A DNA stretch of 64,000 nucleotides, taken from contig OW818697.1 in the NCBI GenBank assembly GCA_942493365.1, positions 418,634 to 482,633 on the forward strand, written 5' to 3'. A program made the translations under genes and the position numbers. Below are positions 1 to 64,000 of the stretch, one piece after another. The notes below the pieces were generated by a model. That model was not told where the DNA came from, did not search any database, and saw only the letters and a list, made by a program, of their open reading frames with translations. The number at the start of each line of letters is the position of its first letter. Position 1 is the first letter of the stretch. This DNA comes from an uncultured Clostridiaceae bacterium. GTDB taxonomy: Bacteria; Bacillota; Clostridia; Saccharofermentanales; UBA5734.

Positions 1-2
1 CG

Positions 3-560
3 GTTCGTGAGCTGATCCGTCAAGGGCAGAAGAACCTGACCATTACATCGAATGATACCGGCCGTCCCGGCGTAGCGGTATTCGACCTGGTCAACGAAGG
101 ACGCGTCACCGGTGTCAACGCCACCTACATTGGCTTCAACCCGGAAACCGGCCGCATGATGATGGAGAACCCCGGCTCGGTCTGCCTCTATCCGCAGGGT
201 ACGCTGGCTGAAAAAATTCGCGCCGGCGGCTACGGTCTCGGCGGCATCCTGACGCCCACTGGTGTTGGCACCATCGTCGAAGAGGGTAAACAAAAAATCA
301 GCGTTGGCGGCAAGGACTACCTGCTCGAAGTGGCTATGCGCGCCGATGTCGCCATGATCCGCGCCCATGTCGCTGACGAAGCCGGCAACCTGGTCATTCG
401 CGGCACAGCCAAAAACTTCAACGTCGTTATGGCCGGCGCTGCCGATTATGTCATCGCCGAAGTCGATGAAATTGTGCCCTTTGGCTCGCTCGACCCCGAA
501 ACCATCACCATCCCCAGCCTCTTGATCCATGCCATCGTCAAAGGAGGGTCCGCCCAATGA
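3..560 (+). CDS. CoA-transferase subunit A (3-oxoacid/acetate CoA-transferase family), 5' end outside window
   Basis: The frame is open from the window edge. 'GTLAEKIRAGGYGLGGILTPTGVGT...IRGTAKNFN' is typical of family I CoA-transferase alpha subunits. The stop overlaps the subunit B start in an ATGA. Confidence 0.85.
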   Translation, partial: VRELIRQGQKNLTITSNDTGRPGVAVFDLVNEGRVTGVNATYIGFNPETGRMMMENPGSVCLYPQGTLAEKIRAGGYGLGGILTPTGVGTIVEEGKQKISVGGKDYLLEVAMRADVAMIRAHVADEAGNLVIRGTAKNFNVVMAGAADYVIAEVDEIVPFGSLDPETITIPSLLIHAIVKGGSAQ

Positions 561-1216
561 ACAGTCGTGAGATTATCGCCAAACGCGTGGCCCTGGAATT
601 CAAAGACGGCGATGTCGTCAATCTCGGCATCGGCATCCCCACCCTTGCTTCCAACTACCTGCCCGAGGGCGTCCACATTATGATCCAATCCGAAAACGGC
701 ATGCTCGGCATGGGTCCGGCCGCCGCCCCAGAAGCCGCATCCAATGACCTGACCGATGCCGGCGGCAATCCTGTTACCATCGTTCCCGGTGGCATGTTCT
801 TCGACAGCGCCACCTCGTTTGGCCTTATCCGCGGCGGCCACGTCGACGAAACCGTACTCGGCGCGCTCGAAGTCGACCAGTACGGCAATTTGGCCAACTG
901 GATGATCCCTGGCAAGAAAGTTCCCGGCATGGGCGGCGCGATGGACCTCGTCTGCGGTGCCCGCAAAGTGATCGTGGCTATGGAGCACATCAACAAGGAC
1001 GGCTCGGCCAAAATCCTCGACAAATGCCGTCTGCCGCTGACCGCCGCCAACAAGGTCAATCTGATCATCACCAACATGGCCGTGATCAAGATCAAAAAAG
1101 AGGGCGGCCTGGTCCTGCAGGAATTGGCGCCTGACGTCACCGTCGAAGAAGTCATCGCCGGCACCGACGCCAAACTGGAAATATCACCCGACCTGAAAGT
1201 CATGCCGATTGTCTGA
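557..1216 (+). CDS. CoA-transferase subunit B
   Basis: 'VVNLGIGIPT...QSENGMLGMGP...GGAMDLV' is the beta-subunit signature, including the SENG catalytic Glu region. It is translationally coupled to subunit A. Confidence 0.9.
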   Translation: MNSREIIAKRVALEFKDGDVVNLGIGIPTLASNYLPEGVHIMIQSENGMLGMGPAAAPEAASNDLTDAGGNPVTIVPGGMFFDSATSFGLIRGGHVDETVLGALEVDQYGNLANWMIPGKKVPGMGGAMDLVCGARKVIVAMEHINKDGSAKILDKCRLPLTAANKVNLIITNMAVIKIKKEGGLVLQELAPDVTVEEVIAGTDAKLEISPDLKVMPIV

Positions 1217-1250
1217 GACTATCACATGACCCATTTATTTCTAAATACCT

Positions 1251-2375
1251 ATGGAGGAAACATCAGTGACAAAAACCTACAAAATCTTTACCATCAACCC
1301 CGGCTCAACTTCGACCAAGATTGCGCTGTTCGAAAACGACAACCGCGTCTTTGCCGTCAACGTCTCGCATGACGCGGCGGAACTGGCCAAGTTCACTGAA
1401 ATCAGCGATCAGTTTGACTACCGCAAAGACACCATCCTCAGCGAACTGGCCAAACAGAATGTCACGCTGGATGGCACCGATGCCTTCGTCGGCCGCGGCG
1501 GCGGGCTGGTCGGTCTTGAGGGTGGCACCTACACCGTCAACGACATTTTGTACAACCACGCCAAGGTCGGTTTCACGATCAAGCACCCGGCCACACTGGG
1601 CAGCCAGCTGGCGCGGTACTTTTCACAACAGTACGGCGGCATCGCGCTGGTCGTCAATCCGCCGGACGTTGATGAGTTGCAACTGGTTGCCCGCGTCACC
1701 GGCATTGCCAACGTCACCCGCGAAAGTCGCGGCCATCCGCTCAACCAGAAGGAAATCGGTATCCGCTATGCCAGTTCGATCGGCAAGCGATACGAGGACC
1801 TCAACCTGATTATATCGCACATCGGCGGCGGCGTCTCGATAACGGCCCACCAAAAGGGCCGCATGATCGACACTAACGACGTTGTCAACGGCGACGGCCC
1901 GATGGCGCCGACCCGCGTCGGCTCCATCCCTTGTAAAGACATCATCAACATGTGCTTCTCGGGTGAATACACCAAAAAGCAGATGATGGATTACCTGACC
2001 AAAAACGGCGGCATCGTCGATCACCTCGGCACCTCCGACGCCCGCGAAGTCCGAGCGATGATCGACAAGGGTGACAAATACGCTGAGCTGGTTTACGATG
2101 CCATGATCTATCAGATCGGCAAATTTATCGGCGCCTATGCCGCCGTCATGCACGGCAAAGTGGACGCCATCATCCTGACCGGTGGCATTGCCAACGATAC
2201 CTACCTGACATCCAAGGTGACCGAAATGGTCAGTTTCATCGCCCCGGTCAAAGTCATGCCGGGCGAATTCGAGATGGAAGCTCTGGCCAGCGGTGCCCTC
2301 CGCGTCCTGAAGGGCGATGAACAGCCCAAAGAATATACCGGCATCCCGGTCTTCACCGGCTTCGACCGCGGCTGA
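1251..2375 (+). CDS. buk: butyrate (short-chain acyl) kinase
   Basis: The 374-aa product starts 'ILTINPGSTSTKIALFE'-like and carries 'ISHIGGGVSITAH' and 'ILTGGIA', the ASKHA fold motifs of butyrate kinases. Confidence 0.9.
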   Translation: MEETSVTKTYKIFTINPGSTSTKIALFENDNRVFAVNVSHDAAELAKFTEISDQFDYRKDTILSELAKQNVTLDGTDAFVGRGGGLVGLEGGTYTVNDILYNHAKVGFTIKHPATLGSQLARYFSQQYGGIALVVNPPDVDELQLVARVTGIANVTRESRGHPLNQKEIGIRYASSIGKRYEDLNLIISHIGGGVSITAHQKGRMIDTNDVVNGDGPMAPTRVGSIPCKDIINMCFSGEYTKKQMMDYLTKNGGIVDHLGTSDAREVRAMIDKGDKYAELVYDAMIYQIGKFIGAYAAVMHGKVDAIILTGGIANDTYLTSKVTEMVSFIAPVKVMPGEFEMEALASGALRVLKGDEQPKEYTGIPVFTGFDRG

Positions 2376-2464
2376 CCCCGAGCCGCCCAACCAACTGTTT
2401 AATCCCTTCCGGACAGCGCACCCCGCCGCCGGCAGGATTATAAAATGAAAGGAGTCTTAAGAAC

Positions 2465-2704
2465 ATGAAAGAAGAAATACTGGCCATGATTATCGAGAAG
2501 GCCGCCAGCATCTACCAGCTCGACCCCGCAACCTTGAGTGCGGCTACCCGCTTTAATGAGGATTACAATGCCAAGTCGATGGATTTGGTCAAAATCATTG
2601 GCGTCCTTGAGGACGAATTCGGCCTCGACATCAACTTTATGGAATTTCGTCGCAAACTGACCTTCGGCGAAGCTGCCGATTATGTCACCGGCCTGGCCGA
2701 ATAA
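2465..2704 (+). CDS. acyl carrier protein-like, stand-alone
   Basis: The 79-aa acidic helical protein has 'AKSMDLVKIIGVLEDEFGL', matching the ACP 'DSLD..EL....EEEF' phosphopantetheine-Ser region. An AAAGGAG ribosome-binding site lies upstream. Confidence 0.7.
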   Translation: MKEEILAMIIEKAASIYQLDPATLSAATRFNEDYNAKSMDLVKIIGVLEDEFGLDINFMEFRRKLTFGEAADYVTGLAE

Positions 2705-2719
2705 GGGGAGGAAAAATTA

Positions 2720-4486
2720 ATGACGCTGACAAAAGAAATGGTCCTGAGCATGAAAGCCGAACGTATCACCAAAATCAAAAAGTTCGGCGATGAAGAGATC
2801 GAATGTGTCTATCGCAAATGCAGAAAACCGCTGACCAAGGAAGAACTTTCCAAGATGAGCGGCACAGCGACGGATTTCTTTGGTTTTTGCCCGGAGTTCA
2901 ACCAGCGCACCTACATTGCCGAAGACGGCATCATCTGTGACCAGGACGTCGCCGTGAAACTGCGCGATGGCACGACGATTTACACCGACATTTTCCGCCC
3001 GCAGAACGCGACCGGCAAGGTCCCCTGCATCGTTTCCTGGAGCCCCTTCGGCAAACGTCCGGGTGACGGCATGGACGAATGGAAAATCATGGGCGTCCCG
3101 CCCCAGACCGTTTCCAACATGGCCAAATTCGAATCGGTTGACCCGGCCTACTGGTGCCGTCAAGGTTACGCGGTCGCCAATGTTGACCCGCGCGGCATCG
3201 GCCATTCCGAAGGCGATCATGAACTGTTCGGCGGCCAGGATGGCCGTGACGGCTACGATTTCATCGAATGGCTCGCGACCCAGGATTGGTGCGGCAAAAT
3301 CGGCATGTGCGGCAACTCCGGCGTCGCCATGGTTCACTGGCGTATCGCCGCCGAACAGCCGCCGAACCTGGTCTGTATCGCTCCGTGGGAAGGCACCGCT
3401 GACATGTACCGCGAATCCACCTACGAAGGCGGCATCCCGGCCTTTGGCTTCCCCGAATTCATCGCCGGCTCGGTTACCGGTGAAAACTACATCGACGACA
3501 TGGTTCTGATGGCCGTTAAATATCCGAAAATGAACGGCTACTGGGAAGACAAAGCACCAAAAATGGAAAAAATCAAAATCCCCGTTTATGCCACGGCCTG
3601 CTGGAACCACTTCCACCTGCGCGGCGCATGGGATGGCTTCCGCAAGGTCCGTTCGGCCAAAAAGTGGATGCGCGCCCATCGCGAATTTGAGTGGCCGGAT
3701 GCCTACTGCACCGAAGGCCTCGAAGATCTCAAGCGCTTCTATGATCGCTATCTGAAGGATATCCGCAACGGCTGGGAGCTGACCCCGAAAATTCGCATCG
3801 AAGTTCAGGATGCCTACGACTTCGATTTCCAAAAAGCCCGTCCGGAGAAAGAATGGCCGATTGCCCGCACCGATTACCGCAAGCTATACATGGATGCCGC
3901 TTCGGCTTCGATGGCCTATAACACCTGCGCCAAGGAGTCTAAAGTCAGCTATGATGCCGCAACCGGACTGACCACCTTCGACGTTAAGTTCACTGAAGAC
4001 ACCGAAATTACCGGCTACATGAAGCTGCACATGTTTGTTGAAGCCATTGGCAATGATGACATGGACTTCTTTATCAACGTTCAGAAGCTCGACGAGCAAG
4101 GCAACTGGCTGCCGGTCAGCGTGCTCGGCGAACCCCATCCGGGTGCCTGGGGCAAAATGCGTGTCTCAGCGCGCGAGCTGGATACCAAACTGTCCACCGA
4201 TTACCGCCCGATCCAGAAACACACCAGCGAACTCAAGCTCACAGCTGGCGAAATCGTGCCGGTTGACATTGAGATTTGGCCGACCAGCCGCCTCTGGCAC
4301 AAAGGCCAGCAGCTGCGCCTGCAGATTGCCGGTCATTACATTCGCGAGGGCTGGTTCGAACGCCTGGAATGGGACACCAACAACAAGGGCCAGCACGTTA
4401 TCCACACGGGCGGGCAATTTGAGTCTTATCTGCAGATCCCGGTCATTCCGCCGCGTTACGTTGCCGGCGACTACGTTTACCGATAA
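2720..4486 (+). CDS. CocE/NonD family (S15 X-Pro dipeptidyl-peptidase-like) hydrolase
   Basis: The 588-aa product has 'GYAVANVDPRGIGHSEG', 'DGYDFIEWLATQDWCGKIGMCGNSGVAM' and a C-terminal beta-sandwich-like region, as in CocE/NonD esterases and amidases. Confidence 0.8.
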   Translation: MTLTKEMVLSMKAERITKIKKFGDEEIECVYRKCRKPLTKEELSKMSGTATDFFGFCPEFNQRTYIAEDGIICDQDVAVKLRDGTTIYTDIFRPQNATGKVPCIVSWSPFGKRPGDGMDEWKIMGVPPQTVSNMAKFESVDPAYWCRQGYAVANVDPRGIGHSEGDHELFGGQDGRDGYDFIEWLATQDWCGKIGMCGNSGVAMVHWRIAAEQPPNLVCIAPWEGTADMYRESTYEGGIPAFGFPEFIAGSVTGENYIDDMVLMAVKYPKMNGYWEDKAPKMEKIKIPVYATACWNHFHLRGAWDGFRKVRSAKKWMRAHREFEWPDAYCTEGLEDLKRFYDRYLKDIRNGWELTPKIRIEVQDAYDFDFQKARPEKEWPIARTDYRKLYMDAASASMAYNTCAKESKVSYDAATGLTTFDVKFTEDTEITGYMKLHMFVEAIGNDDMDFFINVQKLDEQGNWLPVSVLGEPHPGAWGKMRVSARELDTKLSTDYRPIQKHTSELKLTAGEIVPVDIEIWPTSRLWHKGQQLRLQIAGHYIREGWFERLEWDTNNKGQHVIHTGGQFESYLQIPVIPPRYVAGDYVYR

Positions 4487-4495
4487 GTGATGTGG

Positions 4496-4548
4496 GAAGA
4501 GTGAAGCGTCCGGGATGATTTCCGCAGCGCTTCACTCTTCACTCTTTT
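4496..4548 (+). terminator. rho-independent terminator or attenuator after the hydrolase gene
   Basis: A 13-bp perfect stem pairs GAAGAGTGAAGCG (4496-4508) with CGCTTCACTCTTC (4528-4540). It is followed by ACTCTTTT. Confidence 0.65.
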
Positions 4549-4582
4549 ACGACCTCAACCATGAGCTACTACTGGAGGATTA

Positions 4583-5899
4583 ATGAAGAATTTGAAAAGA
4601 CAGGGCTGGATCGTTTTAGCGACCGCGACCGGCATCAATTTTCTGGCGGGTCTGCTTTACATCTGGAGTGTCATCAAAACCGGTCTCAAAAATGATTTGG
4701 GATGGAATGATATGCAGGCCACACTGCCGTACACGGTTGCCATCGTTGCCTTTGTCTGCACCATGGTTGGTATTGGCAAACTGCAGGACATCAAAGGTCC
4801 ACGCCTGACAGCCACCTTGTCTGGAATCTTGATGGGTTCCGGATTAATACTTTCCAGTCTGCACACTGACCCAACCCTGATGATCATCACCTTTGGCGTG
4901 ATAACCGGCGCCGGTTGCGGCATCAGCAATGTTTCGACTGTACCCCCGGCTGTCAAATGGTTTTCCCCAACGAAGAAGGGCATGGTCACCGGCGTCGTCG
5001 TTGCCGGTGTCGCCTTGGCCTCTGTTTTCTACTCACCCTTCACCCACACCTTGATCGGCACCAAAGAAAATCCCAGTCTGGGTCTTTCGGGAACATTTCT
5101 GGTCATGGGCATCGGCATCCTGATTTTGACGGTTTTCTTTGCCCAATTTTTGAAAAATCCACCGATCGGTTTTGACGCAGCCACATCAACCATCGCTGAT
5201 GCGGGACATGCTACAGCGGCGATAGAAGCAGAGAAGGTAAAAAACTTTGGCGCTGACCTCAATTGGATGCAACTGCTCAAGCGACTGGACTTTTATAAAT
5301 TGTGGATCATGTTCGCCTTTGCTTCTGCCGCCGGCTTATTTGTCATCGGCAACGTCATGCAAATAGCTGCCGGTCAATCCGGCATGATCAAGGCGGATAT
5401 TGACAAATATTCTTTCTTACTGGTCATTTTACTGGCCATCTTTAATGCCATCGGTCGCTTTCTGGGTGGTTCCCTGGCCGACAAAATACATCATTATACG
5501 TTGCTGAGCATTATCTTTGCCGTCGCTGCAACCAACATAGCGCTCTTTTCTGTCTACAACAACATCGTTCTGGTCAGCATCGGAATTGCTGTTGCAGGTC
5601 TCTGCTACGGCGCCGGATTTGCTGCCTTCCCGACGATCATGGTCAGTAATTACGGGGTAAAAAATTACGGTTCGAACTACGGCATAATTATGACAGCCTG
5701 GGGCGTTGGCAGCATTATCGGTCCGATGGTCGCGGCAGCAATTCGCGATTCTTCCGGCACCTATACTGCGGCCTATTTCTTTTGCTGCGCCCTGTTGGTT
5801 ATTGCCCTGTTGATCGCACTTGCAACCCGATTCGGAAAAAAAGAGAACTGCTGCAACTACCAAATGAAGACCAGCATTACAAGTTGCCCACTGGAGTGA
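4583..5899 (+). CDS. MFS transporter (oxalate/formate antiporter-like subfamily)
   Basis: The 438-aa product has about 12 hydrophobic helices. The N-terminal 'GLLYIWSV...LGW' pattern is typical of OFA-type MFS proteins. Confidence 0.75.
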   Translation: MKNLKRQGWIVLATATGINFLAGLLYIWSVIKTGLKNDLGWNDMQATLPYTVAIVAFVCTMVGIGKLQDIKGPRLTATLSGILMGSGLILSSLHTDPTLMIITFGVITGAGCGISNVSTVPPAVKWFSPTKKGMVTGVVVAGVALASVFYSPFTHTLIGTKENPSLGLSGTFLVMGIGILILTVFFAQFLKNPPIGFDAATSTIADAGHATAAIEAEKVKNFGADLNWMQLLKRLDFYKLWIMFAFASAAGLFVIGNVMQIAAGQSGMIKADIDKYSFLLVILLAIFNAIGRFLGGSLADKIHHYTLLSIIFAVAATNIALFSVYNNIVLVSIGIAVAGLCYGAGFAAFPTIMVSNYGVKNYGSNYGIIMTAWGVGSIIGPMVAAAIRDSSGTYTAAYFFCCALLVIALLIALATRFGKKENCCNYQMKTSITSCPLE

Positions 5900-5903
5900 A
5901 AAA

Positions 5904-8012
5904 ATGGAAAACATTAAACTGACAATCGATGGAAAGAGCATCTCCGCCGAACCAGGCCAATCGGTCATGCAGGCGGCGCTGGCTGCCAGCATCTACATTC
6001 CGCACCTGTGTTCACATGACGATTTGGTGCCCGCGGGGGCCTGTCGTCTGTGCGTCGTGGAGATTGAGGGGATGTCGGAAGCAGTGACCTCGTGCTCGAC
6101 GGCGGCGGTGGATGGCATGGTGGTCATCACCAGGTCTGAACGCCTGAAGAAAATGCGCCGTCTGGCCGGCGAGCTTCTGCTGGCACCGCACCCTTCAGAT
6201 TGCACGTCCTGCCCCAAGTATCTGAAGTGTGAACTGCAGGCGCTGATTCAGTATCTGGAAATCAGTGATCAGCGTATCCGCAAACGCGCCAACAACGTCG
6301 CACCCAATGTCGACAATCCACTGGTCATTCATGACATGTTCCGTTGCATTCTTTGCGGCCGCTGCATACGCGCCTGCGGCGAACTGCGCGGCATCGAAGC
6401 CATCACCTTCAAAGAGGTTGACGGCCGCGTCCGCGTGATGCCCACCCAGGGCACGCTGGCCGACTCGGGCTGCAAATTTTGCGGGGCCTGCATTGAGGTT
6501 TGCCCGACGGGCTCGATCGTCGATCAGATCGGCGTGGTCAAAACCGACCGCACCAAGGCCGACTATCTCGTGCCCTGCCGCTACACCTGCCCCGCCAGCA
6601 TCGACATCCCGCGCTACATTCGCTTGGTCAAGGAAGGCAAACCGGCCGAGGCCAATGCCGTCATTCGCGAAAAAGTGCCCTTTCCCGGCGTTTTGGGCCA
6701 CATCTGCAACCACCTTTGTGAAAACGATTGCCGCCGCGGCCAGGTCAACGAGGCCATTGCCATCAAAGAACTCAAGCGCTTTGCTTTTGAGAACGATGAC
6801 GGGCAGTGGCGCGAGCGCTCTTTCAAAAAAGCCGCCACCGGCCGCAAAATTGCCATCATCGGTTCAGGCCCGGCCGGCCTGACCGCCGCCTATTATCTGG
6901 CCAAACTTGGCCATGGTGTGACGATTTTCGAAGCCCTGGCCCAGGCCGGCGGCATGATGCGCGTCGGTATCCCGCGCCATCGCTTGCCTGCTGCGGTGCT
7001 GGACGGCGAAATTGACATCGTCCGCGAAGCCGGTGTCGAAATTCGCACCAATGCCAAAGTCGAGTCGGCGCCGGAACTGCTCAAGCAAGGCTTTGAAGCC
7101 GTCCTGGCCGCGCCGGGTGCCCATCAGGGCATCAAAATGCCCATGCCGGGCGCTGATCTTGAGGGCATTCTTATCAACACAACCTTCCTGCGTCAGGTCG
7201 CACTGGGTGAACCGGTCAAGATTGGCGCCAACGTCGTCGTCCTGGGCGGCGGCAACGTTGCCTTTGACTGCGCCGGCGCTGCTCGCCGACTGGGCGCCAA
7301 GCAAGTTACCGTGCTTTGTCTGGAATCGCGAGAGGAAATGAAAGCCAGTCCCGAAGAAATCGAAGAGGCCATGGAAGAGGGCGCCACTGTGCACCCGTCG
7401 ATCTCCTTTACCGGCATTACGGGCGAAAACGGCCATGTCACCGGCGTACAGTGCAGCAAGGTCTGCACCTTCCACTTCGACGAACAAGGCCGCGCTGTCA
7501 TCGTTTGCGAAGTCGGCTCCGAGCACATCATCCCTGCTGACACCATTATCTTTGCTGTCGGTCAGCGCCCCGATCTCAGCGAACAATTTGGCTTGCCTCT
7601 GGGTCGCGGCAACCGTATCACGTCTGACAACAAGGCCATGACCACCCTGGTTGACGGTGTCTTTGCCGCTGGCGATGCGGTCTATGGCACGCTGTCGGTC
7701 ATCGAGGCCATTGCAGCCGGCCGCCGCGCCGCCACCGCCATTGATACCTTCTTGGGTGGTGAAGGCAAAATCGACGAAGAACTGGCCCCGCCGACGCCGA
7801 TGAATCCGTGGTTTGGCCGTGAAGAACAATTTGCCGCCAAGCCGCGCTGCCAGTCGGCCAGCCTGCCGGTTGATCAACGCGATCTGAGCAGCGAAGTCGA
7901 TATGGGCTATACCCCCGGCGAAGCCTGCACCGAATCAGAACGCTGCCTGCAGTGCGATCAGCGGCTGGGCATTTCCAGACAAAAATTCTGGAACGAATAT
8001 GACGTGCGATGA
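5904..8012 (+). CDS. multi-cluster Fe-S flavoprotein: NuoG/HydA-like 2Fe-2S plus 4Fe-4S N-terminus fused to GltD/NfnB-like NAD(P)H FAD oxidoreductase
   Basis: The N-terminus has 'CRLCVVEIEG', 'HPSDCTSCPKYLKC' and two CxxCxxCxxxCP motifs. It continues with the GltD-type 'CENDCRR' and 'KIAIIGSGPAGLTAAYYLA'. Confidence 0.75.
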   Translation: MENIKLTIDGKSISAEPGQSVMQAALAASIYIPHLCSHDDLVPAGACRLCVVEIEGMSEAVTSCSTAAVDGMVVITRSERLKKMRRLAGELLLAPHPSDCTSCPKYLKCELQALIQYLEISDQRIRKRANNVAPNVDNPLVIHDMFRCILCGRCIRACGELRGIEAITFKEVDGRVRVMPTQGTLADSGCKFCGACIEVCPTGSIVDQIGVVKTDRTKADYLVPCRYTCPASIDIPRYIRLVKEGKPAEANAVIREKVPFPGVLGHICNHLCENDCRRGQVNEAIAIKELKRFAFENDDGQWRERSFKKAATGRKIAIIGSGPAGLTAAYYLAKLGHGVTIFEALAQAGGMMRVGIPRHRLPAAVLDGEIDIVREAGVEIRTNAKVESAPELLKQGFEAVLAAPGAHQGIKMPMPGADLEGILINTTFLRQVALGEPVKIGANVVVLGGGNVAFDCAGAARRLGAKQVTVLCLESREEMKASPEEIEEAMEEGATVHPSISFTGITGENGHVTGVQCSKVCTFHFDEQGRAVIVCEVGSEHIIPADTIIFAVGQRPDLSEQFGLPLGRGNRITSDNKAMTTLVDGVFAAGDAVYGTLSVIEAIAAGRRAATAIDTFLGGEGKIDEELAPPTPMNPWFGREEQFAAKPRCQSASLPVDQRDLSSEVDMGYTPGEACTESERCLQCDQRLGISRQKFWNEYDVR

Positions 8013-8025
8013 AAGGCGGCCAGTG

Positions 8026-9534
8026 ATGAATATGCAATGGATCAAAACATCCTACCCCCAGGTCATGCTGACCGGCGACAACCAAACCGTCAGCGGCAAT
8101 TTCAGCGCACTGCGCAAAGTCCTGGCCGGCGACGGTGCGGCCGCGCTTGCCGCGCTTGCTGCGTCCGGTTTGCGCGGCCGTAGCGGCATCGCGCGCCCTG
8201 TTGCGGAAAAATGGCAGCTATGCGCAGCCCAGCCTACCGGACCCAAAATCGTCATCATGAACACCATCGACGGCGATGTCGGCATGCCGGCCGCAGCGAC
8301 GCTGTTGGCCATTGACCCGGTTTCAGCCATCGAAGGGCTGATCATCACCGGCTATGCAGTCGGCGCGCAACAGGGCTACCTATATGTTGACCAAACCAAC
8401 GCTGAGCAGTTGGCCAGCTTGCAAGCGACCGTGAAAAGCATGACAACAGCCGGCGTTCTGGGTGAAAACATTTTGGGTTCGAAGTTCAATTTCAATCTGG
8501 AAATTGCTGCCCGCCCGGCCAAATTCGTCTGTCGCGAAGACACGGCGCTGATCGCCGGTCTGTCCGGCCACCCGGTCATGTCCGGCCTGACGACACCCAT
8601 GCCGGCCGAGAAGGGCTACAAGGGTCTGCCGACCGTCGCGCACCACGCCGAAACGCTGGCGCAGATTGCAGCGTTTTTTCGCCAAGAAAAACCCGCGCAG
8701 ACCAAGCTGTTCTCACTGATCGGTGATATTCAGAACAACGGTCTGATGGAACTACCTCTGGGCAGTAATTTGCGAACCATAATCGAAGAAATCGGCATCG
8801 TTCCCGAAGGAAAAACCATCAAGTTTGTTCAGGTGGGCGGACCCAACGGCTCCATTTTGACCGGCGACGAGCTTGACATCGCACTCGACTTCGCCAACTT
8901 CGAGGCGACCGGCCGCAATCTCGGCACCGGCAGCATCGTTGTACGCAACACCGACGCCTGTGTGGTCGACTACATTAAGACCAACACCGATCTGATGAAC
9001 AAAGCCGCCTGCGGCAAATGTGTCATGGGCCGTGAGGGCTCCTGGCAGCTCAAGGAATTCATCCACGATTCGACCATCGGCAAAAGCAAAAATGACGACC
9101 TCGACATGATGCAGGAACTCTGCCAAGGTATGAGCGAAGGCGCCATGTGCTCGGTCTGCCGCTCGGCCGGTGCTGCATTTTTATCGGCGCTGGAGCGTTT
9201 CGGCAGTGAATTCGAGCAACACATGAAACGCAAGAAGTGTCAAACACTGGTCTGCAGCAAGTATGTCACCTTCCATATTCTGCCCGACAAATGCACCGGC
9301 TGCACCGATTGCCTGAACAAGTGTCCGGTCTCGGCCATCGAAGGCGAAAAGGGCTACATTCACGTCATCGATGAAGACACCTGCAACCAATGCGGCATTT
9401 GCGAGACGATCTGCAAACCCAACGCCGACGCCATCGTGCGGGCCGGCGCCATCAAACCGCAGACCCCGGACGAGCCGATTCCGGTCGGCACCTTCAAAAA
9501 GAAGCCCGGAATGGGCGGCGCGCGGCGGTTTTAA
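8026..9534 (+). CDS. NuoF/HydB-like (Complex I 51 kDa family) Fe-S protein with C-terminal 2x[4Fe-4S] ferredoxin domain
   Basis: It has 'GLRGRSG...EKW', 'CREDTALIAGLSG', 'CGKCVMGREG' and C-terminal 'CTGCTDCLNKCP...CNQCGICETIC'. The ORF opens at 7999, but the ATG at 8026 has an AAAGGCGG ribosome-binding site. The FMN-loop motif is divergent. Confidence 0.7.
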   Translation: MNMQWIKTSYPQVMLTGDNQTVSGNFSALRKVLAGDGAAALAALAASGLRGRSGIARPVAEKWQLCAAQPTGPKIVIMNTIDGDVGMPAAATLLAIDPVSAIEGLIITGYAVGAQQGYLYVDQTNAEQLASLQATVKSMTTAGVLGENILGSKFNFNLEIAARPAKFVCREDTALIAGLSGHPVMSGLTTPMPAEKGYKGLPTVAHHAETLAQIAAFFRQEKPAQTKLFSLIGDIQNNGLMELPLGSNLRTIIEEIGIVPEGKTIKFVQVGGPNGSILTGDELDIALDFANFEATGRNLGTGSIVVRNTDACVVDYIKTNTDLMNKAACGKCVMGREGSWQLKEFIHDSTIGKSKNDDLDMMQELCQGMSEGAMCSVCRSAGAAFLSALERFGSEFEQHMKRKKCQTLVCSKYVTFHILPDKCTGCTDCLNKCPVSAIEGEKGYIHVIDEDTCNQCGICETICKPNADAIVRAGAIKPQTPDEPIPVGTFKKKPGMGGARRF

Positions 9535-9621
9535 ACCCTGAAACCAGTTGACTACGGGAGTGTCCCGTTGAAAAATGATCCCTAGCCAAAAATTATCGAT
9601 TATTTTAAGGAGGAAACGATC

Positions 9622-9975
9622 ATGATCAAACGTGAACTCAAAGAATGCAAGCCCTACGACCCGCCCAAGCACTTCAAAATGTGCGCCATTCGTCTGCAAG
9701 GCAAAGAAGAATCCGGCGCCGAAAAATTCTGGATGGGCATGTCGCACTTCCTGCCCGGCGGCGGCGCGGAGTATGACTACGAAGTCAGTCCGACCGAAAA
9801 GATCTATTTCGTCAAATCTGGCGAGGTGACCGTTTACACCAAGGACGACGCCGAAAAGATCGTGCTGCGCGAAAACGATTCTCTGTTCATCGGACCCAAT
9901 CAGGGACGCAGACTGATCAACGAATCCAATCTGCCGGCAACCGTCCTGGTCGTCGTCAATTACCCCAACACCTGA
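9622..9975 (+). CDS. cupin domain protein
   Basis: The 117-aa product has a 'G.E..H.H...E..Y...G'-like beta-barrel pattern ('PGGGAEYDYEVSPTEKIYFVKSGEV'). A strong AAGGAGG ribosome-binding site lies upstream. Confidence 0.6.
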   Translation: MIKRELKECKPYDPPKHFKMCAIRLQGKEESGAEKFWMGMSHFLPGGGAEYDYEVSPTEKIYFVKSGEVTVYTKDDAEKIVLRENDSLFIGPNQGRRLINESNLPATVLVVVNYPNT

Positions 9976-9994
9976 TCACAGGAGGATAAGAAAA

Positions 9995-10783
9995 ATGGTA
10001 GATGTCAAAAAAGAAACTGTGCAAAACATGTTTGGACTGGCCGGCAAAGTGGCGCTGGTCACCGGCGCATCCGGTGCGCTGGGCAGCGCAATCGCCAAAG
10101 GCTACGGCTTCCAGGGCGTCAAGGTCATGATGACCGCCCGCAACGAAGCCAAGATGAAGGAGCTCTACGATGAGTTCACCGCCGAAGGCATCGAGTGCGC
10201 CTACGTCGCCGGCGACCCGGCTGTCGAAGAAGATGTCAAGCGCATCGTCGAAGCCACCGTCGCCAAGTACGGCGAAATCAATATTCTCTGCACCGCGGCC
10301 GGCCTCAGCAAGCCCGGCTCGATCCTCAAGCAGTCGACGGAAGAATGGCAGTCCATGCAGGATGCCAACGTCCGCGGCACGTATCTGATGACCAAATACA
10401 CCGCTTTTGAAATGGTCAAACAAGGCAAAGGCGGCAAGATGGTCCTGGTTTCTTCGGCCCGCTCCAAGCGCGGCATGAAGGGGTACACCGGCTACAGCCC
10501 CTCCAAGGCTGCCGTTGATCTGCTGGCCCAGTCCCTGGCCTGTGACCTCGGCGAATACCACATCAACGTCAACACCTTCAACCCGACCGTGTTCCGATCC
10601 GACCTGACCGAGTGGATGTTCCATGACGACAACGTCTATCAGAACTTCCTCAAGCGCCTGCCGATCGGCCGCTTGGGAGAGCCCAACGATTTCGTCGGCA
10701 TCGCATCTTTCCTGGCCTCAGACGCAGCCAACTTCATCACCGCGGCCAACATCGCGGCTGATGGCGGATATTGGGGGAATTAA
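9995..10783 (+). CDS. SDR family oxidoreductase
   Basis: It has the 'VALVTGASGALG' Rossmann motif, 'NILCTAAG' and the catalytic 'YSPSKAAV' (YxxxK). Confidence 0.85.
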   Translation: MVDVKKETVQNMFGLAGKVALVTGASGALGSAIAKGYGFQGVKVMMTARNEAKMKELYDEFTAEGIECAYVAGDPAVEEDVKRIVEATVAKYGEINILCTAAGLSKPGSILKQSTEEWQSMQDANVRGTYLMTKYTAFEMVKQGKGGKMVLVSSARSKRGMKGYTGYSPSKAAVDLLAQSLACDLGEYHINVNTFNPTVFRSDLTEWMFHDDNVYQNFLKRLPIGRLGEPNDFVGIASFLASDAANFITAANIAADGGYWGN

Positions 10784-10785
10784 GC

Positions 10786-11718
10786 ATGAAAACGATCAAG
10801 AACGTCACCATTATCGGCAACGGCCTGATGGGCTGCGGCTGCGCCCTGGTGTTTGCCAGAAATCCTGAGTTTGATGTCACCATCAAATACCGTTCCGGCA
10901 CCGCGGACATGATCTATGACAAAATCCGCGGCTTCCTGGTTCCGCTGGTCAACAAGGGTGTCTACACCCAAGATGAAGCCGACACCATCGTTGGCCGCGT
11001 CAAGACCGAGACTGATCTGGCCGCGTCGGTCAAAGACGCCGACCTGGTTATGGAGTGCATTGCAGAGAACATGACCCTCAAACAGGACCAGTTCGCTGCG
11101 CTAGAACCGCTGACCCGCCCGGACACTATTTATGCGACCAACACCTCGGTCATGAGCATCACGGCCATTGCCTCTAAGACGGTCAAAAAGGATCGCGTTG
11201 TCGGAACCCACTTCTGGAATCCGCCCTATCTGATTCCGCTGGTTGAAGTCGTCAAGGCTTTCGAGACCTCCGACGAAACCATGGATCTGACCCTCGACGC
11301 TCTGCTGCGCGCCGGCAAAAAAGCTGTTCGCTGCAACAAAGACGTACCGGGATTCATCGCCAATCGTATGCAGCACGCCCTCTGGCGCGAAGCCATTTCC
11401 ATCGTCGCACACGGCATCGCCGATGCCGCCACGGTCGACGAAGCCGTTCGCAACAGTTTTGGCCTGCGCTTGCCGGTCCTTGGCCCGATGGAGAATTCGG
11501 ACATGGTCGGCACCGACCTAACCCTCTCCATCCACGAATACATGCTGCAGCACCTCGAAAATGATCCGACCCCCTCGCCGCTGCTCTTAGAAAAAGTCGC
11601 CGCCGGCGATCTCGGCTTCAAGAGCGGCAAAGGCTTCCAGGAGTGGGACGCGGATTCGATTGCTGCCTCACGCCGCAAGCTGAGCGAACATCTGATCAAA
11701 ATGCTGTATAACAAATAA
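10786..11718 (+). CDS. 3-hydroxyacyl-CoA dehydrogenase family protein
   Basis: It has 'VTIIGNGLMGCG', 'TNTSVMSIT', 'HFWNPPYLIPLVEV' and 'DVPGFIANR', the Hbd/HADH signature blocks. The ORF opens at a TTG at 10771, but the ATG at 10786 follows GGGGGA. Confidence 0.85.
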   Translation: MKTIKNVTIIGNGLMGCGCALVFARNPEFDVTIKYRSGTADMIYDKIRGFLVPLVNKGVYTQDEADTIVGRVKTETDLAASVKDADLVMECIAENMTLKQDQFAALEPLTRPDTIYATNTSVMSITAIASKTVKKDRVVGTHFWNPPYLIPLVEVVKAFETSDETMDLTLDALLRAGKKAVRCNKDVPGFIANRMQHALWREAISIVAHGIADAATVDEAVRNSFGLRLPVLGPMENSDMVGTDLTLSIHEYMLQHLENDPTPSPLLLEKVAAGDLGFKSGKGFQEWDADSIAASRRKLSEHLIKMLYNK

Positions 11719-11750
11719 TCAGTCGAAACTTTTCAGGAGGAACTATAATC

Positions 11751-12701
11751 ATGGGCAAAAAAGTATTTGTTGACCTAACCCACCCCTTCAGCGCGGAGAT
11801 CCCCCGCTGGCCCTATTTTGACAAACCGATCATCGACAGTGCGCACACCATGGCCAAAGGTGGCGTACTGACCCAGAAAATCACCTGCACCATGCACACT
11901 GGCACCCACTGCGATGCCCCCCGACACGTCATGGAAAAAGAATTTGACGGCCGCAGAGCCCGCTACACTCACGAAATGGCTGTCGATGCCTACACCGGCG
12001 ATGCCGTCTGCCTGCCGATCGAAATCGGGCGCTGGGGTCTGATCGGTCCTGAGCACCTCGAAGCGGCCTGCAAAAAAGTCGGCATTAAGCCGAGCGAACT
12101 GGAAGGCATGATCGTATGCCTGAACACCGGTATGCACCGCCAGTTTGACGACTCCAAAGATTATTACCACTATTCATGCGGTACCGGCATCGAAGCCGGA
12201 CGTTGGTTTCTCAAGCACAAGGTCAAGTGCGTCGCGGTCGACTCGCAGGCGCTGGATCATCCGCTGCACACTGCCATGGGCAATAACGGCATGACCCGTA
12301 TGAACCTGATCGGCGCCACCGGCCGGACAATCTGCGAAGAATACATCGAGCAGTTCGGCATCGAAGCCTACGCTGAATTCGACCGTGAGACCTACATCAA
12401 AGTTCATGGTCAGGCCGCATATGACAAAAAATTCGGCGATCTGGAAGCCATCGGCTGCTGGGGCACCTGGGAACCCATGCACAAGCTGCTGCTGGGCAAT
12501 GGTATCGTTGGCGTCGAAAATCTGGGCGGTGATCTGGACAAGGTATCCGGCAAACGTTTCCGCTTCAATTGTTTCCCGCTGCGCTGGTATCTCGGCGACG
12601 GCTCCATGGCGCGTTGCGTTGCTGAAATCGACGAGGATGACCTGAATGATGTCCCAGACAGAAAGTACAAATATGGCGGTTTCGGACCCAACGAAGACTA
12701 A
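11751..12701 (+). CDS. cyclase family protein (kynurenine-formamidase-like metal hydrolase fold)
   Basis: '[11 protein letters not shown]' matches the HxGTHxDxPxH motif of the putative cyclase family. Confidence 0.75.
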
Positions 12702-12714
12702 AGGAGATTTCACA

Positions 12715-13896
12715 ATGAAAGAAGTTGTCATCGTTTCGGCGGCACGTACGCCGATCGGTTGCTTCGGCGGATCCCTTGCAGCATTCAGCGCTGTTGAACT
12801 CGGCGCGCAAACAGCCATTGAGGTCATCAAACGTGCCGGCATTGCGCCGGAAGCGATTGACGAAGTCGTTCTCGGCGGTGTCCTGACTGCCGCGCAAGGC
12901 CAAAATATCGCTCGCCAGGTGGCGATCAAGGCCGGCTTGCCGGATACCACGCCCGCCATGACCTTGAACATCGTCTGCGGCTCCGGCCTGCGCGCAATCA
13001 GCCTGGCTGCCCAGATGATCAGGTCCGGCGAAGCCGAGGTTATCCTGGCTGGCGGCATGGAAAGCATGACCAACGCGGTCTACGCCCTGAAAAAGGCACG
13101 TTACGGCTATCGCATGGGCAATGACCAGATTATCGACACCATGGTCAACGATGGTTTGTGGGATGCCTTCAACGACTACCACATGGGCACAACGGCGGAA
13201 AACATTGCCGAAGAGTGGCAGATCACTCGCGAAGAACAAGACGCTTTCGCCGCCACCAGCCAGCAGCGGGCTGTCGCGGCCATCGAAGCCGGTTACTTCA
13301 AAGACGAGATCATGCCGGTCCCGATTCCGCAGAAAAAGGGCGATCCTGTGATGTTCGACACCGACGAATATCCCCGCGCCGGCACCACAGCCGAAACCCT
13401 GTCCAAACTCAAACCCGCCTTCAAAAAAGACGGCACCGTGACCGCCGGCAATGCGTCCGGCATTAACGACGGCGCCGCCATGCTGATCGTCATGTCCCGC
13501 GAAAAGGCCGATGCACTCGGCCTCAAGTCGATGGCTAAAATTGTCGGCATCGGCACCGGTGGCGTTGATCCCAGGATAATGGGCTACGGGCCGGTTCCCG
13601 CAACGAAAAAAGCCCTGGCTATGGCCGGTCTGACCGTCAAGGACCTGGACCTGATCGAAGCTAATGAAGCTTTCGCGGCTCAGTCAATCGCAGTTGCCCG
13701 CGACCTCGGCCTCGATCTGGCTAAAACCAATGTCTCCGGCGGTGCCATCGCACTCGGCCATCCGATTGGCGCGTCCGGCGCTCGCATTGCCACCACCCTG
13801 CTCTATGGCATGCAACGAACCAAGTCTCGTTATGGCCTGGCCACGCTGTGCATCGGCGGCGGCATGGGCACCGCCATCATCTTCGAACGAGTCTAA
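12715..13896 (+). CDS. acetyl-CoA C-acetyltransferase (thiolase II)
   Basis: It starts '[15 protein letters not shown]' and carries '[10 protein letters not shown]' (active-site Cys), '[10 protein letters not shown]' and 'CIGGGMG'. The ATG at 12715 follows AAGGAG; the longer ORF from 12646 overlaps the upstream gene. Confidence 0.92.
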
Positions 13897-13926
13897 AGAC
13901 TCAAAAACAGAAAGGAAGTATCCAAA

Positions 13927-14769
13927 ATGGTAGATCTGACAAACAAAGTTATCCTGACCGTTGCCCCGACCGGCGCCTGGCCCCAAAAAACCGATACACC
14001 GTACATTCCGACCCAACCGCGCGAAATCGCTGACGAGGTCATCGCCTGCGCCAAAGCCGGCGCCTCAATCGCCCACATTCATGTCCGCGACGACAACGAC
14101 AAATCATCGATGGATTACAACAAATTCACCGAAACCGTCAAGTACATTCGCGAAGCCAAATGCGACATCGTGCTTAACCTGACTACTTCTGGCAAGCTGG
14201 GACTTCAGGGCGCCGAGCGCTATCAGCACGTCATCGATCTCAAGCCTGAAATGTGCTCCTATGACTGCGGCTCCATGAACTGGATGCACAGCTCGGTCTT
14301 TGAAAACAGCCCGCCCTTCCTCGAGGAACTCGGTACAGTTCTGATCGAAAACAATGTCAAACCGGAAATCGAAATCTTTGACGGCGGCATGATTTACAAT
14401 GCTCAATATTACCTGAAAAAGGGCTTTCTCAAAGGCCCTCTGCACTACCAATTTGTTTTGGGCGCAGCTGGCGGTATGGACGCCACCGTCGAAAACCTGG
14501 TCTTTCTCAAGAGCCTGATCCCGCCTGGATCCACTTGGAGCGCCATGGGTATCGGCAAGGGCCATATGCCGATTCTTTATACTGCGCTGGCCATGGGCGG
14601 CCACATCCGCGTCGGTATGGAAGACAACATCGTCTACAGCAAGGGCGTTCTGGCCACCTCCAACATGCAGTTCGTTGAGCGCAGCAAGCGCATCATCCAT
14701 GAGTTCAACAAGCAAGTTGCCACGCCGGACGAAGCTCGTATGATCCTCGGTCTGATCCCCAACGTTTAA
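13927..14769 (+). CDS. BKACE family beta-keto acid cleavage enzyme (DUF849; 3-keto-5-aminohexanoate cleavage enzyme-like)
   Basis: The 280-aa product has 'ILTVAPTGAW...PYIP..P.EIA.E...C..AGASI.HIHVRD', which is characteristic of Kce/BKACE TIM-barrel enzymes. Confidence 0.85.
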   Translation: MVDLTNKVILTVAPTGAWPQKTDTPYIPTQPREIADEVIACAKAGASIAHIHVRDDNDKSSMDYNKFTETVKYIREAKCDIVLNLTTSGKLGLQGAERYQHVIDLKPEMCSYDCGSMNWMHSSVFENSPPFLEELGTVLIENNVKPEIEIFDGGMIYNAQYYLKKGFLKGPLHYQFVLGAAGGMDATVENLVFLKSLIPPGSTWSAMGIGKGHMPILYTALAMGGHIRVGMEDNIVYSKGVLATSNMQFVERSKRIIHEFNKQVATPDEARMILGLIPNV

Positions 14770-14795
14770 TCACGGCCTGACATCTGACACCAAAA

Positions 14796-14833
14796 GGGCC
14801 AATGACCTGGCAATTCAGGCCGTTGGCCCTTTT
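14796..14833 (+). terminator. rho-independent terminator after the BKACE gene
   Basis: GGGCCAA (14796-14802) pairs with TTGGCCC (14823-14829), with an inner CCTG/CAGG pairing. A TTTT run follows. Confidence 0.6.
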
Positions 14834-14852
14834 CGCGGAGTAGCGGCAATTT

Positions 14853-14861
14853 TGCTATAAT
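14853..14861 (+). promoter_or_regulatory. extended -10 promoter element (TGcTATAAT) upstream of acpS-pta
   Basis: TGCTATAAT lies at 14853-14861, directly after the terminator. No good -35 element is present. Confidence 0.4.
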
Positions 14862-14906
14862 AGTTGCAGAGGCTAGAGCCAATCCATGAGGAGGCAACGA
14901 GCAATC

Positions 14907-15293
14907 ATGATTACGGGTGTTGGCACCGATATTCTCAAAATTGATCGACTCCGCAACGACCAAGCAAGTCTGACGACTGGCTCGCCGTTCCTGACAAAAA
15001 CATTCACGACCGATGAATTGCATGCAGCCGCAGAGCGCGCCGACCCCACACGCTATCTGGCCACACGATTTGCCGGCAAAGAGGCGGTCTTCAAAGCTCT
15101 AGGCACCGGTGACGGGCTGATTCGTCTCAATGAAATTGAAATCCTTAACGACGACAACGGTCAGCCCAATGTGACATTAAGCGGACGGGCGCGACTGGCC
15201 GCTGATGCGATGAGCGTCACCAATATCCAGATTTCGTTATCCCATGATACCGACTACGCAATTGCCTTTGCAATTATGCAAAACCAGGAATAA
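14907..15293 (+). CDS. acpS: holo-[acyl-carrier-protein] synthase (4'-phosphopantetheinyl transferase)
   Basis: It starts 'MITGVGTDILKIDR' and carries 'FAGKEAVFKALG' and 'ISLSHD', the AcpS hallmarks. An alternative upstream ATG lies at 14886. Confidence 0.78.
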   Translation: MITGVGTDILKIDRLRNDQASLTTGSPFLTKTFTTDELHAAAERADPTRYLATRFAGKEAVFKALGTGDGLIRLNEIEILNDDNGQPNVTLSGRARLAADAMSVTNIQISLSHDTDYAIAFAIMQNQE

Positions 15294-15307
15294 CAGGAGG
15301 AATCCCT

Positions 15308-16303
15308 ATGAGCTCAACCGTCATGGAAAAACTATTTGAAAAGGCCAAGTTGGCCCCCAAACGCATGGTGCTGCCCGAAACCGATGATGACCGCATCCTG
15401 CAGTCGGCCCGTAAAGCCAAAGACATGGGCATTACCCAGCCGATTTTGCTCGGCCAGCCGGACGAACTCAAAGCCCGTGCCGCGACGCTCGGCTTCAACC
15501 TTGACGGCATCGAGCTGATTGACAGTACCGACGACGCAGTCATCGAGCAAATCGCCAACGAATACTTCGCGGTCAAGCAGGATTTCTCAACCAAGGGGCT
15601 GATCCGCAAGATGAAAGATCCGCTTAATATGGCCGCAATCCTTTTGGGTGCCGGCCGCGCCGACTGCATGATGGCCGGTATCAACCACGGCACCGCTGAT
15701 GTTGTCCTGGCCGGACAGATGTACATCGGCCCCAAACCGGGATTCAATACCATTTCCAGCCTGGGCATGATGGACATTCCCGGTTGGGAAGGTTCCGAAG
15801 GCAATCTGCTCGGTTTCTCTGACTCGGCGGTCAACGCCGACCCGGATGCCGGCATGCTGGCCGACATCGCCATCACAACGGCTGACAGCGTTCAACGCAT
15901 CTTTGGCTGGGAGCCACGCGTCGCCCTGCTTTCATTCTCGACCAAAGGCAGCACCGAACATGAGCAGGTTGACAAAGTCCGCGCTGCGCTGGCCATTGCC
16001 CGCGAACGCCGTCCCAATCTCAAAATCGATGGCGAATTCCAGCTGGACGCGGCCATCGTGCCGGCTGTCGCCGCCAAAAAGGTCAAAGAGCCCAGTGATG
16101 TCGCCGGCAAAGCCAACATCATCATCTGGCCCAACCTCTCGGCTGGCAACATCGGCGTCAAGCTGGTCCAGATCTTCGGTCATGCCAACGCTTACGGCCC
16201 GATGCTGCAAGGCTTCGCCAAGTCAATCGGTGACTTTTCCCGCAGCGCCCCGGTCGACGAAATGGTCGGCAACATGGCGATGGTCGCCTTAAATGTTGAA
16301 TAA
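15308..16303 (+). CDS. phosphate acetyl/butyryl-transferase (PTA_PTB family)
   Basis: The 331-aa product has 'VLPE..D.RIL.A' and 'EFQLDAA...A..K...S.VAG.ANI.IWPNL.AGNIGVKL', as in short Pta enzymes. Confidence 0.85.
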   Translation: MSSTVMEKLFEKAKLAPKRMVLPETDDDRILQSARKAKDMGITQPILLGQPDELKARAATLGFNLDGIELIDSTDDAVIEQIANEYFAVKQDFSTKGLIRKMKDPLNMAAILLGAGRADCMMAGINHGTADVVLAGQMYIGPKPGFNTISSLGMMDIPGWEGSEGNLLGFSDSAVNADPDAGMLADIAITTADSVQRIFGWEPRVALLSFSTKGSTEHEQVDKVRAALAIARERRPNLKIDGEFQLDAAIVPAVAAKKVKEPSDVAGKANIIIWPNLSAGNIGVKLVQIFGHANAYGPMLQGFAKSIGDFSRSAPVDEMVGNMAMVALNVE

Positions 16304-19300
16304 TTTCTCGAGACGCCCCGTAGCGAGCATATCATTTTGTGCCAGCAAAATCGTTTCGATTTCGGCAGCAGGCATCGGCTTGTAATAATAGTAGCCCTGA
16401 ACTTCGTCGCAGACCTGATTGGTCAGGAAGTTAAGTTGCGTCTCGGTTTCAACGCCCTCAGCGATAACTTTGAGGTCGAGATTGCGAGCCAGTTGGATGA
16501 TGATTCTGGCGATTGCATCGTCCTTTAAACTTTTGGAGATGCTGTGTACAAACTGCATATCCATCTTGATCCGATCGACAGGCAGAAGTTTCAGGCGATT
16601 AAGAGACGAATACTCAACACCGAAGTCATCAATCGAAATTGTAGTACCGAGAAGTTTCAACTCATTAAGCACCTGGATGATATGATCAGAGCTGTTTACA
16701 GCAACACTTTCAGTAATTTCCAGTTCAAGATATTCTGCGCTGAGTCCGGTTTCGCGGAGAACTTGGCGGACAATATCGACGAGCTTTGGATTCTGAAATT
16801 GAATGACCGAAAGATTAACAGCCATGCGGATAGGGGGAATCCCCATTATTTGCCAAGCAAGATTTTGATGACAAGCCGTCATCAGGACCCATTCGCCGAT
16901 TGGATTGATCAAACCAGTCTGCTCGGCTAATGGAATAAACGTTGCCGGTGAAACCATACCCATTTGCGGGTGATTCCAGCGCAGCAATGCTTCCAGCCCA
17001 ATGATCTGCTTGGTAACGACATTGATCTGCGGCTGATAGTGCAACATAAGCTCGTTATTTTCCAACGCTTTATAAAGACATGTTGTCAACCTGCTTTTGA
17101 CATTCGTCTCTTCTTTGAGGATGGGTGAACATAGCGTGTACTTGTTCTTCCCCTGATTTTTTGATGCATACATTGCCAGATCGGCGCTCTTAATCAGCGT
17201 GGCCGGATCACTGCCATCAATCGGATAAATAGCAATTCCGGTACTGGCGGTCACGAAGAAATCCTGACTCTTGATCGTCAGTGACTTGCCAAGCTCGCGC
17301 ATTAGTTTGTCGGCTATTCGACAGACATCTTCGGCATGCTTTACATTTGTTAGCATGATGAGATATTCATCGCCGCCGAAGCGAGCAACCATATCGTGAG
17401 CACGAACGCTTTCCGTCAAACGACGCGCGACCCTTTGCAGTAATTCATCGCCGCCGTCATGCCCCAGGGAATCGTTGACGGCTTTAAATGAGTCAAGATC
17501 GATAAAAAGCAAACCAATCATGAAGTTATTGTCTTGTGCCAATTTTATTTCACCGGAAAGCTTTTCAACAAAACAAGCTCGGTTGGGCAAATCAGTTAAT
17601 TCATCATAAAAGGCCATACGGTTGATTTCAGTTTCGGCAGAGACTTTGGCCAATGCGTCCCCCAGCGTATTAGCCAGTACCGACAGCATGTCTCGATGGT
17701 CCTCATGCAAAACAAAATTAACTTGAGTTTTTTCAAAGCCAATACATCCAAGCACCTTATCATTGCTGGTGACCGGAACCAAAAGGATGTGATCGTTTTT
17801 GACAAAAAACCAATCCTGCGATTCTGATAACTCAAGGCAATCAATATCAGGTGCCTGAGCAATACCGGATGCGATTCCTTCATGACACCATTCGTGGGTG
17901 TATTTCAGACCGGTGCTATTGTAAGATAGCTGATACAAATATGAACGATCAGCCTGCAAATGTTCTCCGCTTAAATGCAGTAAATCTTGAATTTTTTCAT
18001 CAATATTGCCATGACTGACAGCAACAAAACTTTTGGAAATGTGTGAAATCAAGACCATTTGACTGAGCTGTTCGGCGATGCGGATGCGTCTGCGCGCATT
18101 GATAAAATAAATCACTGACGCAATAGCCAACATAATGGCAAAAAAGAAAAACTGAGAAAGATAATAAACCAAGTCAACAACGAACGGCACATTGAAGACC
18201 GTCACATAAATGCCCATTAATAGCAACGTTAACGACAATGCGGTCAGCATCTTACGGTCATTGCGCGACATGGCAAGCATGATGAAAATAAATGATGCTG
18301 TCCAAACAGCCGGCCCGATATGGTTATAAAAACGAAACAACATGTATACGAGCAAAAAAATGACCAGTACGTTGAAAGTATGCGCTTTCACCGTTTCTTT
18401 GACAAACAAATGACTTGCCATATAAAAGGCATGTCCAAGGCCCAAGAGAACCAGACTGTCTACCAATGTAGCTCCAAAAGACTGATAAGGGAAAAATGAA
18501 AAGAATGACAGATTTATTATTGAGGTAAACATAAGAATCGGGAAATAGAACAGCGATGTTAGTTTGTTGGTATAAAACGAGAGCTCACTTTCGTCCTTAA
18601 ATGCGGCATTTTGCAGGATGATATGTCCCACATAACTCTTTTTTTTCGAATGATGGTCAGAATTTTCAACCAGGTTAGGCTTCATGAAGTGATTTTTTCT
18701 GGCGCAATTATACAGTCCGGCTATCGGCAGTAGAATGAAAATTGAAGATATTTGGGGCGCAGAAATATTTAGAAAATAGGGCAAAACAAGATCGGTTATA
18801 GTTCCCAAGACAAAAGCAGCTAAAAATGCAATCAGGCAGAGCGAGAGAGCCTTCTTTAAAGACCGCTCCACTTTCCTTCGCCAACGGATGACTAAAACAA
18901 CGACAGCGAGGGAATATATCGCATAATACGCGTTAAACAGCCAATCCCACAGCGATGTACCGAACACATATGACCATCCAAATTCGGTCAAAATCAAATT
19001 GTTCAGCGGTTCAGCCAGTGAACTGATAATGGAAAAAGCTGATACAACCAGGACGGAAGGCAGATACAAAAGAGCGACCTGCCACTTGTGCCGCAACAAA
19101 TGGGAGCTTTGTGTTAAATGAATAACGAAATGAAGTAAAAACGCATAAATTGAACCCCAGCCAAGCGCAGAAACACGATGCCAGAAAACGGCTGTTGACA
19201 AATCGGTTGTAGTGTATGTAATTGAAAAACCGAACGACCAAACACAAAGTGACAAACATAGCACAAAGAAAATGCGGTTCACAAATGCCTTTCGATCCGC

Positions 19301-19384
19301 TAGCAGAATATAGACACCAAAGAGCGAGTAGAAAGCAAATGCCGCAAAAAAAACCAAAGAGAGAATCGTTGGCGCGATCATTGC
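16289..19384 (-). CDS. integral-membrane sensory GGDEF-EAL protein (c-di-GMP turnover)
   Basis: About 11 N-terminal hydrophobic helices and a GAF/PAS-like linker precede 'RFGGDEYLIM' (a GGDEF variant with Tyr). The EAL half has 'LEALLRW', 'DDFGVEYSSL' and 'KMDMQFV'. The ATG at 19384 follows GGAGG; the ORF opens at 19429. Confidence 0.85.
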   Translation of the reverse strand, partial: AMIAPTILSLVFFAAFAFYSLFGVYILLADRKAFVNRIFFVLCLSLCVWSFGFSITYTTTDLSTAVFWHRVSALGWGSIYAFLLHFVIHLTQSSHLLRHKWQVALLYLPSVLVVSAFSIISSLAEPLNNLILTEFGWSYVFGTSLWDWLFNAYYAIYSLAVVVLVIRWRRKVERSLKKALSLCLIAFLAAFVLGTITDLVLPYFLNISAPQISSIFILLPIAGLYNCARKNHFMKPNLVENSDHHSKKKSYVGHIILQNAAFKDESELSFYTNKLTSLFYFPILMFTSIINLSFFSFFPYQSFGATLVDSLVLLGLGHAFYMASHLFVKETVKAHTFNVLVIFLLVYMLFRFYNHIGPAVWTASFIFIMLAMSRNDRKMLTALSLTLLLMGIYVTVFNVPFVVDLVYYLSQFFFFAIMLAIASVIYFINARRRIRIAEQLSQMVLISHISKSFVAVSHGNIDEKIQDLLHLSGEHLQADRSYLYQLSYNSTGLKYTHEWCHEGIASGIAQAPDIDCLELSESQDWFFVKNDHILLVPVTSNDKVLGCIGFEKTQVNFVLHEDHRDMLSVLANTLGDALAKVSAETEINRMAFYDELTDLPNRACFVEKLSGEIKLAQDNNFMIGLLFIDLDSFKAVNDSLGHDGGDELLQRVARRLTESVRAHDMVARFGGDEYLIMLTNVKHAEDVCRIADKLMRELGKSLTIKSQDFFVTASTGIAIYPIDGSDPATLIKSADLAMYASKNQGKNKYTLCSPILKEETNVKSRLTTCLYKALENNELMLHYQPQINVVTKQIIGLEALLRWNHPQMGMVSPATFIPLAEQTGLINPIGEWVLMTACHQNLAWQIMGIPPIRMAVNLSVIQFQNPKLVDIVRQVLRETGLSAEYLELEITESVAVNSSDHIIQVLNELKLLGTTISIDDFGVEYSSLNRLKLLPVDRIKMDMQFVHSISKSLKDDAIARIIIQLARNLDLKVIAEGVETETQLNFLTNQVCDEVQGYYYYKPMPAAEIETILLAQNDMLATGRLEKLFNI

Positions 19385-19468
19385 TTTTCCTCCATAACAA
19401 AGTTTTTGATATATTCTATATCGTGACAAAAAGCAGGATTATTACAGCAATATATTCAGATCGCTATT

Positions 19469-29038: not shown

Positions 29039-29345
29039 GAGTAATATTATTACGATGAGCTATATCATGACATGAATGACAAAGCGCTCAACATTATAGC
29101 TGAAACAAAGAGATTAAAGCCTGTCATGCCTTGACAAAAATATGCATAAACATAATTTTATCTATAATCATATTACGTTATTGCGAAATATACTTGTTCA
29201 CAATCCGTAGACATGCTAGAATGGCAGTATAGCGGAATGTCTTTATTATGTCTTAACAGACAGGATAGAACACATCATATATAGACACTTTACAGTTTGA
29301 TGTTCGCAATATTCCAACAAATCATGACATATCATGACAAGTCGA

Positions 29346-29372
29346 TGTTGATTTAACACATGTAAATCAACA
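29346..29372. promoter_or_regulatory. 10-bp-arm inverted repeat upstream of the adhesin gene
   Basis: TGTTGATTTA and TAAATCAACA flank the 7-nt spacer acacatg. The repeat lies about 60 nt upstream of the ATG at 29431, in an AT-rich leader. Confidence 0.35.
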
Positions 29373-29430
29373 CCAATGACTTTTGGCGGTCTTTAGCTTG
29401 ATCTGGATTTGAAGGGACGGTACCTGTTCA

Positions 29431-32400
29431 ATGAAAAACTTCTTTGGTAAAAATTCGAGCAACACAACATGCGAGCCTCCCAAGGTCATGCCAACCAAGA
29501 TGCTGAGCATCTTTTTGGCAGCAGTCTTACTTTGCAGCATGATTCCACTTGCGCCACAGGTCTTGGCCGTTGCCAGCGCCGGCGAGGTTGTTCTTTCTAA
29601 AACGGCGACCCCCCTGACACCCGAGCGGACTTCGGAGATCTCGCTGAGCGTCGTCGGCACACCGCTGACATCATCGCAAGCCGTTGACATTGTCCTTGTC
29701 TTAGATGTATCACCCAGCATGGACACGGCGCTGGGAACATCAACGCGGATGGGCGTTATGAAAGCAGCAGCCAAGAGCTTTATCAGCGAAGTGCTCCCCG
29801 CAGGCAGTAACAACAAGGTCTCACTTGTCGCCTTTTCGGGCGTCCAGAATGACGCAGCCTGGAATGACGGAAAAATTGTCCAAACCTTTTCGAATTCGAT
29901 TTCAACATTAAACACAAGCATCGATAATATTACCAATTCGGTCAACTTCATCGGCTACACCAACATGGAAGCGGGCTTCTATCATGCCGATGGCGCGCTG
30001 GACGCCGCCAACGGTGCGCGGACGACTGCAAAAAAGGTTGTCGTCTATATGTCTGACGGCGCTGCCAACCTTTACTACAATGCCACGGGTAACACTGTGT
30101 ATAACACGACAACGTCGGTCACTGAGGCCATCGGCGCTGCCCAGACCCTGCTGACCAACCACCCGGGCACGCTGGTCTATACCGTCGGTCTGTCCGATGG
30201 TACCAACAGCGCTGACATCGCCAAAGTCCTGAATGCCTCCAATCAAGGCCTCTACCCAACCAAGTATTTTGACGTTAACTCGGCGGATGGTCTGACCTCG
30301 GTTTACAACTACCTGGCCGATACCATCAACCAGATCGCCAATACGGCGATGGTGACCGATCTCCTGCCCGACGGTGTCACGTTTGATGGCTTTATTGCCA
30401 CGCCCTACGGCACGACAGCCTCGGCTGCCGGCAACACGGTGACCTGGACCATTCCCGTCATCACCACCAGTCCTCTGACGTTGACCTATCGTGTCAAGGT
30501 AGACGAATCAATTTACGGCGGTGTTTACACCAACACAAAGGCCGAGATTGCCTTTAAGCCGATCGCCGAAAATCATTTCTACGATGCGGTTCTGACGTCC
30601 GGCTATGCCAACCTGACTTTTCCAAAACCGATTATTCCAGCGCCCCCGATCGCCAACGATGATGCTTATGTATCCATCAGCGGCAACGCGGTCATTGTTT
30701 CGGCCGCGGGAATATTGTCGAACGATGAAGCTGTCGACCTGCGCGCCAACGGCGACGGCACCACCGCCACGCCAGTCAGCGGCTCAGTCAGCCTGGTGTC
30801 CGGTCCATCCCACGGCTCGCTGGCGCTCAACGCCGATGGCTCCTTCACTTATCTCCCGACCGCTGATTATGAGGGCATCGATACGTTTGTCTATAAAATA
30901 TTCTCCGATGTCACCATTATCGGGCAGGGCACCGTTCGCGTCGAGGACACCGCCACTGTTACCATCACCAGCTATCCCGAAGGCATGCCCGGCGAGATCG
31001 ACTTATCTAAGAATGCCAACTCGACCGCCACGGACCGCGAGTTTGAGGTGACACTGACCGCCGTCGGCAACAAACCGGAAACTGCACCGCCGACTGACTA
31101 TATTCTGGTCATGGACGTTTCCAACAGCATGCGTTATTTGCTGAACAGTGATGTCGAAGGTACGCCTTCGCGCCTTTCGGTCATGAAGGAAGCTGCTGCG
31201 GTCTTTGTCAGTGAAGTGCTGGCCGCCGGCAACGACAATCGCGTCGCGGTGGTCTCCTATTCATCAGATATCACTGGGGCCACGACCGATCGCTGGAATG
31301 ACAGCGTGATCAATCAAGGATTTTCCAGTAACGCTACCACGGTCAATGCCGCCATCGCCGCCCTGATCAAGCGAAATGCCACCAATACCGAAGCGGGTTT
31401 TTACAATGCCGATAACGTTCTGGACACGGCTCGTGCTGCTGCGCAGAAAATTGTTGTCTTCATGTCCGACGGTGGTGCTAATCAATACTATGACAGCAAT
31501 GGCAACACAATCGGTGTTGGGTCCGAACCCTTTAATCAAACGGCGACCAATGAAGCCATCGCCTCGGCCAAATTGTTAAAAGCCAATCATCCGGGCACCC
31601 AGATCTTTACCATGGGCATTGGCCAGGATCTTTACGGCTATATCGCCAAGGTTATGAACCCGGCCGCTCCGGACGATTATCAGGAAAAATTCTTCCAAGT
31701 GCTGACGGCCTCTGACGCGTCAGCAATCTACACCGAATTGACGCAGCCGTCATCCACGATCGCGACCGATGCCGTGGTCACGGACATTCTGCCGGCCGGT
31801 GTCAGCTACGCCGGTTCGCTGACCGCCTCTGCCGGCACGACAGCGACCATCAACGGCAACACCATCACCTGGACCCTGGGATCGATCACCGACCAAACTG
31901 CGACGCTGACCTATCGCGTCAAGGTAGACGATTCGATTTATGGCGGTGTTTATACCAACCAGTCGGCAGTCCTCAAGTTCCGGCCGGCCATCGGCAGTCC
32001 CCTCTATACACCGGACACTTCAGGGTTTGCCTATCTCGATTACCCCCTGCCGATTGTCGCCGTCGGACCGCTGGCGGTCGATGATGCATACTCGGTCGAT
32101 GAAAGTCAAACGCTGACCATTCCGGCTCCGGGTGTACTGGCCAATGATCCGACCACGATCCTGCGTGCTGATGGTAGCGGAACCACCGCAACCGCGACCA
32201 ACCAATCGGTTTCGTTGGACGTCGCGCCGGTAAACGGCACCTTGACGCAAAATGCCAATGGATCATTCTCTTACACACCAGTCTATGGGTTCTATGGCAT
32301 TGATACTTTTGTCTACCGTGTATTTTCTGATGTGACAATCGACGGCAAAGGAACTGTTCGCCTTGAAGACACGGCCGTCGTAACCATTATGGTCAACTAT

Positions 32401-35400
32401 GTCAACGATGCGCCGGTTGCCGCAGACGACGAGGCTGCAACACAAGAAGAACAGGCCGTAACGATCCCTGTTTTGACCAACGACAGTGATCCTGATGGTG
32501 ACAATCTGACCGTAACCGCCATCACACAGCCAGCTAACGGTTCAGCTGTAAAGAACGCAGAGGGTACCGTGACTTACACGCCGAAAGCGAATTTTTCAGG
32601 GACGGACACTTTGACCTACACCATCAGTGACGGTAATGGCAAGTCGGACACCGCCATCGTGACCATTTTGGTCGGCGAAGTCAACGATGCGCCGATCGCC
32701 AATGACGATATCGGCAACACCCCTGAAGACACGCCCGTGGCTATCTCAGTGCTGACCAATGATACTGATGTCGACGGCGGCGCGCTGAGCATCACGTCGG
32801 CAACCAACCCCGCCCATGGCGCGGCTGTTATCAACGCCGACGGGACAATGACCTATGTGCCAGATGCAAACTATTTTGGCACCGATACCTTTGAATACAC
32901 CATCACCGACGGTCGCGGCGGTTCCGACACCGCGCGGGTAACCATCACGGTCACCCCGGTCAACGACGCGCCGATTGCCAATGACGACACCCGCAACACA
33001 CCGGAAGATACAGCGATCAAGATCGGTGTTCTGAGCAATGACGCCGATGTCGAAGGCAGCCCCCTGACCGTAATCGCTGTAACTGAACCGACCCATGGAG
33101 CGGCTGTGATCCAACCCAACGGCACAGTTACCTATACGCCACATGCCAACTTCAATGGCATCGACACCTTTATTTACACGATCAGCGACGGCCAGGGCGG
33201 CAGCGACACAGCGACCGTCACCGTCAACGTTATCCCGATCAATGATGCGCCGCTTGCAACAGACGATACCGCGACAACCCCCGAAGATATGCCGGTTAAT
33301 GTCAATGTTCTGGCTAACGACCACGATGTTGACGGCAATCCGCTGATTGTCACGCTGATCAGTGATCCTACCCACGGTTCGGCAGTCATCAATCCCGATG
33401 GAACGGTAACCTACACCCCGGATATCAACACCAATGGCACTGATACCTTCGAATACACTGTCAGCGACGGCCAGGGCGGCACTGATACGGCGACCGTGAC
33501 CATCACGGTTACCCCACTTAATGATGCGCCGGTTGCGGTCAATGACATACGTTCAACCCCCGAAGACACCACGCTTATCATCGACGTTTTGACCAATGAC
33601 AGTGACCCCGATGGCGATCCGCTAACCGTAATCTTTGTCAGCGAGCCCGCCCACGGCTCGGCAACGATTAATCCGGACGGAACGATCACCTACAAGCCAG
33701 ACAGCAACTATATTGGTGACGACACCTTGATCTATACCGTCAGCGACGGCCAAGGTGGCATTTGTACGGCCAGCGTGACCATCACGGTTGGCGGTGTCAA
33801 TGATGCGCCTGTCGCGGCGGACGACACGAGAACAACCCCAGAAGACACATCGATCAAAATTGATGTGCTGACCAACGACACAGACTCCGATGGTGACGCC
33901 CTGGCAGTTGTGTCGATCACCGATCCGGCCAATGGCACAGCAGTTATCAATACCGATGGCACCGTGACTTACACACCGGCTGCTGATTTTAACGGCACTG
34001 ACAGCTTCGACTACACGATCACCGATGGCAACGGCGGCACGGATACCGCCACGGTCACCGTTACGATTTTGTCAATCAATGACGCCCCAGTCGCGGCTGA
34101 CGATACTGCTATTATCAGCGAAGATACACCGATAACGATTGCTGTTCTGACTAACGACAAAGATGCCGACCATGATCCGCTGACCGTCGTTTCTGTGACT
34201 GACCCTGCCCATGGCAGTGTGGTCATCAACCCAGATGGCACCGTGACCTATACACCGGATGCTAACTTTATTGGCACCGATACCTTTGAGTATACGGTCA
34301 GTGACGGCCACGGCGGCACCGATACCGCGATCGTGACCATCACTGTCAATCCGATCAACGACGCTCCTGTTGCTGTCAACGACGCTCGTACCACGCCTGA
34401 AGACACGCTGGTGATCATCGACGTGCTGACCAATGACAGTGATCCGGACGGCGATGCGCTGACGGTTATTTCAACGAGCACGCCGGCCAACGGCAATGCA
34501 GTCATCAATGCCAACGGCACCGTAAACTATACGCCGAACGCCAATTTCAATGGCACCGACAGCTTTACCTACACCATCAGCGATGGGCAAGGCGGCATTG
34601 CCACGGCTACAGTGAGCATAACGGTCACATCGGTCAATGACGGCCCTGTTGCAGCTGATGATGCCAGAACGACCCCAGAAGACGTGGCGGTAAACGTCGA
34701 TGTTCTGACCAACGATAGCGATGTCGACGGCGATCTCCTGACGGTTACCGGGACAACCAATCCCACGAACGGCACGGCCTTAATCAATCCCGACGGAACG
34801 ATCACCTACACACCGGACGTCAATTTCTTTGGCACAGACACTTTTGACTACACCATCAGCGATGGCAACGGCGGCACGGACACAGCGACGGTCACGGTCA
34901 ATGTCAGCAGAATTATTGTTCCTGACATCAAGATCAGCAAGCAGGTCTTAAACAGCACCCAAAGCGGCATCTTTGCCGACATGGCAGACCTGTACGTGGG
35001 AGAAACCGCGCAGTATCTGATCATTGTTGAAAACAATGGCAACACACCGCTGATCAATGTCATGGTGACTGACAACCACGCACCTGACGGCACCGTTGTG
35101 ACGGCATCAAACGGCGACAGCCTGATGTGGACGCACAATGCCAGTGGCATCGCAAGCCTTAATCTGGGGGACTTAGCCGTCGGCGAAAAGATCGAACTTC
35201 GCTACGATTATGTGACCAGCACGAGCGACCTGGAAAATTCGACGGTCATCAACAGAGCGGACGTCGTGGCTACGCCAGAAATCCCATCGAACCTCAGCGA
35301 GGTCACGGATTTTGCCACGGCAATTATCAACATCAGTGCGACGCCGCTTAGCGTTTCCGGTATCTCAGTTGACAATCAGGTCAAAAATCTGACCAGCGGC

Positions 35401-35907
35401 GGTCCTTATGCTGATCTGGCCAGCGGCATTGTCGGTGATACCTTCCGCTATAACGTAACCGTTAAAAACACAGGACTTCTCGACTTGACAGCAGTTAAAG
35501 TTTACGACAATCGCGTTGTACCGGGAACCGTAATAACCAACGTCACAGCTGGCACAACGGCCATCTGGCAGACGAGCGTTGACGGACGCGCCTACTTTGT
35601 TTTAGGCAACCTGGCCCCCGGCGCCTTGGTGAACTTCACCTACGATGTTATCACCACCAGTGCCGATGCCAACAACATCCGCTTGAACACGACGCAGGCT
35701 ATCGGCATTGTCACCATCACCATGAACGATCAGCAAATCGTTGAACTCAGCGATGATGCCATCGCCACAGCACTTGTTGACCAAATTCCGACCACGGGCG
35801 AGAACGATCTGACCACCCTGCTGGGCAGCATGCTGCTGCTTGCAGCCGCTGTTCTCATCTTCTTCCGCCTGCGTCGCCGTGACAGAGGTCTTCCGTCTGA
35901 CCACTGA
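29431..35907 (+). CDS. giant sortase-anchored surface adhesin (2x vWA, cadherin-like tandem repeats, DUF11-like repeats, xPxTG anchor)
   Basis: The 2158-aa product has a signal peptide and two MIDAS motifs ('VLVLDVSPSMD', 'ILVMDVSNSM'). It has nine 'VNDAP.A.DD...TPEDT...DVLTNDSD.DGD.LTV...G..V.N.DGT.TYTP...F.G.D.F.YT.SDG.GG.DTATVT' units. The C-terminus is 'IPTTG' (35785-35799), a hydrophobic helix and 'RLRRRDR'. Confidence 0.88.
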   Translation: MKNFFGKNSSNTTCEPPKVMPTKMLSIFLAAVLLCSMIPLAPQVLAVASAGEVVLSKTATPLTPERTSEISLSVVGTPLTSSQAVDIVLVLDVSPSMDTALGTSTRMGVMKAAAKSFISEVLPAGSNNKVSLVAFSGVQNDAAWNDGKIVQTFSNSISTLNTSIDNITNSVNFIGYTNMEAGFYHADGALDAANGARTTAKKVVVYMSDGAANLYYNATGNTVYNTTTSVTEAIGAAQTLLTNHPGTLVYTVGLSDGTNSADIAKVLNASNQGLYPTKYFDVNSADGLTSVYNYLADTINQIANTAMVTDLLPDGVTFDGFIATPYGTTASAAGNTVTWTIPVITTSPLTLTYRVKVDESIYGGVYTNTKAEIAFKPIAENHFYDAVLTSGYANLTFPKPIIPAPPIANDDAYVSISGNAVIVSAAGILSNDEAVDLRANGDGTTATPVSGSVSLVSGPSHGSLALNADGSFTYLPTADYEGIDTFVYKIFSDVTIIGQGTVRVEDTATVTITSYPEGMPGEIDLSKNANSTATDREFEVTLTAVGNKPETAPPTDYILVMDVSNSMRYLLNSDVEGTPSRLSVMKEAAAVFVSEVLAAGNDNRVAVVSYSSDITGATTDRWNDSVINQGFSSNATTVNAAIAALIKRNATNTEAGFYNADNVLDTARAAAQKIVVFMSDGGANQYYDSNGNTIGVGSEPFNQTATNEAIASAKLLKANHPGTQIFTMGIGQDLYGYIAKVMNPAAPDDYQEKFFQVLTASDASAIYTELTQPSSTIATDAVVTDILPAGVSYAGSLTASAGTTATINGNTITWTLGSITDQTATLTYRVKVDDSIYGGVYTNQSAVLKFRPAIGSPLYTPDTSGFAYLDYPLPIVAVGPLAVDDAYSVDESQTLTIPAPGVLANDPTTILRADGSGTTATATNQSVSLDVAPVNGTLTQNANGSFSYTPVYGFYGIDTFVYRVFSDVTIDGKGTVRLEDTAVVTIMVNYVNDAPVAADDEAATQEEQAVTIPVLTNDSDPDGDNLTVTAITQPANGSAVKNAEGTVTYTPKANFSGTDTLTYTISDGNGKSDTAIVTILVGEVNDAPIANDDIGNTPEDTPVAISVLTNDTDVDGGALSITSATNPAHGAAVINADGTMTYVPDANYFGTDTFEYTITDGRGGSDTARVTITVTPVNDAPIANDDTRNTPEDTAIKIGVLSNDADVEGSPLTVIAVTEPTHGAAVIQPNGTVTYTPHANFNGIDTFIYTISDGQGGSDTATVTVNVIPINDAPLATDDTATTPEDMPVNVNVLANDHDVDGNPLIVTLISDPTHGSAVINPDGTVTYTPDINTNGTDTFEYTVSDGQGGTDTATVTITVTPLNDAPVAVNDIRSTPEDTTLIIDVLTNDSDPDGDPLTVIFVSEPAHGSATINPDGTITYKPDSNYIGDDTLIYTVSDGQGGICTASVTITVGGVNDAPVAADDTRTTPEDTSIKIDVLTNDTDSDGDALAVVSITDPANGTAVINTDGTVTYTPAADFNGTDSFDYTITDGNGGTDTATVTVTILSINDAPVAADDTAIISEDTPITIAVLTNDKDADHDPLTVVSVTDPAHGSVVINPDGTVTYTPDANFIGTDTFEYTVSDGHGGTDTAIVTITVNPINDAPVAVNDARTTPEDTLVIIDVLTNDSDPDGDALTVISTSTPANGNAVINANGTVNYTPNANFNGTDSFTYTISDGQGGIATATVSITVTSVNDGPVAADDARTTPEDVAVNVDVLTNDSDVDGDLLTVTGTTNPTNGTALINPDGTITYTPDVNFFGTDTFDYTISDGNGGTDTATVTVNVSRIIVPDIKISKQVLNSTQSGIFADMADLYVGETAQYLIIVENNGNTPLINVMVTDNHAPDGTVVTASNGDSLMWTHNASGIASLNLGDLAVGEKIELRYDYVTSTSDLENSTVINRADVVATPEIPSNLSEVTDFATAIINISATPLSVSGISVDNQVKNLTSGGPYADLASGIVGDTFRYNVTVKNTGLLDLTAVKVYDNRVVPGTVITNVTAGTTAIWQTSVDGRAYFVLGNLAPGALVNFTYDVITTSADANNIRLNTTQAIGIVTITMNDQQIVELSDDAIATALVDQIPTTGENDLTTLLGSMLLLAAAVLIFFRLRRRDRGLPSDH
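32401..34911 (+). repeat. nine head-to-tail 279-bp coding repeats inside the adhesin gene
   Basis: Unit starts read off the sequence are 32401, 32680, 32959, 33238, 33517, 33796, 34075, 34354 and 34633. The period is exactly 279 bp (93 codons). Confidence 0.9.
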
Positions 35908-35920
35908 AATCGCTAGCTAA

Positions 35921-37135
35921 TTATTCGCGTAAAAAAGGGATGCTGCTTGATTCGTATGATCGGATACGCGCGGCCTTTTCGTATTGCGAGATGCGGTTTT
36001 TGCCGCCGGATTTTGCCGCATACATCGCAGCATCGGCATTATCGAACAAGTTCTCCAGCGACCAGCCGGGCAGCCAGTTGGCAATACCGATGCTGATGGT
36101 AACGACGTCGTCCGTAAAGCTGTATTTTTGACTGGCAAATTCGGCACGGAGTTTCTCCAGGAAATCATAGGCTTGATCAACTTCATTCTCGGTAAAGATA
36201 ATCGCGAATTCTTCACCGCCAAAACGAGCGGTAAAGCGATTGGCGCCAAAATCGCGCTTCATAAGCTCTGCCAACTTGTAGATGACCTTGTCGCCTTTAA
36301 GATGGCCATAGGTATCATTGATTTTCTTAAAATCATCGATGTCAATAATGGCCAGGGCAATTTGCATATTGGTTTTCTCTGATAGCTTAACCATTTGCGA
36401 CAAAGTATTCATAAAAATGGTGTGACCGTGCAAGCCTGTCTTTTGATCCTTGTACATCAGCTCCTTCATTTCGAGCTGGTTAAGATAACCTTGCTGAATG
36501 ATATCGTTTTTTTCGCGCTGAAAATCAATCAAAACATTGCAAACCATGGCCGTTGCGATCAAGAGCGCAAAAGCAACGATGGCTTCGGCGACATAAAAGT
36601 TTTCGTTGATTGGCCGAAAATTTGAAAGTGTGCGTTGAATAATTTCGATAAATAATGCAGCAAAACAAAGGATGCCAATGCGGCGGGTGATCTTTTTGCT
36701 GCTGAAAATGATGGTCACAAAAAGCGGTATACAAAATACACATAACGCTGCTGAAAAAACATAATGGGTCGATGACACAACAACGCCCATCAAAATCTGC
36801 TGCAGGGAAGGGACATAATTGATCATACGTGAAGTTGAGGGCAACTTCTTTAGCAAAATGAAACCAGTGATAATGATAAGAGAATTGGCAGCGGTTGGGA
36901 TTAATAAATAGCGAATAAAATAACCTTCAGGTGTACTGACAATCAAATCAGAGCTTTTCAGAAAAAAATACATGAAAAACTCAACGAGAAAAATAAAAAT
37001 GGCAACGTAAATATTGGTTTTGAAAAGTGTTCTGCGCCATTTCTCATGGATGGTGTCAAAATCTTTCAAAATGACCTCCCTCTTCTGCCGGATGCGATGG
37101 AAATATTCATCAATGCCATGATTAACGTTCATCAC
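35921..37135 (-). CDS. membrane-anchored diguanylate cyclase (GGDEF)
   Basis: About 6 N-terminal TM helices precede 'DIDDFKKINDTYGH' and 'RFGGEEFAIIF'. Confidence 0.85.
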   Translation of the reverse strand: MMNVNHGIDEYFHRIRQKREVILKDFDTIHEKWRRTLFKTNIYVAIFIFLVEFFMYFFLKSSDLIVSTPEGYFIRYLLIPTAANSLIIITGFILLKKLPSTSRMINYVPSLQQILMGVVVSSTHYVFSAALCVFCIPLFVTIIFSSKKITRRIGILCFAALFIEIIQRTLSNFRPINENFYVAEAIVAFALLIATAMVCNVLIDFQREKNDIIQQGYLNQLEMKELMYKDQKTGLHGHTIFMNTLSQMVKLSEKTNMQIALAIIDIDDFKKINDTYGHLKGDKVIYKLAELMKRDFGANRFTARFGGEEFAIIFTENEVDQAYDFLEKLRAEFASQKYSFTDDVVTISIGIANWLPGWSLENLFDNADAAMYAAKSGGKNRISQYEKAARIRSYESSSIPFLRE

Positions 37136-37206
37136 AGAAGCGGTGTAGGGTTGCTTGGAAATGTATACTAAATCAGTATTATACAGAACTATCGATTGAG
37201 TGTCTA

Positions 37207-37752
37207 TTATAGACCAAAACTTGATGGAAGCCGCACGATCATCCGATCGCCGATTTTAGCGGACAGCAGGTTGCGCAGATCGTCAGCTGAACCCAAAATG
37301 AACTTCTGACGACCGATGATGCAGATGTGGCCAGGCCCCAGATTGATATAAAAAGCATCAACAGTTTCGTAGGCCTTTTCGATCTTCTCGTATTCGTAGA
37401 CAGCCGGGATGTCAGCGTCCTTATCGGTCCAGACGGTGATGCCGTCGTCGTCAAAGCGATAATGATTGGGGGTCATCAGATGGTCCTCGATCGAAAGGTA
37501 ATACCGGCGGGGCAGAAAGAGGATGATGCCGGCCAGCAGCAGGCACATGCCAAACAGCAGAACGAAACCGATCAGGTTGAAAACATCCGCAGGGTTTTGG
37601 ATGTACATGACCAAAAAGACAATAGCCAGAATCGGCGTCAGCGCTAGCAGCAAGGGCGCTTGCCAGCGGGAACGCTTGCCCTGCAGAAAACTGAACAGGA
37701 AAAACTTGCGGTATTCGGCATAGTTGATGGTCGTGGTTGCTTCAATACGCAT
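37207..37752 (-). CDS. YcxB-like membrane protein
   Basis: The 181-aa product has two central TM helices flanked by soluble segments, as in YcxB/DUF4429-type proteins. This call is by architecture only. Confidence 0.5.
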   Translation of the reverse strand: MRIEATTTINYAEYRKFFLFSFLQGKRSRWQAPLLLALTPILAIVFLVMYIQNPADVFNLIGFVLLFGMCLLLAGIILFLPRRYYLSIEDHLMTPNHYRFDDDGITVWTDKDADIPAVYEYEKIEKAYETVDAFYINLGPGHICIIGRQKFILGSADDLRNLLSAKIGDRMIVRLPSSFGL

Positions 37753-37864
37753 GAGATTTAACGCTCCTATCCATACTATGCCACCATTTTACCCTTTGCG
37801 GTGTTATGTGTACAGTTAAGACTGTGATAAAATAAGTCAATCAAAGGATGCGGGGGAACAGTTT

Positions 37865-39316
<1,452 letters not shown>

Positions 39317-39380
39317 AATAAATTATATTATGTTATAATGAAGGGCATGATCACCGCTACAATCGTTGAAAGGCAGGGGT

Positions 39381-40439
39381 ATGATGCTTTCATTGATGAC
39401 GAGAATCAGGTTCTGGCGAACCATGGCCTGTGTCCTGGCTATCAGCCTGCTTGCGGCCGGCTGCGCTGCTCAGACAACCGCTTCCGAACCGAGCGCTACC
39501 ACCACCCGACCTGAGAGCCAACCGAACGCGACGACCACGACCGTGCCCACGATTTTCGAAACCGAGCCGGTCGAAACCAAACCGCCGATCGTCGAACCGT
39601 CCGAATACATCACAATCACCACGCCGGCCAAAAACGACGACGGCCTGGTCTTTCAGCCGCTAGATCCAAGCAATGGCTACAAAATTGACTTAAATAAGGA
39701 CGGGGTGCTAGAGAAAATTTCTTTTGTTGCTCCCACTGAGGAGTTTTCGGACTACTATTTTTTGGTTTTGAATGATCAGTATGCTGAGTTTGGCGATGAA
39801 GATGACTGGGGGTCGAGTTGGCCGGTTATCGTTGATCTGGATGTCAAGGATGAAGACTATGATTTGATCTATTATCACGGCCAGGCAGAATTCTGGAGCA
39901 CCAACTTTTATTATTATCACGCAGGGAAGCTCGTTTTTCGGGGAAGAATATTTGACGATTTCATGATTTATGAAGATTACATATATCTAAAACCCATTGC
40001 ACTCTTTACCGGTAAAATTGATGGGCAGGGTAATATAATTTCTGTTGGCACCAATAATTTATGTGAAAATGCTAATTTTGATGTGGACTGGAAGGTTGCA
40101 CCCAATGGGCTGATCGAAGTTATTCGTTCGAAAGGATATCAACGGCTTTATTCTGTGTGGGGTATCGATCAAAAAGTATACGGAGTCCCGGTTACGCTCA
40201 AAATCGATCTACCTCTATATTCAGATCCCACAGATGCCATGACAAAATTGCTTGCCAAAGCTGGCGAAGACGCACAAATCATTCAGGCTGATGACATTTG
40301 GTTTCAAATACGCACACAACACGACCAACTTGGCTGGTTCCGTTTGGAAAACGATGTTCAGTATTCGGTGCTTGTCGGTTATCAAGCGCAATACACCTCG
40401 GACGTTTTCGAGGGACTATTTCTGAACGAGGGTGGTTGA
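39381..40439 (+). CDS. lipoprotein of unknown function, family member A1 (C-terminal SH3b-like)
   Basis: It has the lipobox 'LLAAGC', a Thr/Pro-rich linker, 'DLNKDGVLEKISF', 'DLPLY', 'LGWFRL' and 'VFEGLF'. The ATG at 39381 follows AGGCAGGGG. Confidence 0.6.
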   Translation: MMLSLMTRIRFWRTMACVLAISLLAAGCAAQTTASEPSATTTRPESQPNATTTTVPTIFETEPVETKPPIVEPSEYITITTPAKNDDGLVFQPLDPSNGYKIDLNKDGVLEKISFVAPTEEFSDYYFLVLNDQYAEFGDEDDWGSSWPVIVDLDVKDEDYDLIYYHGQAEFWSTNFYYYHAGKLVFRGRIFDDFMIYEDYIYLKPIALFTGKIDGQGNIISVGTNNLCENANFDVDWKVAPNGLIEVIRSKGYQRLYSVWGIDQKVYGVPVTLKIDLPLYSDPTDAMTKLLAKAGEDAQIIQADDIWFQIRTQHDQLGWFRLENDVQYSVLVGYQAQYTSDVFEGLFLNEGG

Positions 40440-40451
40440 AAGGAGATCATC

Positions 40452-41489
40452 ATGCTATATTATCGTAAAATGTCGGCTACTATTGCCGTAACGGTTTATC
40501 TGGCGCTGATATTTTGCTCATGCAGCAGCAATGCTAGAATAACGGAGACAACGCCTGAAACCCTCATCACGACGACTCAGACAACCGCGCCGTCACCAAG
40601 CCCCTTGCCGACCCCCGTGCCGACGGACGAATTCGTCATTGAATCGCCAGCGACTGATTCTAGCGGGCGACCTTATCAGCTGCTTTCCGTTACCAACCCC
40701 TATCAGGTTGACCTGAACAACGACGGCAAAAAAGAAAGCATTTCGCTCGATTTCAGGCAGAATCCGGCAGTTGACTGGGCGTACCAATGCTATGTTCTTT
40801 TTGTTAATGGTGAAGTCGCAGCTGTTTTGTCTGACGAACATCCAACCGTTGTCCTGATCGACCTCGACACCGCCGATGGCCATCTGGATTTGCTCATCGA
40901 ATATCAGAGACACGGCGATCAATATTACAGCGAAATCTATTTTTATGACGGCCTCAAACTGATTAATCGCGGCACCCTGATTGACAGCTTTTTGACCTGG
41001 CCGGGTCGTAACGACGAACAGCCTGGCAGTCAGCCATCCGGTCTGATTGCCGCCAAATTTCCCGAACAGGGCATCTTGATTGAATATAGCTATGGTGAGT
41101 ATGGAAACCGTTTAAACGAATACTGGTTTTATGAACAACCCTGGATCATCGCGCCCAACGGCCTATTTGAAAGCGTGCCGCTGGACGACTATCTGCCGAT
41201 GCTCTGCCTTGACGAAGCAACCGGCGCACGATTGCATTATCTGCCCGCCACCCTGATAATCGACCTGCCGCTTTACGCCGATCCATCGGCCGCGCAAACC
41301 TCCATCACCGCCGCCGCCGGCGAATCCGTACGTCTGATTCGTACCGACAACCTGCAGTGGTTCGAGTTGCAGCGCCCGAACGGCCAGCGCGGCTGGTTCC
41401 GGACTGACTATTTTGGTGGCTATAATATCTTGAGCAACGGCGACGTCATTGACAGGGATGACGTTTTCGAGGGGCCGTATTTCGAATGA
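40452..41489 (+). CDS. probable lipoprotein of unknown function, family member B1
   Basis: It has a signal-like N-terminus ending 'FCSC', a Thr/Pro linker, 'DLNNDGKKESISL', 'APNGLFE', 'DLPLYADP', 'RGWFRTDY' and 'VFEG'. Confidence 0.6.
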   Translation: MLYYRKMSATIAVTVYLALIFCSCSSNARITETTPETLITTTQTTAPSPSPLPTPVPTDEFVIESPATDSSGRPYQLLSVTNPYQVDLNNDGKKESISLDFRQNPAVDWAYQCYVLFVNGEVAAVLSDEHPTVVLIDLDTADGHLDLLIEYQRHGDQYYSEIYFYDGLKLINRGTLIDSFLTWPGRNDEQPGSQPSGLIAAKFPEQGILIEYSYGEYGNRLNEYWFYEQPWIIAPNGLFESVPLDDYLPMLCLDEATGARLHYLPATLIIDLPLYADPSAAQTSITAAAGESVRLIRTDNLQWFELQRPNGQRGWFRTDYFGGYNILSNGDVIDRDDVFEGPYFE

Positions 41490-41566
41490 TTATAAGTGCG
41501 TGAAAATATTCATGGCATGATACATAGAAAACTTAATTGCCGCTGTTATAAACGAAAGGCAGGGAT

Positions 41567-42655
41567 ATGATGCTTGCATTTACGACGAACAATAGAATCT
41601 TGCGAATCATGGTCTGTGTCCTGGCTATCAGCCTGCTTGCGGCCGGCTGCGCTGCTCAGACAACCGCTTCCGTATCAACGGCCATAACAACAGCGGAGTC
41701 CAAGCCGACCGCAACGACTATCAGGCATGAGACTGAACCGACCGCAACGACCACGGCCGCTCCCACAACATTCGAGACCGAGCCGGTCGCAACCAAACCG
41801 CCGATCGTCGAGCCGGCCGAATACATCACAATCACCACGCCGGCCAAAAACGCCGACGGCTTGGTTTTTCAGCCGCTGGACATCAGCAAGGGCTATAAGG
41901 TTGATCTCAACAAAGACGGCGTGCCGGAAAAAATATCTTTCGTCACCTCAACTGAGGAGTTTTCGGACTGTTACTACATCATTATCAATGATCAGTACAC
42001 CGCAATAGGCAGTGAAGAGAACTACGATGCAAGTTGGCCGGTTATCGCTGATCTGGATATCAAGGACGACGTTTATGACTTGATCTATTTTCAACCCTGG
42101 GAGGAATACTGGAGCACCCTTGTCTATTATTTCGACGGAGAGAAACTCAATTATCGCGGCGACATTTTCGGTGACATCATGCTTTACGATGTTGAAAACG
42201 ATTTAAAACCGGTAGCTTTACGCGATGGCTTCCTGGATGGACAGGGTAACATCATCACATTCGATTTCAGCACTCTGAGTTTTAACATCAATTATGACAA
42301 AAACATGCGGATTGCCCCCAATGGCTTGATCGAAGTGATTTCTGTCCAAGGGTTTCGCCGGATCTATAATTATGACTGGGTGGCAAATCAAAAAAGCTAC
42401 AATTTTGAAATGACTCTCAAAATGGATCTGCCCTTGTACACATCACCTTCAGCCGCCAAGACGTCGCTGACGGCCCAAGCCGGTGACTCCATTCAGTTCA
42501 TACAATGCGACGACACCTGGTATCAGCTACGCACGCAAACGGGTCAGTTGGGCTGGTTCCGCATGGAGATCGGCGGCAACTATGAAGTGATCGTCGGTCA
42601 TCAAACCTATAGCCCAACGGAAGTGTTCGAGGGCATCTCGACCTATGATTCTTGA
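41567..42655 (+). CDS. lipoprotein of unknown function, family member A2
   Basis: The 5' region, including the ribosome-binding site and signal peptide, is nearly identical at the nucleotide level to A1. It has the same motif set ('DLNKDGVPEKISF', 'LGWFRM', 'VFEG'). Confidence 0.6.
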   Translation: MMLAFTTNNRILRIMVCVLAISLLAAGCAAQTTASVSTAITTAESKPTATTIRHETEPTATTTAAPTTFETEPVATKPPIVEPAEYITITTPAKNADGLVFQPLDISKGYKVDLNKDGVPEKISFVTSTEEFSDCYYIIINDQYTAIGSEENYDASWPVIADLDIKDDVYDLIYFQPWEEYWSTLVYYFDGEKLNYRGDIFGDIMLYDVENDLKPVALRDGFLDGQGNIITFDFSTLSFNINYDKNMRIAPNGLIEVISVQGFRRIYNYDWVANQKSYNFEMTLKMDLPLYTSPSAAKTSLTAQAGDSIQFIQCDDTWYQLRTQTGQLGWFRMEIGGNYEVIVGHQTYSPTEVFEGISTYDS

Positions 42656-42674
42656 TGAAGGGGGGGTGTGAATC

Positions 42675-43697
42675 ATGATCAAGCGGAAAATCAGAGGCAG
42701 CACTCGATTGCTGGCCGGCATTTTCCTGACGTTGGCGCTAGTCGGTTGTGCCGCACCGGGTTCTATGACGCCTGAAACCGTCAACACAACAGATGAGACA
42801 GCAGTGACTTCGTCAACGACAACCACCGAACCATCAAGTGATATTGTTATTGAGACTCTGGCAACAGATCCGGACGGACGTCCTTTCCAGGTGCTTTCCA
42901 TAGCCAATTCTTATCTGGTCGACCTCAATGGCGACGGAACCCAGGAACATCTTTCGATCGACCTCCGAGAGGAACCGGAAAGTCATGATATCGATAAGCA
43001 CTTCATCCTGCTGCTGAACGGAGAAATCGCAGGCTTGCTGGATACTGAACCACCGACCATTGTCCTGACCGATCTTGATCAGGCCGATGGTTATCTGGAC
43101 TTGCTGCTGGAATGGCAGGGCTACCTTGGTTATACTAGCGGATTCTATTTTTATGACGGCCAAAATATGATTAATCGCGGGATCATTGAAGACAGCTTCC
43201 TTTACTGGCCGGGTCGCAACGACGAACAGTCCGGCAATCAGCCAACCGGACTGGATGAAACCAAATTGCCCGAAAGCGGCATCCTGATTGAAAACAACTT
43301 CGGTCAGTACGGGTATTTTTCGGACGACAAATGGTTTTATGAACAACCCTGGTTCATCGCGCCCAACGGCCTGTTCGAGAAGATGCCGCTGGAAGGCTAT
43401 CTGCCGATGGCCTGCTTTGACGACGCAACCGGCGCTCGTTTGCCCTATCTGCCTGTTAACCTGAAAATTGACCTGCCGCTCTACGTCGAGCCGACAGCCG
43501 CGCAAACCATCATTACCGCTGTCGCCGGTGAAACCGTCCACCTGACTCGGACTGACAACATTCAGTGGGTTGAGTTGCAGCGCCCGAACGGCCAGCGTGG
43601 CTGGTTTAGAACGGATTACCGCGGCGGCTATACCATCCTGATCGACGGTGATGAGATTGCCAAGGAAGATGTCTTCATGGGCATCAATTACAATTGA
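42675..43697 (+). CDS. lipoprotein of unknown function, family member B2
   Basis: It has the lipobox 'LALVGC', 'DLNGDGTQEHLSI', 'APNGLFE', 'DLPLYVEP' and 'RGWFRTDY'. Long stretches are near-identical to B1. Confidence 0.6.
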   Translation: MIKRKIRGSTRLLAGIFLTLALVGCAAPGSMTPETVNTTDETAVTSSTTTTEPSSDIVIETLATDPDGRPFQVLSIANSYLVDLNGDGTQEHLSIDLREEPESHDIDKHFILLLNGEIAGLLDTEPPTIVLTDLDQADGYLDLLLEWQGYLGYTSGFYFYDGQNMINRGIIEDSFLYWPGRNDEQSGNQPTGLDETKLPESGILIENNFGQYGYFSDDKWFYEQPWFIAPNGLFEKMPLEGYLPMACFDDATGARLPYLPVNLKIDLPLYVEPTAAQTIITAVAGETVHLTRTDNIQWVELQRPNGQRGWFRTDYRGGYTILIDGDEIAKEDVFMGINYN

Positions 43698-43719
43698 CTA
43701 AAACTGTTCCACATTTCTC

Positions 43720-43753
43720 AAAAAAAGAGAGCCCGCAAACCTGCGAGCTCTCT
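43720..43753 (-). terminator. rho-independent terminator (probably bidirectional) between convergent genes
   Basis: The stem pairs AGAGAGC (43726-43732) with GCTCTCT (43747-43753), with an inner CGCA/TGCG pairing. On the minus strand a 7-nt T run (43720-43726) follows. Confidence 0.65.
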
Positions 43754-43775
43754 TCACATCAATTCAGGATGTTGA

Positions 43776-45551
43776 TCAGTAACTGGGAATGGCAGCACTT
43801 AAACCGAGACGATCGGCAAGTTCGGCGAATTTCTGCATAACATCTTCGGTCATCAGCTCGCTGATCCCCGCGTCGTCAGTAATGCTGACGGTGTCAACGT
43901 CGCTCAGATCGGGGATGGTGGCGTCATTGGCCGCGATTTCGGAGTAACGAATATTCAGCGAGCCAATACCAGCAATGCTGAGATCCATGACGAAAACGTT
44001 GCCGTCAGCTTTGGCTTCGTAATTGATCTCGGTGGGCATGCCGGACGAAAGAGAGGATTCATCAACAATGGTTAGGGTGAATTTGCCCAGCGTGAAGTCT
44101 TTCGAGCCGATCCTTTGCTCAAAAACATTTTCAAAATCGATCGTGGCCATGGTGACACCATCAACACCAAAGGTCGCACCACCGGTCTTTTTGCCGCCAG
44201 TTACGGTGTATTCCGACAGGTATTCAATGGCGCCTGTTCCGGTGTCGATCAGGTAGGAGACGGCTTCCTTGTTGCCGCTGACCGGGTGGGCATACTGGAA
44301 GCTCATCATGGTGGCACCGGCGCTGGTGATGGTCAGATCACGGCCGACAACCTCTTGATTGATATTAATATAAACTTTCTGTTCAATGGTAAAGTCGGCG
44401 CTGGTGTCATTTTCGGTGTCGTTGAGCTGGTCGATACTGACCTGTAAATCGGCTTCGTAGTCTTCCCTGGCAAGCTCGCCTGCACCAGAGGAAACAGCCG
44501 TCTGGTTGTAAAGCTTGAAAATCTCGTCGTCTTTTTGCAGCATTTCCATAATTTCAATGAGCATCAGGCGGGCGCTTTCCTTTTCGATGGTCATGGTGTA
44601 ACAATCATACTTGGCAGAAATTTCGCCAGCGGTGAGCGTTTGTCCCGCAGTCATCTCACATTTGTCGACATGTTTGAGCATGATGTCGATCATTTTGGAG
44701 AAGGTATTCTTGAGCGCTGCTTCGTTAAAGCTGAAATCGAAGCTACCAGCACCGCTGAACATAGCCGGATCAAGGACTGAGGTATCGACGCCGGATTGGC
44801 TCATCAGGGCGAGGAGTTCTTCGGAAGTGGCCGAGATGTATTTGGGCAAAATATCCGGCAGACCGACCAGCATCTGGTCAGAATCGATCAAGCCTTGAGC
44901 AGACAGCAAAACTTCGTCGCCGGTCGTCAAGTCGAGCTGATCAAACATCTTGGTCACATCGCCGGTGCGATTATACAACAATCGGTTTTTGAGCGTTAGG
45001 TTCTCGTAAATGGCAGCCATTTCGGCATCCAAGCCCAACGCGGTTTCGTCGAGATCGACTTTGAATTCAACGTTATAGCCGCCTTTGTCTGCAGTATTGG
45101 TATACTGGCCCACATCTCCGATCAGGTCAGAGGTGTTCTGTTTGAGCTCTTTTCCTTCGACGTATGCGTAATAACCCTTGGTTCCCAGCAGTGCCTTATT
45201 GACAGTAGCGCCGACGCCGGGGACAAAAGCATAAACACCGACGCAGACCAGTGCAATGACCAAAATAACAACGATGGCGACCAGCGCGCCTTTTTTCTTG
45301 CGGCGCGGTGCCGGCGCAGGTGGATTGGGCATGGCGTAGACAGGAGGCGTATACTGCGTTGCGGCCGGAGCGGGCGTGGCGCCGGTTTTGGTTCCGCATA
45401 CACCGCAAAACAGAGCGCCGGGTTTCAGCGGGTTTTGACAGTTCGCGCAGGTCGAAGCGACGTTATTTGCGACGTCAACGGTTCGAGAGCCGCAGTTCGC
45501 ACAGAAAACGGCATTTTCCGGCATGTCGGCACCGCAATTTATACATTTCAT
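43776..45551 (-). CDS. double zinc-ribbon, single-pass membrane protein with large extracytoplasmic domain
   Basis: The N-terminus has 'CINCGADMPENAVFCANCG' and 'CANCQNPLKPGALFCGVCG'. A Pro-rich linker and a TM helix ('ALVAIVVILVIALVCVGVYAFV') follow, then about 480 aa with no recognisable motif. Confidence 0.6.
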   Translation of the reverse strand: MKCINCGADMPENAVFCANCGSRTVDVANNVASTCANCQNPLKPGALFCGVCGTKTGATPAPAATQYTPPVYAMPNPPAPAPRRKKKGALVAIVVILVIALVCVGVYAFVPGVGATVNKALLGTKGYYAYVEGKELKQNTSDLIGDVGQYTNTADKGGYNVEFKVDLDETALGLDAEMAAIYENLTLKNRLLYNRTGDVTKMFDQLDLTTGDEVLLSAQGLIDSDQMLVGLPDILPKYISATSEELLALMSQSGVDTSVLDPAMFSGAGSFDFSFNEAALKNTFSKMIDIMLKHVDKCEMTAGQTLTAGEISAKYDCYTMTIEKESARLMLIEIMEMLQKDDEIFKLYNQTAVSSGAGELAREDYEADLQVSIDQLNDTENDTSADFTIEQKVYININQEVVGRDLTITSAGATMMSFQYAHPVSGNKEAVSYLIDTGTGAIEYLSEYTVTGGKKTGGATFGVDGVTMATIDFENVFEQRIGSKDFTLGKFTLTIVDESSLSSGMPTEINYEAKADGNVFVMDLSIAGIGSLNIRYSEIAANDATIPDLSDVDTVSITDDAGISELMTEDVMQKFAELADRLGLSAAIPSY

Positions 45552-45658
45552 GATAGATCCTCCTTCTGATTCCTGGCATAAATATACTAAGAAAAGATAA
45601 CTAGATTATAAACCTGTTAATCAGTCAAGGCAATGTACCGCACAGAAAACTGACAAGA

Positions 45659-46627
45659 TCAGTCGGCGAAAAACAGACCGTCGAAAACCTCGCCACCGTA
45701 AAACGCCTGGGCACCAACCAGAACGGAAAGGCCGCCGTCTGTAAGCTGAAACCAGCCAAGTTCGCCTTTCTGTGTTCGCATCTGAATCCATTCGACATCA
45801 TCGGTCCAGATCAGACTGCCCGTCTCGCCAACTTCAGCAACCAGTGTCGGATCGCTGTCACCCGGCACGGCATAAAGCGGTAAATCCATCAGCAGCGATA
45901 CCGCTGTTTCTGGCAGGCGGTCGCCAGTCAAAAGATCAAAGCTGGCCATCGCGGCATACTGCTGAGGAATCTGTTGAAGCTGACCACCAACTCCGACATG
46001 CCAGGGTTGATCGTAGTACCAGGTGTGCAAAACGTTGCCGCGGGCCAGGGCAATCAGACGGCCAAAGCCATCGAGCTGAATCGTGCCCTGTCCATAAGGG
46101 TCGGTCACAATAGTTGGACTGTAGGGATCACAGATTGTACCCTGAACCGAACCACGGCTGACAAGGCTGGCACCATTGAAATAATAAAAGGTCACAAGAT
46201 AATCGTCGCTTGGCCCAAGCTCCTGAACAGCGAGGTCCAGAAAAGAGTCGTCAGCATTGAGATCAGTCAGAAAAAACCAGTCGGTCAGGAAATTATCGCC
46301 TTCCCAGGCCATGACGATGCCGTTGAAGGTCAAGTTGGCATGGAATTCATCGATGACGGTGTAAGAAAAATTTTCGCTTTCGCCGTCAGCATTGAGATCA
46401 AAACGATGGTTTATGCCGGCCGGCAGCGGCTGGTAGAAAATGTCAGGTAATGGCGGCTCGGTCGGTGGTGTTGTTTCAATCGTGGTTTCAATGACTGTTT
46501 CGGTCGTGGTCACCGCGGTGGTGCTGGTGTTCGCCGAGAATCTGCAGCTACCAAGCAAAACCGCCGCTATAAGGACTGCTGGTAAAACAAATAAATTGAA
46601 TGAACCCGATTTGACAACAAGCCGCAT
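45659..46627 (-). CDS. lipoprotein of unknown function, family member C (fifth paralogue)
   Basis: It has the lipobox 'LLGSC', a Thr-rich linker, 'DLNADGESENFSY', 'DLPLYAVP', 'LGWFQL' and 'VFDGLF'. The ATG at 46627 follows GGGAGG; the ORF opens at 46702. Confidence 0.6.
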   Translation of the reverse strand: MRLVVKSGSFNLFVLPAVLIAAVLLGSCRFSANTSTTAVTTTETVIETTIETTPPTEPPLPDIFYQPLPAGINHRFDLNADGESENFSYTVIDEFHANLTFNGIVMAWEGDNFLTDWFFLTDLNADDSFLDLAVQELGPSDDYLVTFYYFNGASLVSRGSVQGTICDPYSPTIVTDPYGQGTIQLDGFGRLIALARGNVLHTWYYDQPWHVGVGGQLQQIPQQYAAMASFDLLTGDRLPETAVSLLMDLPLYAVPGDSDPTLVAEVGETGSLIWTDDVEWIQMRTQKGELGWFQLTDGGLSVLVGAQAFYGGEVFDGLFFAD

Positions 46628-46693
46628 GATGGTCGCCTCCCTTTTTGCATGATTATTATAACATATGCTTGACAAATACAAACGAAGGATGTA

Positions 46694-46731
46694 TTGTCTC
46701 ATTGTACTAAGCGCTTAGTACAATGAGACAA
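46694..46731. promoter_or_regulatory. perfect 38-bp palindrome, candidate GntR/YtrA operator
   Basis: TTGTCTCATTGTACTAAGC|GCTTAGTACAATGAGACAA has 19-bp arms with no mismatch. It lies between the divergent lipoprotein C gene and the gntR gene and contains the GT-N-AC type core. Confidence 0.7.
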
Positions 46732-46748
46732 CAGGAGGTGAGCCTTGC

Positions 46749-47111
46749 ATGCTGATTGAGTTTTCTGGCGATACTCCGATCTACCTGCAGCTGATCCAGA
46801 TCGTCCGACAGGCCATTATCACCGGCGAGATGCCACCGGGCAGCAAAATACCCAGCGTTCGCGATCTGGCTGTTCAGTATGGCGTGAACCCCAACACGGT
46901 GCAGCGATCACTTGCCGAACTGGAACGCGACGGCCTCGTCTACGCGGAGCGAACCGCAGGCCGTTTCATCACGACCGATGCTATCCTGATTGAAAAAACC
47001 CGCAGCGAACTGGCTGACCTGCAAATCGACGCGTTCATCGCGCAGATGAAAGTGCTCGGCTACAGCCAGGAGCAACTGCAAAACATTTTGTCGAAGAAAT
47101 GGAGTGAATAA
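46749..47111 (+). CDS. GntR family transcriptional regulator (YtrA-like short subfamily)
   Basis: The 120-aa product has 'G.K.PSVRDLA...GVNPNTVQR.L.ELE..GL'. A GGAGGTG ribosome-binding site lies upstream. Confidence 0.85.
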   Translation: MLIEFSGDTPIYLQLIQIVRQAIITGEMPPGSKIPSVRDLAVQYGVNPNTVQRSLAELERDGLVYAERTAGRFITTDAILIEKTRSELADLQIDAFIAQMKVLGYSQEQLQNILSKKWSE

Positions 47112-47112
47112 G

Positions 47113-47820
47113 ATGTCCATCATAGAAATCAGTCATCTTAACAAGTCTTATGGCCCAACCAAAGTGCTGGCCGACCTCTCGCTGACCGCCGACTCGGGCC
47201 GCATCATCGGCCTCCTGGGGCCCAATGGCTGCGGCAAAAGCACCTTGCTCAAAATCATGGCCGGCCTGATCAGCGATTATGAGGGCGACATTCGGATCGA
47301 CGGTCAGCACCCTGGATTACACACCAAGAGCGTGGTTTCCTATCTGCCCGAGAAGACCTACCTCAGCGCCTGGCAGCGGCCAATCGACACGTTCGATTAT
47401 TTTGCTGACTTTTACGCCGATTTCGATCGAGCCAAGGCCGACGACATGCTCCAGCGGTTCCGGCTCAAACCCAAACAGCGAATCGGCACCATGTCCAAAG
47501 GCATGCAGGAAAAATTGCAGCTGGTCCTGGTCATGGCCCGACAGGCCAAAGTCTATTTGTTGGACGAGCCGATGGGCGGTGTTGATCCGGCGGCGCGCAG
47601 CGCCATACTGGACCTGGTGCTGCAAAACTATCAGGAAGATGCCGTGATGCTGCTGGCCACCCACCTGATTCAAGATGTCGAGCGAATTTTTGACCATGCC
47701 ATCATTCTGGGTTTCGGCGAAAAGATTATTGACGAAGATGTCGACACCATTCGCCAACAATACGGCAAAAGTGTCGATGAGGTCTTCCGGGAGGTGTTCA
47801 AATGTTCATTAAACTTTTAA
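47113..47820 (+). CDS. ABC transporter ATP-binding protein
   Basis: It has Walker A 'GPNGCGKST', the signature 'MSKGMQEKL' and Walker B 'YLLDEP'. The ATG at 47113 follows GGAG. Confidence 0.88.
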   Translation: MSIIEISHLNKSYGPTKVLADLSLTADSGRIIGLLGPNGCGKSTLLKIMAGLISDYEGDIRIDGQHPGLHTKSVVSYLPEKTYLSAWQRPIDTFDYFADFYADFDRAKADDMLQRFRLKPKQRIGTMSKGMQEKLQLVLVMARQAKVYLLDEPMGGVDPAARSAILDLVLQNYQEDAVMLLATHLIQDVERIFDHAIILGFGEKIIDEDVDTIRQQYGKSVDEVFREVFKCSLNF

Positions 47821-48623
47821 AGCATGAATTCCGCGCGACCCGCCGGACGGTACCGTTTATTTATCTTGCGACGATGTTCATGATTCTGGTCAATCTTTTG
47901 ACCCGGCAACTCGACATTGGCTGGGTGTCCGGCTTCATGATGATTATGATGATCGGCTTTGGCGCCGTGCAGATCCTGATGACCTACATTGTGGTGTTTG
48001 CTCGCTATTACAAAAATCTCTACAATTCCGAAGGATACCTGACACACACACTGCCGGTGCCGCCGCGCAAGCTGCTGGCCAGCAAGGCTGTGGTCGCCTT
48101 CTTCTGGCTACTGATCAGTTACATCCTGATGGCAGGCGTCATCGTAACCACCTTGATCCTGATCATCAGCGAGCAGGCTCATAATCTCAGCCTGCCCCAG
48201 GTCCTTGACCAACTGATCGCCGGATCCGGCATACAGAAAACATACTTTTACGCCGCCGCCGCCGGCTTTGCCGCTTATCTTTTGCTGGCCATCGCCAACT
48301 TGCTGGCCCAGGTCTATTTCGCCATCACGGTGGGCAATTTAGCGGTGTTTCACAAGATGGGCATCGCCGCGCCGATTCTGGCCTACCTGAGCGTCTATTT
48401 CGCGCAGCAAACCCTGACCCTCGTGGCCATCGTGTTCATCCCGCTGGGCATCAAACCCGTCGGCGATACGCTGCAAATTGTGCCAGAGGGAATGCTGACG
48501 ACGATCAGCAATCCAGACTACGTGATCATCGGCTTGGGCCCGGTTTTTATCATGGTGCTGATGACCGTCGCGCTGCTCTATGCAACCTCGCGTTTCATGG
48601 CGCGCGGCACCAGCCTCAAATAG
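47802..48623 (+). CDS. ABC transporter permease-like membrane protein
   Basis: The 273-aa product has about 6 TM helices and overlaps the ATPase gene by 19 nt. The gene context is ytrAB-like. Confidence 0.65.
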   Translation: MFIKLLKHEFRATRRTVPFIYLATMFMILVNLLTRQLDIGWVSGFMMIMMIGFGAVQILMTYIVVFARYYKNLYNSEGYLTHTLPVPPRKLLASKAVVAFFWLLISYILMAGVIVTTLILIISEQAHNLSLPQVLDQLIAGSGIQKTYFYAAAAGFAAYLLLAIANLLAQVYFAITVGNLAVFHKMGIAAPILAYLSVYFAQQTLTLVAIVFIPLGIKPVGDTLQIVPEGMLTTISNPDYVIIGLGPVFIMVLMTVALLYATSRFMARGTSLK

Positions 48624-48711
48624 AACTCTCAACGCCACCGGCTGACTTGTGATCTTTGGCCCGAAAGACTAAAATGGAAGTGCTGGATCACAAGCCGACC
48701 GGAGGCAGCCG

Positions 48712-49197
48712 ATGAAGCTCTACTTCAAGCAACAGCCCTTTGCATGGGGCGAACGTCTTGAGATCATTAACGAAGCACAAGCACTGGTTCTGTCGGCTGA
48801 AGGCGAGGTCTTCGACGGCGGGGCCTTGCTGCATCTTTATGACGCCAAGGGCGAGAAGGTCGCACAGGTCAGACAGCAACTGCTCAGTTGGCGGCCGCGC
48901 TATCACATCGAAGTCAAAGGCAAGGAAGTCGGCATTCTGCTCCAGCGTTACGCCATGGTGGGCACTCGCTATGACATCGACCTTTTGAGCTGGACGACGC
49001 GCGGCAACTGGGGATCCGAGCTGTTTGAAGTAGTCGACCACAGCCGCATTGTGATGACCGTCACGCCGGCCGCGATTGCTGGCTTTGACGGCTATCTGAT
49101 CGACATCGCAGTCAAAAACGATCTCTTGCCGGCGGTCTGCATCGGGTTGACCATAAACTTTTCGCTCGCGGCAGAACTTCATCACGGGGTGGGATAA
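48712..49197 (+). CDS. LURP-one-related / tubby C-terminal-like (DUF567) protein
   Basis: The 161-aa product has the pattern 'F.....D..G..V..V.....S....Y.I...G.....I'. This is a recognition-level call only. Confidence 0.5.
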   Translation: MKLYFKQQPFAWGERLEIINEAQALVLSAEGEVFDGGALLHLYDAKGEKVAQVRQQLLSWRPRYHIEVKGKEVGILLQRYAMVGTRYDIDLLSWTTRGNWGSELFEVVDHSRIVMTVTPAAIAGFDGYLIDIAVKNDLLPAVCIGLTINFSLAAELHHGVG

Positions 49198-49853
49198 TGG
49201 ATCGCGAAACGGCAATAACCTATGGAAAAATCGACGGCTGGCTGCAAGTTGGCTACGAAGCGTGGCACAAAAAACGCCTTGCGCACACCCGCGAATTTTG
49301 GCGGCAGGCCTGGGAGCTGATCGTCGACCTGATGGCGACGGGCCACTATGCCACGCTGGACGAACTCAACAAAGCCTTCGGCGGCAAACACGGCATCACC
49401 AGTTGGGCCGCAGACTATGGCGACGTCCTTTATCAATACGACAGCGACCACCCCGACGAAACGCCGGCCAGCCTTGCCTTCAACCGTCAGGTGCTCGCCT
49501 GGAGCGCCAACCCGCGTGATCTCAACAACCAAAACCGCCGCCGTATGATTGCCATCTGCACCTTCAAGCACGAAGGCCCGGCGGCCGGTGACGCGGTGTT
49601 TGCCGCCTACCTCGCCGAGAATCCCAGTTGGGGCTGGGGTTGGGCCAGTTGGGCCGATCAATACGGCTTTGACAGCCAAACAAGTTGGTACGACCTGGCA
49701 CGTGCCGAGGCCATTCTGCGTCAGTCCCTGACCGTTGAAGCGCTCGACAGCCGAGCCACCGTCCGCGAACGGCTGCGCGATGTCCTGCTCAAGCAAGGCC
49801 GCCCGAGCGCGGCGGCGGCAATCGAACTAACCGACACGCGGCGCCAGATTTGA
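49197..49853 (+). CDS. hypothetical protein (Trp-rich, helical)
   Basis: The 218-aa ORF has a TAATG stop/start overlap with the upstream gene. No motif was recognised. Confidence 0.45.
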   Translation: MDRETAITYGKIDGWLQVGYEAWHKKRLAHTREFWRQAWELIVDLMATGHYATLDELNKAFGGKHGITSWAADYGDVLYQYDSDHPDETPASLAFNRQVLAWSANPRDLNNQNRRRMIAICTFKHEGPAAGDAVFAAYLAENPSWGWGWASWADQYGFDSQTSWYDLARAEAILRQSLTVEALDSRATVRERLRDVLLKQGRPSAAAAIELTDTRRQI

Positions 49854-49920
49854 AGCAACGCAAAACATATGGTATGATTCTTGACATACCCAGACGATCA
49901 AAAACAAGGAGGCCAATACT

Positions 49921-50739
49921 ATGTTTTGTCCAAGTTGTGGTACCAAGAATGATGATGGCGCCCGTTTTTGCAGCTCCTGCGGCCGCCCCTTCAACGGCGC
50001 ACCCGTCGCCGCACCCGTCGCCCAGGCCGCGCCCGTCGCCGCGCCGATCCAACCCCTGAAATACGAAATATTCGGTGCCAACCTGCCAGCCGTCTCAATT
50101 CGGCTCAACGCCGGCGAGTGCATTTACACCCAGTCGGGCGGCATGACCTGGATGGACAACGGCATCATGATGGAAACCAACATGAAGGGCGGCCTGATGA
50201 AGGGCCTGGGCCGGATGTTTTCCGGCGACTCCCTCTTCATGGCCACCTATACAGCCAGCCAGCCCAATCAGGAAATCGTCATCGCCAGCACCTTCCCGGG
50301 CAGCATCGCCGCGGTCGAACTGACCGGCGGCTCGGTCATCGCCCAGAAGTCGGCCTTCCTCTGCGCCCAACCCAGCGTCAACCTCAGCGCTTATGTGACC
50401 AAGGGCCTGGGCGCCGGCTTGTTCGGCGGCGAAGGCTTCATCCTGCAACGCCTCACCGGCGTCGGCACGGTGATGCTTGAAATTGACGGTAGCCTGGTGG
50501 AGCGCATTTTGGCTCCCGGCGAGGTCATCAAGGTTGACACCGGCAATGTGGCCGCTTTCGAAGACAGCGTGAATTATCAGGCCGAAATGGTCAAGGGCTT
50601 CAAGAACATCCTGTTCGGCGGTGAAGGCCTCTTCCTGACGACTCTGACCGGTCCAGGCAAAGTCTGGCTGCAAACCATGAACCTGCCGAGCTTTGCCAAA
50701 TCACTGATCCCATTTTTACCCAAACCATCGGGCACCTGA
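49921..50739 (+). CDS. zinc-ribbon fused AIM24/TIGR00266 family protein
   Basis: N-terminal 'CPSCGTKNDDGARFCSSCG' is followed by 'SGGMTWMD', 'GDSLFM.TY', 'GGEGFILQRLTG.G' and 'GGEGLFLTTLTGPGKVWLQ', the AIM24 (DUF124) blocks. Confidence 0.75.
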   Translation: MFCPSCGTKNDDGARFCSSCGRPFNGAPVAAPVAQAAPVAAPIQPLKYEIFGANLPAVSIRLNAGECIYTQSGGMTWMDNGIMMETNMKGGLMKGLGRMFSGDSLFMATYTASQPNQEIVIASTFPGSIAAVELTGGSVIAQKSAFLCAQPSVNLSAYVTKGLGAGLFGGEGFILQRLTGVGTVMLEIDGSLVERILAPGEVIKVDTGNVAAFEDSVNYQAEMVKGFKNILFGGEGLFLTTLTGPGKVWLQTMNLPSFAKSLIPFLPKPSGT

Positions 50740-50766
50740 CAAGCACAAGAAAAACACCATCAAAAA

Positions 50767-50793
50767 AGCACGGGAGGCCATCCCGTGCTTTTA
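50767..50793. terminator. bidirectional rho-independent terminator
   Basis: The stem pairs AGCACGGGA (50767-50775) with TCCCGTGCT (50781-50789). It is flanked by an A run upstream and TTTTATTT downstream, between convergent genes. Confidence 0.75.
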
Positions 50794-50794
50794 T

Positions 50795-51691
50795 TTAGTC
50801 AAGACGTTCCAATTGGGAGCCGTCCGGCTGAATGCGGTAGCGCACAGCCGAATCATCACGCTCGGGTCCGGCAAAACTGGTGAAATAAAGCCAGCCGCCC
50901 GATTCAGACATGCCCCAGGCGTAATTGCTATAAATGGTGGTGGTATCATGCTTGAAAATATCGTAGCGATAAATATGAGCCGAATCATCGACGGCATAAG
51001 CTGAATAGAATTTGTACTGACCGATTTTGACAAAGAGCGAACCGGGGTGGTTAATGTTGTTGATCGAGCCCGGATTGGCGAGCGGCACGTCATCATCTTC
51101 CAATTGAACGATGGTCGAAGTCGGCTGATTTGATTTGAGCATCAGATGAACATTGTCGCCAGCGGCGAGCAGAATCGTGATGAAGAGAAAAACGCCCAAA
51201 ACAGCTGCGACAGACGCTGCGCCGATGCGCAGCCAGCGCGGATCGTAGCGAACCCTGAGCGGTTTGACAAATTCAATCTGCTCATCAATCGCCAAATCGG
51301 TCTGGTCGACATCCTGCGTTTCGAATTCGCTGCGGTTGATGATCAAGATGCGCCAGTTAGCGTCCTCGACAATTTTGGTGATGGTCCTGGCAATGACACC
51401 AAGATCAAGCACGGTATCGACACGCGTTCCGTCGCTGGTCAGTTTGGAGAAAATAACCTTGCAATACAAAACCGGATCGCTGTCAGCGACCTTCTCGGCG
51501 ATCATAACTTTTGAAGCAGCCGAATCAAGCTTGACCGTCAACTCATAGTGGATCGGATCAACATGCCAGTTCCAAAGCGCGTCGACAAAATCACATTTTA
51601 CCGAAAGGGCGTGCGTACCTTGTAAAACGTATGGAACGCCCAAACGAGCGAGTTCATTGGAAATCTGACGCAGAATCGAAAGATGATTCAT
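50795..51691 (-). CDS. single-pass membrane protein with short DUF5050-like C-terminal region
   Basis: The 298-aa product has a cytoplasmic N-domain and the TM helix 'AASVAAVLGVFLFITILLAAG'. The C-terminal 'IYRYD...GGWLYF...YRIQPDGS' resembles beta-propeller blades of DUF5050. Confidence 0.5.
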   Translation of the reverse strand: MNHLSILRQISNELARLGVPYVLQGTHALSVKCDFVDALWNWHVDPIHYELTVKLDSAASKVMIAEKVADSDPVLYCKVIFSKLTSDGTRVDTVLDLGVIARTITKIVEDANWRILIINRSEFETQDVDQTDLAIDEQIEFVKPLRVRYDPRWLRIGAASVAAVLGVFLFITILLAAGDNVHLMLKSNQPTSTIVQLEDDDVPLANPGSINNINHPGSLFVKIGQYKFYSAYAVDDSAHIYRYDIFKHDTTTIYSNYAWGMSESGGWLYFTSFAGPERDDSAVRYRIQPDGSQLERLD

Positions 51692-51804
51692 GGACTGCCT
51701 CCAGGAACGATTTTTACCAGTTTAACACAACACAATGACGTTTTGCATAACATTATTCACAATTCACGAATAATGTTAGGCAAAACGCTTAGGCGTGAAC
51801 AGGG

Positions 51805-52197
51805 TCATCCACTGGCGCCAGCGGTTGTGTCGACGATGGTCGTGGTGGCGACTGTCGTCGTCGCCGCTGTCGTCGGTGCTGTCGTCGCCGCTGTCGTCGG
51901 TGCACCCGTCGTTGGCGCGGCAGTCGGCTTGGTCGTGGGCTTGACGGTCGTGGGCTTGACGGTCGTGGCAGGCGTCGTTGACCCCACGGATGGCACGGTG
52001 CTCGTCGCAATGACTGTCTCGGTTGACGTGGTGTCGCTGGGGGCCGTTACGGATTCGCCAGTGATCGTGGACACGGCGACGGCGATCTCAGTCGGGCTGT
52101 AATACTTTGAAACCTGAAGGCCATAAAAAAGCGAAAAGCCAACAACGAATTCAACAAACAGCGTGACGAGCAAAACAAATTTGAACTTCGCTATCAT
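51805..52197 (-). CDS. membrane-anchored Thr/Pro-rich low-complexity protein
   Basis: The N-terminal helix 'FKFVLLVTLFVEFVVGFSLF' is followed by a long T/P/A/V-rich tail. The start at 52197 was chosen to avoid overlap with the upstream PepSY gene; the ORF opens at 52401. Confidence 0.4.
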   Translation of the reverse strand: MIAKFKFVLLVTLFVEFVVGFSLFYGLQVSKYYSPTEIAVAVSTITGESVTAPSDTTSTETVIATSTVPSVGSTTPATTVKPTTVKPTTKPTAAPTTGAPTTAATTAPTTAATTTVATTTIVDTTAGASG

Positions 52198-52201
52198 AGG
52201 G

Positions 52202-52717
52202 CTAATCATCCTCTGCTTCGTCATCGTGCGAATCGTCTTCGCTCGCAAGCGTCTCTCGCTCCAACTCGAGGATCGAGCCGGTGACTGCATGAATATCGAT
52301 CTCGTAGCGATAATTACCAGAGATGAGTTCGATTTCGTAAACAGGCGGATTGTCATCGGCATCCAGACTGACTTCCAAGAAGGCGGGACTGCCGCCGACA
52401 TAACCGGCCGCGATCGCTCTGGCCTGTGCGGCCGATATCAATCCCGTAACCGGTGCCGGGGCAATCGTATCCGCAGGCGAAGCAATCGTTGTCTCGACAG
52501 GCAACGTTGGCACGGTCGTTTCGCTGGGCGCGGCGGTGTCGCTGGGCGCGGTCGGTTCCGTTGGCGCTTCGGTACCGGGTTGGGTCGGTGCTTCGATCGA
52601 CGGACTCGTGCGGATCGGCCCCGTAAGCAGTTCAGCGGCCATGGCCCCGATGCCGCCAGCGGCCAGCAATATGACCAGTATCGTGCCGACCAGCGGCAAA
52701 ATCTGTTTCTTCATCAA
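52202..52717 (-). CDS. PepSY domain membrane-anchored protein
   Basis: It has a signal anchor and a Pro/Thr linker. 'ISAAQARAIAAGYVGG...EVSLDADDNPPVYEIEL..G..RYEIDIHAVTGSILE' is the PepSY pattern. Confidence 0.7.
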   Translation of the reverse strand: MMKKQILPLVGTILVILLAAGGIGAMAAELLTGPIRTSPSIEAPTQPGTEAPTEPTAPSDTAAPSETTVPTLPVETTIASPADTIAPAPVTGLISAAQARAIAAGYVGGSPAFLEVSLDADDNPPVYEIELISGNYRYEIDIHAVTGSILELERETLASEDDSHDDEAEDD

Positions 52718-52855
52718 TAATCAACTCCTGACAAAAGTAATCGGTGTAGCCATACTTTATGCCAACAGTCAGGTTGTCACAAGTCGAGATCACGCAGATT
52801 GGCAGGTTTTGACGAATAATCAACATGTTTGCTTTTGCGTGTTGATTATTTGCAG

Positions 52856-53194
52856 CTAGTCCTCGTCGTCCTTCTCGTATTCGATGACCGCGCCGGTGAC
52901 GGCATGGATTTTGATTTCATAACGCTGTCCGTCACAGATGACCGACACCTCGTAGCTCAGCGGATTTTCGTCGCTCTCAAACGAGCTCTTAACGACCTGA
53001 CCCTGCGGACAGACAAGAGCCAACGCGATTGCTTCGGCCTGGCCAGCTGAGATATAGGGCGCACTGGGGCTTGCCGACGCGGTCGTCTCGGGCGACCGGG
53101 CGCCGACGATTTGAAAAGCCAGCAAAACAGCCAGGGTCAGCAGCGCCAAAGCGAGAACGGCGATAATCAAATAAAGCAGCCACGAGCGTTTCAT
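52856..53194 (-). CDS. PepSY domain membrane-anchored protein
   Basis: It has a signal anchor and 'ISAGQAEAIAL...ESDENPLSYEVSV..DGQRYEIKIHAVTGAVIE'. Its start overlaps the AraC-sensor gene stop in an ATGA. Confidence 0.7.
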   Translation of the reverse strand: MKRSWLLYLIIAVLALALLTLAVLLAFQIVGARSPETTASASPSAPYISAGQAEAIALALVCPQGQVVKSSFESDENPLSYEVSVICDGQRYEIKIHAVTGAVIEYEKDDED

Positions 53195-55089
53195 GGCAAG
53201 TCCCCCCGCCGCTTGGCTCGACGGTATTCGTCGGTGGTCATACCGATCCTCTTTTTGAAGAGCGTGTAGAAATAGCGGCTGTCCAGATAACCGACCTGCT
53301 CGGAGATTTCGCGCGCGGTCAATTCCGTCGCCGTCAGCAGTTCGCAGGCGCGTTCCAGGCGGAAGGCGATCAACTGCTCGTTGATCGGCAATCCGCGCTC
53401 CAGCTTATAAATCTGGCGCAGGTAACCAACCGATAAACCGATTTTTTCGGCGACTTCATCAATGGCAAAATCCGTCCGTCCGTAGTTGGCCTGAATCATC
53501 TGATCGATGGTCTCGGCGACGGCAACTCGATTTTGGTTGGCACCCAGCAGTCCGTGCTCGATTTCGCTGTAAGGCACAAGCTGACCGGCGCCGAGTGAGC
53601 CCGCCTGCTGCGCCGCCGCCAAAGCGTTGCGGTAACTGGCTTTGACAGCATCCGGACTGGTGACAACCGAACCAATACCGATCGAAACGGTGATGCGCAT
53701 TGTCGCGGCGACCATTTTCTGGAGTTCGGCCAGATGGTTCAGGATCCAGTCCATTTCGGTCTCGTCAAAGACGGCAGCATTGAAGACAACCGCCACGCTG
53801 CCGGAGGCGACCGGCGCGGCCGGCAGGCGGATAATCTGTCGCGTCAGGCGGACAATTTCGTCGAGCGCAGCCCGATCAGGATGCTGATCGGGCAGGATGA
53901 CGACCACCAGAAAACTGGTATGGAAAAACGACAGCACGCGCTGCGACTGGTCGTTGTGACCGCCCTGCAGCAAGCGCAGCAAGTGCGACTGCTGGTTTTC
54001 CGCCACCAGACCGCCGAAGGCTTCACCCAGATAAGCGTACTCGCCCTGCCCGGCTTCGGCCTGCACCGCAGGGTTTTCGCGCATGGCACGGATCAGCTTG
54101 CCGAGCGGCCGATAGATGCTGCGGGTCGAGAAAATGCTGATGAGCAGGCTGAGCAGGATGGTGCCAACAAAAAGCAGCGCGATGATGCTGTTGGTTCGAC
54201 GAACCGGCTGCAGCAACTGATCGAGGGCGATGATGTTGACGAAGACGAAGCCCAGCGTGTCGGCCTTTTTGTAGGTGATCAGGGACTGCGCCCCCAAGTA
54301 GTCGGCGGTCAGACTGCCGCTGGTTGTATCGCGCGCCAGGATTTCTTCGTAAATTTTGGCTTCCGGGAAATCATGCCCAAGCAGCGAGCTGTCGAGGTCC
54401 GAGACGATCTTGCCCGAGCGACTGACCACCATCATGCGGCTGCGCTGATCGATGTTGACCAGTGCCGACAGCCGATCCTGGTCGATGTTGACGATCAGAC
54501 CGGCCGACAGCGAGCCGTCAGGCGACTGGACCGCCAGCACGATGGAGATGAAGTTGTGTTCGGCCGTGCTGCCATCGCGTACCACCTCGGCCTGCCGCGG
54601 AAAGAAAACCTCATTTTTGTAGGCCTGATAATTGGTGTCAAAATCCGCGAACAAGGCAAGCGCCCCCGGGTCGTCATAATCAGCCAACGCCGTGGGGTCG
54701 GACAGATTGGAGATCACGCGGCCGGCGGGCAGGTTGATCAGGCAAACCGAATAGACGATCGGATCGCGGAAGGCCGTGGCCTCGAGCAGCCTGGCGATCG
54801 ACTTTTCCTCCGCGGCCGTCAGGCTGGTCGCGCTCAGCGCCGCCAAAATGGCCGGATCCTTGGACCACAGGTAATAGAAGTCGCCGTATACGTCGGTCAG
54901 TGCCCCATAGCTGGTGTTGTAGGCCTGATCCAGCATTTGCCGAGCGTTCTCGCGCCGCTGCTCGGTGAGCTGGTCGGAGACAAAGGACGACACCAAAAAG
55001 AGCAAAAGCCCCGTCAATACCGCGCCAGTCAGCAAAAAAGACACAACAATTCTGGCCAGCAGCTGGTTGTTCCTGAATCCTTTCAGCAT
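53191..55089 (-). CDS. transmembrane one-component AraC-family regulator (TM, extracytoplasmic sensor, TM, linker, HTH_AraC)
   Basis: Two TM helices flank about 270 aa. The C-terminal 'EVAEKIGLSVGYLRQIYK...ISEQVGYLDSRYFYTLFKKRIGMT..EYRR' forms the AraC HTH pair. The ATG at 55089 lies 1 nt after the upstream stop; the ORF opens at 55326. Confidence 0.75.
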   Translation of the reverse strand: MLKGFRNNQLLARIVVSFLLTGAVLTGLLLFLVSSFVSDQLTEQRRENARQMLDQAYNTSYGALTDVYGDFYYLWSKDPAILAALSATSLTAAEEKSIARLLEATAFRDPIVYSVCLINLPAGRVISNLSDPTALADYDDPGALALFADFDTNYQAYKNEVFFPRQAEVVRDGSTAEHNFISIVLAVQSPDGSLSAGLIVNIDQDRLSALVNIDQRSRMMVVSRSGKIVSDLDSSLLGHDFPEAKIYEEILARDTTSGSLTADYLGAQSLITYKKADTLGFVFVNIIALDQLLQPVRRTNSIIALLFVGTILLSLLISIFSTRSIYRPLGKLIRAMRENPAVQAEAGQGEYAYLGEAFGGLVAENQQSHLLRLLQGGHNDQSQRVLSFFHTSFLVVVILPDQHPDRAALDEIVRLTRQIIRLPAAPVASGSVAVVFNAAVFDETEMDWILNHLAELQKMVAATMRITVSIGIGSVVTSPDAVKASYRNALAAAQQAGSLGAGQLVPYSEIEHGLLGANQNRVAVAETIDQMIQANYGRTDFAIDEVAEKIGLSVGYLRQIYKLERGLPINEQLIAFRLERACELLTATELTAREISEQVGYLDSRYFYTLFKKRIGMTTDEYRRAKRRGDLP

Positions 55090-55090
55090 A

Positions 55091-56461
55091 CTAACGGGGC
55101 ATTTCCCGGATGTCTGAACCGTCAAGGTTGCAGGCATAAAGAATGGCCGCCATGTTGCTGGAAGCAGCGTCCATGACGTATTCAATGAAAACGATGTGGT
55201 CATCGACCAGGTTGATGTAGGTGCCTTGCGATTCGCCGCTGAACAACAGCATTTCGTTGGACCCATCAAAATCCATGCTGTAAAGATCGTAGGGGTAGGC
55301 ATTGTTCTCGGTATTGAGGGTTTCACTCATGAAGGTCATAAAAAGTTTGTCGCCATATGAATTGAGGGACGCGACATAAGTGCCGCCAAACGGGCGGATG
55401 AGCGTGTCATTACCGCCATCGAGATCGGCGATGCGGACATCGCCCGCTTCGTTGGTGTAGACCAGCCGGCCTTGACCGACAAAGAAGCTGACGGCATCGC
55501 TGAGCACTTCGAGCTGATCATGGCCATCCAGATCAGCCGAGTAGAGCTTGTTGGCGGTGTCGTTATAGATCAGTTGGTCGTTGTAGATCGTGTAGGAGCC
55601 GTAGAATTCATCGAGGATGGTCTCTTCATGGCTACCGTCAAGATCAGAGCGGTACAGCTGATACTTGGTTTCGTCAGCCGGATCATAACCGCCATAGTAG
55701 AGCTTGTCGCCGACCACATTGAGGGAAAAGCAGTCTTTGTTGTTCAGCTGTTCAAAACCGCTGCCGTCAATGGCCACCCGATAAATATTGTAGTCATCGG
55801 TGGCCAGGGGGCCTTCATTGCCGCTAAAATAAATCCAGTCGCCAGCGACGACAACATACCAGGCAAACCCGTCAAAGAGCATGTCCAAGGTGCCGTCTGA
55901 GGCATTCATGCGATAAAGATGAGCAGACGGCGTGGTGTCAAATGACGTGTAATAAACATAGTCACCGCGCAGGTAAAAGAACTGGCCGGCGTAATTGTTG
56001 CCCAGATCATCGGGGCTAACGCCGTCGGAAATGACCAGGTCGCTATAGGCAGGTATAATATCGGTGGTAATGACGGTGACTTCGGCGCTTGTGCCAGAAG
56101 TTTCCTGAGAGGGCTTGGCCGTGTTGCTGGTCGGCTGGGGCTTGCCGCCGCCGAGCAGGATGAAAGTCGCTATACCGCCAGCGATGACCAGCACCGCGAC
56201 AATGATCAGGATGAGGATCAGCGGCAGCTTGGACTTCTTAACCGGAGCCGGTCGCTGCACAGCATACGGTGGCTGATTGTATTGCACCGGTGGCGCGTAA
56301 ACCGGCGGCGGTGGCGCGTAAACCGGCGGCGGTGGCGCGACGGGCGCTGACGGGGCGACCGGATCGTTGGTCGCGCCGCATTGATTGCAGAAACGCGCGC
56401 CGGGCGGCATGACCGCGCCGCAGCTGATGCAGAAACGAACGGGATTTGCTTGATCACTCAT
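55091..56461 (-). CDS. zinc-ribbon, Pro-rich, single-pass membrane protein with DUF5050-like beta-propeller ectodomain
   Basis: It has 'CISCGAVMPPGARFCNQCG', a PPPVYAPPPPVYAPP repeat and a TM helix. Repeated blades 'G(D/N)W(I/L)Y(F/Y)...LYR...DG' follow. Confidence 0.65.
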   Translation of the reverse strand: MSDQANPVRFCISCGAVMPPGARFCNQCGATNDPVAPSAPVAPPPPVYAPPPPVYAPPVQYNQPPYAVQRPAPVKKSKLPLILILIIVAVLVIAGGIATFILLGGGKPQPTSNTAKPSQETSGTSAEVTVITTDIIPAYSDLVISDGVSPDDLGNNYAGQFFYLRGDYVYYTSFDTTPSAHLYRMNASDGTLDMLFDGFAWYVVVAGDWIYFSGNEGPLATDDYNIYRVAIDGSGFEQLNNKDCFSLNVVGDKLYYGGYDPADETKYQLYRSDLDGSHEETILDEFYGSYTIYNDQLIYNDTANKLYSADLDGHDQLEVLSDAVSFFVGQGRLVYTNEAGDVRIADLDGGNDTLIRPFGGTYVASLNSYGDKLFMTFMSETLNTENNAYPYDLYSMDFDGSNEMLLFSGESQGTYINLVDDHIVFIEYVMDAASSNMAAILYACNLDGSDIREMPR

Positions 56462-56547
56462 ACGAAATCCTCCTGCCTCTTGATAAAATCAGTTTATCAT
56501 AATTGCAGAACCATGTGCTATGATATCTCTTAATAGGAAGTGATAAC

Positions 56548-57270
56548 ATGGACATTTCGATCCGCCAGGCCGGCAAAAAATTCGGCCGGCTCCAAGCCCT
56601 GCAAGACATCACGCTGGACGTCCAGTCGGGCCAGCTGCTCGGTCTGCTCGGCCCCTCCGGCTCGGGCAAAACGACGCTGATCCGCCTGATCACCGGTGCC
56701 ATCACCAGCGACACCGGCAGCATTACGGTCGGCGGCAAACTGATGCCCAACCGCGCCATCTTGCGCCAGATCGGCTTCATGCCGCAGAGCGACGCGCTGT
56801 ACACCGATCTGTCCGGCCTCGACAACCTGCGCTTCTTCGGTCATCTCTTCGGCCTGCGCGGCGCGGCGCTGGACAAACGCGCCATCGATCTTCTGGAACA
56901 GCTCAACCTGGCCGAACACCGGCAGCGCATGGTGGCGGATTATTCGGGCGGCATGCGCAAGCGCCTGTCGCTGGCCATCACGCTGCTGCACGAGCCGCCG
57001 GTGCTGCTTTTAGACGAGCCAACCGTCGGCATTGACCCGCTCCTGCGCCGCTCGATCTGGGATCTCTTCGACGGCTTCTGCCGCGCCGGCCGCACGCTGA
57101 TCGTCTCAACCCACGTCATGGACGAGGCCGAGCGCTGCCAACGCGTCGCCTTGCTGCACAACGGCCGCCTGCTGGCCCACGACACCGTCGCCCAGCTCAA
57201 GGCCAACGCACCGGGCGGCTCGCTCGAGGCGCTGTTTATCAGCGACAACGCTGGGGAGGTGGGCGCATGA
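56548..57270 (+). CDS. ABC transporter ATP-binding protein
   Basis: It has Walker A 'GPSGSGKTT', the signature 'YSGGMRKRL' and Walker B 'LLLDEPT'. Confidence 0.9.
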   Translation: MDISIRQAGKKFGRLQALQDITLDVQSGQLLGLLGPSGSGKTTLIRLITGAITSDTGSITVGGKLMPNRAILRQIGFMPQSDALYTDLSGLDNLRFFGHLFGLRGAALDKRAIDLLEQLNLAEHRQRMVADYSGGMRKRLSLAITLLHEPPVLLLDEPTVGIDPLLRRSIWDLFDGFCRAGRTLIVSTHVMDEAERCQRVALLHNGRLLAHDTVAQLKANAPGGSLEALFISDNAGEVGA

Positions 57271-58289
57271 TCAGCTTGATGATCCGCATCTTCCGCCAAA
57301 TTGGCCACGATCCGCGCTCGCTGGCCATGCTGCTGTTCGCGCCGCTCTTGGTGCTGAGCCTGCTCTTCTTCCTCCTGGGCGATTCGTCCTACCAGCCGAC
57401 GATCATCGCCTCCGGCCTGCCCGCGCCGATCTACGACGCGCTGGGCGACGAGGCGGTCACTCTGACCGAAGCCGACGCTGACCTCAGCCTGACGGCAGCC
57501 GATCAGCTGCTGGCGGACGGCCAGACCGACGCCGTCATCCTCTACACGACCGACGGCATCACCATCCGCATGCACGACGCCGACAGCGTCAAATCCGAAA
57601 AAATCATCAAGGCCCTACGCGCCGCCATGGCCACCGTCGCACCGCAGAACAGCATGACGCTGACGACGATCTATGGTGATCCCGACGCCAATATGTTCAA
57701 TTCGATGGGTTATATTTTTCTCGGCATTTTGTCCTTCTTCTTCGTCTATCTGATTGCCGGCATCGCCTTCGTGCGCGAACGCACGACCGGCACGCTCGAG
57801 CGCCTGATGATGACGCCCATCCACCGCTGGCAGATCGTCGGCGGCTACTTCCTCGGCCTCGGCCTGTTCGCCTCGATCCAAAGCATCCTGATTGTGCTCT
57901 TTACCCACACCGTGCTCGGCATGCCCTACCTCGGGCCGCTGCCGGCCGCTATGCTGGTCATGGTGCTGCTCAGCCTGACCGCCGTCGCCCTCGGCGCCGT
58001 CGTCTCCAGCCTGGCCAACAACGAATTCCAGGTCGTGCAGACCATCCCGATCATCATCGTGCCGCAGATCTTTTTCACCGGCCTGATCCCGATCGACACC
58101 CTGCCCTTTGGGCTCGGCAATCTAGCCTACATCATGCCGGTCTACTACGGCTGCGAAGGGCTCAAGGCCATCCTGACCCGCGGAGAAACCTTCGGCGGCA
58201 TCTTCAAGGTGCTGCTGGGGCTGCTGATCATCCTGATCGTGCTGTTTGTGGCCAATACGCTGGTGCTGAAGAAATACCGGAAAACGTAA
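57267..58289 (+). CDS. ABC-2 type transporter permease
   Basis: The 340-aa product has one N-terminal TM helix, a large loop and five C-terminal TM helices. Its start overlaps the ATPase gene stop in an ATGA. Confidence 0.8.
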   Translation: MISLMIRIFRQIGHDPRSLAMLLFAPLLVLSLLFFLLGDSSYQPTIIASGLPAPIYDALGDEAVTLTEADADLSLTAADQLLADGQTDAVILYTTDGITIRMHDADSVKSEKIIKALRAAMATVAPQNSMTLTTIYGDPDANMFNSMGYIFLGILSFFFVYLIAGIAFVRERTTGTLERLMMTPIHRWQIVGGYFLGLGLFASIQSILIVLFTHTVLGMPYLGPLPAAMLVMVLLSLTAVALGAVVSSLANNEFQVVQTIPIIIVPQIFFTGLIPIDTLPFGLGNLAYIMPVYYGCEGLKAILTRGETFGGIFKVLLGLLIILIVLFVANTLVLKKYRKT

Positions 58290-58338
58290 CCGGTTTCGCG
58301 TAAACCAAAGGTAACGGATTACACAGGAGGGGATTAAT

Positions 58339-58614
58339 ATGACAACCGGATCAAGTGGAAATACCAATAAATCAAACAGCCGAAAACTGTCCAAGTGGGG
58401 GAACGGCGTAGGCATTCGAATTCCAAAAGAATTTCTTGCGGCAGCAAATCTTCATACAGAGGATGAAGTCAGTATTTCTGAGGTTAATGGCCAAATCATT
58501 ATCGAGAAGCGCTTTAAACACAAAACCTTCGCTGAGCGAATGGCAGGGTACAACGGTGACTACAAAGCGACCGAGTTTGATTGGGGTAAACCGGTCGGAA
58601 ATGAGGTTTGGTGA
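58339..58614 (+). CDS. mazE: AbrB/MazE/SpoVT-family antitoxin
   Basis: 'LSKWGNGVGIRIPKEFL......EDEV.I....G.III' is the swapped-hairpin MazE pattern. Confidence 0.75.
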   Translation: MTTGSSGNTNKSNSRKLSKWGNGVGIRIPKEFLAAANLHTEDEVSISEVNGQIIIEKRFKHKTFAERMAGYNGDYKATEFDWGKPVGNEVW

Positions 58615-58664
58615 TGTTGAGGGCGCCAGAACAAGGCGATATTATTCAGGCCATCATCGAATAG
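58614..58664 (+). pseudogene. truncated mazF/pemK-like toxin stub (16 codons)
   Basis: A TGATG stop/start overlap with mazE is followed by 'MLRAPEQGDIIQAIIE*'. 'P..GDI' matches the MazF N-terminus, and the rest of the gene is absent. Confidence 0.5.
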
Positions 58665-58689
58665 ACAGCTCTATTTTTGCGCACGCTAT

Positions 58690-59907
58690 TTACTTGATTT
58701 TTAATTCAAACGCCCACCGGGCGACCTCGTCCTCGCCAAAGCGCGTCCGGCAGTGTTCGATAAATTCAGCAAAGCCATGCGTCAGCGTCGCCAGTGGCGG
58801 CGCGCTCAGCAGCTCGATCTGCGGCGTCACGCCGCGCCCCAGCATGCGCGCCAGTTGCTCGTCCAGCCCCGGCAAATCCACCGCGTCCAGCGGCAGCCGG
58901 ACGATCACGTCGGCCTCGGCCGCCTGACGAATAACCGCCAACTGCTGACGGACCTGGGCAAAACCGACCGTCGTCAGGTCCGGCCCCGCCTTCTCCAGCG
59001 TCTGGTGCCCGCGCCGCCCCGGATCGCCCGGCATTAGCCCGCCCGGCCCGGCCTGCGCAATATAGCGGTGACGGTACTGCTGCGGCGACAGCAGGTATTT
59101 CTCGCGAAACAACGTGCTGAAGGCCGACAGATTGGGGAAGCCGCTGTTGAAGGCGATCTTGGCGATCGTCTCGTCCGAATGGCACAACGCGTGCATGGCC
59201 GAATCCAGCCGCACCTCGTTCAAATAATCGATGAAATTCTCGCCCAGATGCTTCTTGGCAAAACGCGACAAATACTGCGGCGTCAGGTCAAGATATTTGG
59301 CCACCTCGACCAGCGTCACCGGCTGGCGGAAGTTTTTGTTGATGTACGTTTTGAGCAGGCGCAACCGCTGCGCGTGGCGGCCGTCGCCCTCGTCGTTCGC
59401 GTCAGCCTCAACAGCTGGCTCGCCGTCGCCAATGTCGCGATACGCAACATATTCGCTGCTCTCAACCTCGCTGTAAACCTCTTCCGGCAATTGCGACAAA
59501 TGATCCATCAGTTGATAAACCAGCGCGCCGATCTTGAAGTCGGCATCCTCGCCCATCAAGTCCTGCAAACTGGCGATCTCGGCCAGCAGGCCCTGCAGCA
59601 ACGTGTTTTGCGCCTGACAATCGTTGGCCCGGCAAATCCGCATGGTCAGCCCATTGAGGCGCGACCCGGCCATCTGCTGCTCAAAGCGCACCGACAGCAT
59701 CAGCGGCTCACCCACCGGCAAAAAGCGAATCACCGTCGACGGCTGCAACAGCGCCACATCCCCGACCGTCAACGCCACCTTCTGGCTGAACGACTCCAGC
59801 TCCAACCGCCCGGCCAACACCAGCAGCACTTCAAAACTGATGCCCGACCGCGACAACGGCTTGTTGACACGAAACAGATCAACGTCCGGCAAACCGATCA
59901 CCTCCAA
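58690..59907 (-). CDS. AraC-family regulator (cupin-like N-domain, HTH_AraC), probably 3'-truncated GH39-like sensor fusion
   Basis: The HTH is 'LVEVAKYLDLTPQYLSRFAKK...IAFNSGFPNLSAFSTLFREKY'. The protein ends 'RFGEDEVARWAFELKIK*', where GH39-type domains continue 'W.FE.WNEP'. The start is uncertain: a TTG at 59907 or the TTG at 59892 after GGAGGTG. Confidence 0.7.
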   Translation of the reverse strand: MEVIGLPDVDLFRVNKPLSRSGISFEVLLVLAGRLELESFSQKVALTVGDVALLQPSTVIRFLPVGEPLMLSVRFEQQMAGSRLNGLTMRICRANDCQAQNTLLQGLLAEIASLQDLMGEDADFKIGALVYQLMDHLSQLPEEVYSEVESSEYVAYRDIGDGEPAVEADANDEGDGRHAQRLRLLKTYINKNFRQPVTLVEVAKYLDLTPQYLSRFAKKHLGENFIDYLNEVRLDSAMHALCHSDETIAKIAFNSGFPNLSAFSTLFREKYLLSPQQYRHRYIAQAGPGGLMPGDPGRRGHQTLEKAGPDLTTVGFAQVRQQLAVIRQAAEADVIVRLPLDAVDLPGLDEQLARMLGRGVTPQIELLSAPPLATLTHGFAEFIEHCRTRFGEDEVARWAFELKIK

Positions 59908-59923
59908 CTACAAACTACGATCT

Positions 59924-59951
59924 ATTATAGTCGGAAAAGATAATAAATCAA
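59924..59951 (-). promoter_or_regulatory. SigA-like promoter for the AraC gene
   Basis: On the minus strand, TTGATT (59951-59946) is followed by a 16-nt spacer and TATAAT (59929-59924). Confidence 0.4.
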
Positions 59952-60026
59952 ACCGAAGTTTTAGCTTTTGGTGGGGAGGGGAGGAAATCAAGCCATATTC
60001 AATCATCGATTTCTGATCTGCGCATG

Positions 60027-60055
60027 TTGCAAAAATGATACACTGGGTTTATAAT
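60027..60055 (+). promoter_or_regulatory. near-consensus SigA promoter with no downstream ORF
   Basis: TTGCAA (60027-60032) is followed by a 17-nt spacer and TATAAT (60050-60055). Confidence 0.55.
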
Positions 60056-60061
60056 AAACAC

Positions 60062-60148
60062 AGGATATCACGTGAGCGATACCCAAAAGGTTAAAAGGTT
60101 TTTGTCCCAATAACCGTCGAGGTGCTTACTCGGCGGTTATTACTTTCT
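60062..60148 (+). ncRNA. candidate small antisense RNA (promoter to 13-bp hairpin)
   Basis: The predicted transcription start lies about 7 nt after the -10 element. The transcript ends in a 13-bp stem (60109-60121 pairing with 60129-60141) followed by a U-containing tail. It has no ORF and is convergent with, and overlaps, the 3' end of the small minus-strand ORF. Confidence 0.35.
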
Positions 60149-60211
60149 AGACCTATTTAGTACAACGGCACTGACCAAGACGATCAGGTACAGTACGACC
60201 AAATATTCCAT
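60140..60211 (-). CDS. 23-aa hydrophobic peptide, candidate type I toxin or small membrane protein
   Basis: The peptide is 'MEYLVVLYLIVLVSAVVLNRSRK', one TM helix with a basic tail. A GGGGG ribosome-binding site lies 9 nt upstream of the ATG at 60211, and the stop codon abuts the shared hairpin. Confidence 0.35.
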   Translation of the reverse strand: MEYLVVLYLIVLVSAVVLNRSRK

Positions 60212-60363
60212 CAAGCATCACCCCCTTTCGCAAGAAGGTGTACCGCCTTTGTGATATCCTGTGCAAGGATTATTCTATTGGAAAAACAATTGCCTGCCTA
60301 TTCGATAAACCCGAAATTTCAGTGGTTTTTCGACTTTAATTCAACTCTGTTGAGAGCGGTTGA

Positions 60364-62262
60364 TCAATCCTCGGCCAGCACAATCAGGCAATCCTGCTCG
60401 CCGAAAGTGACGATATCGCGCTTGTTGGGATTGGTGATGACCTGCAGTTGCTCCTGTCCATCGGCATCGATCGCGACCGTCTTGTAGCCGATGAATACTT
60501 CGTGCCGTTGCGCCACTGCATGGGCCACGGTGTGGAGATCGACCGGCTGGCCGAGCTGGACGTAGCCCGCGGCCGGCTTGAGGTAAATCTCCGAGCCATC
60601 GGCGTCGAGCAAGTCGGTGAAGATGGGCACCAGCAGCCGGTTCTCCGAGATCTGCGCCAACATCAGGCTGACGATGTTGTTGCTGATGACAAAGTCGCTG
60701 ACATTGGTGCCGTTGGCCAGCTTTTGATTGCGAATGTCCAGCATCTCACTGGTCACGCCAAACTTGAGGTTGTGCTTTTGCGCCAAATCCCGAATGTGCA
60801 GCAGAATCGACAGCGTCTTGGCATCGGCCAGATCGGAGCTCAAGGTGGCGTCGCTGAGGATCAGGATGTGGTTGATACCCTGCGAAACCAGTCGCTCCAG
60901 CGTTTCCCGGCGGCTGATTTTGTCCTCGACCACCTTGACACTGATGTTGGCATATGACTTGATAGCCTGCTTACCCAGCGCCGGTAGATCAACATTGTCG
61001 TTGGCAATGGTTACCGTCGAGCGGGGCGGCATATAAACATTGAGCTCGGTCAAAATGTCCGTCAGCAAAGCGTTAGAGCCCAGGATCAACAGCTGATCGT
61101 CCGCCATGGCCTTGACCGCCGTCTGCCGTGACACCAGCAAATCGCTGCGGATGGCCGGCTTGGCTGCCGGCTTGGAAGCATTATCATCGCTGGCAATCAG
61201 CACCAGCTGATCGCTTGCCGCCAGCACATCAGTTGGCGGCGGATTGAGACTGACCACCCCATCACGCACCAGACCCAGCACCGTCGAACGATCAAATGCC
61301 AGACAAGCCTCGCCAAAAGTCTGGCCGGCCAGCTCGGCAATACGCTCGATGTAAATCTCGTCGCCGGCAAAGTCAAACAGCTCCAGATAAACCGAGGACA
61401 AGCCCGGCTGATAACAAACCTGCGCCATGATCCGCGCGATGGCCTGACTGAAATTCATCACCTCAGCAAAACCCCGCCCGGCGATCTGCGCCACCTGTAA
61501 ATTGTCAGCCTCGTTGATCGCTGCGCAAATGTGAATGCTCTGACTGGCCGGGAAACGCCCGCGAATACTCGCCTGTCCCAAATAATTGGTGACCGCCAGG
61601 ATGACCCGGATGACCGATGTGTCCTCCGAAAAATTGACAATAACCGACTTGCAGGTTTCAATCGAAACCCGCGCCAGATCAAACTCCGACGCGCAATCGC
61701 CGTTGCGAACAATGATCCGGGTGTTTTTGGATTTCGGCACGCGGCGAGCAATCTGCTCCTCCATCACGCCCTTATCTTCCTGCCCCAGGACGACAACGCA
61801 GGCTCCCTTGACATTCGCATTGGCCAACTGCAACTCGGTCAACAACGAAAACACCGCTTCATTGAAGCCCAGGATCACCGTGTGCCCCTGCTCCAAAATT
61901 CGCGAACTGCCCCGGCGCAGCCTGTCCAGCCGATCCGACAAACCCGTGCTCAATATACCGATCAACGTACTGACAATGAACAAGCCCACCAGCGTCACAA
62001 GAGCGACCACCGCGATCAGGCCAACGCTGCCCGACACCCCGGCCAGATTGCCCGGGTCCAGACTGTAGGTAAACGACTTCCAGATGCCCATCAAAACAGA
62101 ATCTTCCGCCCACGCCTTATCAATGACAAAGACCGCAATGCCAGCAACAATGACCACGACAAGCGTAATCACAGCCAGCAATGCAATGAGCGCAACCGTG
62201 CCGCGGGACATGATGGTATCGATCTTATAGCGGAGACGTTCCTTGAATTTTGCTTGCTTCAT
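60364..62262 (-). CDS. CASTOR/POLLUX-related putative ion channel (TM pore region plus tandem RCK/TrkA-like domains)
   Basis: The 632-aa product has N-terminal TM helices with 'WKSFTYSLDPGN'. 'GHTVILGFN' and a second 'LLILGSN' are Rossmann-like RCK starts. Confidence 0.6.
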   Translation of the reverse strand: MKQAKFKERLRYKIDTIMSRGTVALIALLAVITLVVVIVAGIAVFVIDKAWAEDSVLMGIWKSFTYSLDPGNLAGVSGSVGLIAVVALVTLVGLFIVSTLIGILSTGLSDRLDRLRRGSSRILEQGHTVILGFNEAVFSLLTELQLANANVKGACVVVLGQEDKGVMEEQIARRVPKSKNTRIIVRNGDCASEFDLARVSIETCKSVIVNFSEDTSVIRVILAVTNYLGQASIRGRFPASQSIHICAAINEADNLQVAQIAGRGFAEVMNFSQAIARIMAQVCYQPGLSSVYLELFDFAGDEIYIERIAELAGQTFGEACLAFDRSTVLGLVRDGVVSLNPPPTDVLAASDQLVLIASDDNASKPAAKPAIRSDLLVSRQTAVKAMADDQLLILGSNALLTDILTELNVYMPPRSTVTIANDNVDLPALGKQAIKSYANISVKVVEDKISRRETLERLVSQGINHILILSDATLSSDLADAKTLSILLHIRDLAQKHNLKFGVTSEMLDIRNQKLANGTNVSDFVISNNIVSLMLAQISENRLLVPIFTDLLDADGSEIYLKPAAGYVQLGQPVDLHTVAHAVAQRHEVFIGYKTVAIDADGQEQLQVITNPNKRDIVTFGEQDCLIVLAED

Positions 62263-62320
62263 GGGGGACCTCCTGTGATGTGGGTGAGATGGGGTGATGG
62301 ATTATAACTGAAGAAGGAAC

Positions 62321-63133
62321 TTAACTTCTGACTCTCTTATTCAAGAGACTGATATCCTTTGGATCATTAACTACATGCATTTTTCGATGGCAATTCGGAC
62401 AAAGACCAACTGTGTTTTCAATGACATCTGCTCCTTTATTGGCAAGCCATTTTATATGATGAGATTCCAAATAGGGATGACCATCTTTCTTGTTAAACGG
62501 GGCAGCATTCAAACACAACTGACAGATGCCATTTGCCCGACGAATAGCATATTCGGCCACATATGGATTTCTCTCATAATATCTTGATGCGACAAAACGC
62601 TGAGAAGTAGTGGGCCGTGCTTGCTCAGCTCGAATCTGCAGATCCTGATCGGATAATCGCAACGCTGAGCGCTCAAACGACTCAGAAATATTATATTGAT
62701 CAACTTCATTTATAATTGAGGCGGTTAAGGAGATAGTCCTTAAAGGAAACATCCAAACAAGCCGCATCACACCGTCGCCATCGGGCTGATAGTCCTGGTA
62801 AGGCTCACCACAAAGATTCACCAGCCCACGAAACGTATAATGTCCGGCCCGGATAACTTCAAAAAGAAAAACAGAAACGCCGTTAGTCTTTGATTCAGAT
62901 AGCGTCCGATTTGCACCAGTCAATTTTTGATCACCAATTAAACCCATCCCGGTATAGTGAATAATGTCGCCATCCCATCGGTCGTGGTAGACACCCTTGG
63001 TATTTGTAGTAATAATTAGCGAATTTGTTCTGTTTGATTTGCGCATGCCGCCCTGCGGACTACAAGTAAAAATACGCAACAACTCGCGCGAGTCAATGAC
63101 TTGCCCAATCTGCAATCCCGGATCAAAAGGCAT
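62321..63133 (-). CDS. SRA(YDG)-like domain fused to an HNH nuclease, candidate modification-dependent (type IV) restriction endonuclease
   Basis: The N-terminal half has 'GDIIHYTGMGLIGDQKLTGANRTLSESKTNGVSVFLF', the SRA pattern 'Y.G.G..GDQ.L..(G)N..L..S'. The C-terminal half has 'CQLC....PF......PYLE.HHI..L...G.D...N...LCPNCHRK.H' (HNH). Confidence 0.65.
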   Translation of the reverse strand: MPFDPGLQIGQVIDSRELLRIFTCSPQGGMRKSNRTNSLIITTNTKGVYHDRWDGDIIHYTGMGLIGDQKLTGANRTLSESKTNGVSVFLFEVIRAGHYTFRGLVNLCGEPYQDYQPDGDGVMRLVWMFPLRTISLTASIINEVDQYNISESFERSALRLSDQDLQIRAEQARPTTSQRFVASRYYERNPYVAEYAIRRANGICQLCLNAAPFNKKDGHPYLESHHIKWLANKGADVIENTVGLCPNCHRKMHVVNDPKDISLLNKRVRS

Positions 63134-63321
63134 AAAATTACCTCAAATAAAATAAAATGATACATGCCGGAGGCTATTTAGTTAGGGAAATTATAACATA
63201 GTTGTTTTGTTATTGATATTTGAATGAAACGGACAAATAATGTTTTCAACAGAAGAAAAAACGAGAATAAAGTGGAAATTATGAAACATAATTAATAGCT
63301 GAAAATAGCCGAGATAACTGA

Positions 63322-63535
63322 ATACAATCCACAACAAATGCATTCGAATGACTGAATCGTGAAATCCTAAAACGAACACGCGTGGTCGGAACATTCTCGG
63401 ACGGCAAATCAGCCCTGATGCTGGTTTGCGTCCTGCTTCGCTATGTTGAAAGCTGAGCATGGGTCATAAGGCTCATCTGGATATGTGAAATCTGGACATC
63501 TGGGAGGTGGACGCGGAACTGGACGCCGGCTGACG
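63322..63535 (+). mobile_element. IS256-family transposase 3' relic (pseudogene fragment)
   Basis: It translates as 'IQSTTNAFE*LNREILKRTRVVGTFSDGKSALMLVCVLLRYVES*', matching the conserved C-terminal 'TTNA.E.LN.E...R.RVVG.FP...S.L.L' block. There is an in-frame TGA at 63349-63351, further decay downstream, and no N-terminal part. Confidence 0.6.
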
Positions 63536-63673
63536 GCTGGCTACCAAGCGGCAAATGTGCGAAAGATCATTGACGGTACCTTATTATGTGTTGGATTATA
63601 TTTAATAGTGTCATATAATATACATAAATTATAGCTAATAGATTTATTACAAAAAGTGAGGAATAAGGGATAT

Positions 63674-64000
63674 ATGAACAATCAACCGTCTTCCCAGTAT
63701 GAAAATGAATATATTTCACCTGTATTTATTGAACAATTCGAACCTGTTGATCAAGAAAATGAAAAAGAAGAAGATATTTTTGAGATTGATAGAATCAACC
63801 TGTCAAATATGGCAATTATGGGTACAGATTGGACAACTGAAACTATTGTATCTCAGATACAGAAGGGGAATATTCGTCTAGATCCTGAGTTTCAAAGAAG
63901 AGATGCGTGGACAATAAAAACTAAAAGTAGGTTTATTGAATCATTATTTTTAGGCTTGCCAATTCCTCAAATTATTCTTGCTGAACATAAAGAGCAGAAG
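63674..64000 (+). CDS. DUF262 (GmrSD/ParB-like nuclease N-domain) protein, 3' end outside window
   Basis: The frame is open from the ATG at 63674 to the window edge; it is absent from the supplied ORF track because no stop is reached. 'FQRRDAWTIKTKSRFIESLFLGLPIPQIIL' matches the DUF262 N-terminal motif. A GAGGAATAAGGGA ribosome-binding site lies upstream. Confidence 0.65.
   Translation, partial: MNNQPSSQYENEYISPVFIEQFEPVDQENEKEEDIFEIDRINLSNMAIMGTDWTTETIVSQIQKGNIRLDPEFQRRDAWTIKTKSRFIESLFLGLPIPQIILAEHKEQK

What the first reader, a model, noticed from the sequence alone, without database searches (positions are those of the whole stretch)
1..16303. Sixteen-gene co-directional island built around a BKACE enzyme: predicted new beta-keto-acid fermentation route
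All the parts of a closed substrate-level-phosphorylation loop sit together.

- Dehydrogenases (a 3-hydroxyacyl-CoA-DH-like enzyme and an SDR) could oxidise a beta-hydroxy acid.
- BKACE enzymes are known to cleave beta-keto acids with acetyl-CoA, giving acetoacetate plus an acyl-CoA.
- CoA-transferase A/B and thiolase turn acetoacetate into 2 acetyl-CoA.
- Pta and a Buk-type kinase convert acyl-CoA to ATP.

The substrate-defining genes do not match the classical lysine-fermentation (kam/kdd/kal) or aerobic carnitine contexts of BKACEs. These are the MFS importer, CocE/NonD esterase/amidase, cyclase-family hydrolase, cupin and ACP. The substrate is therefore probably an ester, amide or lactam of a beta-hydroxy acid that has not been assigned. 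The cluster may extend upstream of the window.
Basis: inference. Interest (0 to 1): 0.7.

Follow-up and report, generated by a model that had tools for sequence, protein, structure and literature searches.

The report
Phloroglucinol breakdown operon with extra module
This 16-gene operon is the already-published anaerobic pathway that breaks the plant-phenol ring phloroglucinol down to acetyl-CoA and ATP, but it also carries a widely conserved, undescribed five-gene set (carrier protein, serine hydrolase, activating enzyme, phosphotransferase, kinase) that may make ATP in a new way.

Summary
There are 16 co-directional genes from 1 to 16303 with the stated families, and the order is kept in relatives.

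The claim of a new route with an unassigned substrate is not right. Genes 9995-14769 are the four enzymes of anaerobic phloroglucinol degradation (Zhou et al. 2023, PMC10470551), plus a thiolase:
- phloroglucinol reductase (PGR);
- triacetate-forming dehydrogenase (TfD);
- dihydrophloroglucinol cyclohydrolase (DPGC);
- triacetate acetoacetate-lyase (TAL, the BKACE).

All published diagnostic residues are present. That includes Trp in place of the Kce Glu that binds the amino group. A relative has a LysR regulator upstream, not kam/kdd genes.

Three things remain unexplained:
1. ACP, the CocE/NonD hydrolase, AcpS, Pta and Buk form an independent module. Among 80 metagenome loci seeded on the hydrolase, 68 carry part of it and 46 carry ACP+Pta+Buk. 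Neighbours are usually flavonoid-type reductases. I infer acyl capture on ACP, then acyl-phosphate, then ATP.
2. A truncated Stn-like Fe-S flavoprotein pair probably supplies reductant.
3. A cupin precedes PGR in most clusters.

Verdict: a known pathway in a new variant. Interest is moderate and rests on the module.

The parts
1..560 (+). CoA-transferase subunit A (CtfA/ScoA-like), 5' end cut by the window edge (frame starting at base 3)
   Evidence: PF01144 131.6 bits; TIGR02429 136.7 bits, above the 128.5 cut-off. The full-length 220-aa orthologue in L088 is preceded by a LysR regulator.
557..1216 (+). CoA-transferase subunit B (3-oxoacid CoA-transferase B family). Inferred role: acetoacetate to acetoacetyl-CoA.
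   Evidence: TIGR02428 309.1 bits, above the 243.55 cut-off. Linked to the core in 12 of 29 phloroglucinol-type loci.
1251..2375 (+). Butyrate-kinase family acyl-phosphate kinase; member of the ACP/S15/AcpS/Pta/Buk module
   Evidence: TIGR02707 431.7 bits, above the 289.1 cut-off. Homologues of 50-72% identity lie beside the S15 hydrolase in 54-55 of 80-81 loci.
2465..2704 (+). Dedicated acyl carrier protein with an atypical 'AKS' attachment motif and a conserved FMEFRRK motif
   Evidence: PF00550 25 bits. Below all NCBIfam ACP cut-offs. Alignment with 14 module ACPs and E. coli AcpP. Found at a median of 75 nt from the S15 gene in 65 of 80 loci.
2720..4486 (+). CocE/NonD (peptidase S15 fold) serine hydrolase/acyltransferase. 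Proposed nucleophile Ser200 (GNSGVAM), with Asp228 and His299.
   Evidence: TIGR00976 202.3 bits, above the 66.3 cut-off. PDB 3IB3 308 bits, function unknown. More than 120 clusters at 64-86% identity across phyla. Invariant residues from alignment A2.
4583..5899 (+). MFS transporter of the oxalate/formate-antiporter / monocarboxylate type
   Evidence: NF049980 (SfMCT) 344.2 bits, above the 320 cut-off; PF07690. The same MFS type follows the module in minimal loci L147-L150, L157 and L163.
5904..8012 (+). Fe-S flavoprotein: an N-terminal NuoG/HydA-like 2Fe-2S and 4Fe-4S domain fused to an NfnB/GltD-like FAD/NADPH domain (StnB-like, shortened)
   Evidence: Pfam domains. Residues 224-686 match StnB 8OH5_C 103-567 (388 bits) and 9BOV_A (441 bits); residues 1-211 match HydA/NuoG.
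7999..9534 (+). NuoF/StnC-like FMN, NADH-binding Fe-S flavoprotein. The probable true start is ATG 8026, which has a ribosome-binding site.
   Evidence: PF01512, PF10589. 9BOV_B 299 bits; StnC 8OH5_B 293 bits. The start call is my reading of the sequence, alongside the start survey.
9622..9975 (+). Small cupin of unknown function, conserved directly upstream of the reductase gene
   Evidence: PF07883 36.7 bits. No PDB relative by sequence. Present in 20 of 29 phloroglucinol-type loci and directly upstream of the SDR in 18.
9995..10783 (+). Phloroglucinol reductase (PGR), an NADPH-dependent SDR
   Evidence: PDB 5G4K/5G4L 329 bits against 135 bits for the next hit. T-A-R-N at residues 38-41, aligned to T-G-R-N of the structure.
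10771..11718 (+). (S)-3-hydroxy-5-oxohexanoate dehydrogenase (TfD), 3HCDH fold. The probable true start is ATG 10786 (310 aa).
   Evidence: PF02737/PF00725. 55.7% identical to CsTfD against 33.2% to Hbd 4KUH. Shares the TfD-specific insertions and C-terminal tail.
11751..12701 (+). Dihydrophloroglucinol cyclohydrolase (DPGC), 'cyclase' family, Mn-dependent C-C hydrolase
   Evidence: PF04199 109.6 bits. 77.6% identical to characterised CsDPGC, with Trp20 and Tyr22 and the HTGTHCDAP metal motif.
12715..13896 (+). Acetoacetyl-CoA thiolase (393 aa). The ORF listed from 12646 starts too early.
   Evidence: PF00108/PF02803; TIGR01930 490.8 bits, above the 240.55 cut-off. Orthologues in L001 and L005 are 393 aa.
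13927..14769 (+). Triacetate acetoacetate-lyase (TAL), BKACE family
   Evidence: PF05853 355.5 bits. Trp18 aligns with the substrate-amino-binding Glu of Kce 2Y7D. APTGAW and the proposed Zn ligands H50, H52 and E232 are invariant. All 39 cyclase-linked homologues carry Trp.
14886..15293 (+). AcpS-type 4'-phosphopantetheinyl transferase. The probable true start is ATG 14907.
   Evidence: PF01648 59.9 bits; TIGR00556 89.8 bits, above the 45.35 cut-off. Kept between BKACE and Pta in L001, L005 and L006. Present beside the S15 gene in 35 loci.
15308..16303 (+). Pta-family phosphotransacylase, divergent from housekeeping Pta. Proposed to act on acyl-ACP and/or acetyl-CoA.
   Evidence: PF01515 313.7 bits. 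Below the equivalog cut-offs (288.7 against 310; 268.9 against 311.2). Best PDB hit 1VMI, 233 bits. Beside the S15 gene in 50 of 81 loci.

Best explanation
The island is an operon for anaerobic degradation of phloroglucinol (1,3,5-trihydroxybenzene), the common ring product of flavonoid and tannin breakdown. It sits in an unnamed member of the Clostridia.

Steps that rest on orthology to characterised enzymes:
1. PGR (9995-10783) reduces phloroglucinol with NADPH to dihydrophloroglucinol.
2. DPGC (11751-12701) opens the ring hydrolytically to (S)-3-hydroxy-5-oxohexanoate.
3. TfD (10786-11718) oxidises this to triacetate (3,5-dioxohexanoate).
4. TAL, the BKACE (13927-14769), cleaves triacetate with acetyl-CoA into acetoacetyl-CoA and acetoacetate.

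Steps inferred from family and context:
5. CoA-transferase A/B activates acetoacetate.
6. Thiolase gives acetyl-CoA.
7. Phosphotransacylase plus kinase yield ATP.

Three additions are not part of the published pathway, and their roles are inferred:
(a) ACP, CocE/NonD hydrolase, AcpS, Pta and Buk form a separately conserved module. I propose that the serine enzyme cleaves an activated acyl compound and passes the acyl group to the ACP thiol instead of water. The Pta homologue then converts acyl-ACP to acyl-phosphate, and the kinase makes ATP. The most likely substrate is an acylphloroglucinol such as a dihydrochalcone. That reaction would release phloroglucinol for the core pathway.
(b) The shortened Stn-like Fe-S flavoprotein pair moves electrons between NADH, NADPH and possibly ferredoxin. 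It would supply the NADPH that PGR needs, or feed a partner reductase in other genomes.
(c) The cupin has no assigned role.
For: Core enzymes:
- The SDR matches the PGR crystal structure 5G4K/5G4L at 329 bits, against 135 bits for the next hit, and keeps the Arg-Asn NADPH motif.
- The cyclase is 77.6% identical to the assayed CsDPGC and has the diagnostic Trp20/Tyr22.
- The 3HCDH-like protein is 55.7% identical to the assayed CsTfD, against 33% to Hbd.
- The BKACE has Trp at the position of Kce Glu14, exactly the substitution reported for CsTAL.
- The paper lists thiolase, CtfAB, phosphate acetyltransferase, acetate/butyrate kinase and an MFS transporter as cluster partners.

Synteny:
- Cupin-SDR-3HCDH-cyclase-BKACE recurs in 29 species-representative loci. 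One is Emergencia timonensis, which the paper names.
- Some loci sit next to chalcone isomerase plus a flavone-reductase-like gene (L007) or C-glycoside deglycosidase (L013).

Module:
- Among 80 loci seeded only on the hydrolase, 68 carry at least one of ACP, Pta or Buk. 46 carry all three, and ACP lies a median of 75 nt away.
- Minimal loci hold only regulator-ACP-S15-AcpS-Pta-Buk-MFS, with no CoA-dependent enzyme (L147-L150, L170).
- Compact operons read FLR-like, OYE, SnoaL-like, AcpS, Pta, Buk, ACP, S15 (L104, L118, L121).
- 32 of the 40 loci spanning 12 kb or more hold a flavonoid-type reductase or phloroglucinol-type gene.
- The FLR-like protein is about 65% identical to the one beside chalcone isomerase in L007.

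Stn-like pair:
- The two proteins match StnB at 388 bits and StnC at 293 bits.
- The pair lies directly before PGR in the window, L005 and L037.
- The paper documents the cofactor mismatch between an NADH-preferring TfD and an NADPH-dependent PGR.
Against: - No enzyme of this organism has been assayed. Assignment of the core rests on sequence identity, diagnostic residues and synteny.
- The BKACE misses both relevant NCBIfam equivalog cut-offs: Kce 306.7 against 382, and the 3,5-dioxohexanoate model NF053538 219.7 against 430.
- Trp at the diagnostic position also occurs in 43 BKACE loci with no cyclase within 10 kb. It is necessary but not specific.
- Module function: no biochemical precedent was found in the literature library.
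- The window holds no flavone reductase, enoate reductase or FAD_binding_2 gene. An acylphloroglucinol would therefore have to be taken up as such.
- A hydrolytic DPGC is kept, which argues against the module opening the dihydrophloroglucinol ring.
- The module could run in the ATP-consuming direction.
- The Stn-like pair lacks a StnA/NuoE subunit and the C-terminal half of StnB. In other loci its most frequent neighbour is a FAD_binding_2 reductase, not PGR.
Confidence: 0.85

Rival explanations
1. This is a previously unknown beta-keto-acid fermentation whose substrate is an unassigned ester, amide or lactam of a beta-hydroxy acid. The CocE/NonD enzyme and the cyclase-family protein act as hydrolases that release the acid, and the two dehydrogenases oxidise it.
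For: All the families named are present. ACP and the CocE/NonD hydrolase are indeed absent from the published pathway description.
Against: The SDR, cyclase, 3HCDH-like protein and BKACE match the four characterised phloroglucinol enzymes at 56-78% identity or with a 329-bit structure match. They carry every diagnostic residue. The same four genes recur with flavonoid genes in other genomes. The hydrolase belongs to a module that is mostly found without the BKACE (8 of 81 loci).
Confidence: 0.05
2. Ordinary lysine fermentation (BKACE = Kce) or carnitine degradation (3HCDH-like protein = carnitine dehydrogenase, BKACE = dehydrocarnitine cleavage enzyme).
For: The best NCBIfam model for the BKACE is the Kce equivalog (306.7 bits). 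The best PDB hit is Kce 2Y7D (207 bits). Carnitine catabolism in Pseudomonas also uses 3HCDH-like, BKACE, CoA-transferase and thiolase enzymes (my own knowledge).
Against: The Kce score is below its 382-bit cut-off. Glu14, which binds the 5-amino group, is Trp here and in all 12 close relatives. No homologue of 55% identity or more has Glu at that position. No kamA/kamDE/kdd/kal genes are in the cluster or upstream in L088. The carnitine dehydrogenase models score 118-127 bits against cut-offs of 414-592.
Confidence: 0.01
3. The ACP/S15/AcpS/Pta/Buk module opens cyclic 1,3-diones thiolytically. Candidate substrates are dihydrophloroglucinol, or dihydroresorcinol made by a FAD_binding_2-type ring reductase. 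The product would be a 5-oxohexanoyl-type acyl-ACP, whose thioester energy is recovered as ATP.
For: The module lies next to FAD_binding_2 plus Stn-like genes in many loci (L013, L037, L092, L094, L110, L162, L165). It also lies next to variant cyclase/BKACE/SDR/3HCDH sets (L115, L132). Dihydrophloroglucinol is itself a cyclic 1,3-dione (PMC10470551).
Against: The window and many other loci keep the hydrolytic DPGC, which would compete for the same substrate. The window has no FAD_binding_2 gene. Minimal loci have no reductase at all.
Confidence: 0.12
4. The module runs the other way. The kinase and the Pta homologue activate a free acid at the cost of ATP to acyl-ACP. The S15 enzyme then acts as acyltransferase or thioesterase. 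The acid might be an aryl-propenoic acid that is then reduced as a thioester, or triacetate/3-hydroxy-5-oxohexanoate.
For: Kinase plus phosphotransacylase reactions are reversible, and acetate activation by Ack/Pta is established knowledge. Ene-reductases (FLR-like, OYE, FAD_binding_2) are the commonest neighbours of the module.
Against: In fermenting anaerobes a butyrate-kinase/Pta pair normally serves ATP formation. Minimal loci contain no enzyme that would use an acyl-ACP. In the window the downstream pathway works on free acids and CoA esters.
Confidence: 0.12
5. ACP, AcpS and the hydrolase are unrelated passengers, for example a detoxifying esterase and a lipid-synthesis carrier. On this view Pta and Buk serve only acetyl-/butyryl-CoA from the core pathway.
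For: The published C. scatologenes cluster works without ACP or the S15 enzyme and uses Pta plus acetate/butyrate kinase on CoA esters. Only 1 of 29 phloroglucinol-type loci carries the whole module, plus one more that is partial.
Against: ACP, Pta, Buk and AcpS stay tightly linked to the hydrolase across phyla even where no CoA-ester-forming gene is nearby: 46 of 80 loci have all three, and ACP lies a median of 75 nt away. The ACP is a distinct subfamily (AKS, FMEFRRK). The Pta is below the housekeeping-Pta cut-offs.
Confidence: 0.1

Closest known systems
Anaerobic phloroglucinol degradation gene cluster of Clostridium scatologenes (PGR, DPGC, TfD, TAL; Zhou et al., mBio 2023, PMC10470551)
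   Same: The same four enzyme families with the same diagnostic residues. The same accessory thiolase, CoA-transferase A/B, phosphotransacylase, acyl kinase and MFS transporter. The same logic of ring reduction, hydrolytic ring opening, oxidation and BKACE cleavage.
   Different: The window adds a dedicated ACP, an AcpS, a CocE/NonD serine hydrolase, a two-subunit Stn-like Fe-S flavoprotein and a cupin. The paper mentions none of these. The regulator in the nearest relative is LysR-type.
[quoted passage not shown]
   Same: BKACE TIM-barrel family. The residues aligned with the expected Zn ligands and most of the pocket are conserved. It is the best PDB and NCBIfam match.
   Different: The Glu that binds the amino group is Trp. 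The equivalog cut-off is not reached. There are no kam/kdd/kal neighbours.
Gut-bacterial flavonoid pathway FLR - CHI - enoate reductase - phloretin hydrolase (Flavonifractor plautii, Eubacterium ramulus; named in the supplement of PMC10470551)
   Same: In other genomes the module sits in operons with an FLR-like reductase and an OYE-type enoate reductase. It sits in the position where a dihydrochalcone-cleaving enzyme that releases phloroglucinol would be expected.
   Different: No phloretin-hydrolase-family gene was seen. A SnoaL-like protein stands where chalcone isomerase would be. A serine hydrolase plus ACP plus Pta plus Buk stands where phloretin hydrolase would be. None of the reductases is in this window. 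The substitution is an inference, not a test.
Stn (Sporomusa-type Nfn) electron-bifurcating transhydrogenase StnABC (PMC7483475, PMC10482914; PDB 8OH5)
   Same: A NuoF-like FMN subunit (293 bits to StnC) and an NfnB-like FAD/NADPH domain (388 bits to StnB residues 103-567).
   Different: There is no StnA/NuoE gene. The large subunit is 702 aa instead of 1172 aa. It carries its NuoG/HydA-like clusters at the N-terminus instead of a C-terminal formate-dehydrogenase-like half.
Pta-Ack / Ptb-Buk substrate-level phosphorylation and PlsX (acyl-ACP:phosphate transacylase)
   Same: A phosphotransacylase of the PTA_PTB family and a butyrate-kinase equivalog. PlsX shows that an acyl-ACP can be converted to an acyl-phosphate (my own knowledge).
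   Different: Here the pair travels with an ACP, an AcpS and a serine hydrolase rather than with a CoA-ester-forming enzyme. The Pta is not a PlsX homologue at the Pfam level, and its use of acyl-ACP is untested.
CocE/NonD hydrolases (cocaine esterase; alpha-amino-acid ester hydrolases; S. aureus 3IB3)
   Same: S15 alpha/beta-hydrolase domain plus the PepX_C jelly-roll domain. The nucleophile serine aligns. Alpha-amino-acid ester hydrolases are known to transfer acyl groups to acceptors other than water (my own knowledge).
   Different: Only 308 bits to 3IB3 and 64 bits to CocE. There is a conserved extra N-terminal region of about 70 residues. The family is 64-86% conserved across phyla and genetically tied to an ACP.

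Membership tests
Anaerobic phloroglucinol degradation cluster (PGR-DPGC-TfD-TAL) | NADPH-dependent SDR orthologous to phloroglucinol reductase, with the T-x-R-(S/N) 2'-phosphate motif | tested here: met
   329 bits to PDB 5G4K/5G4L against 135 bits for the next SDR. T38-A-R-N41 aligns to T-G-R-N. That 5G4K is the Clostridium sp. ATCC BAA-442 PGR rests on my own knowledge of Conradt et al. 2016, which is cited.
Anaerobic phloroglucinol degradation cluster (PGR-DPGC-TfD-TAL) | Cyclase-family Mn enzyme with Trp20/Tyr22 in place of isatin hydrolase Ile32/Leu34 | tested here: met
   77.6% identity to CsDPGC (sequence read from the supplement, which has some OCR noise). W20 and Y22 are present, and HTGTHCDAP is conserved.
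Anaerobic phloroglucinol degradation cluster (PGR-DPGC-TfD-TAL) | 3HCDH-fold dehydrogenase of the TfD type (catalytic Ser/His/Asn kept, CoA-binding Lys56/Asn221 of Hbd lost) | tested here: met
   55.7% identity to CsTfD against 33.2% to Hbd 4KUH. NTSVMSIT, GTHFWNPP and GFIANRMQH are conserved. The TfD-specific SFGLRLP insertion and C-terminal tail are present. The loss of Lys56/Asn221 was judged only from the alignment.
Anaerobic phloroglucinol degradation cluster (PGR-DPGC-TfD-TAL) | BKACE with Trp replacing the Glu14 of Kce | tested here: met
   W18 aligns with the Glu of 2Y7D (chain index 20 = native Glu14). It is invariant in alignment A1 and in all 39 cyclase-linked homologues.
Anaerobic phloroglucinol degradation cluster (PGR-DPGC-TfD-TAL) | The four genes are co-located, and this is conserved across genomes | tested here: met
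   They are adjacent at 9995-14769, interrupted only by the thiolase gene (12715-13896). 29 species-representative loci carry BKACE plus a DPGC-like cyclase, 27 of them with 3HCDH and 24 with SDR.
Anaerobic phloroglucinol degradation cluster (PGR-DPGC-TfD-TAL) | Enzyme activities, and induction or growth on phloroglucinol | not testable with these tools
   Needs recombinant enzymes or the organism.
Lysine-fermentation Kce | Glu14 binding the 5-amino group; NCBIfam equivalog NF052387 cut-off; kam/kdd/kal neighbours | tested here: not met
   Trp stands at that position. The score is 306.7 against a 382 cut-off. No such genes are in the cluster or upstream in L088.
Carnitine dehydrogenase / dehydrocarnitine cleavage | 3HCDH-like protein reaching the carnitine dehydrogenase equivalog cut-offs | tested here: not met
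   NF005716 scores 126.8 against 592. NF005471 scores 118 against 414.
NCBIfam NF053538 '3,5-dioxohexanoate:acetyl-CoA acetone transferase' (310-aa BKACE type) | Equivalog cut-off of 430 bits | tested here: not met
   219.7 bits in two stretches. The window protein belongs to the 280-aa Kce-like branch, not this branch.
Stn-type transhydrogenase (StnABC) | NuoF-like StnC subunit and NfnB-like domain of StnB | tested here: met
   293 bits to 8OH5_B. 388 bits to 8OH5_C residues 103-567.
Stn-type transhydrogenase (StnABC) | Three subunits including NuoE-like StnA; a full-length StnB of about 1170 aa | tested here: not met
   No 2Fe-2S thioredoxin-like gene is in the cluster. The large subunit is 702 aa with a different domain order.
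Housekeeping phosphate acetyltransferase (Pta equivalog) | NCBIfam TIGR00651 / NF007233 cut-offs | tested here: not met
   268.9 against 311.2, and 288.7 against 310. Pfam PTA_PTB itself is met at 313.7 bits.
Butyrate kinase | TIGR02707 equivalog cut-off | tested here: met
   431.7 bits against a 289.1 cut-off.
Fatty-acid-synthesis ACP (AcpP) | Equivalog cut-off and the D-S-L phosphopantetheine motif | tested here: not met
   TIGR00517 scores 34 against 70.45. The motif is A-K-S-(V/M), with the serine conserved.
CocE/NonD hydrolase family | TIGR00976 cut-off and a nucleophile serine in a G-x-S-x-x-G-type elbow | tested here: met
   202.3 bits against a 66.3 cut-off. S200 aligns with the serine of 3IB3 and is invariant in alignment A2.

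The most novel reading that the evidence does not exclude
ACP, CocE/NonD enzyme, AcpS, Pta homologue and butyrate-kinase homologue together form a new kind of substrate-level phosphorylation module that uses a carrier protein instead of CoA.

Proposed steps:
1. The serine enzyme cleaves an activated bond. The best guess is the aryl-ketone C-C bond of an acylphloroglucinol or dihydrochalcone, which would make it an energy-conserving counterpart of phloretin hydrolase. A cyclic 1,3-dione or an aryl ester is also possible.
2. The acyl group goes to the ACP thiol instead of water.
3. The Pta homologue makes the acyl-phosphate.
4. The kinase makes ATP.

In this window the released phloroglucinol would feed directly into the adjacent core pathway. 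Anaerobes would gain one extra ATP per polyphenol molecule.
Probability: 0.35. Interest if true: 0.85.

Novelty: new variant of a known kind. Interest (0 to 1): 0.55.

Why it matters
Phloroglucinol is the funnel through which anaerobes mineralise flavonoids and tannins in guts, peat and sediments. Recognising this operon as that pathway removes a false 'new pathway' lead.

The variant matters for two reasons.

1. It places a Stn-like NADH/NADPH/ferredoxin module directly before the NADPH-dependent ring reductase. This offers a testable answer to the cofactor mismatch that PMC10470551 discusses.

2. It exposes a five-gene module built around a carrier protein and a serine hydrolase. The module is conserved across many anaerobic lineages, is tied to polyphenol-degrading genes, and is undescribed in the literature I could search. 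If it captures acyl groups on ACP and converts them to ATP, it would be a new mechanism of energy conservation. It would also change growth-yield estimates for polyphenol fermentation.

Tried and rejected
- Exact-sequence look-up of the window's own BKACE, and of its 100% twin P0001, to find the source contig. Nothing is on record. Taxonomy was only narrowed to Clostidia-level: unnamed Clostridia, through 6-phosphogluconate dehydrogenase relatives at 72-77% identity.
- The genome-collection scan did not return the source species. The best hit was 75% identical.
- Rfam scan of the whole window: no riboswitch or other RNA family.
- Promoter/terminator scan: counts are close to the shuffle controls (13 promoter-like sites against 8.3 ± 2.4; 28 terminator-like sites against 20.7 ± 4.5). 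No usable internal terminator. Promoter-like sites at 9548-9596 and 14717-14744 are only weak hints.
- AlphaFold of the cupin as a single sequence (pLDDT 54) and of the S15 enzyme with a 12-sequence alignment (pLDDT 42). Both are too poor for fold searches, so none was run.
- PDB sequence search for the cupin: no hit.
- Literature searches linking phloroglucinol genes or CocE/NonD enzymes to ACP, Pta or Buk, and searches for resorcinol reductase or cyclohexanedione hydrolase genes. Nothing relevant beyond PMC10470551.
- The bioRxiv paper that mentions triacetate turned out to be about malonyl-CoA engineering and is irrelevant.
- The lysine-fermentation and carnitine readings were considered and rejected on residue, score and context tests.
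- The idea that Trp18 alone proves TAL function was rejected. Trp also occurs in 43 loci with no cyclase nearby.

Full report
OBSERVATION

Sixteen ORFs lie head to tail on the + strand from base 1 to 16303. Pfam and NCBIfam give each a clear family:
- CoA-transferase A (cut by the window start; frame from base 3) and B;
- a butyrate-kinase equivalog;
- a small PP-binding carrier protein;
- a CocE/NonD (peptidase S15 + PepX_C) hydrolase;
- an MFS transporter of the oxalate/formate-monocarboxylate type;
- a 702-aa Fe-S flavoprotein (2Fe-2S, NuoG-type 4Fe-4S, GltD/NfnB-like);
- a NuoF-like flavoprotein;
- a cupin;
- an SDR;
- a 3-hydroxyacyl-CoA-dehydrogenase-fold protein;
- a 'cyclase'-family protein;
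- a thiolase;
- a BKACE;
- an AcpS-type phosphopantetheinyl transferase;
- a Pta-family phosphotransacylase.

Its argument, however, left out the two Fe-S flavoproteins and AcpS.

Gaps run from -14 to 137 nt, and almost every start has a GGAGG-type ribosome-binding site. No credible + strand terminator separates the genes. The best-supported starts are:
- 10786 for the 3HCDH-like gene and 14907 for AcpS;
- 12715 for the thiolase, from the 393-aa orthologues;
- 8026 for the NuoF-like gene, from my own reading of the sequence.

The cluster stops at 16303, where a convergent GGDEF-EAL gene begins in a lower-GC stretch (0.458 against 0.562). The rest of the window is unrelated housekeeping, adhesin and lipoprotein genes.

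WHAT THE CORE IS

The block 9995-14769 (SDR, 3HCDH-like, cyclase, thiolase, BKACE) matches the anaerobic phloroglucinol pathway worked out biochemically in Clostridium scatologenes (Zhou et al. 2023, PMC10470551). The steps there are:
1. Phloroglucinol reductase (PGR, an SDR, NADPH) makes dihydrophloroglucinol.
2. Dihydrophloroglucinol cyclohydrolase (DPGC, cyclase family, Mn2+) makes (S)-3-hydroxy-5-oxohexanoate.
3. A triacetate-forming dehydrogenase (TfD, 3HCDH fold) makes triacetate.
4. Triacetate acetoacetate-lyase (TAL, a BKACE 'closely homologous to Kce') uses acetyl-CoA to make acetoacetate plus acetoacetyl-CoA.

The paper gives diagnostic residues, and I tested each.
- BKACE. Trp18 aligns with the Glu of Kce that binds the 5-amino group. 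This is chain index 20 of 2Y7D, native Glu14, and it is the reported Glu-to-Trp change in CsTAL. The APTGAW motif and the residues I take to be the Zn ligands (His50, His52, Glu232) are invariant in 12 relatives.
- Cyclase. It is 77.6% identical to CsDPGC and has Trp20 and Tyr22.
- 3HCDH-like protein. It is 55.7% identical to CsTfD but 33% to the true CoA-ester enzyme Hbd. It shares the TfD-specific insertions.
- SDR. It scores 329 bits against PDB 5G4K/5G4L, with 135 bits for the next SDR. It keeps the Arg-Asn NADPH motif. That 5G4K is the Clostridium sp. PGR rests on my own knowledge of Conradt et al. 2016.

The paper also names thiolase, CtfAB, phosphate acetyltransferase, acetate/butyrate kinase and an MFS transporter as regular cluster partners.

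- The Kce equivalog model scores 306.7 bits, below its 382 cut-off.
- The carnitine dehydrogenase models score 118-127 bits against cut-offs of 414-592.
- In the closest relative with upstream sequence (L088), the operon starts with CoA-transferase A behind a LysR regulator. No kam/kdd genes are present.
- Among about 95 BKACE homologues retrieved, none has Glu at the diagnostic position. All 39 that sit with a DPGC-like cyclase have Trp.
- Trp also occurs in 43 loci with no cyclase nearby. It is necessary but not sufficient.
- The window BKACE also misses the cut-off of NF053538, a 310-aa BKACE type annotated for 3,5-dioxohexanoate (219.7 against 430). It belongs to the Kce-like 280-aa branch instead.

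CONSERVATION

- Relatives with 90-92% BKACE identity keep the same order, including AcpS-Pta after the BKACE and S15 hydrolase, MFS and the Fe-S pair before the SDR (L001, L005, L088).
- A scan of one genome per species gave 29 loci that combine the BKACE with a DPGC-like cyclase (60% identity or more). Of these, 27 have the TfD-like gene, 24 the SDR and 20 the cupin (18 directly upstream of the SDR). 12 have the CoA-transferase, 9 the thiolase and 4 the large Fe-S flavoprotein.
- One of these loci is Emergencia timonensis, which the paper lists.
- Neighbours elsewhere point to polyphenols. A flavone-reductase-like FMN protein and a chalcone isomerase lie beside the core in Acetoanaerobium noterae (L007). 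C-glycoside deglycosidase subunits do so in an Oscillospiraceae MAG (L013). A molybdoenzyme and a TRAP transporter do so in HGW-Firmicutes-11 (L003).
- The source organism could only be placed among unnamed Clostridia.

THE PART THAT IS NOT IN THE LITERATURE

ACP, the CocE/NonD hydrolase and AcpS do not appear in the paper. I therefore asked where homologues of the hydrolase occur.

The family is large and strikingly conserved. More than 120 clusters show 64-86% identity over the full length, from Clostridia, Syntrophorhabdales, Desulfobacteraceae, Dehalococcoidia and others. The serine nucleophile is invariant (Ser200).

Eighty metagenome loci were seeded only on this protein. I compared them with the window's 16 proteins.
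- 65 carry the ACP, at a median of 75 nt from the hydrolase.
- 54 carry the butyrate-kinase homologue, 50 the Pta homologue and 35 AcpS.
- 46 carry ACP, Pta and Buk together, although many contigs are short.
- Only 8-14 carry phloroglucinol-type genes.

Annotated contigs confirm compact operons:
- AcpS-ACP-S15-Pta-Buk in a Syntrophorhabdales MAG;
- ACP-S15-Pta-Buk in an Anaerocolumna-like contig;
- regulator-ACP-S15-AcpS-Pta-Buk-MFS in gut metagenomes, with no CoA-dependent enzyme at all (L147-L150).

The module ACP is its own subfamily. The serine sits in A-K-S rather than D-S-L, there is a conserved FMEFRRK motif, and all NCBIfam ACP cut-offs are missed. The Pta is below the housekeeping-Pta cut-offs. 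The kinase is a clear butyrate-kinase equivalog.

Pta and Buk in this window therefore belong genetically with ACP and the hydrolase, not simply with the CoA pathway. In L013 and L162 all 16 families are linked again in a different order, with ACP-AcpS-Pta-Buk adjacent.

WHAT THE MODULE PROBABLY DOES (INFERENCE)

The commonest neighbours of the module are:
- a 321-aa FMN reductase, in 33 loci, about 65% identical to the one beside chalcone isomerase in L007;
- a FAD_binding_2 flavoprotein, in 20-21 loci;
- an OYE-type enoate reductase, in 15 loci;
- the large Fe-S flavoprotein, in 13-15 loci;
- a SnoaL-like protein;
- corrinoid O-demethylase parts.

Of the 40 loci that span 12 kb or more, 32 hold at least one flavonoid-type reductase or phloroglucinol-type gene.

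Operons such as FLR-like, OYE, SnoaL-like, AcpS, Pta, Buk, ACP, S15 (L104, L118, L121) mirror the known flavonoid route of FLR, chalcone isomerase, enoate reductase and phloretin hydrolase. The module stands in the place of the final C-C hydrolase, whose products are phloroglucinol and an arylpropionate.

My preferred mechanism has four steps:
1. The serine enzyme forms an acyl-enzyme from an acylphloroglucinol or dihydrochalcone.
2. The acyl group goes to the ACP thiol.
3. The Pta homologue makes the acyl-phosphate.
4. The kinase makes ATP, and phloroglucinol enters the adjacent core pathway.

Each step has a precedent in established enzymology, all from my own knowledge:
- acyl transfer by alpha-amino-acid ester hydrolases of this family;
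- acyl-ACP:phosphate transacylation by PlsX;
- reversible thioester-level C-acylation of phloroglucinol by the PhlACB acyltransferase.

None of this was tested here. Alternatives are listed as rivals: thiolytic opening of cyclic 1,3-diones, aryl-ester cleavage, or an ATP-consuming direction.

Three points count against the preferred reading. The window has no flavone reductase, enoate reductase or FAD_binding_2 gene. In close relatives a FAD_binding_2 gene follows Pta where the window has the GGDEF-EAL gene. Only 1 of 29 phloroglucinol-type loci, plus one partial, carries the module.

THE Fe-S FLAVOPROTEIN PAIR

The NuoF-like protein matches StnC of the Sporomusa-type transhydrogenase (8OH5_B, 293 bits). 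Residues 224-686 of the 702-aa protein match the NfnB-like part of StnB (8OH5_C, 388 bits). Its first 211 residues are NuoG/HydA-like cluster domains.

There is no StnA/NuoE gene, and the large subunit is 470 residues shorter than StnB. It is therefore not a member of the StnABC family as defined, although it plausibly works like one.

The pair stands directly before PGR in the window, L005 and L037. The paper stresses that TfD prefers NADH while PGR needs NADPH. A transhydrogenase role is thus a sensible inference. Elsewhere the pair's usual neighbour is the FAD_binding_2 protein, so it may be a general electron-input module.

THE CUPIN

The cupin sits directly upstream of PGR in 18 of 29 loci. 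It has no PDB relative by sequence, only a weak NCBIfam match, and no mention in the paper. Its role is open. The AlphaFold models of the cupin and of the hydrolase were too poor to use.

VERDICT

The island is a new variant of a known kind. It is a phloroglucinol operon that has recruited a Stn-like redox module and an undescribed module of ACP, serine hydrolase, AcpS, Pta and Buk. The module is the only part that would surprise a specialist. Its existence as a conserved unit is well supported, and its mechanism is inferred.

Noticed in passing
window 9622-9975; loci L003, L007, L009, L010, L013-L019 and others: A 113-122-aa cupin sits directly upstream of the phloroglucinol reductase gene in 18 of 29 phloroglucinol-type loci. 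The pathway paper does not mention it. It has no PDB relative by sequence, and its best NCBIfam hit is a weak match (75.5 bits against a 175 cut-off) to a small M. tuberculosis cupin annotated as beta-D-galactosidase.
   Followed up: partly
window 16289-20900: A lower-GC stretch (0.458 against 0.562 in the operon) holds a 1046-aa 7TM-GGDEF-EAL protein and a CdhD-like gene. In close relatives (L001, L005) the same position after Pta holds a FAD_binding_2 flavoprotein, a second S15 hydrolase and AtuA. These genes seem to have been replaced or lost here.
   Followed up: partly
L115 8059-11615; L132 1890-5543: Two metagenome loci pair the ACP/S15/Pta/Buk module with a divergent BKACE-cyclase-SDR-3HCDH set (30-54% identity to the window proteins). 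The BKACE has Val or Ile instead of Trp at the diagnostic position. This may be a ring-cleavage pathway for a different phenol.
   Followed up: no
L067, L069, L070, L072, L073, L076, L079, L083: Trp-type BKACE genes sit next to a TfD-like dehydrogenase (48-55% identity) with no PGR or DPGC within 10 kb. They may form a two-enzyme unit for another beta-hydroxy acid, or part of a split pathway.
   Followed up: no
L003 1-2893 (HGW-Firmicutes-11): A molybdopterin oxidoreductase with a Fer4_11 subunit and a NarJ-like chaperone lies directly upstream of a phloroglucinol cluster. A cupin, a TRAP transporter and an Amidohydro_2 gene lie downstream. This could be a pyrogallol/resorcinol-type hydroxylase or transhydroxylase and a decarboxylase feeding phloroglucinol.
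   Followed up: no
window 39366-43697: Four tandem ORFs of about 350 aa with lipoprotein-like N-termini and no Pfam match. They are paralogous in an A-B-A-B pattern: 57% identity between the 1st and 3rd, 55% between the 2nd and 4th, and about 30% across pairs.
   Followed up: partly
window 29431-35907: A 2158-aa surface protein with two VWA domains and about eleven Big_9/cadherin-like repeats. It is probably an adhesin.
   Followed up: no
window 21361-22887 and 37865-39316: Glucose-6-phosphate dehydrogenase and 6-phosphogluconate dehydrogenase genes lie in the same window. The oxidative pentose-phosphate route is another possible NADPH source for the reductase.
   Followed up: no

Follow-up and report, generated by a model that had tools for sequence, protein, structure and literature searches.

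What does an acyl carrier protein (ACP) do among catabolic genes? The question is raised by a stretch of 64,000 nucleotides from the genome of an uncultured Clostridiaceae bacterium (the window), for which a preliminary description had reported an orphan ACP with its own holo-ACP synthase (AcpS) among degradative enzymes. We found that the ACP is stand-alone, outside an FAS, PKS or NRPS context, yet it is no orphan: it travels with a CocE/NonD hydrolase, a butyrate-kinase paralogue (Buk-like), a Pta-like phosphotransacylase and the AcpS, and a five-gene cassette with the ACP as its hub is the best explanation of the data. For the function of this cassette, we propose, with a probability of roughly 45%, that an acyl-enzyme loads the ACP, that the Pta-like protein would convert the acyl-ACP to acyl phosphate and that the kinase would then form ATP, with the cassette assisting the anaerobic breakdown of flavonoids and phloroglucinol. 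The five genes are:

1251..2375, + strand: butyrate-kinase-family paralogue (cassette kinase), directly 5' of the ACP gene (TIGR02707)
2465..2704, + strand: ACP, 79 aa, with Ser38 in the motif AKSMD, of a non-FAS 'basic' family (PF00550 and family profile)
2720..4486, + strand: CocE/NonD (peptidase S15) alpha/beta hydrolase, with the putative nucleophile Ser200 in GNSG (PF02129 and PF08530)
14907..15293, + strand: holo-ACP synthase, the second AcpS of the genome (PF01648, TIGR00516 and tree)
15308..16303, + strand: Pta-like phosphotransacylase of a cassette-specific clade (PF01515, 313.7 bits, and residue pattern)

The ACP belongs to a conserved family distinct from fatty-acid ACPs

The start codon of the ACP gene is preceded by a good Shine-Dalgarno sequence (AAAGGAG, 10 nt 5'), and the protein matched PF00550 (PP-binding) over residues 9-74 in the Pfam scan, with 25 bits against a cut-off of 20.8. 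Orthologues were found at 60-84% identity, and family members are present in 64 genomic and metagenomic loci, which shows that the 79-aa ORF is a conserved gene and not a chance ORF. A narrow ACP alignment had retrieved only 7 loci from the genome collection, its patterns being too specific, and a broader alignment, used on metagenomes, found 243 relatives, of which 80 were retained; the weakest of them, L107 and L109-L131 without L111 (a fragment), L112 and L116 (both degenerate copies), were left out as ordinary fab-cluster ACPs. When the family profile was compared with solved structures, ACPs were matched, the best being 1X3O (E 2.4e-11), and Lys37-Ser38 aligns with the Asp-Ser attachment site of that structure. 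All 28 family members compared have Ser38, which occupies the place where helix II begins and phosphopantetheine is attached in ACPs.

The protein scored below every NCBIfam acpP cut-off (39.2 versus 66) and is thus not an acpP equivalog of fatty-acid synthesis. Lys takes the place of the Asp that precedes the attachment Ser, giving AKS(M/V)(D/N) versus ADSLD in the FAS type; the helix-II acids of FAS ACPs are lost in the family; and the helix-III region is basic, reading MEFRRKK versus DEEAERIK in the genome's own acpP (FAS type DEEAE(K/R)). The only family member to retain DSLD is that of G407, a genome that carries a single AcpS. We propose that this non-acidic surface may insulate the ACP from fatty-acid synthesis.

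A dedicated AcpS accompanies the ACP

The AcpS matched PF01648 with 59.9 bits (cut-off 25) and TIGR00516 with 82.2 bits (cut-off 59.8). Its ATG at 14907 is preceded by GAGGAGG and agrees with the N-termini of homologues, and was therefore preferred over the ATG at 14886. The other acpS of the genome, at genome position 74,758-75,135, lies beside replication-loader genes (DnaB_2, DnaI-like) and is the housekeeping copy, whereas the gene in the window is an additional paralogue tied to the ACP; that the cluster AcpS might simply be the only housekeeping acpS of the genome is thereby ruled out. Among 61 related genomes, an orthologue of the cassette AcpS was found in 7/7 genomes bearing the ACP versus 0/54 others. 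The orthologues of the six relatives are 41-61% identical to it, and in five of these six it is visibly a second AcpS, whereas in G001, a genome only 57% complete, the cassette type alone was seen. In the tree, one branch separates cassette from housekeeping AcpS proteins with support of 93/91. In the window, as in G004, G028, G035, G005 and G007, the AcpS and Pta-like genes are direct neighbours, and the pair is kept together even where it lies 20-28 kb away from the ACP. All these bear out the earlier claim of a dedicated AcpS, the candidate enzyme for 4'-phosphopantetheinylation of the ACP.

An ACP that stands alone and has its own PPTase is a typical feature of secondary metabolism, and by this pattern the cassette could be biosynthetic, with the acyl-ACP passing into a small acylated metabolite or lipid and the catabolic neighbourhood being incidental. 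We consider this highly improbable, since neither the window's cluster nor the cassette loci examined contain a ketosynthase, adenylation, condensation or acyltransferase gene, and the genes alongside encode transporters, reductases and regulators of catabolism. The preliminary description had made the same point for the whole window. For AMP-binding domains and true ketosynthases it stands at that scale, the weak ketosynthase match coming from the thiolase only, and no acyltransferase or condensation domain turned up when the first 20 kb of the window were scanned with Pfam.

The hydrolase and the gene set are conserved around the ACP

The hydrolase gene follows the ACP gene after 15 nt, and its product matched PF02129 (119.6 bits), PF08530 (PepX_C, 103.9 bits), TIGR00976 (202 bits) and the structure 3IB3 (308 bits). 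The adjacency already noted in the window holds in 44 of the 48 loci with enough downstream sequence: in 43 the starts of the two genes are at most 700 nt apart, and the hydrolase is also adjacent in L047. In three more loci a single enoate-reductase gene (OYE/Fe-S, 2,4-dienoyl-CoA reductase type) lies between the two. At least 97% of 33 hydrolase family members share Ser200 (G-N-S-G), and His299/His320 and Asp260/Asp327, conserved to the same degree, are candidate partners for a Ser-Asp-His triad. To our knowledge, the CocE/NonD enzymes characterised to date are plain esterases or amidases; the hydrolase of the cassette is proposed to be the acyl-enzyme that would load the ACP.

Buk-like, Pta-like and AcpS genes recur around the ACP and hydrolase in at least five gene orders, which argues that selection, and not the inheritance of a common gene order, keeps the set together. 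A Buk-like gene was found in 40/64 loci, and in every Saccharofermentans-type locus it precedes the ACP; among the 14 long loci (at least 5 kb upstream and at least 7 kb downstream of the ACP), 12 contain the Buk-like gene and six the AcpS. G113 and G125 have an SCP-x-type thiolase and a DUF35 protein in place of the hydrolase, adjoining the ACP, Pta-like and AcpS genes in both and the Buk-like gene as well in G113. The SCP-x-type thiolase is a Cys acyl-enzyme that cleaves C-C bonds, and comparison of the thiolase-like/DUF35 pair with solved structures gave PhlC (E 2.6e-13) and an archaeal thiolase among the matches. Flavone reductase homologues are present in 16 of the 62 loci (those clustered), and for the two homologues compared with solved structures, one cluster member and one from G028, the only PDB match was 7D38 (E 6e-35 and 2e-41). 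Other recurrent neighbours of the cassette are OYE/Fe-S enoate reductases, FAD_binding_2 reductases, transporters and phloroglucinol genes. The BKACE enzyme had been put forward as a partner of the ACP; this was not borne out, as within the sequence available only 3/64 cassette loci show a BKACE.

The Pta-like protein lacks the arginines that bind the CoA nucleotide

Two genes that the preliminary description overlooked, encoding the Pta-like protein and the butyrate-kinase paralogue, give the ACP a plausible job. The Pta-like protein fell under the Pta equivalog cut-offs (TIGR00651, 268.9 versus 311.2; NF007233, 288.7 versus 310); PTA_PTB is its sole Pfam match, and it is not a member of the PlsX family. 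We mapped its residues via the structure 6IOW onto PgPta and compared 26 cassette members with 20 canonical Ptas. The catalytic Asp309/Ser311/Arg312 (PgPta numbering) are invariant in both groups. In PgPta, two arginines bind phosphates of acetyl-CoA, Arg89 the one at the 3' position and Arg135 the beta-phosphate (PMC6461089). At the equivalents of these two residues (MtPta Arg87/Arg133), Arg is present in 20/20 and 19/20 of the canonical enzymes and in 0/26 cassette members at both positions, the protein of the window having Lys90 and Leu134 instead, and a new Arg100 is invariant in the cassette clade only. The missing arginines are no proof that CoA use is lost, since PgPta mutants in Arg89 and Arg135 lose only 58% and 21% of their activity (PMC6461089). 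Among 399 Clostridia genomes, relatives with at least 49% identity to the Pta-like protein were found in its own genome, G407 and G113 only, all linked to the ACP, and the remaining Ptas were at most 44% identical to it. The genome also has separate housekeeping pta and ptb-buk genes, and the cassette-bearing genomes keep a canonical Pta as well. A complex prediction for the Pta-like and ACP families scored 0.13 versus a mark of 0.32, which speaks neither for nor against binding.

The cassette kinase matched TIGR02707 with 431.7 bits, well above the butyrate kinase equivalog cut-off of 289.1. The idea that this acetate-kinase-like gene might encode an odd kinase was rejected, the protein being a clear member of the butyrate-kinase family. 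Two further buk genes of the genome encode proteins with 40% identity to it.

The cassette is embedded in a phloroglucinol cluster

The genes around the cassette in the window are:

3..560, + strand: CoA transferase subunit A (CtfA-like), its 5' end lying beyond the window (PF01144, 156 bits)
557..1216, + strand: CoA transferase subunit B (CtfB-like) (PF01144, 159.5 bits)
4496..4540, + strand: strong hairpin and U-rich tract (MFE -30.6 kcal/mol, z -4.9)
4583..5899, + strand: MFS transporter, its position kept in related loci (PF07690)
5904..8012, + strand: Fe-S flavoprotein, NuoG-N-terminal-like and GltD/NfnB-like (Pfam and NCBIfam profiles)
7999..9534, + strand: NuoF/HydB-like FMN Fe-S subunit (PF01512, PF10589)
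9622..9975, + strand: small cupin, found beside phloroglucinol genes in several lineages (PF07883)
9995..10783, + strand: SDR in the phloroglucinol-reductase (PGR) position (PF13561; cluster composition as in PMC10470551)
10771..11718, + strand: 3-hydroxyacyl-CoA-dehydrogenase family protein in the TfD position (PF02737/PF00725; PMC10470551)
11751..12701, + strand: cyclase-family protein in the dihydrophloroglucinol cyclohydrolase (DPGC) position (PF04199, 109.6 bits; PMC10470551)
12646..13896, + strand: thiolase, as the listed ORF (PF00108, 360 bits)
13927..14769, + strand: BKACE enzyme in the triacetate acetoacetate-lyase (TAL) position (PF05853, 355.5 bits; PMC10470551)
14792..14833, + strand: strong hairpin and U tract, a terminator after the phloroglucinol genes (MFE -27.8 kcal/mol, z -5.7)
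about 14851-14859, + strand: TGCTATAAT, extended -10-like, after the 14792-14833 hairpin (sequence)

A LysR regulator gene lies immediately upstream of the CtfA-like gene in the genome (L132, 17348-18283). The hairpin at 4496-4540 is likely a terminator that would end a ctfAB-buk-acp-hydrolase unit, and the true start of the thiolase is probably downstream of the overlap with the cyclase-family ORF. The Fe-S flavoprotein was found near the cassette in 18/64 loci (tblastn). The flavoprotein pair might take part in the ACP chemistry, but a role in supplying NADPH or in passing electrons to FLR-type reductases would suit it too. Judged by predicted gene content, the cluster is the known anaerobic phloroglucinol pathway, with PGR, DPGC, TfD, a BKACE-type lyase, a thiolase and CtfAB. 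The ACP is therefore surrounded by degradative enzymes as first described, but these make up a pathway already described (PMC10470551) and no unknown route.

Acetate kinase and phosphate acetyltransferase are included in the published phloroglucinol clusters (PMC10470551, Fig. 8 legend), so that a Pta and a kinase at the end of the pathway are expected in the window's cluster anyway. The copies in the cassette are the sole ones inside this cluster and could still serve acyl-CoA. The Pta-like protein and the kinase might accordingly make ATP from acetyl-, acetoacetyl- or butyryl-CoA, and the ACP, AcpS and hydrolase form a separate unit of two to three genes, for example for a carrier-tethered hydrolytic or editing step, with clustering reflecting a shared regulon. 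The intact catalytic residues of the Pta-like protein and the kinase score above the butyrate kinase equivalog cut-off agree with this. We nevertheless judge it quite unlikely: L072, L091 and L095 keep the Pta-like and Buk-like genes with the ACP and hydrolase and have no phloroglucinol genes within flanks of at most 10 kb on either side, the AcpS gene adjoins the Pta-like gene, and the Pta-like clade is restricted to ACP-bearing genomes among those sampled. Furthermore, both nucleotide-phosphate-binding arginines are lost in this clade, in genomes that retain a canonical Pta.

Proposed mechanism

From the observed gene content, conservation, co-occurrence and residue patterns, we infer the catalytic steps, their direction and the substrate as follows. 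The dedicated AcpS would turn the unusual non-acidic ACP into its holo form. Ser200 of the hydrolase would attack a substrate derived from a polyphenol at an acyl bond rich in energy; candidates are an activated aryl ester and the C-C bond of a beta-di- or triketone, for example in an acyl-(dihydro)phloroglucinol. The phosphopantetheine thiol of the ACP, not water, would resolve the acyl-enzyme. The acyl-ACP would then be phosphorolysed by the Pta-like enzyme to acyl phosphate, from which the kinase would form ATP. Thioesters are known to donate acyl groups for C-acylation of phloroglucinol-type rings (PhlACB), and for an aromatic acylphloroglucinol whose ring has not yet been reduced, thiolysis may thus run uphill. 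A more specific version, in which the serine hydrolase (or the thiolase/DUF35 pair in variants) would cleave an energy-rich C-C or C-O acyl bond of flavonoid-derived (dihydro)phloroglucinols and the acyl groups would be trapped on the private ACP for CoA-independent substrate-level phosphorylation, with one extra ATP where the known pathway hydrolyses, is possible though doubtful.

The same enzymes might also work in reverse, with the kinase and the Pta-like protein using ATP to convert a free carboxylic acid to acyl-ACP, and the hydrolase or the thiolase/DUF35 pair serving as acyltransferase, condensing enzyme or releasing thioesterase; in the thioesterase variant, the acyl group would be released after a reaction that needs the thioester, for instance reduction by the FadH-like enoate reductase encoded nearby. 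Pairs of kinase and phosphotransacylase are reversible and activate acids in some anaerobes (Ack/Pta in Methanosarcina), the OYE/Fe-S reductase of 2,4-dienoyl-CoA reductase type does lie between ACP and hydrolase in three loci, and SCP-x thiolase/DUF35 pairs also catalyse condensations, in line with PhlC and the archaeal thiolase among the PDB matches. This direction appears unlikely to us, because the hydrolase or thiolase alone is constant and no enzyme that depends on a thioester is conserved alongside the cassette, because ATP use followed by thioester hydrolysis would be futile for a fermenter, and because the surroundings are catabolic and fermentative throughout.

Comparison with known systems and implications

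The reaction proposed for the Pta-like protein, from acyl-ACP and phosphate to acyl phosphate and holo-ACP, resembles that of PlsX, which also uses a carrier-protein thioester and not CoA. The resemblance is one of functional logic only: PlsX belongs to another family and feeds PlsY for lipid synthesis, with no kinase and no ATP formed. With Pta-Ack and Ptb-Buk, the cassette shares the two enzyme families, the catalytic Asp/Ser/Arg of the transacylase and a kinase of the butyrate-kinase family, but a dedicated ACP would replace CoA as its thiol carrier, and its transacylase is without the arginines for the CoA 3'- and beta-phosphates and below the Pta equivalog cut-off. FabD/LuxD-type enzymes form a serine acyl-enzyme and exchange the acyl group with an ACP's phosphopantetheine thiol, as is proposed for the hydrolase of the window; the latter, however, is a CocE/NonD protein with PepX_C, of another fold subfamily, and would receive its acyl group from a catabolic substrate and not from acyl-CoA. 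Citrate lyase and malonate decarboxylase likewise use carrier proteins in catabolism, but with another prosthetic group and other installing enzymes, whereas the window encodes a PP-binding ACP and an AcpS-type transferase. Phloretin hydrolase (Phy)/PhlG and PhlACB release or move acyl groups on the phloroglucinol ring, which is the pathway position where the cassette would fit, and the thiolase-like/DUF35 pair of the variant cassettes matches PhlC. Phy and PhlG are hydrolases of another fold that conserve no energy, and PhlACB is carrier-independent. The genome gave no match to the phloretin hydrolase family PF18089, but neither did the control of that search give any, so that this says nothing on the presence of such an enzyme.

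The phloroglucinol cluster of Clostridium scatologenes (PMC10470551) shares the PGR, DPGC, TfD and TAL families, CtfAB, thiolase, MFS transporter and regulator with the window, but an ACP, AcpS or CocE/NonD hydrolase is not mentioned there. These three are an addition in the lineage of the window and in many metagenomic loci. The literature searched contained nothing relevant on ACPs in the catabolism of phloroglucinol or flavonoids, nor on ACPs that serve substrate-level phosphorylation.

Three families that can be recognised by sequence are defined here, namely the basic 'AKS' ACP, its AcpS and the Pta clade without CoA-nucleotide arginines, and the Pta-like, Buk-like and ACP genes in such clusters should not be taken for ordinary acetate or butyrate formation or fatty-acid synthesis. 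If the proposed route is true, it would be a new form of fermentative energy conservation, in which the passage from thioester to acyl phosphate to ATP takes place on a protein-bound thiol and not on CoA. It would also raise the ATP yield of anaerobic polyphenol degradation, a process that bears on carbon turnover in polyphenol-rich anoxic sites (the 'enzyme latch', PMC10470551) and on gut flavonoid metabolism.

Gene island surrounding the acyl carrier protein

The genes at 3-16303 of the window were all co-directional, and a LysR gene was located directly upstream of the window. The island begins with CtfA, CtfB, a butyrate-kinase family (Buk-like) protein, an acyl carrier protein (ACP), a CocE/NonD (S15) hydrolase and an MFS transporter, continues with a NuoG/GltD-like Fe-S flavoprotein, a NuoF-like subunit and a cupin, and ends with an SDR, a 3HCDH-family dehydrogenase, a cyclase-family protein (DPGC), a thiolase, a BKACE enzyme, AcpS and a Pta-like protein.

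2465-2704, + strand: ACP of 79 residues; PP-binding profile 25 bits (cut-off 20.8)
14907-15293, + strand: AcpS-type transferase; PF01648 59.9 bits, TIGR00516 above cut-off

Two strong hairpins with U tracts, one after the hydrolase and one after the BKACE gene, suggest three probable units: ctfAB-buk-acp-hydrolase, the phloroglucinol core, and acpS-pta, with a TGCTATAAT box in front of it. The anaerobic phloroglucinol pathway of Clostridium scatologenes consists of an SDR/cyclase/3HCDH/BKACE quartet with CtfAB, thiolase, transporter and regulator (PMC10470551), and the same quartet with these companions in the window appears, by sequence, to be that pathway. The paper describing the C. scatologenes pathway names no ACP (PMC10470551), whereas the window cluster has one. 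As the preliminary description had stated, the window contains no adenylating enzyme or ketosynthase: no AMP-binding domain was found in it, and its only ketosynthase-like signal was the thiolase.

The first 56 nt of the thiolase ORF as listed (12646-12701) also form the 3' end of the cyclase-family gene, and the Pfam match of the thiolase begins at residue 27, so the true start probably lies further downstream. The cupin (9622-9975, 117 aa), absent from the published four-enzyme phloroglucinol pathway, is also found beside phloroglucinol genes of distant lineages (identity 53% in genome G249 and 63-74% in loci L064 and L083). A GGDEF-EAL membrane protein of 1046 aa with GAF and 7TM sensor domains (16289-19429, - strand) is convergent with the Pta-like gene, the last 15 nt of which it covers.

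Sequence character of the ACP

The PP-binding match, a Shine-Dalgarno AAAGGAG 10 nt 5' of the ATG, and the comparison of the family profile with solved structures, which matched ACPs (best E 2.4e-11) and aligned Lys37-Ser38 with the Asp-Ser attachment site, agree that the small ORF is a real ACP, as first proposed. Its description as an orphan did not hold, for it belongs to a five-gene cassette (AcpS, ACP, hydrolase, Pta-like phosphotransacylase and Buk-like kinase), and this ACP family was found in 64 loci.

Helix II of ACPs is the surface recognised by fatty-acid synthesis (FAS) enzymes and housekeeping AcpS. Cassette ACPs share the pattern (A/G/M)KS(V/M)(N/D), have lost the helix-II acids and continue with (N/P)(F/Y)MEFRRKKT, in contrast to ADSLDIVELV...IPDEEAERIKT in the canonical acidic acpP that the same genome carries adjoining rnc. 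The charge thus appears to be reversed on this recognition surface. The ACP of G407, a Clostridia genome of a different family with a single AcpS, retains VDSLD, so this exception fits the pattern of a private ACP. Two more carrier domains occur in the own genome (767,836-769,391 and 1,198,711-1,200,519), in both cases together with an AMP-binding enzyme: a carrier of 95 aa beside an adenylating enzyme in one case, an A-domain/carrier fusion in the other. Neither is related to the cassette.

A second, dedicated AcpS

The start of AcpS originally assigned at 14907 is favoured by the GAGGAGG preceding this ATG and by the N-termini of homologues, which read MI.G.GTD. The genome was found to carry two AcpS genes, the other adjoining DnaB_2 and DnaI-like replication genes; the cluster copy is therefore not the sole housekeeping acpS, and calling it dedicated proved justified. 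Among 61 related genomes, ACP orthologues at >= 60% identity were present in seven, the own genome included, cluster-AcpS orthologues (41-61% identity) in exactly those seven, and one AcpS in each of the remainder. The second AcpS was directly visible in five of the six ACP-bearing relatives; in G001, 57% complete, the cassette-type AcpS alone was seen. A maximum-likelihood tree separated 31 cassette-linked from 8 housekeeping AcpS sequences by one branch (support 93/91). In these relatives DPGC and the hydrolase are distributed in the same way, so co-occurrence there ties AcpS to the whole island, not to the ACP in particular; the tie to the ACP seems to be supplied by the metagenomic loci and other cassettes.

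Conservation of the cassette

In related genomes the order Buk-like, ACP, hydrolase is retained, and the Pta-like gene is always directly 3' of the dedicated AcpS, even where this pair lies 20-28 kb off (G004, G028). When metagenomes were scanned with a broader ACP alignment, 80 loci were obtained; ordinary fab-cluster ACPs were then removed, leaving 64 that carry the family. Of the 48 loci that extend far enough downstream, 43 have the hydrolase start at most 700 nt from the ACP start; the hydrolase also adjoins the ACP in L047, and in three further loci an enoate-reductase gene alone intervenes. The companions Buk-like, Pta-like and AcpS occur in several orders:

AcpS-Pta-Buk-ACP-hydrolase
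AcpS-ACP-hydrolase-Pta-Buk
ACP-hydrolase-AcpS-Pta-Buk
ACP-hydrolase-Pta-Buk-AcpS
ACP-reductase-hydrolase-Pta-Buk

Independent instances are a second locus in G007, where NfnAB-like genes, a LysR gene and a TRAP transporter are also present, and ACP-hydrolase-Pta in G407, adjoining an enoate reductase, an aldehyde:ferredoxin oxidoreductase and an FAD reductase. Extra hydrolase paralogues lie near some cassettes (L026 12168-13928, L052 2454-4220, L079 4899-6695, L081, L082), either as 76% identical tandem copies within the same genus or as a 39-43% type 5' of AcpS in sediment loci; one ACP may be shared by several loaders (acyl-enzymes proposed to charge it) with different substrates.

Two variant cassettes carry a thiolase-like protein and a DUF35 protein in place of the hydrolase:

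L134 (G113:C74), 8818-13971: Buk-like, ACP, Pta-like (49%) and AcpS without S15 hydrolase; SCP-x-type thiolase-like and DUF35 proteins between kinase and ACP
L155 (G125:C2), 9581-13004: thiolase-like, DUF35, 78-aa ACP-like ORF (M-R-S motif), Pta-like (44%), AcpS

Solved relatives of the G113 thiolase/DUF35 pair include benzoylsuccinyl-CoA thiolase, archaeal thiolase/DUF35 and PhlC. Serine and cysteine acyl-enzymes thus appear to be interchanged in front of an ACP/Pta/AcpS core, which points to placing an acyl group on the ACP as their common role. Neighbours in G113 resemble sugar or inositol catabolism (AP_endonuc_2, GFO_IDH_MocA, ROK, ABC transporter).

The Pta-like clade

Across 399 sampled Clostridia genomes, identity of >= 49% to the window Pta-like protein was confined to the own genome, G407 and G113, and in all three an ACP adjoins the gene. 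Every other Pta was <= 44% identical, including the canonical copies also kept in G407 and G113; that of the own genome is 35% identical. In the solved PgPta, Arg89 binds the 3'-phosphate of acetyl-CoA and Arg135 the beta-phosphate (PMC6461089). Alignment to PDB 6IOW, read with the same structure paper, mapped these residues to Lys90 and Leu134 in the window protein. None of 26 cassette-linked sequences has Arg at either position, and their RKxKG loop is two residues shorter, versus Arg in 20/20 and 19/20 canonical Ptas, the single exception being the ACP-linked G125 protein. Both groups retain the catalytic Asp309, Ser311 and Arg312 without exception; Arg100 is invariant in the cassette clade only. 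Such Arg loss would be expected for an enzyme whose thiol substrate lacks 3'-phospho-ADP, namely protein-bound phosphopantetheine, but is not proof that CoA is unused, because PgPta mutants of Arg89 and Arg135 retain 42% and 79% of activity (PMC6461089). The G125 protein (L135/L155; 9978-10931 of L155), ACP- and AcpS-linked at 44% identity, is of intermediate type, keeping the Arg89 equivalent without that of Arg135.

Catabolic neighbours

Among the 62 clustered loci, FMN proteins of ~320 aa were found in 16, FAD_binding_2 reductases in 11, OYE/Fe-S enoate reductases in nine, and the two members of an Fe-S flavoprotein pair in 14 and 10. Two FMN proteins were compared with solved structures, one cluster member (G004) and a similar G028 protein missed by clustering; their sole solved relative was the flavone reductase FLR (PDB 7D38, E 5.6e-35 and 1.7e-41; PDB codes confirmed in PMC7862272). 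PucR and LysR regulators, URO-D-like proteins and transporters also recur, and phloroglucinol genes are present in several cassette loci (L064, L078, L083, L087). These recurrent neighbours suggest an accessory role for the cassette in the anaerobic breakdown of flavonoids and phloroglucinol.

URO-D-like proteins, the type serving as O-demethylation methyltransferases, lie near several cassettes (L067 278-1576, L072 16556-17794, L063, L070) and hint at methoxylated aromatic substrates. FLR-like homologues occur in the own genome at 386,458-387,381 (~32 kb upstream of the window; 41% identity to a cluster-adjacent sister-genome copy) and near 1,681,350-1,682,170. The Fe-S flavoprotein pair, at 5904-9534 in the window without a NuoE partner, recurs beside the cassette and beside FLR homologues. 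According to the FLR paper (PMC7862272), NAD(P)H is not used by this enzyme and its electron donor is not known, which makes the pair a candidate electron-input module; alternatively, it could supply NADPH to the SDR.

Proposed function

In the most economical reading, to which we assign a probability of about 45%, the hydrolase would form an acyl-enzyme from an energy-rich bond at Ser200, a residue shared by at least 97% of 33 family members, the ACP thiol would accept the acyl group, the Pta-like enzyme would yield an acyl phosphate and the kinase would yield ATP; direction, substrate and protein contacts are putative. It is unlikely that the cassette runs in the reverse, activating direction, and slightly less likely again that Pta/Buk and ACP/hydrolase serve independent roles. 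For the ATP-yielding route, beta-diketone C-C bonds are energetic enough, judging from the analogous thiolase reaction. Since simple alkyl esters are not, and intact aromatic acylphloroglucinols may also be too low in energy, the substrate has more probably been reduced in its ring or activated in some other way.

No description of an ACP in phloroglucinol or flavonoid catabolism, or of carrier-protein-based substrate-level phosphorylation, was found in the literature searched. The component families are already known, and the novelty is one of variation on them: how they are combined, an orthogonal ACP and a Pta clade lacking the two arginines.

Follow-up and report, generated by a model that had tools for sequence, protein, structure and literature searches.

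Five predicted lipoprotein paralogues of an uncultured Clostridiaceae bacterium carry a putative ligand-binding head found widely in Bacillota

We analysed a window of 64,000 nt from an uncultured Clostridiaceae bacterium, a Gram-positive anaerobe (GCA_942493365.1, contig OW818697.1, positions 418,634-482,633 of the forward strand) to which, among public data, Saccharofermentans and other Clostridia MAGs are most closely related. The five ORFs that the original prediction had grouped as lipoprotein paralogues are all present, and a family HMM run over the 64-kb window retrieves exactly these five. Four lie on the plus strand, each with a lipobox, in the order A1 (39381..40439, 352 aa, family HMM E = 4e-69), B1 (40452..41489, 345 aa), A2 (41567..42655, 362 aa) and B2 (42675..43697, 340 aa); the fifth, C (45659..46627, 322 aa), is on the minus strand and is further supported by orthologue synteny and an AlphaFold model. 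A1 comprises a lipobox Cys at residue 28, a 60-aa Thr/Pro-rich stalk and a head made up of an acidic beta domain and an SH3 domain. Its ribosome-binding site, GAAAGGCAGGGG, lies 7 nt upstream of the start and is conserved with A2; the NCBI product for A1 (P0002) has 338 aa, and its implied start would cut off the charged n-region. A2, which is identical to P0001, shares 59% amino acid identity with A1. B1 starts 12 nt past the A1 stop, behind the ribosome-binding site AAGGAG, and B2 starts 19 nt past the A2 stop; A1 and B1 are probably co-transcribed. Candidate extended −10 elements were read from the sequence upstream of A1 (TGTTATAAT, 39331..39339, plus strand) and predicted upstream of A2 in the 77-nt B1–A2 gap (TGTTATAAA, 41544..41552, plus strand). 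The nonamer upstream of A1 recurs upstream of C.

Between B2 and C lies the double zinc-ribbon membrane protein that had been expected there (43776..45551, minus strand, 591 aa; Zn_Ribbon_1 E = 1e-10, DZR E = 9e-9), with a single transmembrane segment and a large outer domain. Its gene stands downstream of C and converges with B2, and a homologue is found near the C orthologue in contig L004 (tblastn, 35% identity over residues 1-584). Between the convergent genes we read a GC-rich hairpin (43727..43752), absent from the consensus-scan output, whose A7 on the plus strand reads as a T7 tail on the minus one; it would act as a terminator of the minus-strand gene, and possibly as a bidirectional one.

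C is the ancestral copy. Related Clostridia carry single, syntenic orthologues of it, which adjoin the series GntR-ABC-permease-LOR-orf218-AIM24 in L001/L002, L003 and L004. In our window, this operon (46749..48623, plus strand) is divergent from C and encodes a PmtR/YtrA-like GntR regulator of 120 aa, an ABC ATPase and a 273-aa ABC-2-like permease. Its promoter-like site from a consensus scan, TTGACA-17-TATTGT (46669..46697, plus strand), is conserved in L001, L003 and L004, and the −10 is overlapped by a 38-bp perfect palindrome (TTGTCTCATTGTACTAAGC/GCTTAGTACAATGAGACAA, 46694..46731) that occurs once in the window, with 0.01 occurrences expected by chance. The palindrome had been placed in the promoter region of C; it does lie in the intergenic region common to both transcription units, but it sits on the GntR −10 and is not evidently the operator of C. 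The candidate extended −10 of C (TGTTATAAT, 46655..46663, minus strand), at whose position the orthologues retain TGnTATAAT, is on the opposite strand, with the palindrome about 31-68 nt upstream of it.

The order of a 120-aa GntR regulator, a palindrome over its own −10, then an ATPase and a permease resembles that of PmtR/YtrA GntR repressors with their ABC-2 exporters, a likeness that belongs to the neighbour operon of C and not to the lipoproteins; we know of no Pmt or Ytr system with a lipoprotein of this family. C, and with it A and B, might nonetheless serve as an extracellular accessory of a GntR-controlled ABC-2 exporter, co-regulated through the palindrome in an envelope-stress or peptide-export pathway like PmtR-Pmt or YtrA-Ytr. 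Three independent contig sets share the divergent arrangement, the palindrome core (TGTAyTAAG-N2-CTTArTACA) is conserved in relatives within the common intergenic region, and PmtR and PmtA are the best likeness of the regulator and ATPase. We nevertheless give this little credence, given the placement of the palindrome relative to the promoter of C and PmtR and PmtA scores far under the curated cut-offs (57.6 vs 200 bits); moreover, L005 and L006 keep C beside AIM24 with no adjacent GntR-ABC operon, and the A/B array has neither such a neighbour nor a copy of the palindrome. The link between C and the operon is one of position only, and C would have been kept beside this PmtR/YtrA-like regulator and exporter as the ancestral copy.

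A five-way alignment contains 42 invariant columns, including DLN.DG..E..S, DL....D...DL, Y...RG, DLPLY..P, GWF and VF.G. Of the motifs originally listed, APNGL occurs in A and B (GVGGQ in C), and B2 ends in VFMG. Pairwise BLASTP E values across the family range from 2e-37 to 4e-31 (A1-C, 1e-32; B2-C, 4e-31), and similarity between the types extends over the entire head; that between A and B, whose significance had been left to a proper alignment, is highly significant (A1-B1, 2e-37). The expectation of a lipoprotein-type N-terminus and a Thr/Pro-rich tether agrees with our data: a PROSITE-style lipobox is present in 5/5 proteins (Cys at residue 24-28), followed by stalks of 34-70 aa that are 67-74% T/P/S/E/A and modelled by AlphaFold at low confidence (pLDDT 57-68). 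From its sequence, each protein is thus predicted to comprise a type-II signal peptide with lipobox Cys, a disordered Thr/Pro/Glu-rich stalk and a very acidic head of ~260 aa (pI about 4.1). Predicted to be exported and lipidated, these free-standing lipoproteins would tether the binding head, by a flexible stalk, to the outward side of the membrane.

The AlphaFold model of C is confident (pLDDT 90.1 overall, >95 for residues 60-320) and shows an all-beta head with an SH3-like unit at its end, dividing it into an N-terminal beta domain of ~180 aa and a C-terminal SH3 domain of ~75 aa. The SH3b-like C-terminus had been anticipated, and several searches agree: Pfam SH3_3 is matched in 41/78 members, the B2 region exceeds the SH3_2 gathering score (24.3 vs 21.8 bits), and a PDB profile search matches Abl and spectrin SH3 domains over profile positions 229-273, although the other four window proteins (A1, B1, A2 and C) fall under the Pfam SH3 gathering thresholds. 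SH3b domains commonly bind the cell wall. The resemblance to the cell-wall-targeting domains of lysostaphin and other peptidoglycan hydrolases (SH3_3/SH3_4/SH3_2 clan) covers this C-terminal SH3 by profile, as well as the Gram-positive organism and the extracytoplasmic location predicted here; unlike those hydrolases, the window proteins have no catalytic domain, and the family SH3 is always fused behind the beta domain, both being conserved as one unit.

Modelled alone, the N-terminal domain gives pLDDT 92.6 and pTM 0.88. Neither Pfam nor NCBIfam has a model that matches it, and the PDB sequence search gives nothing for it. A Foldseek comparison with PDB folds gives nothing significant (best E about 0.03-0.1, TM <= 0.39); the top matches are partial overlaps with integrin-alpha and other propellers. 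Without a significant structural neighbour, the fold offers no functional analogy. The earlier statement that no characterised family has this motif set therefore holds across Pfam, NCBIfam, and PDB sequences and folds, and public names for family members are only 'hypothetical' or 'SH3 domain-containing'.

Two acidic loops of this domain are strongly conserved. Loop 1 reads D-x-[ND]-x-D-G-x-x-[ED] with a hydrophobic beta strand next to it and is found in 135/157 representatives; among 132 sequences, it retains D77 in 129, D81 in 128, G82 in 119 and an acidic residue at position 85 in all 132. Loop 2, D-h-D-x-x-D-x-x-x-E, retains D122 in 119/132, D127 in 128/132 and E/D131 in 125/132. Because loop 1 is of the DxDxDG type, the N-terminal domain probably binds Ca2+ there. 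The original description as EF-hand- or dockerin-like applies to the loop motif only: the domain is all-beta and not helical, a beta strand follows the loop, and Dockerin_1 is unmatched. The DxDxDG loop with its neighbouring hydrophobic strand resembles the Ca2+ loops in FG-GAP (VCBS) blades of integrin alpha. The domain differs from an FG-GAP propeller in that Pfam FG-GAP is matched in only 1/78 members, marginally, and no internal repeats were detected, and about 180 aa is too short for a closed seven-blade propeller.

The family is far broader than the five members first proposed. An exhaustive profile search finds 957 representatives (after 50% clustering) at E <= 1e-3 and 327 at E <= 1e-10, the majority aligning in one unbroken stretch over profile positions about 92-348, and most superfamily members have one module per protein; the five genes represent, in lipoprotein form, a module widespread in Bacillota. 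An N-terminal hydrophobic segment is present in 138/157 representatives and a lipobox in 74/157. Fusions join the head to Peptidase_M56 in four proteins, to zf-HC2 in one and to Sigma70 in one; immediately upstream of the gene for one M56 fusion (P0023) is a Penicillinase_R (BlaI-type repressor) gene, and an ECF sigma gene occupies the corresponding place before that for the zf-HC2 fusion (P0075). In these BlaR1-type M56 proteins and zf-HC2 anti-sigma factors, the head is the C-terminal outside domain. YARHG, which stands directly ahead of the head in 16/39 long relatives, is a recurrent partner, as are SH3b, SLH and Cu_amine_oxidN1.

The M56 and anti-sigma fusions, with the frequent YARHG, lead us to take the head for a module that binds or senses a ligand outside the cytoplasm. 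Compared with BlaR1/MecR1 (Peptidase_M56 with a BlaI/MecI repressor), the distant relatives beside Penicillinase_R genes carry the head at the C-terminal extracellular end, and it thus takes the sensor-domain position; true BlaR1 has a penicillin-binding (transpeptidase-like) sensor there, which the head replaces, so that the fusions give no reason to expect beta-lactam sensing. The window proteins differ in being free lipoproteins with neither an M56 domain nor a transmembrane transducer. They are also comparable to YARHG proteins, likewise unexplained extracytoplasmic modules of Firmicutes tied to signalling proteins and SH3 domains, but they lack YARHG itself, a small helical domain as against the all-beta head; YARHG has been hypothesised to bind peptidoglycan (Coggill & Bateman 2012, PMC3355149).

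Widespread yet unannotated in Bacillota, the head is self-contained and extracytoplasmic, and it is probably a ligand-binding module. Judging from its sequence and fusions, it would bind an extracytoplasmic ligand, most likely a cell-envelope component (peptidoglycan or wall polymer) held in a Ca2+-stabilised manner. The fusion partners place the module outside the membrane in signalling proteins, with which an exogenous glycan or protein ligand would fit equally well. In RsgI anti-sigma factors of Clostridium thermocellum, the outer domains are carbohydrate-binding modules; by analogy, a lectin- or CBM-like head might sense exogenous polysaccharide, the anti-sigma and M56 fusions being glycan-responsive switches and the lipoproteins glycan binders at the surface of a saccharolytic Clostridium. 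The affiliation with Saccharofermentans and other Clostridia would suit this, as would conserved acidic loops typical for Ca2+-dependent sugar binding, CHB_HEX_C_1 and Fn3_assoc domains in a single relative, and fold neighbours that include the propeller lectin PHL (6flu, TM 0.37) and a Ca2+-dependent PL11 lyase propeller. Those Foldseek matches, however, are far short of significance, the module has no Pfam CBM, lectin or glycoside-hydrolase signal, no carbohydrate-utilisation genes stand beside the array or the C orthologues, and the partners YARHG, SH3b, SLH and Cu_amine_oxidN1 point to the cell's own envelope; we regard a glycan sensor as unlikely. We consider it reasonably probable overall that these are surface lipoproteins whose head binds an envelope ligand, with C ancestral and the A-B pair duplicated and partly gene-converted.

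A neighbor-joining tree groups A1 with A2 and B1 with B2 (100% of bootstraps each), in line with the earlier proposal that the A-B-A-B order arose from a duplicated two-gene unit; the group of A, B, P0015 and P0016 is apart from the C type, also with 100% bootstrap. A and B would be older separate lineages, joined into a translationally close A-B bicistron, which then underwent tandem duplication in this lineage; no genome but this one was found to have the A-B-A-B array. The pairing might instead mean that the head is a protein-protein unit of a surface scaffold, with incomplete beta-sheet domains completing one another in obligate A-B heterodimers or the SH3 domain docking Pro-rich paralogue stalks, as opposed to binding a small ligand. 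A is next to B in every case, 12 or 19 nt away, the duplication took the whole pair and not one gene, the N-terminal domain resembles part of a propeller only, and a Pro-rich segment directly precedes the head (e.g. PPTEPPLPD in C). C-type and A-like genes nevertheless occur as single copies in other genomes, one module per protein is the rule in the superfamily, and 3/5 stalks lack PxxP motifs, all of which makes such a scaffold quite improbable.

The mosaic identity noted originally within the duplicated pairs is real, but 'almost identical' overstates it, the maximum being 93-95% in 60-nt windows. A1 and A2 share 78-95% nucleotide identity only from the ribosome-binding site to about 39670, broken by a 30-nt indel, and 47-68% beyond. 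This A1 tract (39360..39670, plus strand; about 41546-41886 in A2) covers the ribosome-binding site, signal peptide, stalk and first block, and has a dS of 0.2-0.5, as compared to saturation elsewhere. Synonymous codons are heterogeneous between A1 and A2 (Fisher p = 6e-5), and a 58-nt identical run arose in 0/10,000 permutations; the tract is likely a gene-conversion tract. For B1 and B2, identity reaches 75-85% only in a tract at 40931..41440 (plus strand; about 43139-43648 in B2) spanning the 3' half and most of the SH3 domain, where dS is 0.36-0.65; heterogeneity is modest (Fisher p = 0.008; a 26-nt run in 75/10,000 permutations). From this uneven synonymous divergence, gene conversion, as first suggested, could reasonably account for the mosaic, and after the tandem duplication it would have partially re-homogenised the pairs, over ~300 nt at the 5' end of A and, with less certainty, ~500 nt towards the 3' end of B. 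A history of unequal crossover, as opposed to classical gene conversion, could also give heterogeneous dS, and the B signal is weak.

Diversifying selection on the ectodomains, the other proposed cause, does not agree with our estimates: the overall dN/dS ratios are 0.26 (A) and 0.35 (B), and all measurable 40-codon windows stay under 1 (0.05-0.8), apart from the B signal peptide, which aligns poorly. The array could be imagined as a surface-variation locus, its ectodomains diversifying as phage receptors, decoys or immune-exposed antigens between ends conserved for recombination, and indeed the tandem paralogues have mosaic identity, surface exposure is predicted for the proteins, and each of the five forms a cluster of its own when a collection of 15 billion proteins is clustered at 90% identity. 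With these dN/dS values, and no inverted repeats, invertase or recombinase genes, or silent cassettes seen in the region, we judge this very improbable. Saturated dS in the diverged parts marks the duplication as old, not fast-evolving, and all copies of the putative envelope-binding lipoproteins are under purifying selection.

An HMM built from 78 family members matches exactly five proteins in the 64-kb window, and the ORF table places their genes just where the original prediction had them: A1 (39381-40439), B1 (40452-41489), A2 (41567-42655) and B2 (42675-43697) on the plus strand, and C (45659-46627) on the minus strand. All five are annotated proteins of one NCBI contig (2.37 Mb), and clustering at 90% identity leaves each of them a singleton. 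Their five-way protein alignment has 42 invariant columns and contains all the motifs that had been proposed as common to the set, but ‘APNGL’ is confined to the A and B types, with GVGGQ at its place in C, and B2 terminates in VFMG. Similarity between the types, whose significance had been named as a point to check, is strong by BLASTP over the whole folded part (E = 2e-37 for A1-B1, 1e-32 for A1-C and 4e-31 for B2-C). The array of A and B genes lies between gnd and a zinc-ribbon gene; 12 nt separate A1 from B1 and 19 nt A2 from B2, with a good ribosome-binding site (RBS) in either gap, and candidate extended -10 elements are predicted upstream of A1 and of A2. The public A1 product (P0002, 338 aa) begins at Met15 (39423), 14 codons after 39381. 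We favor the start at 39381 because the A1 RBS is conserved with, and nearly identical to, that of A2; moreover, the P0002 start would leave the signal peptide without its positively charged n-region.

We searched for the lipobox with a PROSITE PS51257-style criterion, [LIVMFWSTAG](2)-[LIVMFYSTAGCQ]-[AGS]-C within the first ~40 residues, after a charged n-region and a hydrophobic h-region. All five window proteins match, with the Cys at residue 24-28 and two to five K/R residues ahead of the h-region; by these sequence criteria they are predicted bacterial lipoproteins with a type II signal peptide. After the lipobox Cys comes a stalk of 34-70 residues, composed to 67-74% of Thr, Pro, Ser, Glu and Ala, whose AlphaFold pLDDT of 57-68 indicates that it is disordered. 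The remaining ~260 residues form the folded part, here called the head or module, which is very acidic (pI 4.05-4.27).

In the AlphaFold model of C the head, at pLDDT > 95, comprises two parts: residues ~60-240 fold as an all-beta domain, and ~241-322 as a small beta unit. The latter is in all likelihood an SH3 domain, as the SH3b-like strand of the original prediction had implied. Residues ~241-310 of the model are a run of short strands (pLDDT 97-98), in keeping with the small five-to-six-stranded beta-barrel of SH3. B2 exceeds the gathering cut-off of SH3_2 (24.3 versus 21.8 bits), while SH3_3 is found in A2, B1 and B2 at 17.6-20.4 bits, under its 27-bit cut-off, and in 41 of the 78 family members (best E 3e-7); A1 and C have no SH3 model match in the Pfam scan. 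The family profile finds the Abl and spectrin SH3 domains in the PDB (E = 4e-4 to 0.07, profile positions 229-273); besides SH3 domains its only match is a spurious one to the repeats of a designed TIM barrel. Foldseek gives a local match to the PSD-95 SH3 domain (5ypr) with probability 0.92 over 60 columns at rmsd 4.2, but with E = 0.38.

The N-terminal domain, modelled alone, has a pLDDT of 92.6 and a pTM of 0.88. No Pfam or NCBIfam model matches it, and the family profile search yields no PDB sequence match. Foldseek searches with the whole chain and with the domain alone, against the PDB and the viral BFVD, return nothing at E <= 0.001. The best matches for the domain (E 0.03-0.1, TM <= 0.39) are partial overlaps with beta-propellers only, such as integrin-alpha, PHL lectin, 6-phosphogluconolactonase-like proteins, a PL11 lyase and TolB, all non-significant. 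Our literature search found no paper describing the module. The earlier view of an uncharacterised family stands, the N-terminal domain having no counterpart by Pfam, NCBIfam, PDB sequence or fold.

The most conserved features of the head are two acidic loops, D-x-[ND]-x-D-G-x-x-[ED] (loop 1) and D-h-[DN]-x-x-D-x-x-x-[ED] (loop 2). Over 132 sequences, the loop 1 positions are retained in 129 (D77), 130 ([ND]79), 128 (D81), 119 (G82) and 132 ([ED]85); DLNxDGxxE occurs in 5/5 window proteins, and the loop 1 motif in 135 of 157 superfamily representatives. We take loop 1 to be a classical DxDxDG calcium-binding motif; it has the sequence pattern of that type, conserved family-wide, and Ca2+ binding itself is putative. 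The original description of this loop as EF-hand/dockerin-like holds at the loop level alone, because a beta strand follows loop 1, as in FG-GAP blades, and not a helix as in EF-hands and dockerins. In the modelled head a short helix at 311-314 is the first to span four or more residues, and Dockerin_1 and EF-hand models match none of the five proteins at E <= 1 and just one of 78 family members, marginally (E = 0.002). With no profile match, an all-beta head and strands after the loops, we reject dockerin or EF-hand identity. Likeness to FG-GAP/VCBS propellers is likewise limited to the loop. FG-GAP and FG-GAP_3 match one of 78 members (E ~0.009), Foldseek comparison with integrin-alpha and other propellers gives non-significant partial overlaps (E = 0.03-0.8, TM <= 0.39), and hhalign between four segments of the N-terminal domain finds no internal repeats, the sole matches being the segments’ own overlaps; we therefore reject FG-GAP propeller membership.

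A word-indexed search retrieved only 11 proteins, with all outside relatives of the C type. An exhaustive HMM search of 1.84 billion cluster representatives retrieved 957 of them at E <= 1e-3, of which 327 reach E <= 1e-10, so that the family is not one of just five members, as first thought. Most matches cover profile positions ~92-348 in a single stretch, which is the two-domain head as a unit. Among 157 retrieved representatives, a hydrophobic segment at the N terminus is present in 138, a lipobox in 74 and the ending G-h-x-x-[AG]-[DE] in 112. Public records call family members only ‘hypothetical protein’ or ‘SH3 domain-containing protein [Bacillota bacterium]’, or name them after a fused domain. 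In longer relatives the head is always C-terminal. The commonest fusion partner is YARHG (16 of 39 long relatives); Peptidase_M56 (BlaR1-type) is fused to the head in four proteins (P0018, P0023, P0111 and P0115), and further partners are a zf-HC2 anti-sigma N-terminus, a Sigma70 r2/r4 domain, and others including DUF4652, Cu_amine_oxidN1, TPR and SLH. DUF4652 is excluded as the identity of the N-terminal domain, since it lies N-terminal to and separate from the module in P0032, P0033 and P0034; FG-GAP_3 repeats in fused relatives are also N-terminal and separate.

A sensor-domain head predicts canonical signalling partners beside its fusions, and these are present for two of them: the gene for P0023, an M56 fusion, overlaps the end of a Penicillinase_R (BlaI/MecI-type) repressor gene, and that for P0075, a zf-HC2 fusion, lies immediately beside an ECF sigma factor gene. 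In two classes of transmembrane switch, then, the head takes the place of the extracellular sensor domain. None of the five window proteins matches Peptidase_M56; they differ from BlaR1/MecR1 in having no N-terminal multi-pass M56 zinc-protease domain, which only distant relatives possess. In the five genes, the lipoprotein form of a widespread but unannotated extracytoplasmic module has expanded within one lineage. The module is also the outer domain of BlaR1-like and anti-sigma switches, and its N-terminal domain is without a solved structural relative. One Saccharofermentans MAG chromosome, OY776634.1 (3.15 Mb), is the source of two of our loci (L003 and L007); it carries a free C-type lipoprotein by a GntR-ABC block, as well as P0023, with the same head, by the BlaI-type repressor. 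Free and fused forms therefore coexist in one genome.

SH3b domains commonly target the cell wall. YARHG, for its part, is a hypothesised peptidoglycan binder that has been noted beside SH3 domains (PMC3355149). For these two reasons an envelope-derived ligand seems most likely, and we think it probable that the head would bind such a ligand at the cell surface in a Ca2+-stabilised manner, with much less certainty as to the ligand’s identity. Sensing of exogenous glycans instead, at odds with the envelope associations of YARHG and SH3b, strikes us as rather unlikely. More tentatively than for binding as such, and with less than even confidence, we propose that the head represents an undescribed Bacillota extracytoplasmic sensor-domain family, its fold without a solved relative, through which non-beta-lactam switches of the BlaR1/BlaI type, and ECF sigma/anti-sigma switches, would receive their signals; the free lipoproteins (C and the A-B pairs, the latter possibly heterodimers) would serve on their own as receptors, or as co-receptors or decoys, for that envelope-derived ligand. 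To our knowledge, outer-domain specificity is unknown for most BlaR1-like (M56) proteins and many Firmicutes anti-sigma factors, as largely are the signals that they sense. Here one such outer module is isolated, ~250 aa in length, confidently modelled, present in at least 957 sequence clusters, and with an N-terminal domain new to Pfam, NCBIfam and the PDB. Since the lipoproteins are small, with soluble heads that should be easy to express, ligand and structure work is practical, and its results would transfer to the fused signalling proteins. The module overturns nothing; its use is as a starting point for learning which signals non-beta-lactam BlaR1-type sensors, and some anti-sigma ones, respond to.

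Duplication of a two-gene A-B unit, as originally proposed, is borne out by a bootstrapped neighbour-joining tree of 260 head columns, in which A1/A2 and B1/B2 are sister pairs at 100% each. A groups with the single-copy relatives P0015 and P0016 from other genomes at 78%, and A, B, P0015 and P0016 together are separated from the C type at 100%. By this tree A and B are lineages of long standing, and what was duplicated is the A-B pair as a whole; the two copies are homologous from the RBS of A to the stop codon of B. A and B stand paired in both units, as protein-protein or A-B heterodimer scaffolding would have it; the related loci searched hold no further A/B array, P0015 and P0016 being single-copy, and we consider such a role improbable. 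P0015 lies among four adjacent genes (349, 310, 107 and 293 aa; positions 323-5233 of locus L010) that have no Pfam match and are not family members; they may be another uncharacterised surface-protein cluster.

Divergence within the pairs is uneven. For A1/A2, dS is 0.2-0.5 over codons 1-100 and saturated afterwards; for B1/B2 the 5' half shows saturation, and codons ~167-306 have a dS of 0.36-0.65. The share of identical codons among conserved degenerate codons is 81% versus 52% in A (Fisher p = 6e-5) and 72% versus 52% in B (p = 0.008). Of 10,000 permutations that preserved codon position, none reached the 58-nt identical run in A and 75 reached the 26-nt run in B. Uneven dS and the permutations support the gene conversion that had been suggested, in the form of partial conversion, or an equivalent history of unequal exchange, after an older duplication; the signal is clear for A and weaker for B. 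The other suggestion, diversifying selection on the ectodomains, is not supported: dN/dS is 0.26 (A) and 0.35 (B) overall, and below 1 in every measurable sliding window, bar the poorly aligned B signal peptide. Surface variation, a function to which duplicated and converted ectodomain genes might be put, is highly improbable beside these ratios. The tandem array is an ordinary case of duplication followed by partial gene conversion.

C is oriented divergently from a conserved block that encodes a 120-aa GntR regulator, an ABC ATPase, a 273-aa ABC-2-like permease, a LOR-like protein, a 218-aa protein of unknown type and a zinc-ribbon AIM24 protein. The closest relatives of the window’s locus are from Saccharofermentans MAGs. 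The arrangement of C with this block is found again in loci L001/L002, L003 and L004 at 45-85% protein identity, which would suit a role for C as an accessory to the neighbouring ABC exporter; in L005 and L006, C adjoins AIM24 with the GntR-ABC genes absent, and we hold that role to be improbable too. The regulator and ATPase are of the short YtrA-like class, nearest to PmtR and PmtA at scores far under the curated cut-offs. The AIM24-family gene with its N-terminal zinc ribbon (49921-50739, plus strand) is the most conserved of the neighbourhood (78-85% amino acid identity across relatives) and stays beside the C-type gene even without GntR-ABC (L005, L006). Two conserved genes, with no Pfam or NCBIfam match for the window copies, separate the ABC permease from AIM24 and keep their synteny in L001, L003 and L004: 48712-49197 (plus strand, 161 aa), with an L001 homologue that is listed under LOR/tubby-like (PF04525), and 49197-49853 (plus strand, 218 aa).

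A perfect 38-bp palindrome, unique in the window, lies at 46694-46731. It had been assigned to the promoter region of C; the intergenic region is indeed common to both directions, but the palindrome sits on the -10 of the GntR promoter (TTGACA-17-TATTGT, 46669-46697, plus strand, reading into the GntR gene) and upstream of the -10 of C. Both its core, TGTAyTAAG-N2-CTTArTACA, and the TTGACA/TGTATTGT promoter show conservation in related Clostridia, in the intergenic regions of L001, L003 and L004, and the palindrome is probably the autoregulatory operator of the PmtR/YtrA-like GntR. On the opposite strand to the GntR promoter, C has a predicted, conserved extended -10 (TGTTATAAT, 46655-46663, minus strand), at the position of which C orthologues have TGATATAAT and TGCTATAAT. 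Because the palindrome is ~31-68 nt upstream of C’s own -10, co-regulation of C through it is possible and not indicated. No half-site occurs elsewhere in the window at up to three mismatches, with no copy near A1, A2 or the B genes; the A/B array is therefore not tied to the GntR operator.

Between B2 and the convergent zinc-ribbon gene is a GC-rich hairpin (43727-43752) with an A7 flank, T7 on the minus strand; judged by these features it is likely a terminator, absent from our consensus scan list. An Rfam scan of 39000-47200 found no RNA family. The zinc-ribbon protein (43776-45551, minus strand, 591 aa) combines a double zinc ribbon at its N terminus with a single TM segment and a large outer domain that no Pfam model matches. 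A 35%-identical homologue occurs in L004, ~1.6 kb downstream of the C orthologue, and L001 has a different zinc-ribbon protein nearby, with an LRP1-like beta-propeller. Upstream of gnd are genes for a membrane GGDEF diguanylate cyclase (35921-37135, minus strand) and a YcxB-like membrane protein (37207-37752, minus strand), the latter with a homologue ~7 kb from the C orthologue in L004.

Follow-up and report, generated by a model that had tools for sequence, protein, structure and literature searches.

A candidate orphan type I toxin-antitoxin-like module built around a 23-residue hydrophobic peptide gene in an uncultured Clostridiaceae bacterium

[quoted passage not shown] Their toxins, of about 30-59 aa in B. 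subtilis and 50-53 aa in C. difficile, have one hydrophobic helix and, after it, a basic C terminus; of the two promoters, the antisense one is the stronger, and the resulting RNA duplexes are cleaved by RNase III. In the par system of the Enterococcus plasmid pAD1 (Fst RNA I/RNA II), the two convergent transcripts share the hairpin at which they meet, the 5' end of each gene carries a short repeat that is direct in the DNA and thus complementary between the RNAs, and a 5' structure dampens translation of the toxin. A different design is found in Gram-negative hosts with hok/Sok (plasmid R1) and AapA1/IsoA1 (Helicobacter pylori), where pairing with the antisense RNA takes place in the 5' region and the full-length mRNA is paired end to end with its Shine-Dalgarno (SD) sequence sequestered. 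In the case of AapA1, a toxin of 30 aa, the long-distance 5'-3' interaction itself hides the SD and keeps the full-length mRNA inert, and trimming of the 3' end activates it (PMC5416894). The enterobacterial Ibs/Sib systems (Escherichia coli, Salmonella) encode very short hydrophobic peptides, IbsA having 19 aa (bioRxiv 10.1101/2025.05.26.656083), and the Sib antisense RNA covers the whole ORF. As a class, type I modules are described with toxins of 20-60 aa, mRNAs of 150-400 nt, and antisense RNAs of 60-200 nt, with SD/anti-SD pairing and 5'-3' long-distance interactions in the mRNA and, in Gram-positive families, placement of the antisense RNA at the 3' side (PMC8594479).

The locus described here lies in the spacer (roughly 250 to 456 nt) between an AraC-family gene and a channel gene, within a window of 64,000 nt, this term designating the whole stretch of DNA that was analyzed. 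A sequence-only reading had proposed a type I TA-like locus at this place, and our analysis leads us to a revised version of it: the hydrophobic peptide gene, the convergent promoter, and the 3' overlap of the two predicted RNAs stand and are joined by a hairpin that would sequester the SD, while a bidirectional terminator and a shared operator, both part of the original proposal, find no support. We regard the cassette as a putative orphan type I TA-like module with a probability of about one half, and its sizes appear to fit the generic description of the class. The features on which this reading is built are collected in Table 1, and together they exceed what chance would produce.

Table 1. 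Positions of the features of the cassette and of the neighboring AraC promoter, numbered along the window
Feature	Coordinates	Strand	Details
23-aa peptide ORF	60211-60140 (including stop)	minus	ATG 60211, TAA 60142-60140; encodes MEYLVVLYLIVLVSAVVLNRSRK
Alternative in-frame TTG start of the peptide ORF	60214	minus	
Extended SD GAAAGGGGGUGAU	60229-60217	minus	contains GGGGG; duplex with anti-SD -22.3 kcal/mol
Promoter-like site for the peptide mRNA	60272-60300	minus	TAGGCA, 17-nt spacer, TAGAAT; 9/12, weak match
P1, closing helix	60251-60264	minus	5' arm GCACAGGAUAUCAC; 14 bp with 60058-60071; includes the right-hand 13-mer
P2	60240-60247	minus	5' arm GGCGGUAC; 8 bp with 60075-60082; continues the 5'-3' helix past a 3x3 internal loop
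P3, SD-sequestering hairpin (predicted)	60220-60239	minus	anti-SD ACCUUCUU 60239-60232, GCGA tetraloop 60231-60228, SD AAGGGGGU 60227-60220; -11.7 kcal/mol
P4, imperfect long hairpin	coding region of the peptide ORF	minus	start region paired with stop region
P5 hairpin	60109-60141	both	arms 60109-60121 and 60129-60141; 13 bp, 7-nt loop; overlaps the stop codon
mRNA 3' end	60050-60084	minus	3' arms of P2 (60075-60082) and P1 (60058-60071)
Near-consensus promoter facing the ORF	60027-60055	plus	TTGCAA 60027-60032, 17-nt spacer, TATAAT 60050-60055; 10/12
Predicted antisense RNA	60062-60150	plus	~90 nt, no ORF; deduced from promoter and hairpin only
Linker	60083-60108	both	mostly single-stranded in both predicted RNAs
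AraC own promoter	59951-59924	minus	TTGATT, 16-nt spacer, TATAAT; conserved in L002 and L003

The peptide ORF is found exactly as first read, with one potential transmembrane helix and a basic tail. Its 23 residues comprise a stretch, LVVLYLIVLVSAVVL, in which 13 of 15 residues are hydrophobic, followed by the tail NRSRK, and Leu, Val, or Ile occupies 12 of the 23 codons. The GGGGG motif originally taken as the ribosome-binding site is indeed present, at 60225-60221, 9 nt ahead of the ATG, and is part of the extended SD listed in Table 1. When pairing with a Firmicute-type 16S 3' end is computed, this SD surpasses those of all 43 window genes compared (median -9.8 kcal/mol, best -20.1 kcal/mol). 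The peptide is below the 70 aa and shows the hydrophobic stretch and the polar or charged C terminus by which Fozo et al. delineate such toxins (PMC2887945), and the same combination of small size, predicted transmembrane stretch, and polar/charged C terminus agrees with the description given in PMC8594479. The co-occurrence of ORF and SD lies beyond chance, as judged from 5000 first-order Markov (Markov-1) versions of the 456-nt spacer that were scanned for ORFs of 18-60 aa whose hydropathy reached at least 3.0 in a 15-aa window: only 9 of them contained any qualifying hydrophobic ORF, 1 had in addition an SD of -10 kcal/mol or stronger, and in none of the 5000 was a hydrophobic ORF preceded by an SD of -15 kcal/mol or stronger. 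Furthermore, this ORF is the sole intergenic one to pass the hydropathy-plus-SD filter in the 64 kb. On these sequence properties, it is very likely a real gene.

Analysis of the predicted mRNA indicates a second unusual trait, namely its folding. The minus-strand RNA from 60265 to 60050 has a minimum free energy of -85.6 kcal/mol and a z-score of -8.15 relative to shuffled sequences, a value that is partly due to the inverted repeat that had led to the selection of the region, compared with -5.31 for the plus strand over the same interval; for the inner part devoid of the repeat, the z-scores are -3.85 (minus) and -2.13 (plus). The cassette is the most extreme GC-adjusted folding outlier among 591 window tiles. 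The raw difference in folding energy between strands, 19 kcal/mol, is equalled in 8.6% of the tiles, and since such an asymmetry is common in the genome, we relied on composition-corrected z-scores instead. In the predicted fold, the extreme ends of the mRNA are brought together by P1 and P2, the SD is buried in P3, and the start and stop regions face each other in P4, so that both structures known to limit translation, SD/anti-SD pairing and a 5'-3' interaction, are present in the model. The ends of the closing helix coincide with the predicted transcript start (~60265, 1 nt ahead of the 5' arm) and with the U-rich tail. In this model, sequestration of the SD is insensitive to where the transcript ends are placed, its unpaired probability being below 0.01 in all transcript variants that keep the anti-SD. 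An alternative fold of the mRNA 3' end consists of a local 9-bp terminator-like hairpin (60084-60063, -11.9 kcal/mol) followed by the U-rich tail UGUGUUUAUUAU. None of the 3' truncations made in silico freed the SD, and the activation step of hok and AapA1 is thus not reproduced.

The perfect 13-nt inverted repeat that was said to bracket the cassette is found at both sites (60059-60071 and 60251-60263), flanks 179 bp, and extends to 24 nt at 79% complementarity. Taken alone, it is only mildly significant, perfect 13-nt inverted repeats within 300 nt being expected 0.33 times per window and observed at 3 loci. Two roles had been suggested for it. That of a shared operator loses ground, no further copy of the 13-mer being found near any window promoter, and that of a 5'-3' long-range pairing element gains from the predicted fold, in which the 13-mer is the core of the 14 + 8 bp closing helix of the minus RNA. 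Of the 8 pairs of P2, 2 are G.U, to which A.C mismatches would correspond on the plus strand.

The P5 hairpin, likewise, is present as first described, but the idea that it terminates both convergent transcripts does not hold, as the terminator scan calls it on neither strand and the minus RNA has a hairpin of its own downstream. On the plus strand, P5 is perfect with one G.U pair (-19.8 kcal/mol); on the minus strand, it carries a C.A mismatch (-14.8 kcal/mol), and it therefore favors the plus strand by 5 kcal/mol. On the minus strand, it is followed by the tail GGGACAAAAACC, and on the plus strand by ACUUUCUAG, a poor U tract. The terminator scan detects instead the minus-strand terminator-like hairpin at 60084-60063, followed by UGUGUUUAUU, and, according to the prediction, minus-strand transcription would continue past P5 as far as this separate element. 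P5 is, for its part, likely the 3' hairpin of the modeled antisense RNA, with a longer read-through form to ~60275 being possible.

The near-consensus promoter facing the ORF, also a claim of the earlier reading, is present with a scan score of 10/12. A plus-strand site of at least 10/12 occurs anywhere in the spacer in 16% of the surrogates and, within the 120 nt from which an antisense RNA would overlap the mRNA 3' end, in 2.9% of them. The -10 box of the promoter is complementary to the U-rich mRNA tail and could simply be a reflection of it. On the toxin side, sites of at least 9/12, as is the one ahead of the peptide gene, number 3 in the scanned region compared with 1.2 expected. The regions accessible in the predicted mRNA and antisense RNA are complementary to each other, as are the loops of P5, and the mean unpaired probability over 60086-60109 is 0.5-0.8 in both RNAs, making the linker a candidate site of first contact in the folding model.

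We infer the transcripts and their ends, the translation of the ORF, the membrane toxicity of the peptide, and the control by the antisense RNA, and propose that they operate as follows. The weak minus-strand promoter would give rise to an mRNA of ~215 nt (~60265 to 60050) encoding a membrane peptide of 23 aa that has a single helix and a basic tail. This mRNA would be kept nearly inert and stable by the predicted 14 + 8 bp helix joining its extreme 5' and 3' ends, and a second lock would be provided by the upstream anti-SD ACCUUCUU, which would bury the unusually strong SD in a local hairpin. The stronger convergent promoter would produce an RNA of ~90 nt with its 3' end at P5, fully complementary to the 3' UTR and the last codons of the mRNA. 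First contact would probably take place at the complementary hairpin loops or at the 24-nt single-stranded linker and spread into a long duplex bound for degradation, a last step that we propose because cleavage by RNase III is established for 3'-overlapping Gram-positive systems.

Compared with these Gram-positive systems, the cassette shares, in its predicted features, the single hydrophobic helix with a basic C terminus and the stronger promoter on the antisense side. It differs from them in that the peptide is shorter (23 aa), the predicted overlap of ~90 nt barely enters the ORF, and it resembles in sequence neither these families nor the Rfam models of their antitoxins. With par, it has in common the convergent layout at a shared hairpin, repeats at the 5' end of both genes, and a 5' structure, as far as predicted here. 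However, the repeats of the cassette are inverted in the DNA, and consequently both RNAs would share the same 5' sequence and pairing would occur within one RNA; moreover, no U tract follows the shared hairpin on the toxin strand, and the peptide matches none of the Fst/Ldr models of Pfam and NCBIfam. The predicted end-paired mRNA with a sequestered SD and the small size of the peptide recall AapA1/IsoA1 and hok/Sok. In contrast to AapA1, it is a local upstream anti-SD hairpin that would hide the SD, and unlike in the AapA1 and hok systems, the antisense RNA would pair with the 3' region. The very short hydrophobic peptide is reminiscent of Ibs, with which there is no sequence similarity, and the predicted antisense RNA, unlike Sib, does not cover the whole ORF.

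The search for relatives suggested together with the sequence-only reading retrieved no homolog of the peptide, the hairpin, or the cassette in any collection searched. [quoted passage not shown] Rfam, which holds 13 type I antitoxin RNA families (PMC8594479), gave no relevant match at E values up to 10 over 59500-60700 and none at gathering score in the entire window. A head-to-tail dimer of the peptide used as a query had no match among 5.8 billion proteins, tblastn and blastn against plasmids and phages gave none for the cassette, and neither the degenerate back-translation of MEYLVVLYLIVL nor the repeat pair with a gap of 165-195 nt was found in viral and metagenome contigs; these negative results are weak, as ORFs below 30 aa are seldom called and the contig scans required exact patterns. 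The case is thus that of one sequence, without conservation or covariation.

The flanking genes have only distant relatives, the nearest being 55-65% identical. In the nearest AraC relatives (65% identity, L002-L004), the AraC promoter is common to the loci and nothing upstream of it is; the cassette belongs to a variable flank, and the nearest relative lacks it and carries a PhD/ParE module in its place. The channel gene, of the CASTOR/POLLUX-type RCK family, lies upstream of the cassette with its stop codon at 60364. Its nearest relatives are 52-58% identical (L005, L007, L008) and have unrelated downstream regions, and a search of genome contigs with the channel protein returned only a relative at 33%.

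These neighbors bear directly on an explanation that we judge unlikely, though the most probable of the rivals, namely that the ORF is a small membrane-protein gene encoding a regulatory or accessory peptide rather than a toxin, possibly cotranscribed with the channel gene, the mRNA structure serving only stability or low translation and the plus promoter being spurious or modulatory. The ORF, the SD, and the structure of the mRNA fit this explanation equally well, and bacteria possess many small hydrophobic proteins that do not act as toxins, for instance KdpF, AcrZ, and MgtS. Furthermore, no convincing intrinsic terminator was found between the channel stop codon and the cassette, so read-through from the channel gene is possible, and the predicted fold persists in the transcripts that it would yield. 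However, no small ORF of this kind is found downstream of the channel gene at the three homologous loci, and an accessory subunit of the channel was rejected for lack of synteny. The well-placed convergent near-consensus promoter (p ~0.03) also speaks against it, as does the heavy SD sequestration combined with 5'-3' end pairing, which is typical of toxin mRNAs. An improbable explanation is that the elements came together by chance in an AT-rich spacer and have no dedicated function, the repeat and the hairpin being ordinary terminator or structural debris and the ORF fortuitous. The mild significance of the repeat, the frequency of promoter-like sites of at least 10/12 in surrogate spacers, the choice of the spot as the best looking of 64 kb, and the lack of conservation in any collection searched all speak for it, whereas it must face an observed SD of -22.3 kcal/mol that no surrogate approached even at the -15 kcal/mol threshold, the rank of the minus RNA as the top folding outlier of the window, and the coincidence of promoter positions, transcript ends, and helix ends.

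The remaining explanations are, in our view, less probable still. Recombination between the 13/24-nt repeats could flip the 179-bp segment and move the ORF from the weak right promoter to the near-consensus left one, resulting in phase-variable expression; this very improbable switch would account for repeats bracketing a segment, for inward-facing promoters just outside each arm, and for a near-symmetric layout in which each -10 box is also the U-rich tail of the opposite transcript. Yet no promoter-like site lies within 60072-60250, both sites being outside the arms; no recombinase domain was detected in the 16 neighboring proteins scanned, though one acting in trans may lie elsewhere; the mismatches of the extended repeat are G.U-compatible on the minus RNA, suggestive of selection acting on the RNA; and neither orientation was found in viral or metagenome contigs. 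Because of the same near-symmetric layout, we also considered a combination that is slightly less probable still, a phase-variable type I toxin in which inversion would swap which facing promoter drives the toxin strand and which the antisense strand. A leader peptide acting as an attenuator of the AraC-family gene, no more probable than the simple DNA switch, might be suspected from the richness in Leu, Val, and Ile codons, from the hairpins and the terminator-like element that follow the ORF on the same strand as AraC, this element being ~110 nt ahead of the AraC promoter, and from the overlap of the stop codon with P5. Nevertheless, it was rejected on the grounds that a promoter belonging to AraC itself lies downstream of the cassette and ahead of the AraC start codon, and that this promoter is conserved in L002 and L003, which are devoid of the cassette; moreover, no alternative antiterminator pairing was found by inspection, and whereas a sensing leader would need an exposed SD, this one is sequestered in the predicted fold. 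The least probable explanation, a MITE or the remnant of a mobile element of ~205 bp, is suggested by the 13-bp terminal inverted repeats and by the variable, island-like flank. It was rejected in turn for its single copy in the window and the lack of a target-site duplication, the flanks ...ATAATAAA and CAAGGATT... being different, and it is at odds with the absence of any copy in plasmids, phages, and viral or metagenome contigs and with a well-formed gene in the interior.

Returning to the type I TA-like module, the features that count against it include the weak (9/12) promoter on the toxin side, the poor U tract after P5, and the fact that the window contains the cassette only once. Reports of new type I families appear regularly, and the cassette does not open a long-standing question. 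If the proposed reading is true, it would nonetheless found a new family of type I toxins, in a Clostridia-like lineage of high GC content that is poorly sampled, with a toxin of 23 aa among the shortest known. It would join the 3'-overlapping antisense RNA of Gram-positive systems with the end pairing and SD sequestration of the hok/AapA1 type, two control designs that are usually described in separate systems. Furthermore, while the blindness of homology searches is the main obstacle to cataloguing type I modules, such modules would be recognizable from a single sequence through the architecture of their mRNA, that is, the strength of the SD, the anti-SD hairpin, and the pairing of the ends.

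Within the spacer that separates the AraC-family regulator gene from the channel gene, whose GC content (38-45%) is well below that of coding regions (~55-67%), the plus promoter, the short hydrophobic ORF, its GGGGG, the 13-bp hairpin and the 13-nt inverted repeat of the sequence-only reading were all found where it had placed them (Table). The strongest single signal of the locus is the ORF together with its ribosome-binding site. Pairing of GAAAGGGGGUGAU with a Firmicute-type 16S 3' end reaches -22.3 kcal/mol, compared with a median of -9.8 and a best value of -20.1 for 43 real window genes. When the spacer was compared with 5000 first-order Markov surrogates, an ORF of 18-60 aa whose hydropathy over 15 residues was 3.0 or more arose in nine of them; in one of the nine it came with a Shine-Dalgarno sequence (SD) at least as strong as -10 kcal/mol, and in none did the SD reach -15. 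When this filter was applied to the real window, the peptide ORF was the sole intergenic match. The SD strength, the surrogate counts and this uniqueness together argue that the ORF is very probably a real, translatable gene.

Features of the peptide locus and predicted helices (P1-P5) of the putative minus-strand peptide mRNA
Feature	Position	Strand	Details
AraC-family regulator gene	58690-59889/59907	minus	one flank of the spacer
Spacer	59908-60363		between two minus-strand genes
CASTOR/POLLUX-type RCK channel protein gene	60364-62262	minus	Pfam
Plus promoter	60027-60055	plus	TTGCAA, 17-nt spacer, TATAAT; 10/12
Promoter-like site	60300-60272	minus	TAGGCA, 17-nt spacer, TAGAAT; 9/12, weak
Peptide ORF	60211-60140	minus	encodes MEYLVVLYLIVLVSAVVLNRSRK
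GGGGG	9 nt 5' of peptide-ORF ATG	minus	inside GAAAGGGGGUGAU
Inverted repeat	60059-60071 and 60251-60263		perfect, 13 nt
P1	60264-60251 with 60071-60058	minus	14 bp, predicted
P2	60247-60240 with 60082-60075	minus	8 bp, predicted
P3	60239-60220	minus	hairpin ACCUUCUU-GCGA-AAGGGGGU; -11.7 kcal/mol
P4		minus	imperfect long hairpin, start-codon region with stop-codon region
P5	60109-60141		13-bp hairpin of the sequence-only reading
Terminator-like hairpin	60084-60063	minus	then UGUGUUUAUU; -11.9 kcal/mol; called by scan
Fold, full	60050-60265		z -8.15 (minus), -5.31 (plus)
Fold, inner (repeat excluded)	60105-60245		z -3.85 (minus), -2.13 (plus)

The other elements are less exceptional. A plus promoter of such quality, on the right strand and within the 120-nt zone that would yield a 3'-overlapping antisense RNA, occurs in 2.9% of the surrogates, and a comparable one anywhere in the spacer in 16%. 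By itself the inverted repeat is only mildly unusual, the window holding three loci with perfect repeats of at least 13 nt within 300 nt (0.33 expected); its extension to 24 nt at 79% and its position weigh more than the 13-nt match.

The start predicted from the minus promoter-like site (~60265) falls one nucleotide ahead of P1. From there to the U-rich tail (60265 to 60050, 216 nt) the minus RNA is predicted to fold at -85.6 kcal/mol, against -55.0 +/- 3.8 for dinucleotide shuffles, and the cassette formed by these elements is the most extreme GC-adjusted folding outlier out of 591 overlapping tiles, each of 216 nt, across the window (residual -31 kcal/mol). The raw difference of 19 kcal/mol between the strands was discounted as evidence, since 8.6% of the tiles equal it. 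In the predicted fold, P1 pairs the first nucleotides of the predicted transcript with its last, P2 includes two G.U pairs that would become A.C mismatches on the other strand, and P3, capped by a GNRA-type tetraloop, covers the SD with an upstream anti-SD. The predicted unpaired probability of the SD stays below 0.01 in full-length, 3'-truncated, nascent and channel-gene read-through forms, and accessibility rises to 0.29 only after loss of the 5' 35 nt.

The proposal that a single hairpin ends both transcripts is not supported: the minus-strand tail of P5 is GGGACAAAAACC, by which P5 is not a terminator in that direction, and the scan instead called a separate terminator-like hairpin at 60084-60063. 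The latter hairpin takes up the left arm of the repeat; it and P1/P2 cannot form together. P5 has a perfect 13-bp stem on the plus strand (-19.8 kcal/mol vs -14.8 on the minus strand); the terminator scan made no call there and the tail, ACUUUCUAG, is poor. Canonical terminators seem generally scarce in this genome. The putative plus RNA (~60062 to ~60150, 91 nt, z = -2.5) contains no ORF and would be antisense to the last codons, P5 and the 3' UTR of the mRNA. Two stretches are mostly unpaired in both predicted RNAs, the linker (60086-60109) and the loop of P5 (60122-60128); they may offer complementary candidate sites for a first RNA-RNA contact.

At the loci of the closest AraC homologue (P0002, 65% identity), both the coding region and the promoter of AraC are shared with the window; this homology ends at ~59957, ~95 nt before the cassette, and the corresponding flank at the nearest relative's locus (L002) carries other accessory genes, among them a PhD/ParE pair. 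For the channel, the nearest homologues (52-58% identity) are followed by unrelated sequence, with no ORF comparable to the peptide gene. No match to the cassette was obtained in the family libraries Pfam, NCBIfam and Rfam, in annotated plasmid and phage records or in pattern scans of viral and metagenome contigs, nor did a peptide-dimer query match any of 5.8 billion proteins, negatives that are weak because gene calling rarely reports ORFs below 30 aa and the scans require exact patterns. As no relatives were found, the cassette has no conservation or covariation support.

Several observations concern the surroundings. The stretch from the cassette to the AraC promoter contains a C-rich tract, CCUCCCCUCCCCACC (59975-59992, minus), which on the plus strand is SD-like (GGGGAGGGGAGG) without a following start codon. 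A 10-nt direct repeat (AAATCAAACC / AAATCAAGCC; 59945-59954 and 59985-59994, plus, 40-nt spacing) in the same stretch may serve to bind a regulator; one of its copies overlaps the -35 box of AraC. AraC of the window aligns with P0002 over aa 1-331, diverges beyond and has no counterpart of the C-terminal ThiF domain found in the 581-aa relative; where the resemblance stops sits a low-GC patch (58290-58700, 42-47%) with a solo MazE/AbrB-type antitoxin-like ORF (58339-58614, plus; PF04014, E = 1e-7) without a toxin partner, and it looks as if an insertion or deletion truncated an AraC-ThiF fusion. In L002, two arrays of 35/36-nt tandem repeats (2379-2474 and 2907-3075; 98-99% identical within each array), by eye reverse complements of one another, lie on either side of the gene, immediately upstream of AraC, for a 23S-rRNA-intervening-sequence protein (PF05635). 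At 62200-64000, GC drops to 26-47%; ORF 62321-63133 (minus), with weak SAD/SRA similarity and a clear HNH nuclease domain, suggests a putative modification-dependent restriction enzyme, and past it the very AT-rich window end has short ORFs only. This region, which borders the channel gene and the cassette, may be an island gained by horizontal transfer.

Elsewhere in the window, where no Rfam family matched over the whole length, a perfect 38-bp palindrome (TTGTCTCATTGTACTAAGC|GCTTAGTACAATGAGACAA, 46694-46731) directly follows a promoter-like TTGACA, 17-nt spacer, TATTGT (46669-46697), just ahead of AGGAGGTGA and an ATG at 46750; an ABC-transporter pair (47104-48623) lies downstream, and the palindrome may be an operator or a hairpin in the 5' part of the mRNA. 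In GC-adjusted folding, the outlier ranking second in the window is the area of a long near-perfect hairpin (GUUUUGCAUAACAUUAUUCA...UGAAUAAUGUUAGGCAAAAC, 51739-51787, plus), intergenic between ORFs 50795-51691 and 51805-52401; after it, inside the second of these ORFs, comes a GC-rich stretch of highly repetitive GUCGUC. An 880-nt low-GC spacer (28552-29430) with strong plus-strand folding asymmetry (tiles 28513-28944) precedes a 2158-aa ORF (29431-35907, plus).

T1TAdb describes type I systems by a toxin of 20-60 aa, an mRNA of 150-400 nt, an antisense RNA of 60-200 nt, SD/anti-SD pairing and a 5'-3' long-distance interaction (PMC8594479). The predicted architecture of the cassette matches these generic descriptors, and the peptide falls within the criteria of Fozo et al. 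(PMC2887945); on these grounds we favour, with a probability of about 0.5, an orphan type I toxin-antitoxin-like module known from one sequence. The SD-sequestering hairpin and the 5'-3' helix strengthen the type I proposal, which is partly supported overall and needs correction as to its shared terminator. All the ORF and mRNA evidence would apply equally to a gene for a small non-toxic membrane protein, possibly reached by read-through from the channel gene, but this rather unlikely reading finds no backing in synteny and does not account for the convergent promoter.

Pure chance is improbable, being hard to sustain given the ORF/SD and folding statistics. The near-symmetric layout recalls an inverton, yet there is no internal promoter, no recombinase nearby, and the repeat mismatches are G.U-compatible in RNA, which makes such an element very improbable; just as little is to be said for an attenuator of AraC, a gene that has its own conserved promoter. 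Least probable is a MITE, the cassette being present in one copy only and lacking a target-site duplication.

If the type I module is real, the peptide mRNA would be transcribed at a low rate, kept stable by its end-to-end pairing and held almost untranslated by P3, while the more strongly transcribed plus RNA would pair with the mRNA 3' region and the duplex would be cleaved, by analogy with TxpA/RatA, BsrG/SR4 and C. difficile systems; beyond the sequence features and predicted folds, we infer these steps. Unlike in hok and AapA1 (PMC5416894), the SD is not sequestered by the long-distance helix, and removing 3' sequence in silico never frees it; possible activation routes are 5' processing or competition from the very strong SD:16S pairing. 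The cassette would represent a credible new orphan member of the type I toxin-antitoxin kind, resting on one sequence.
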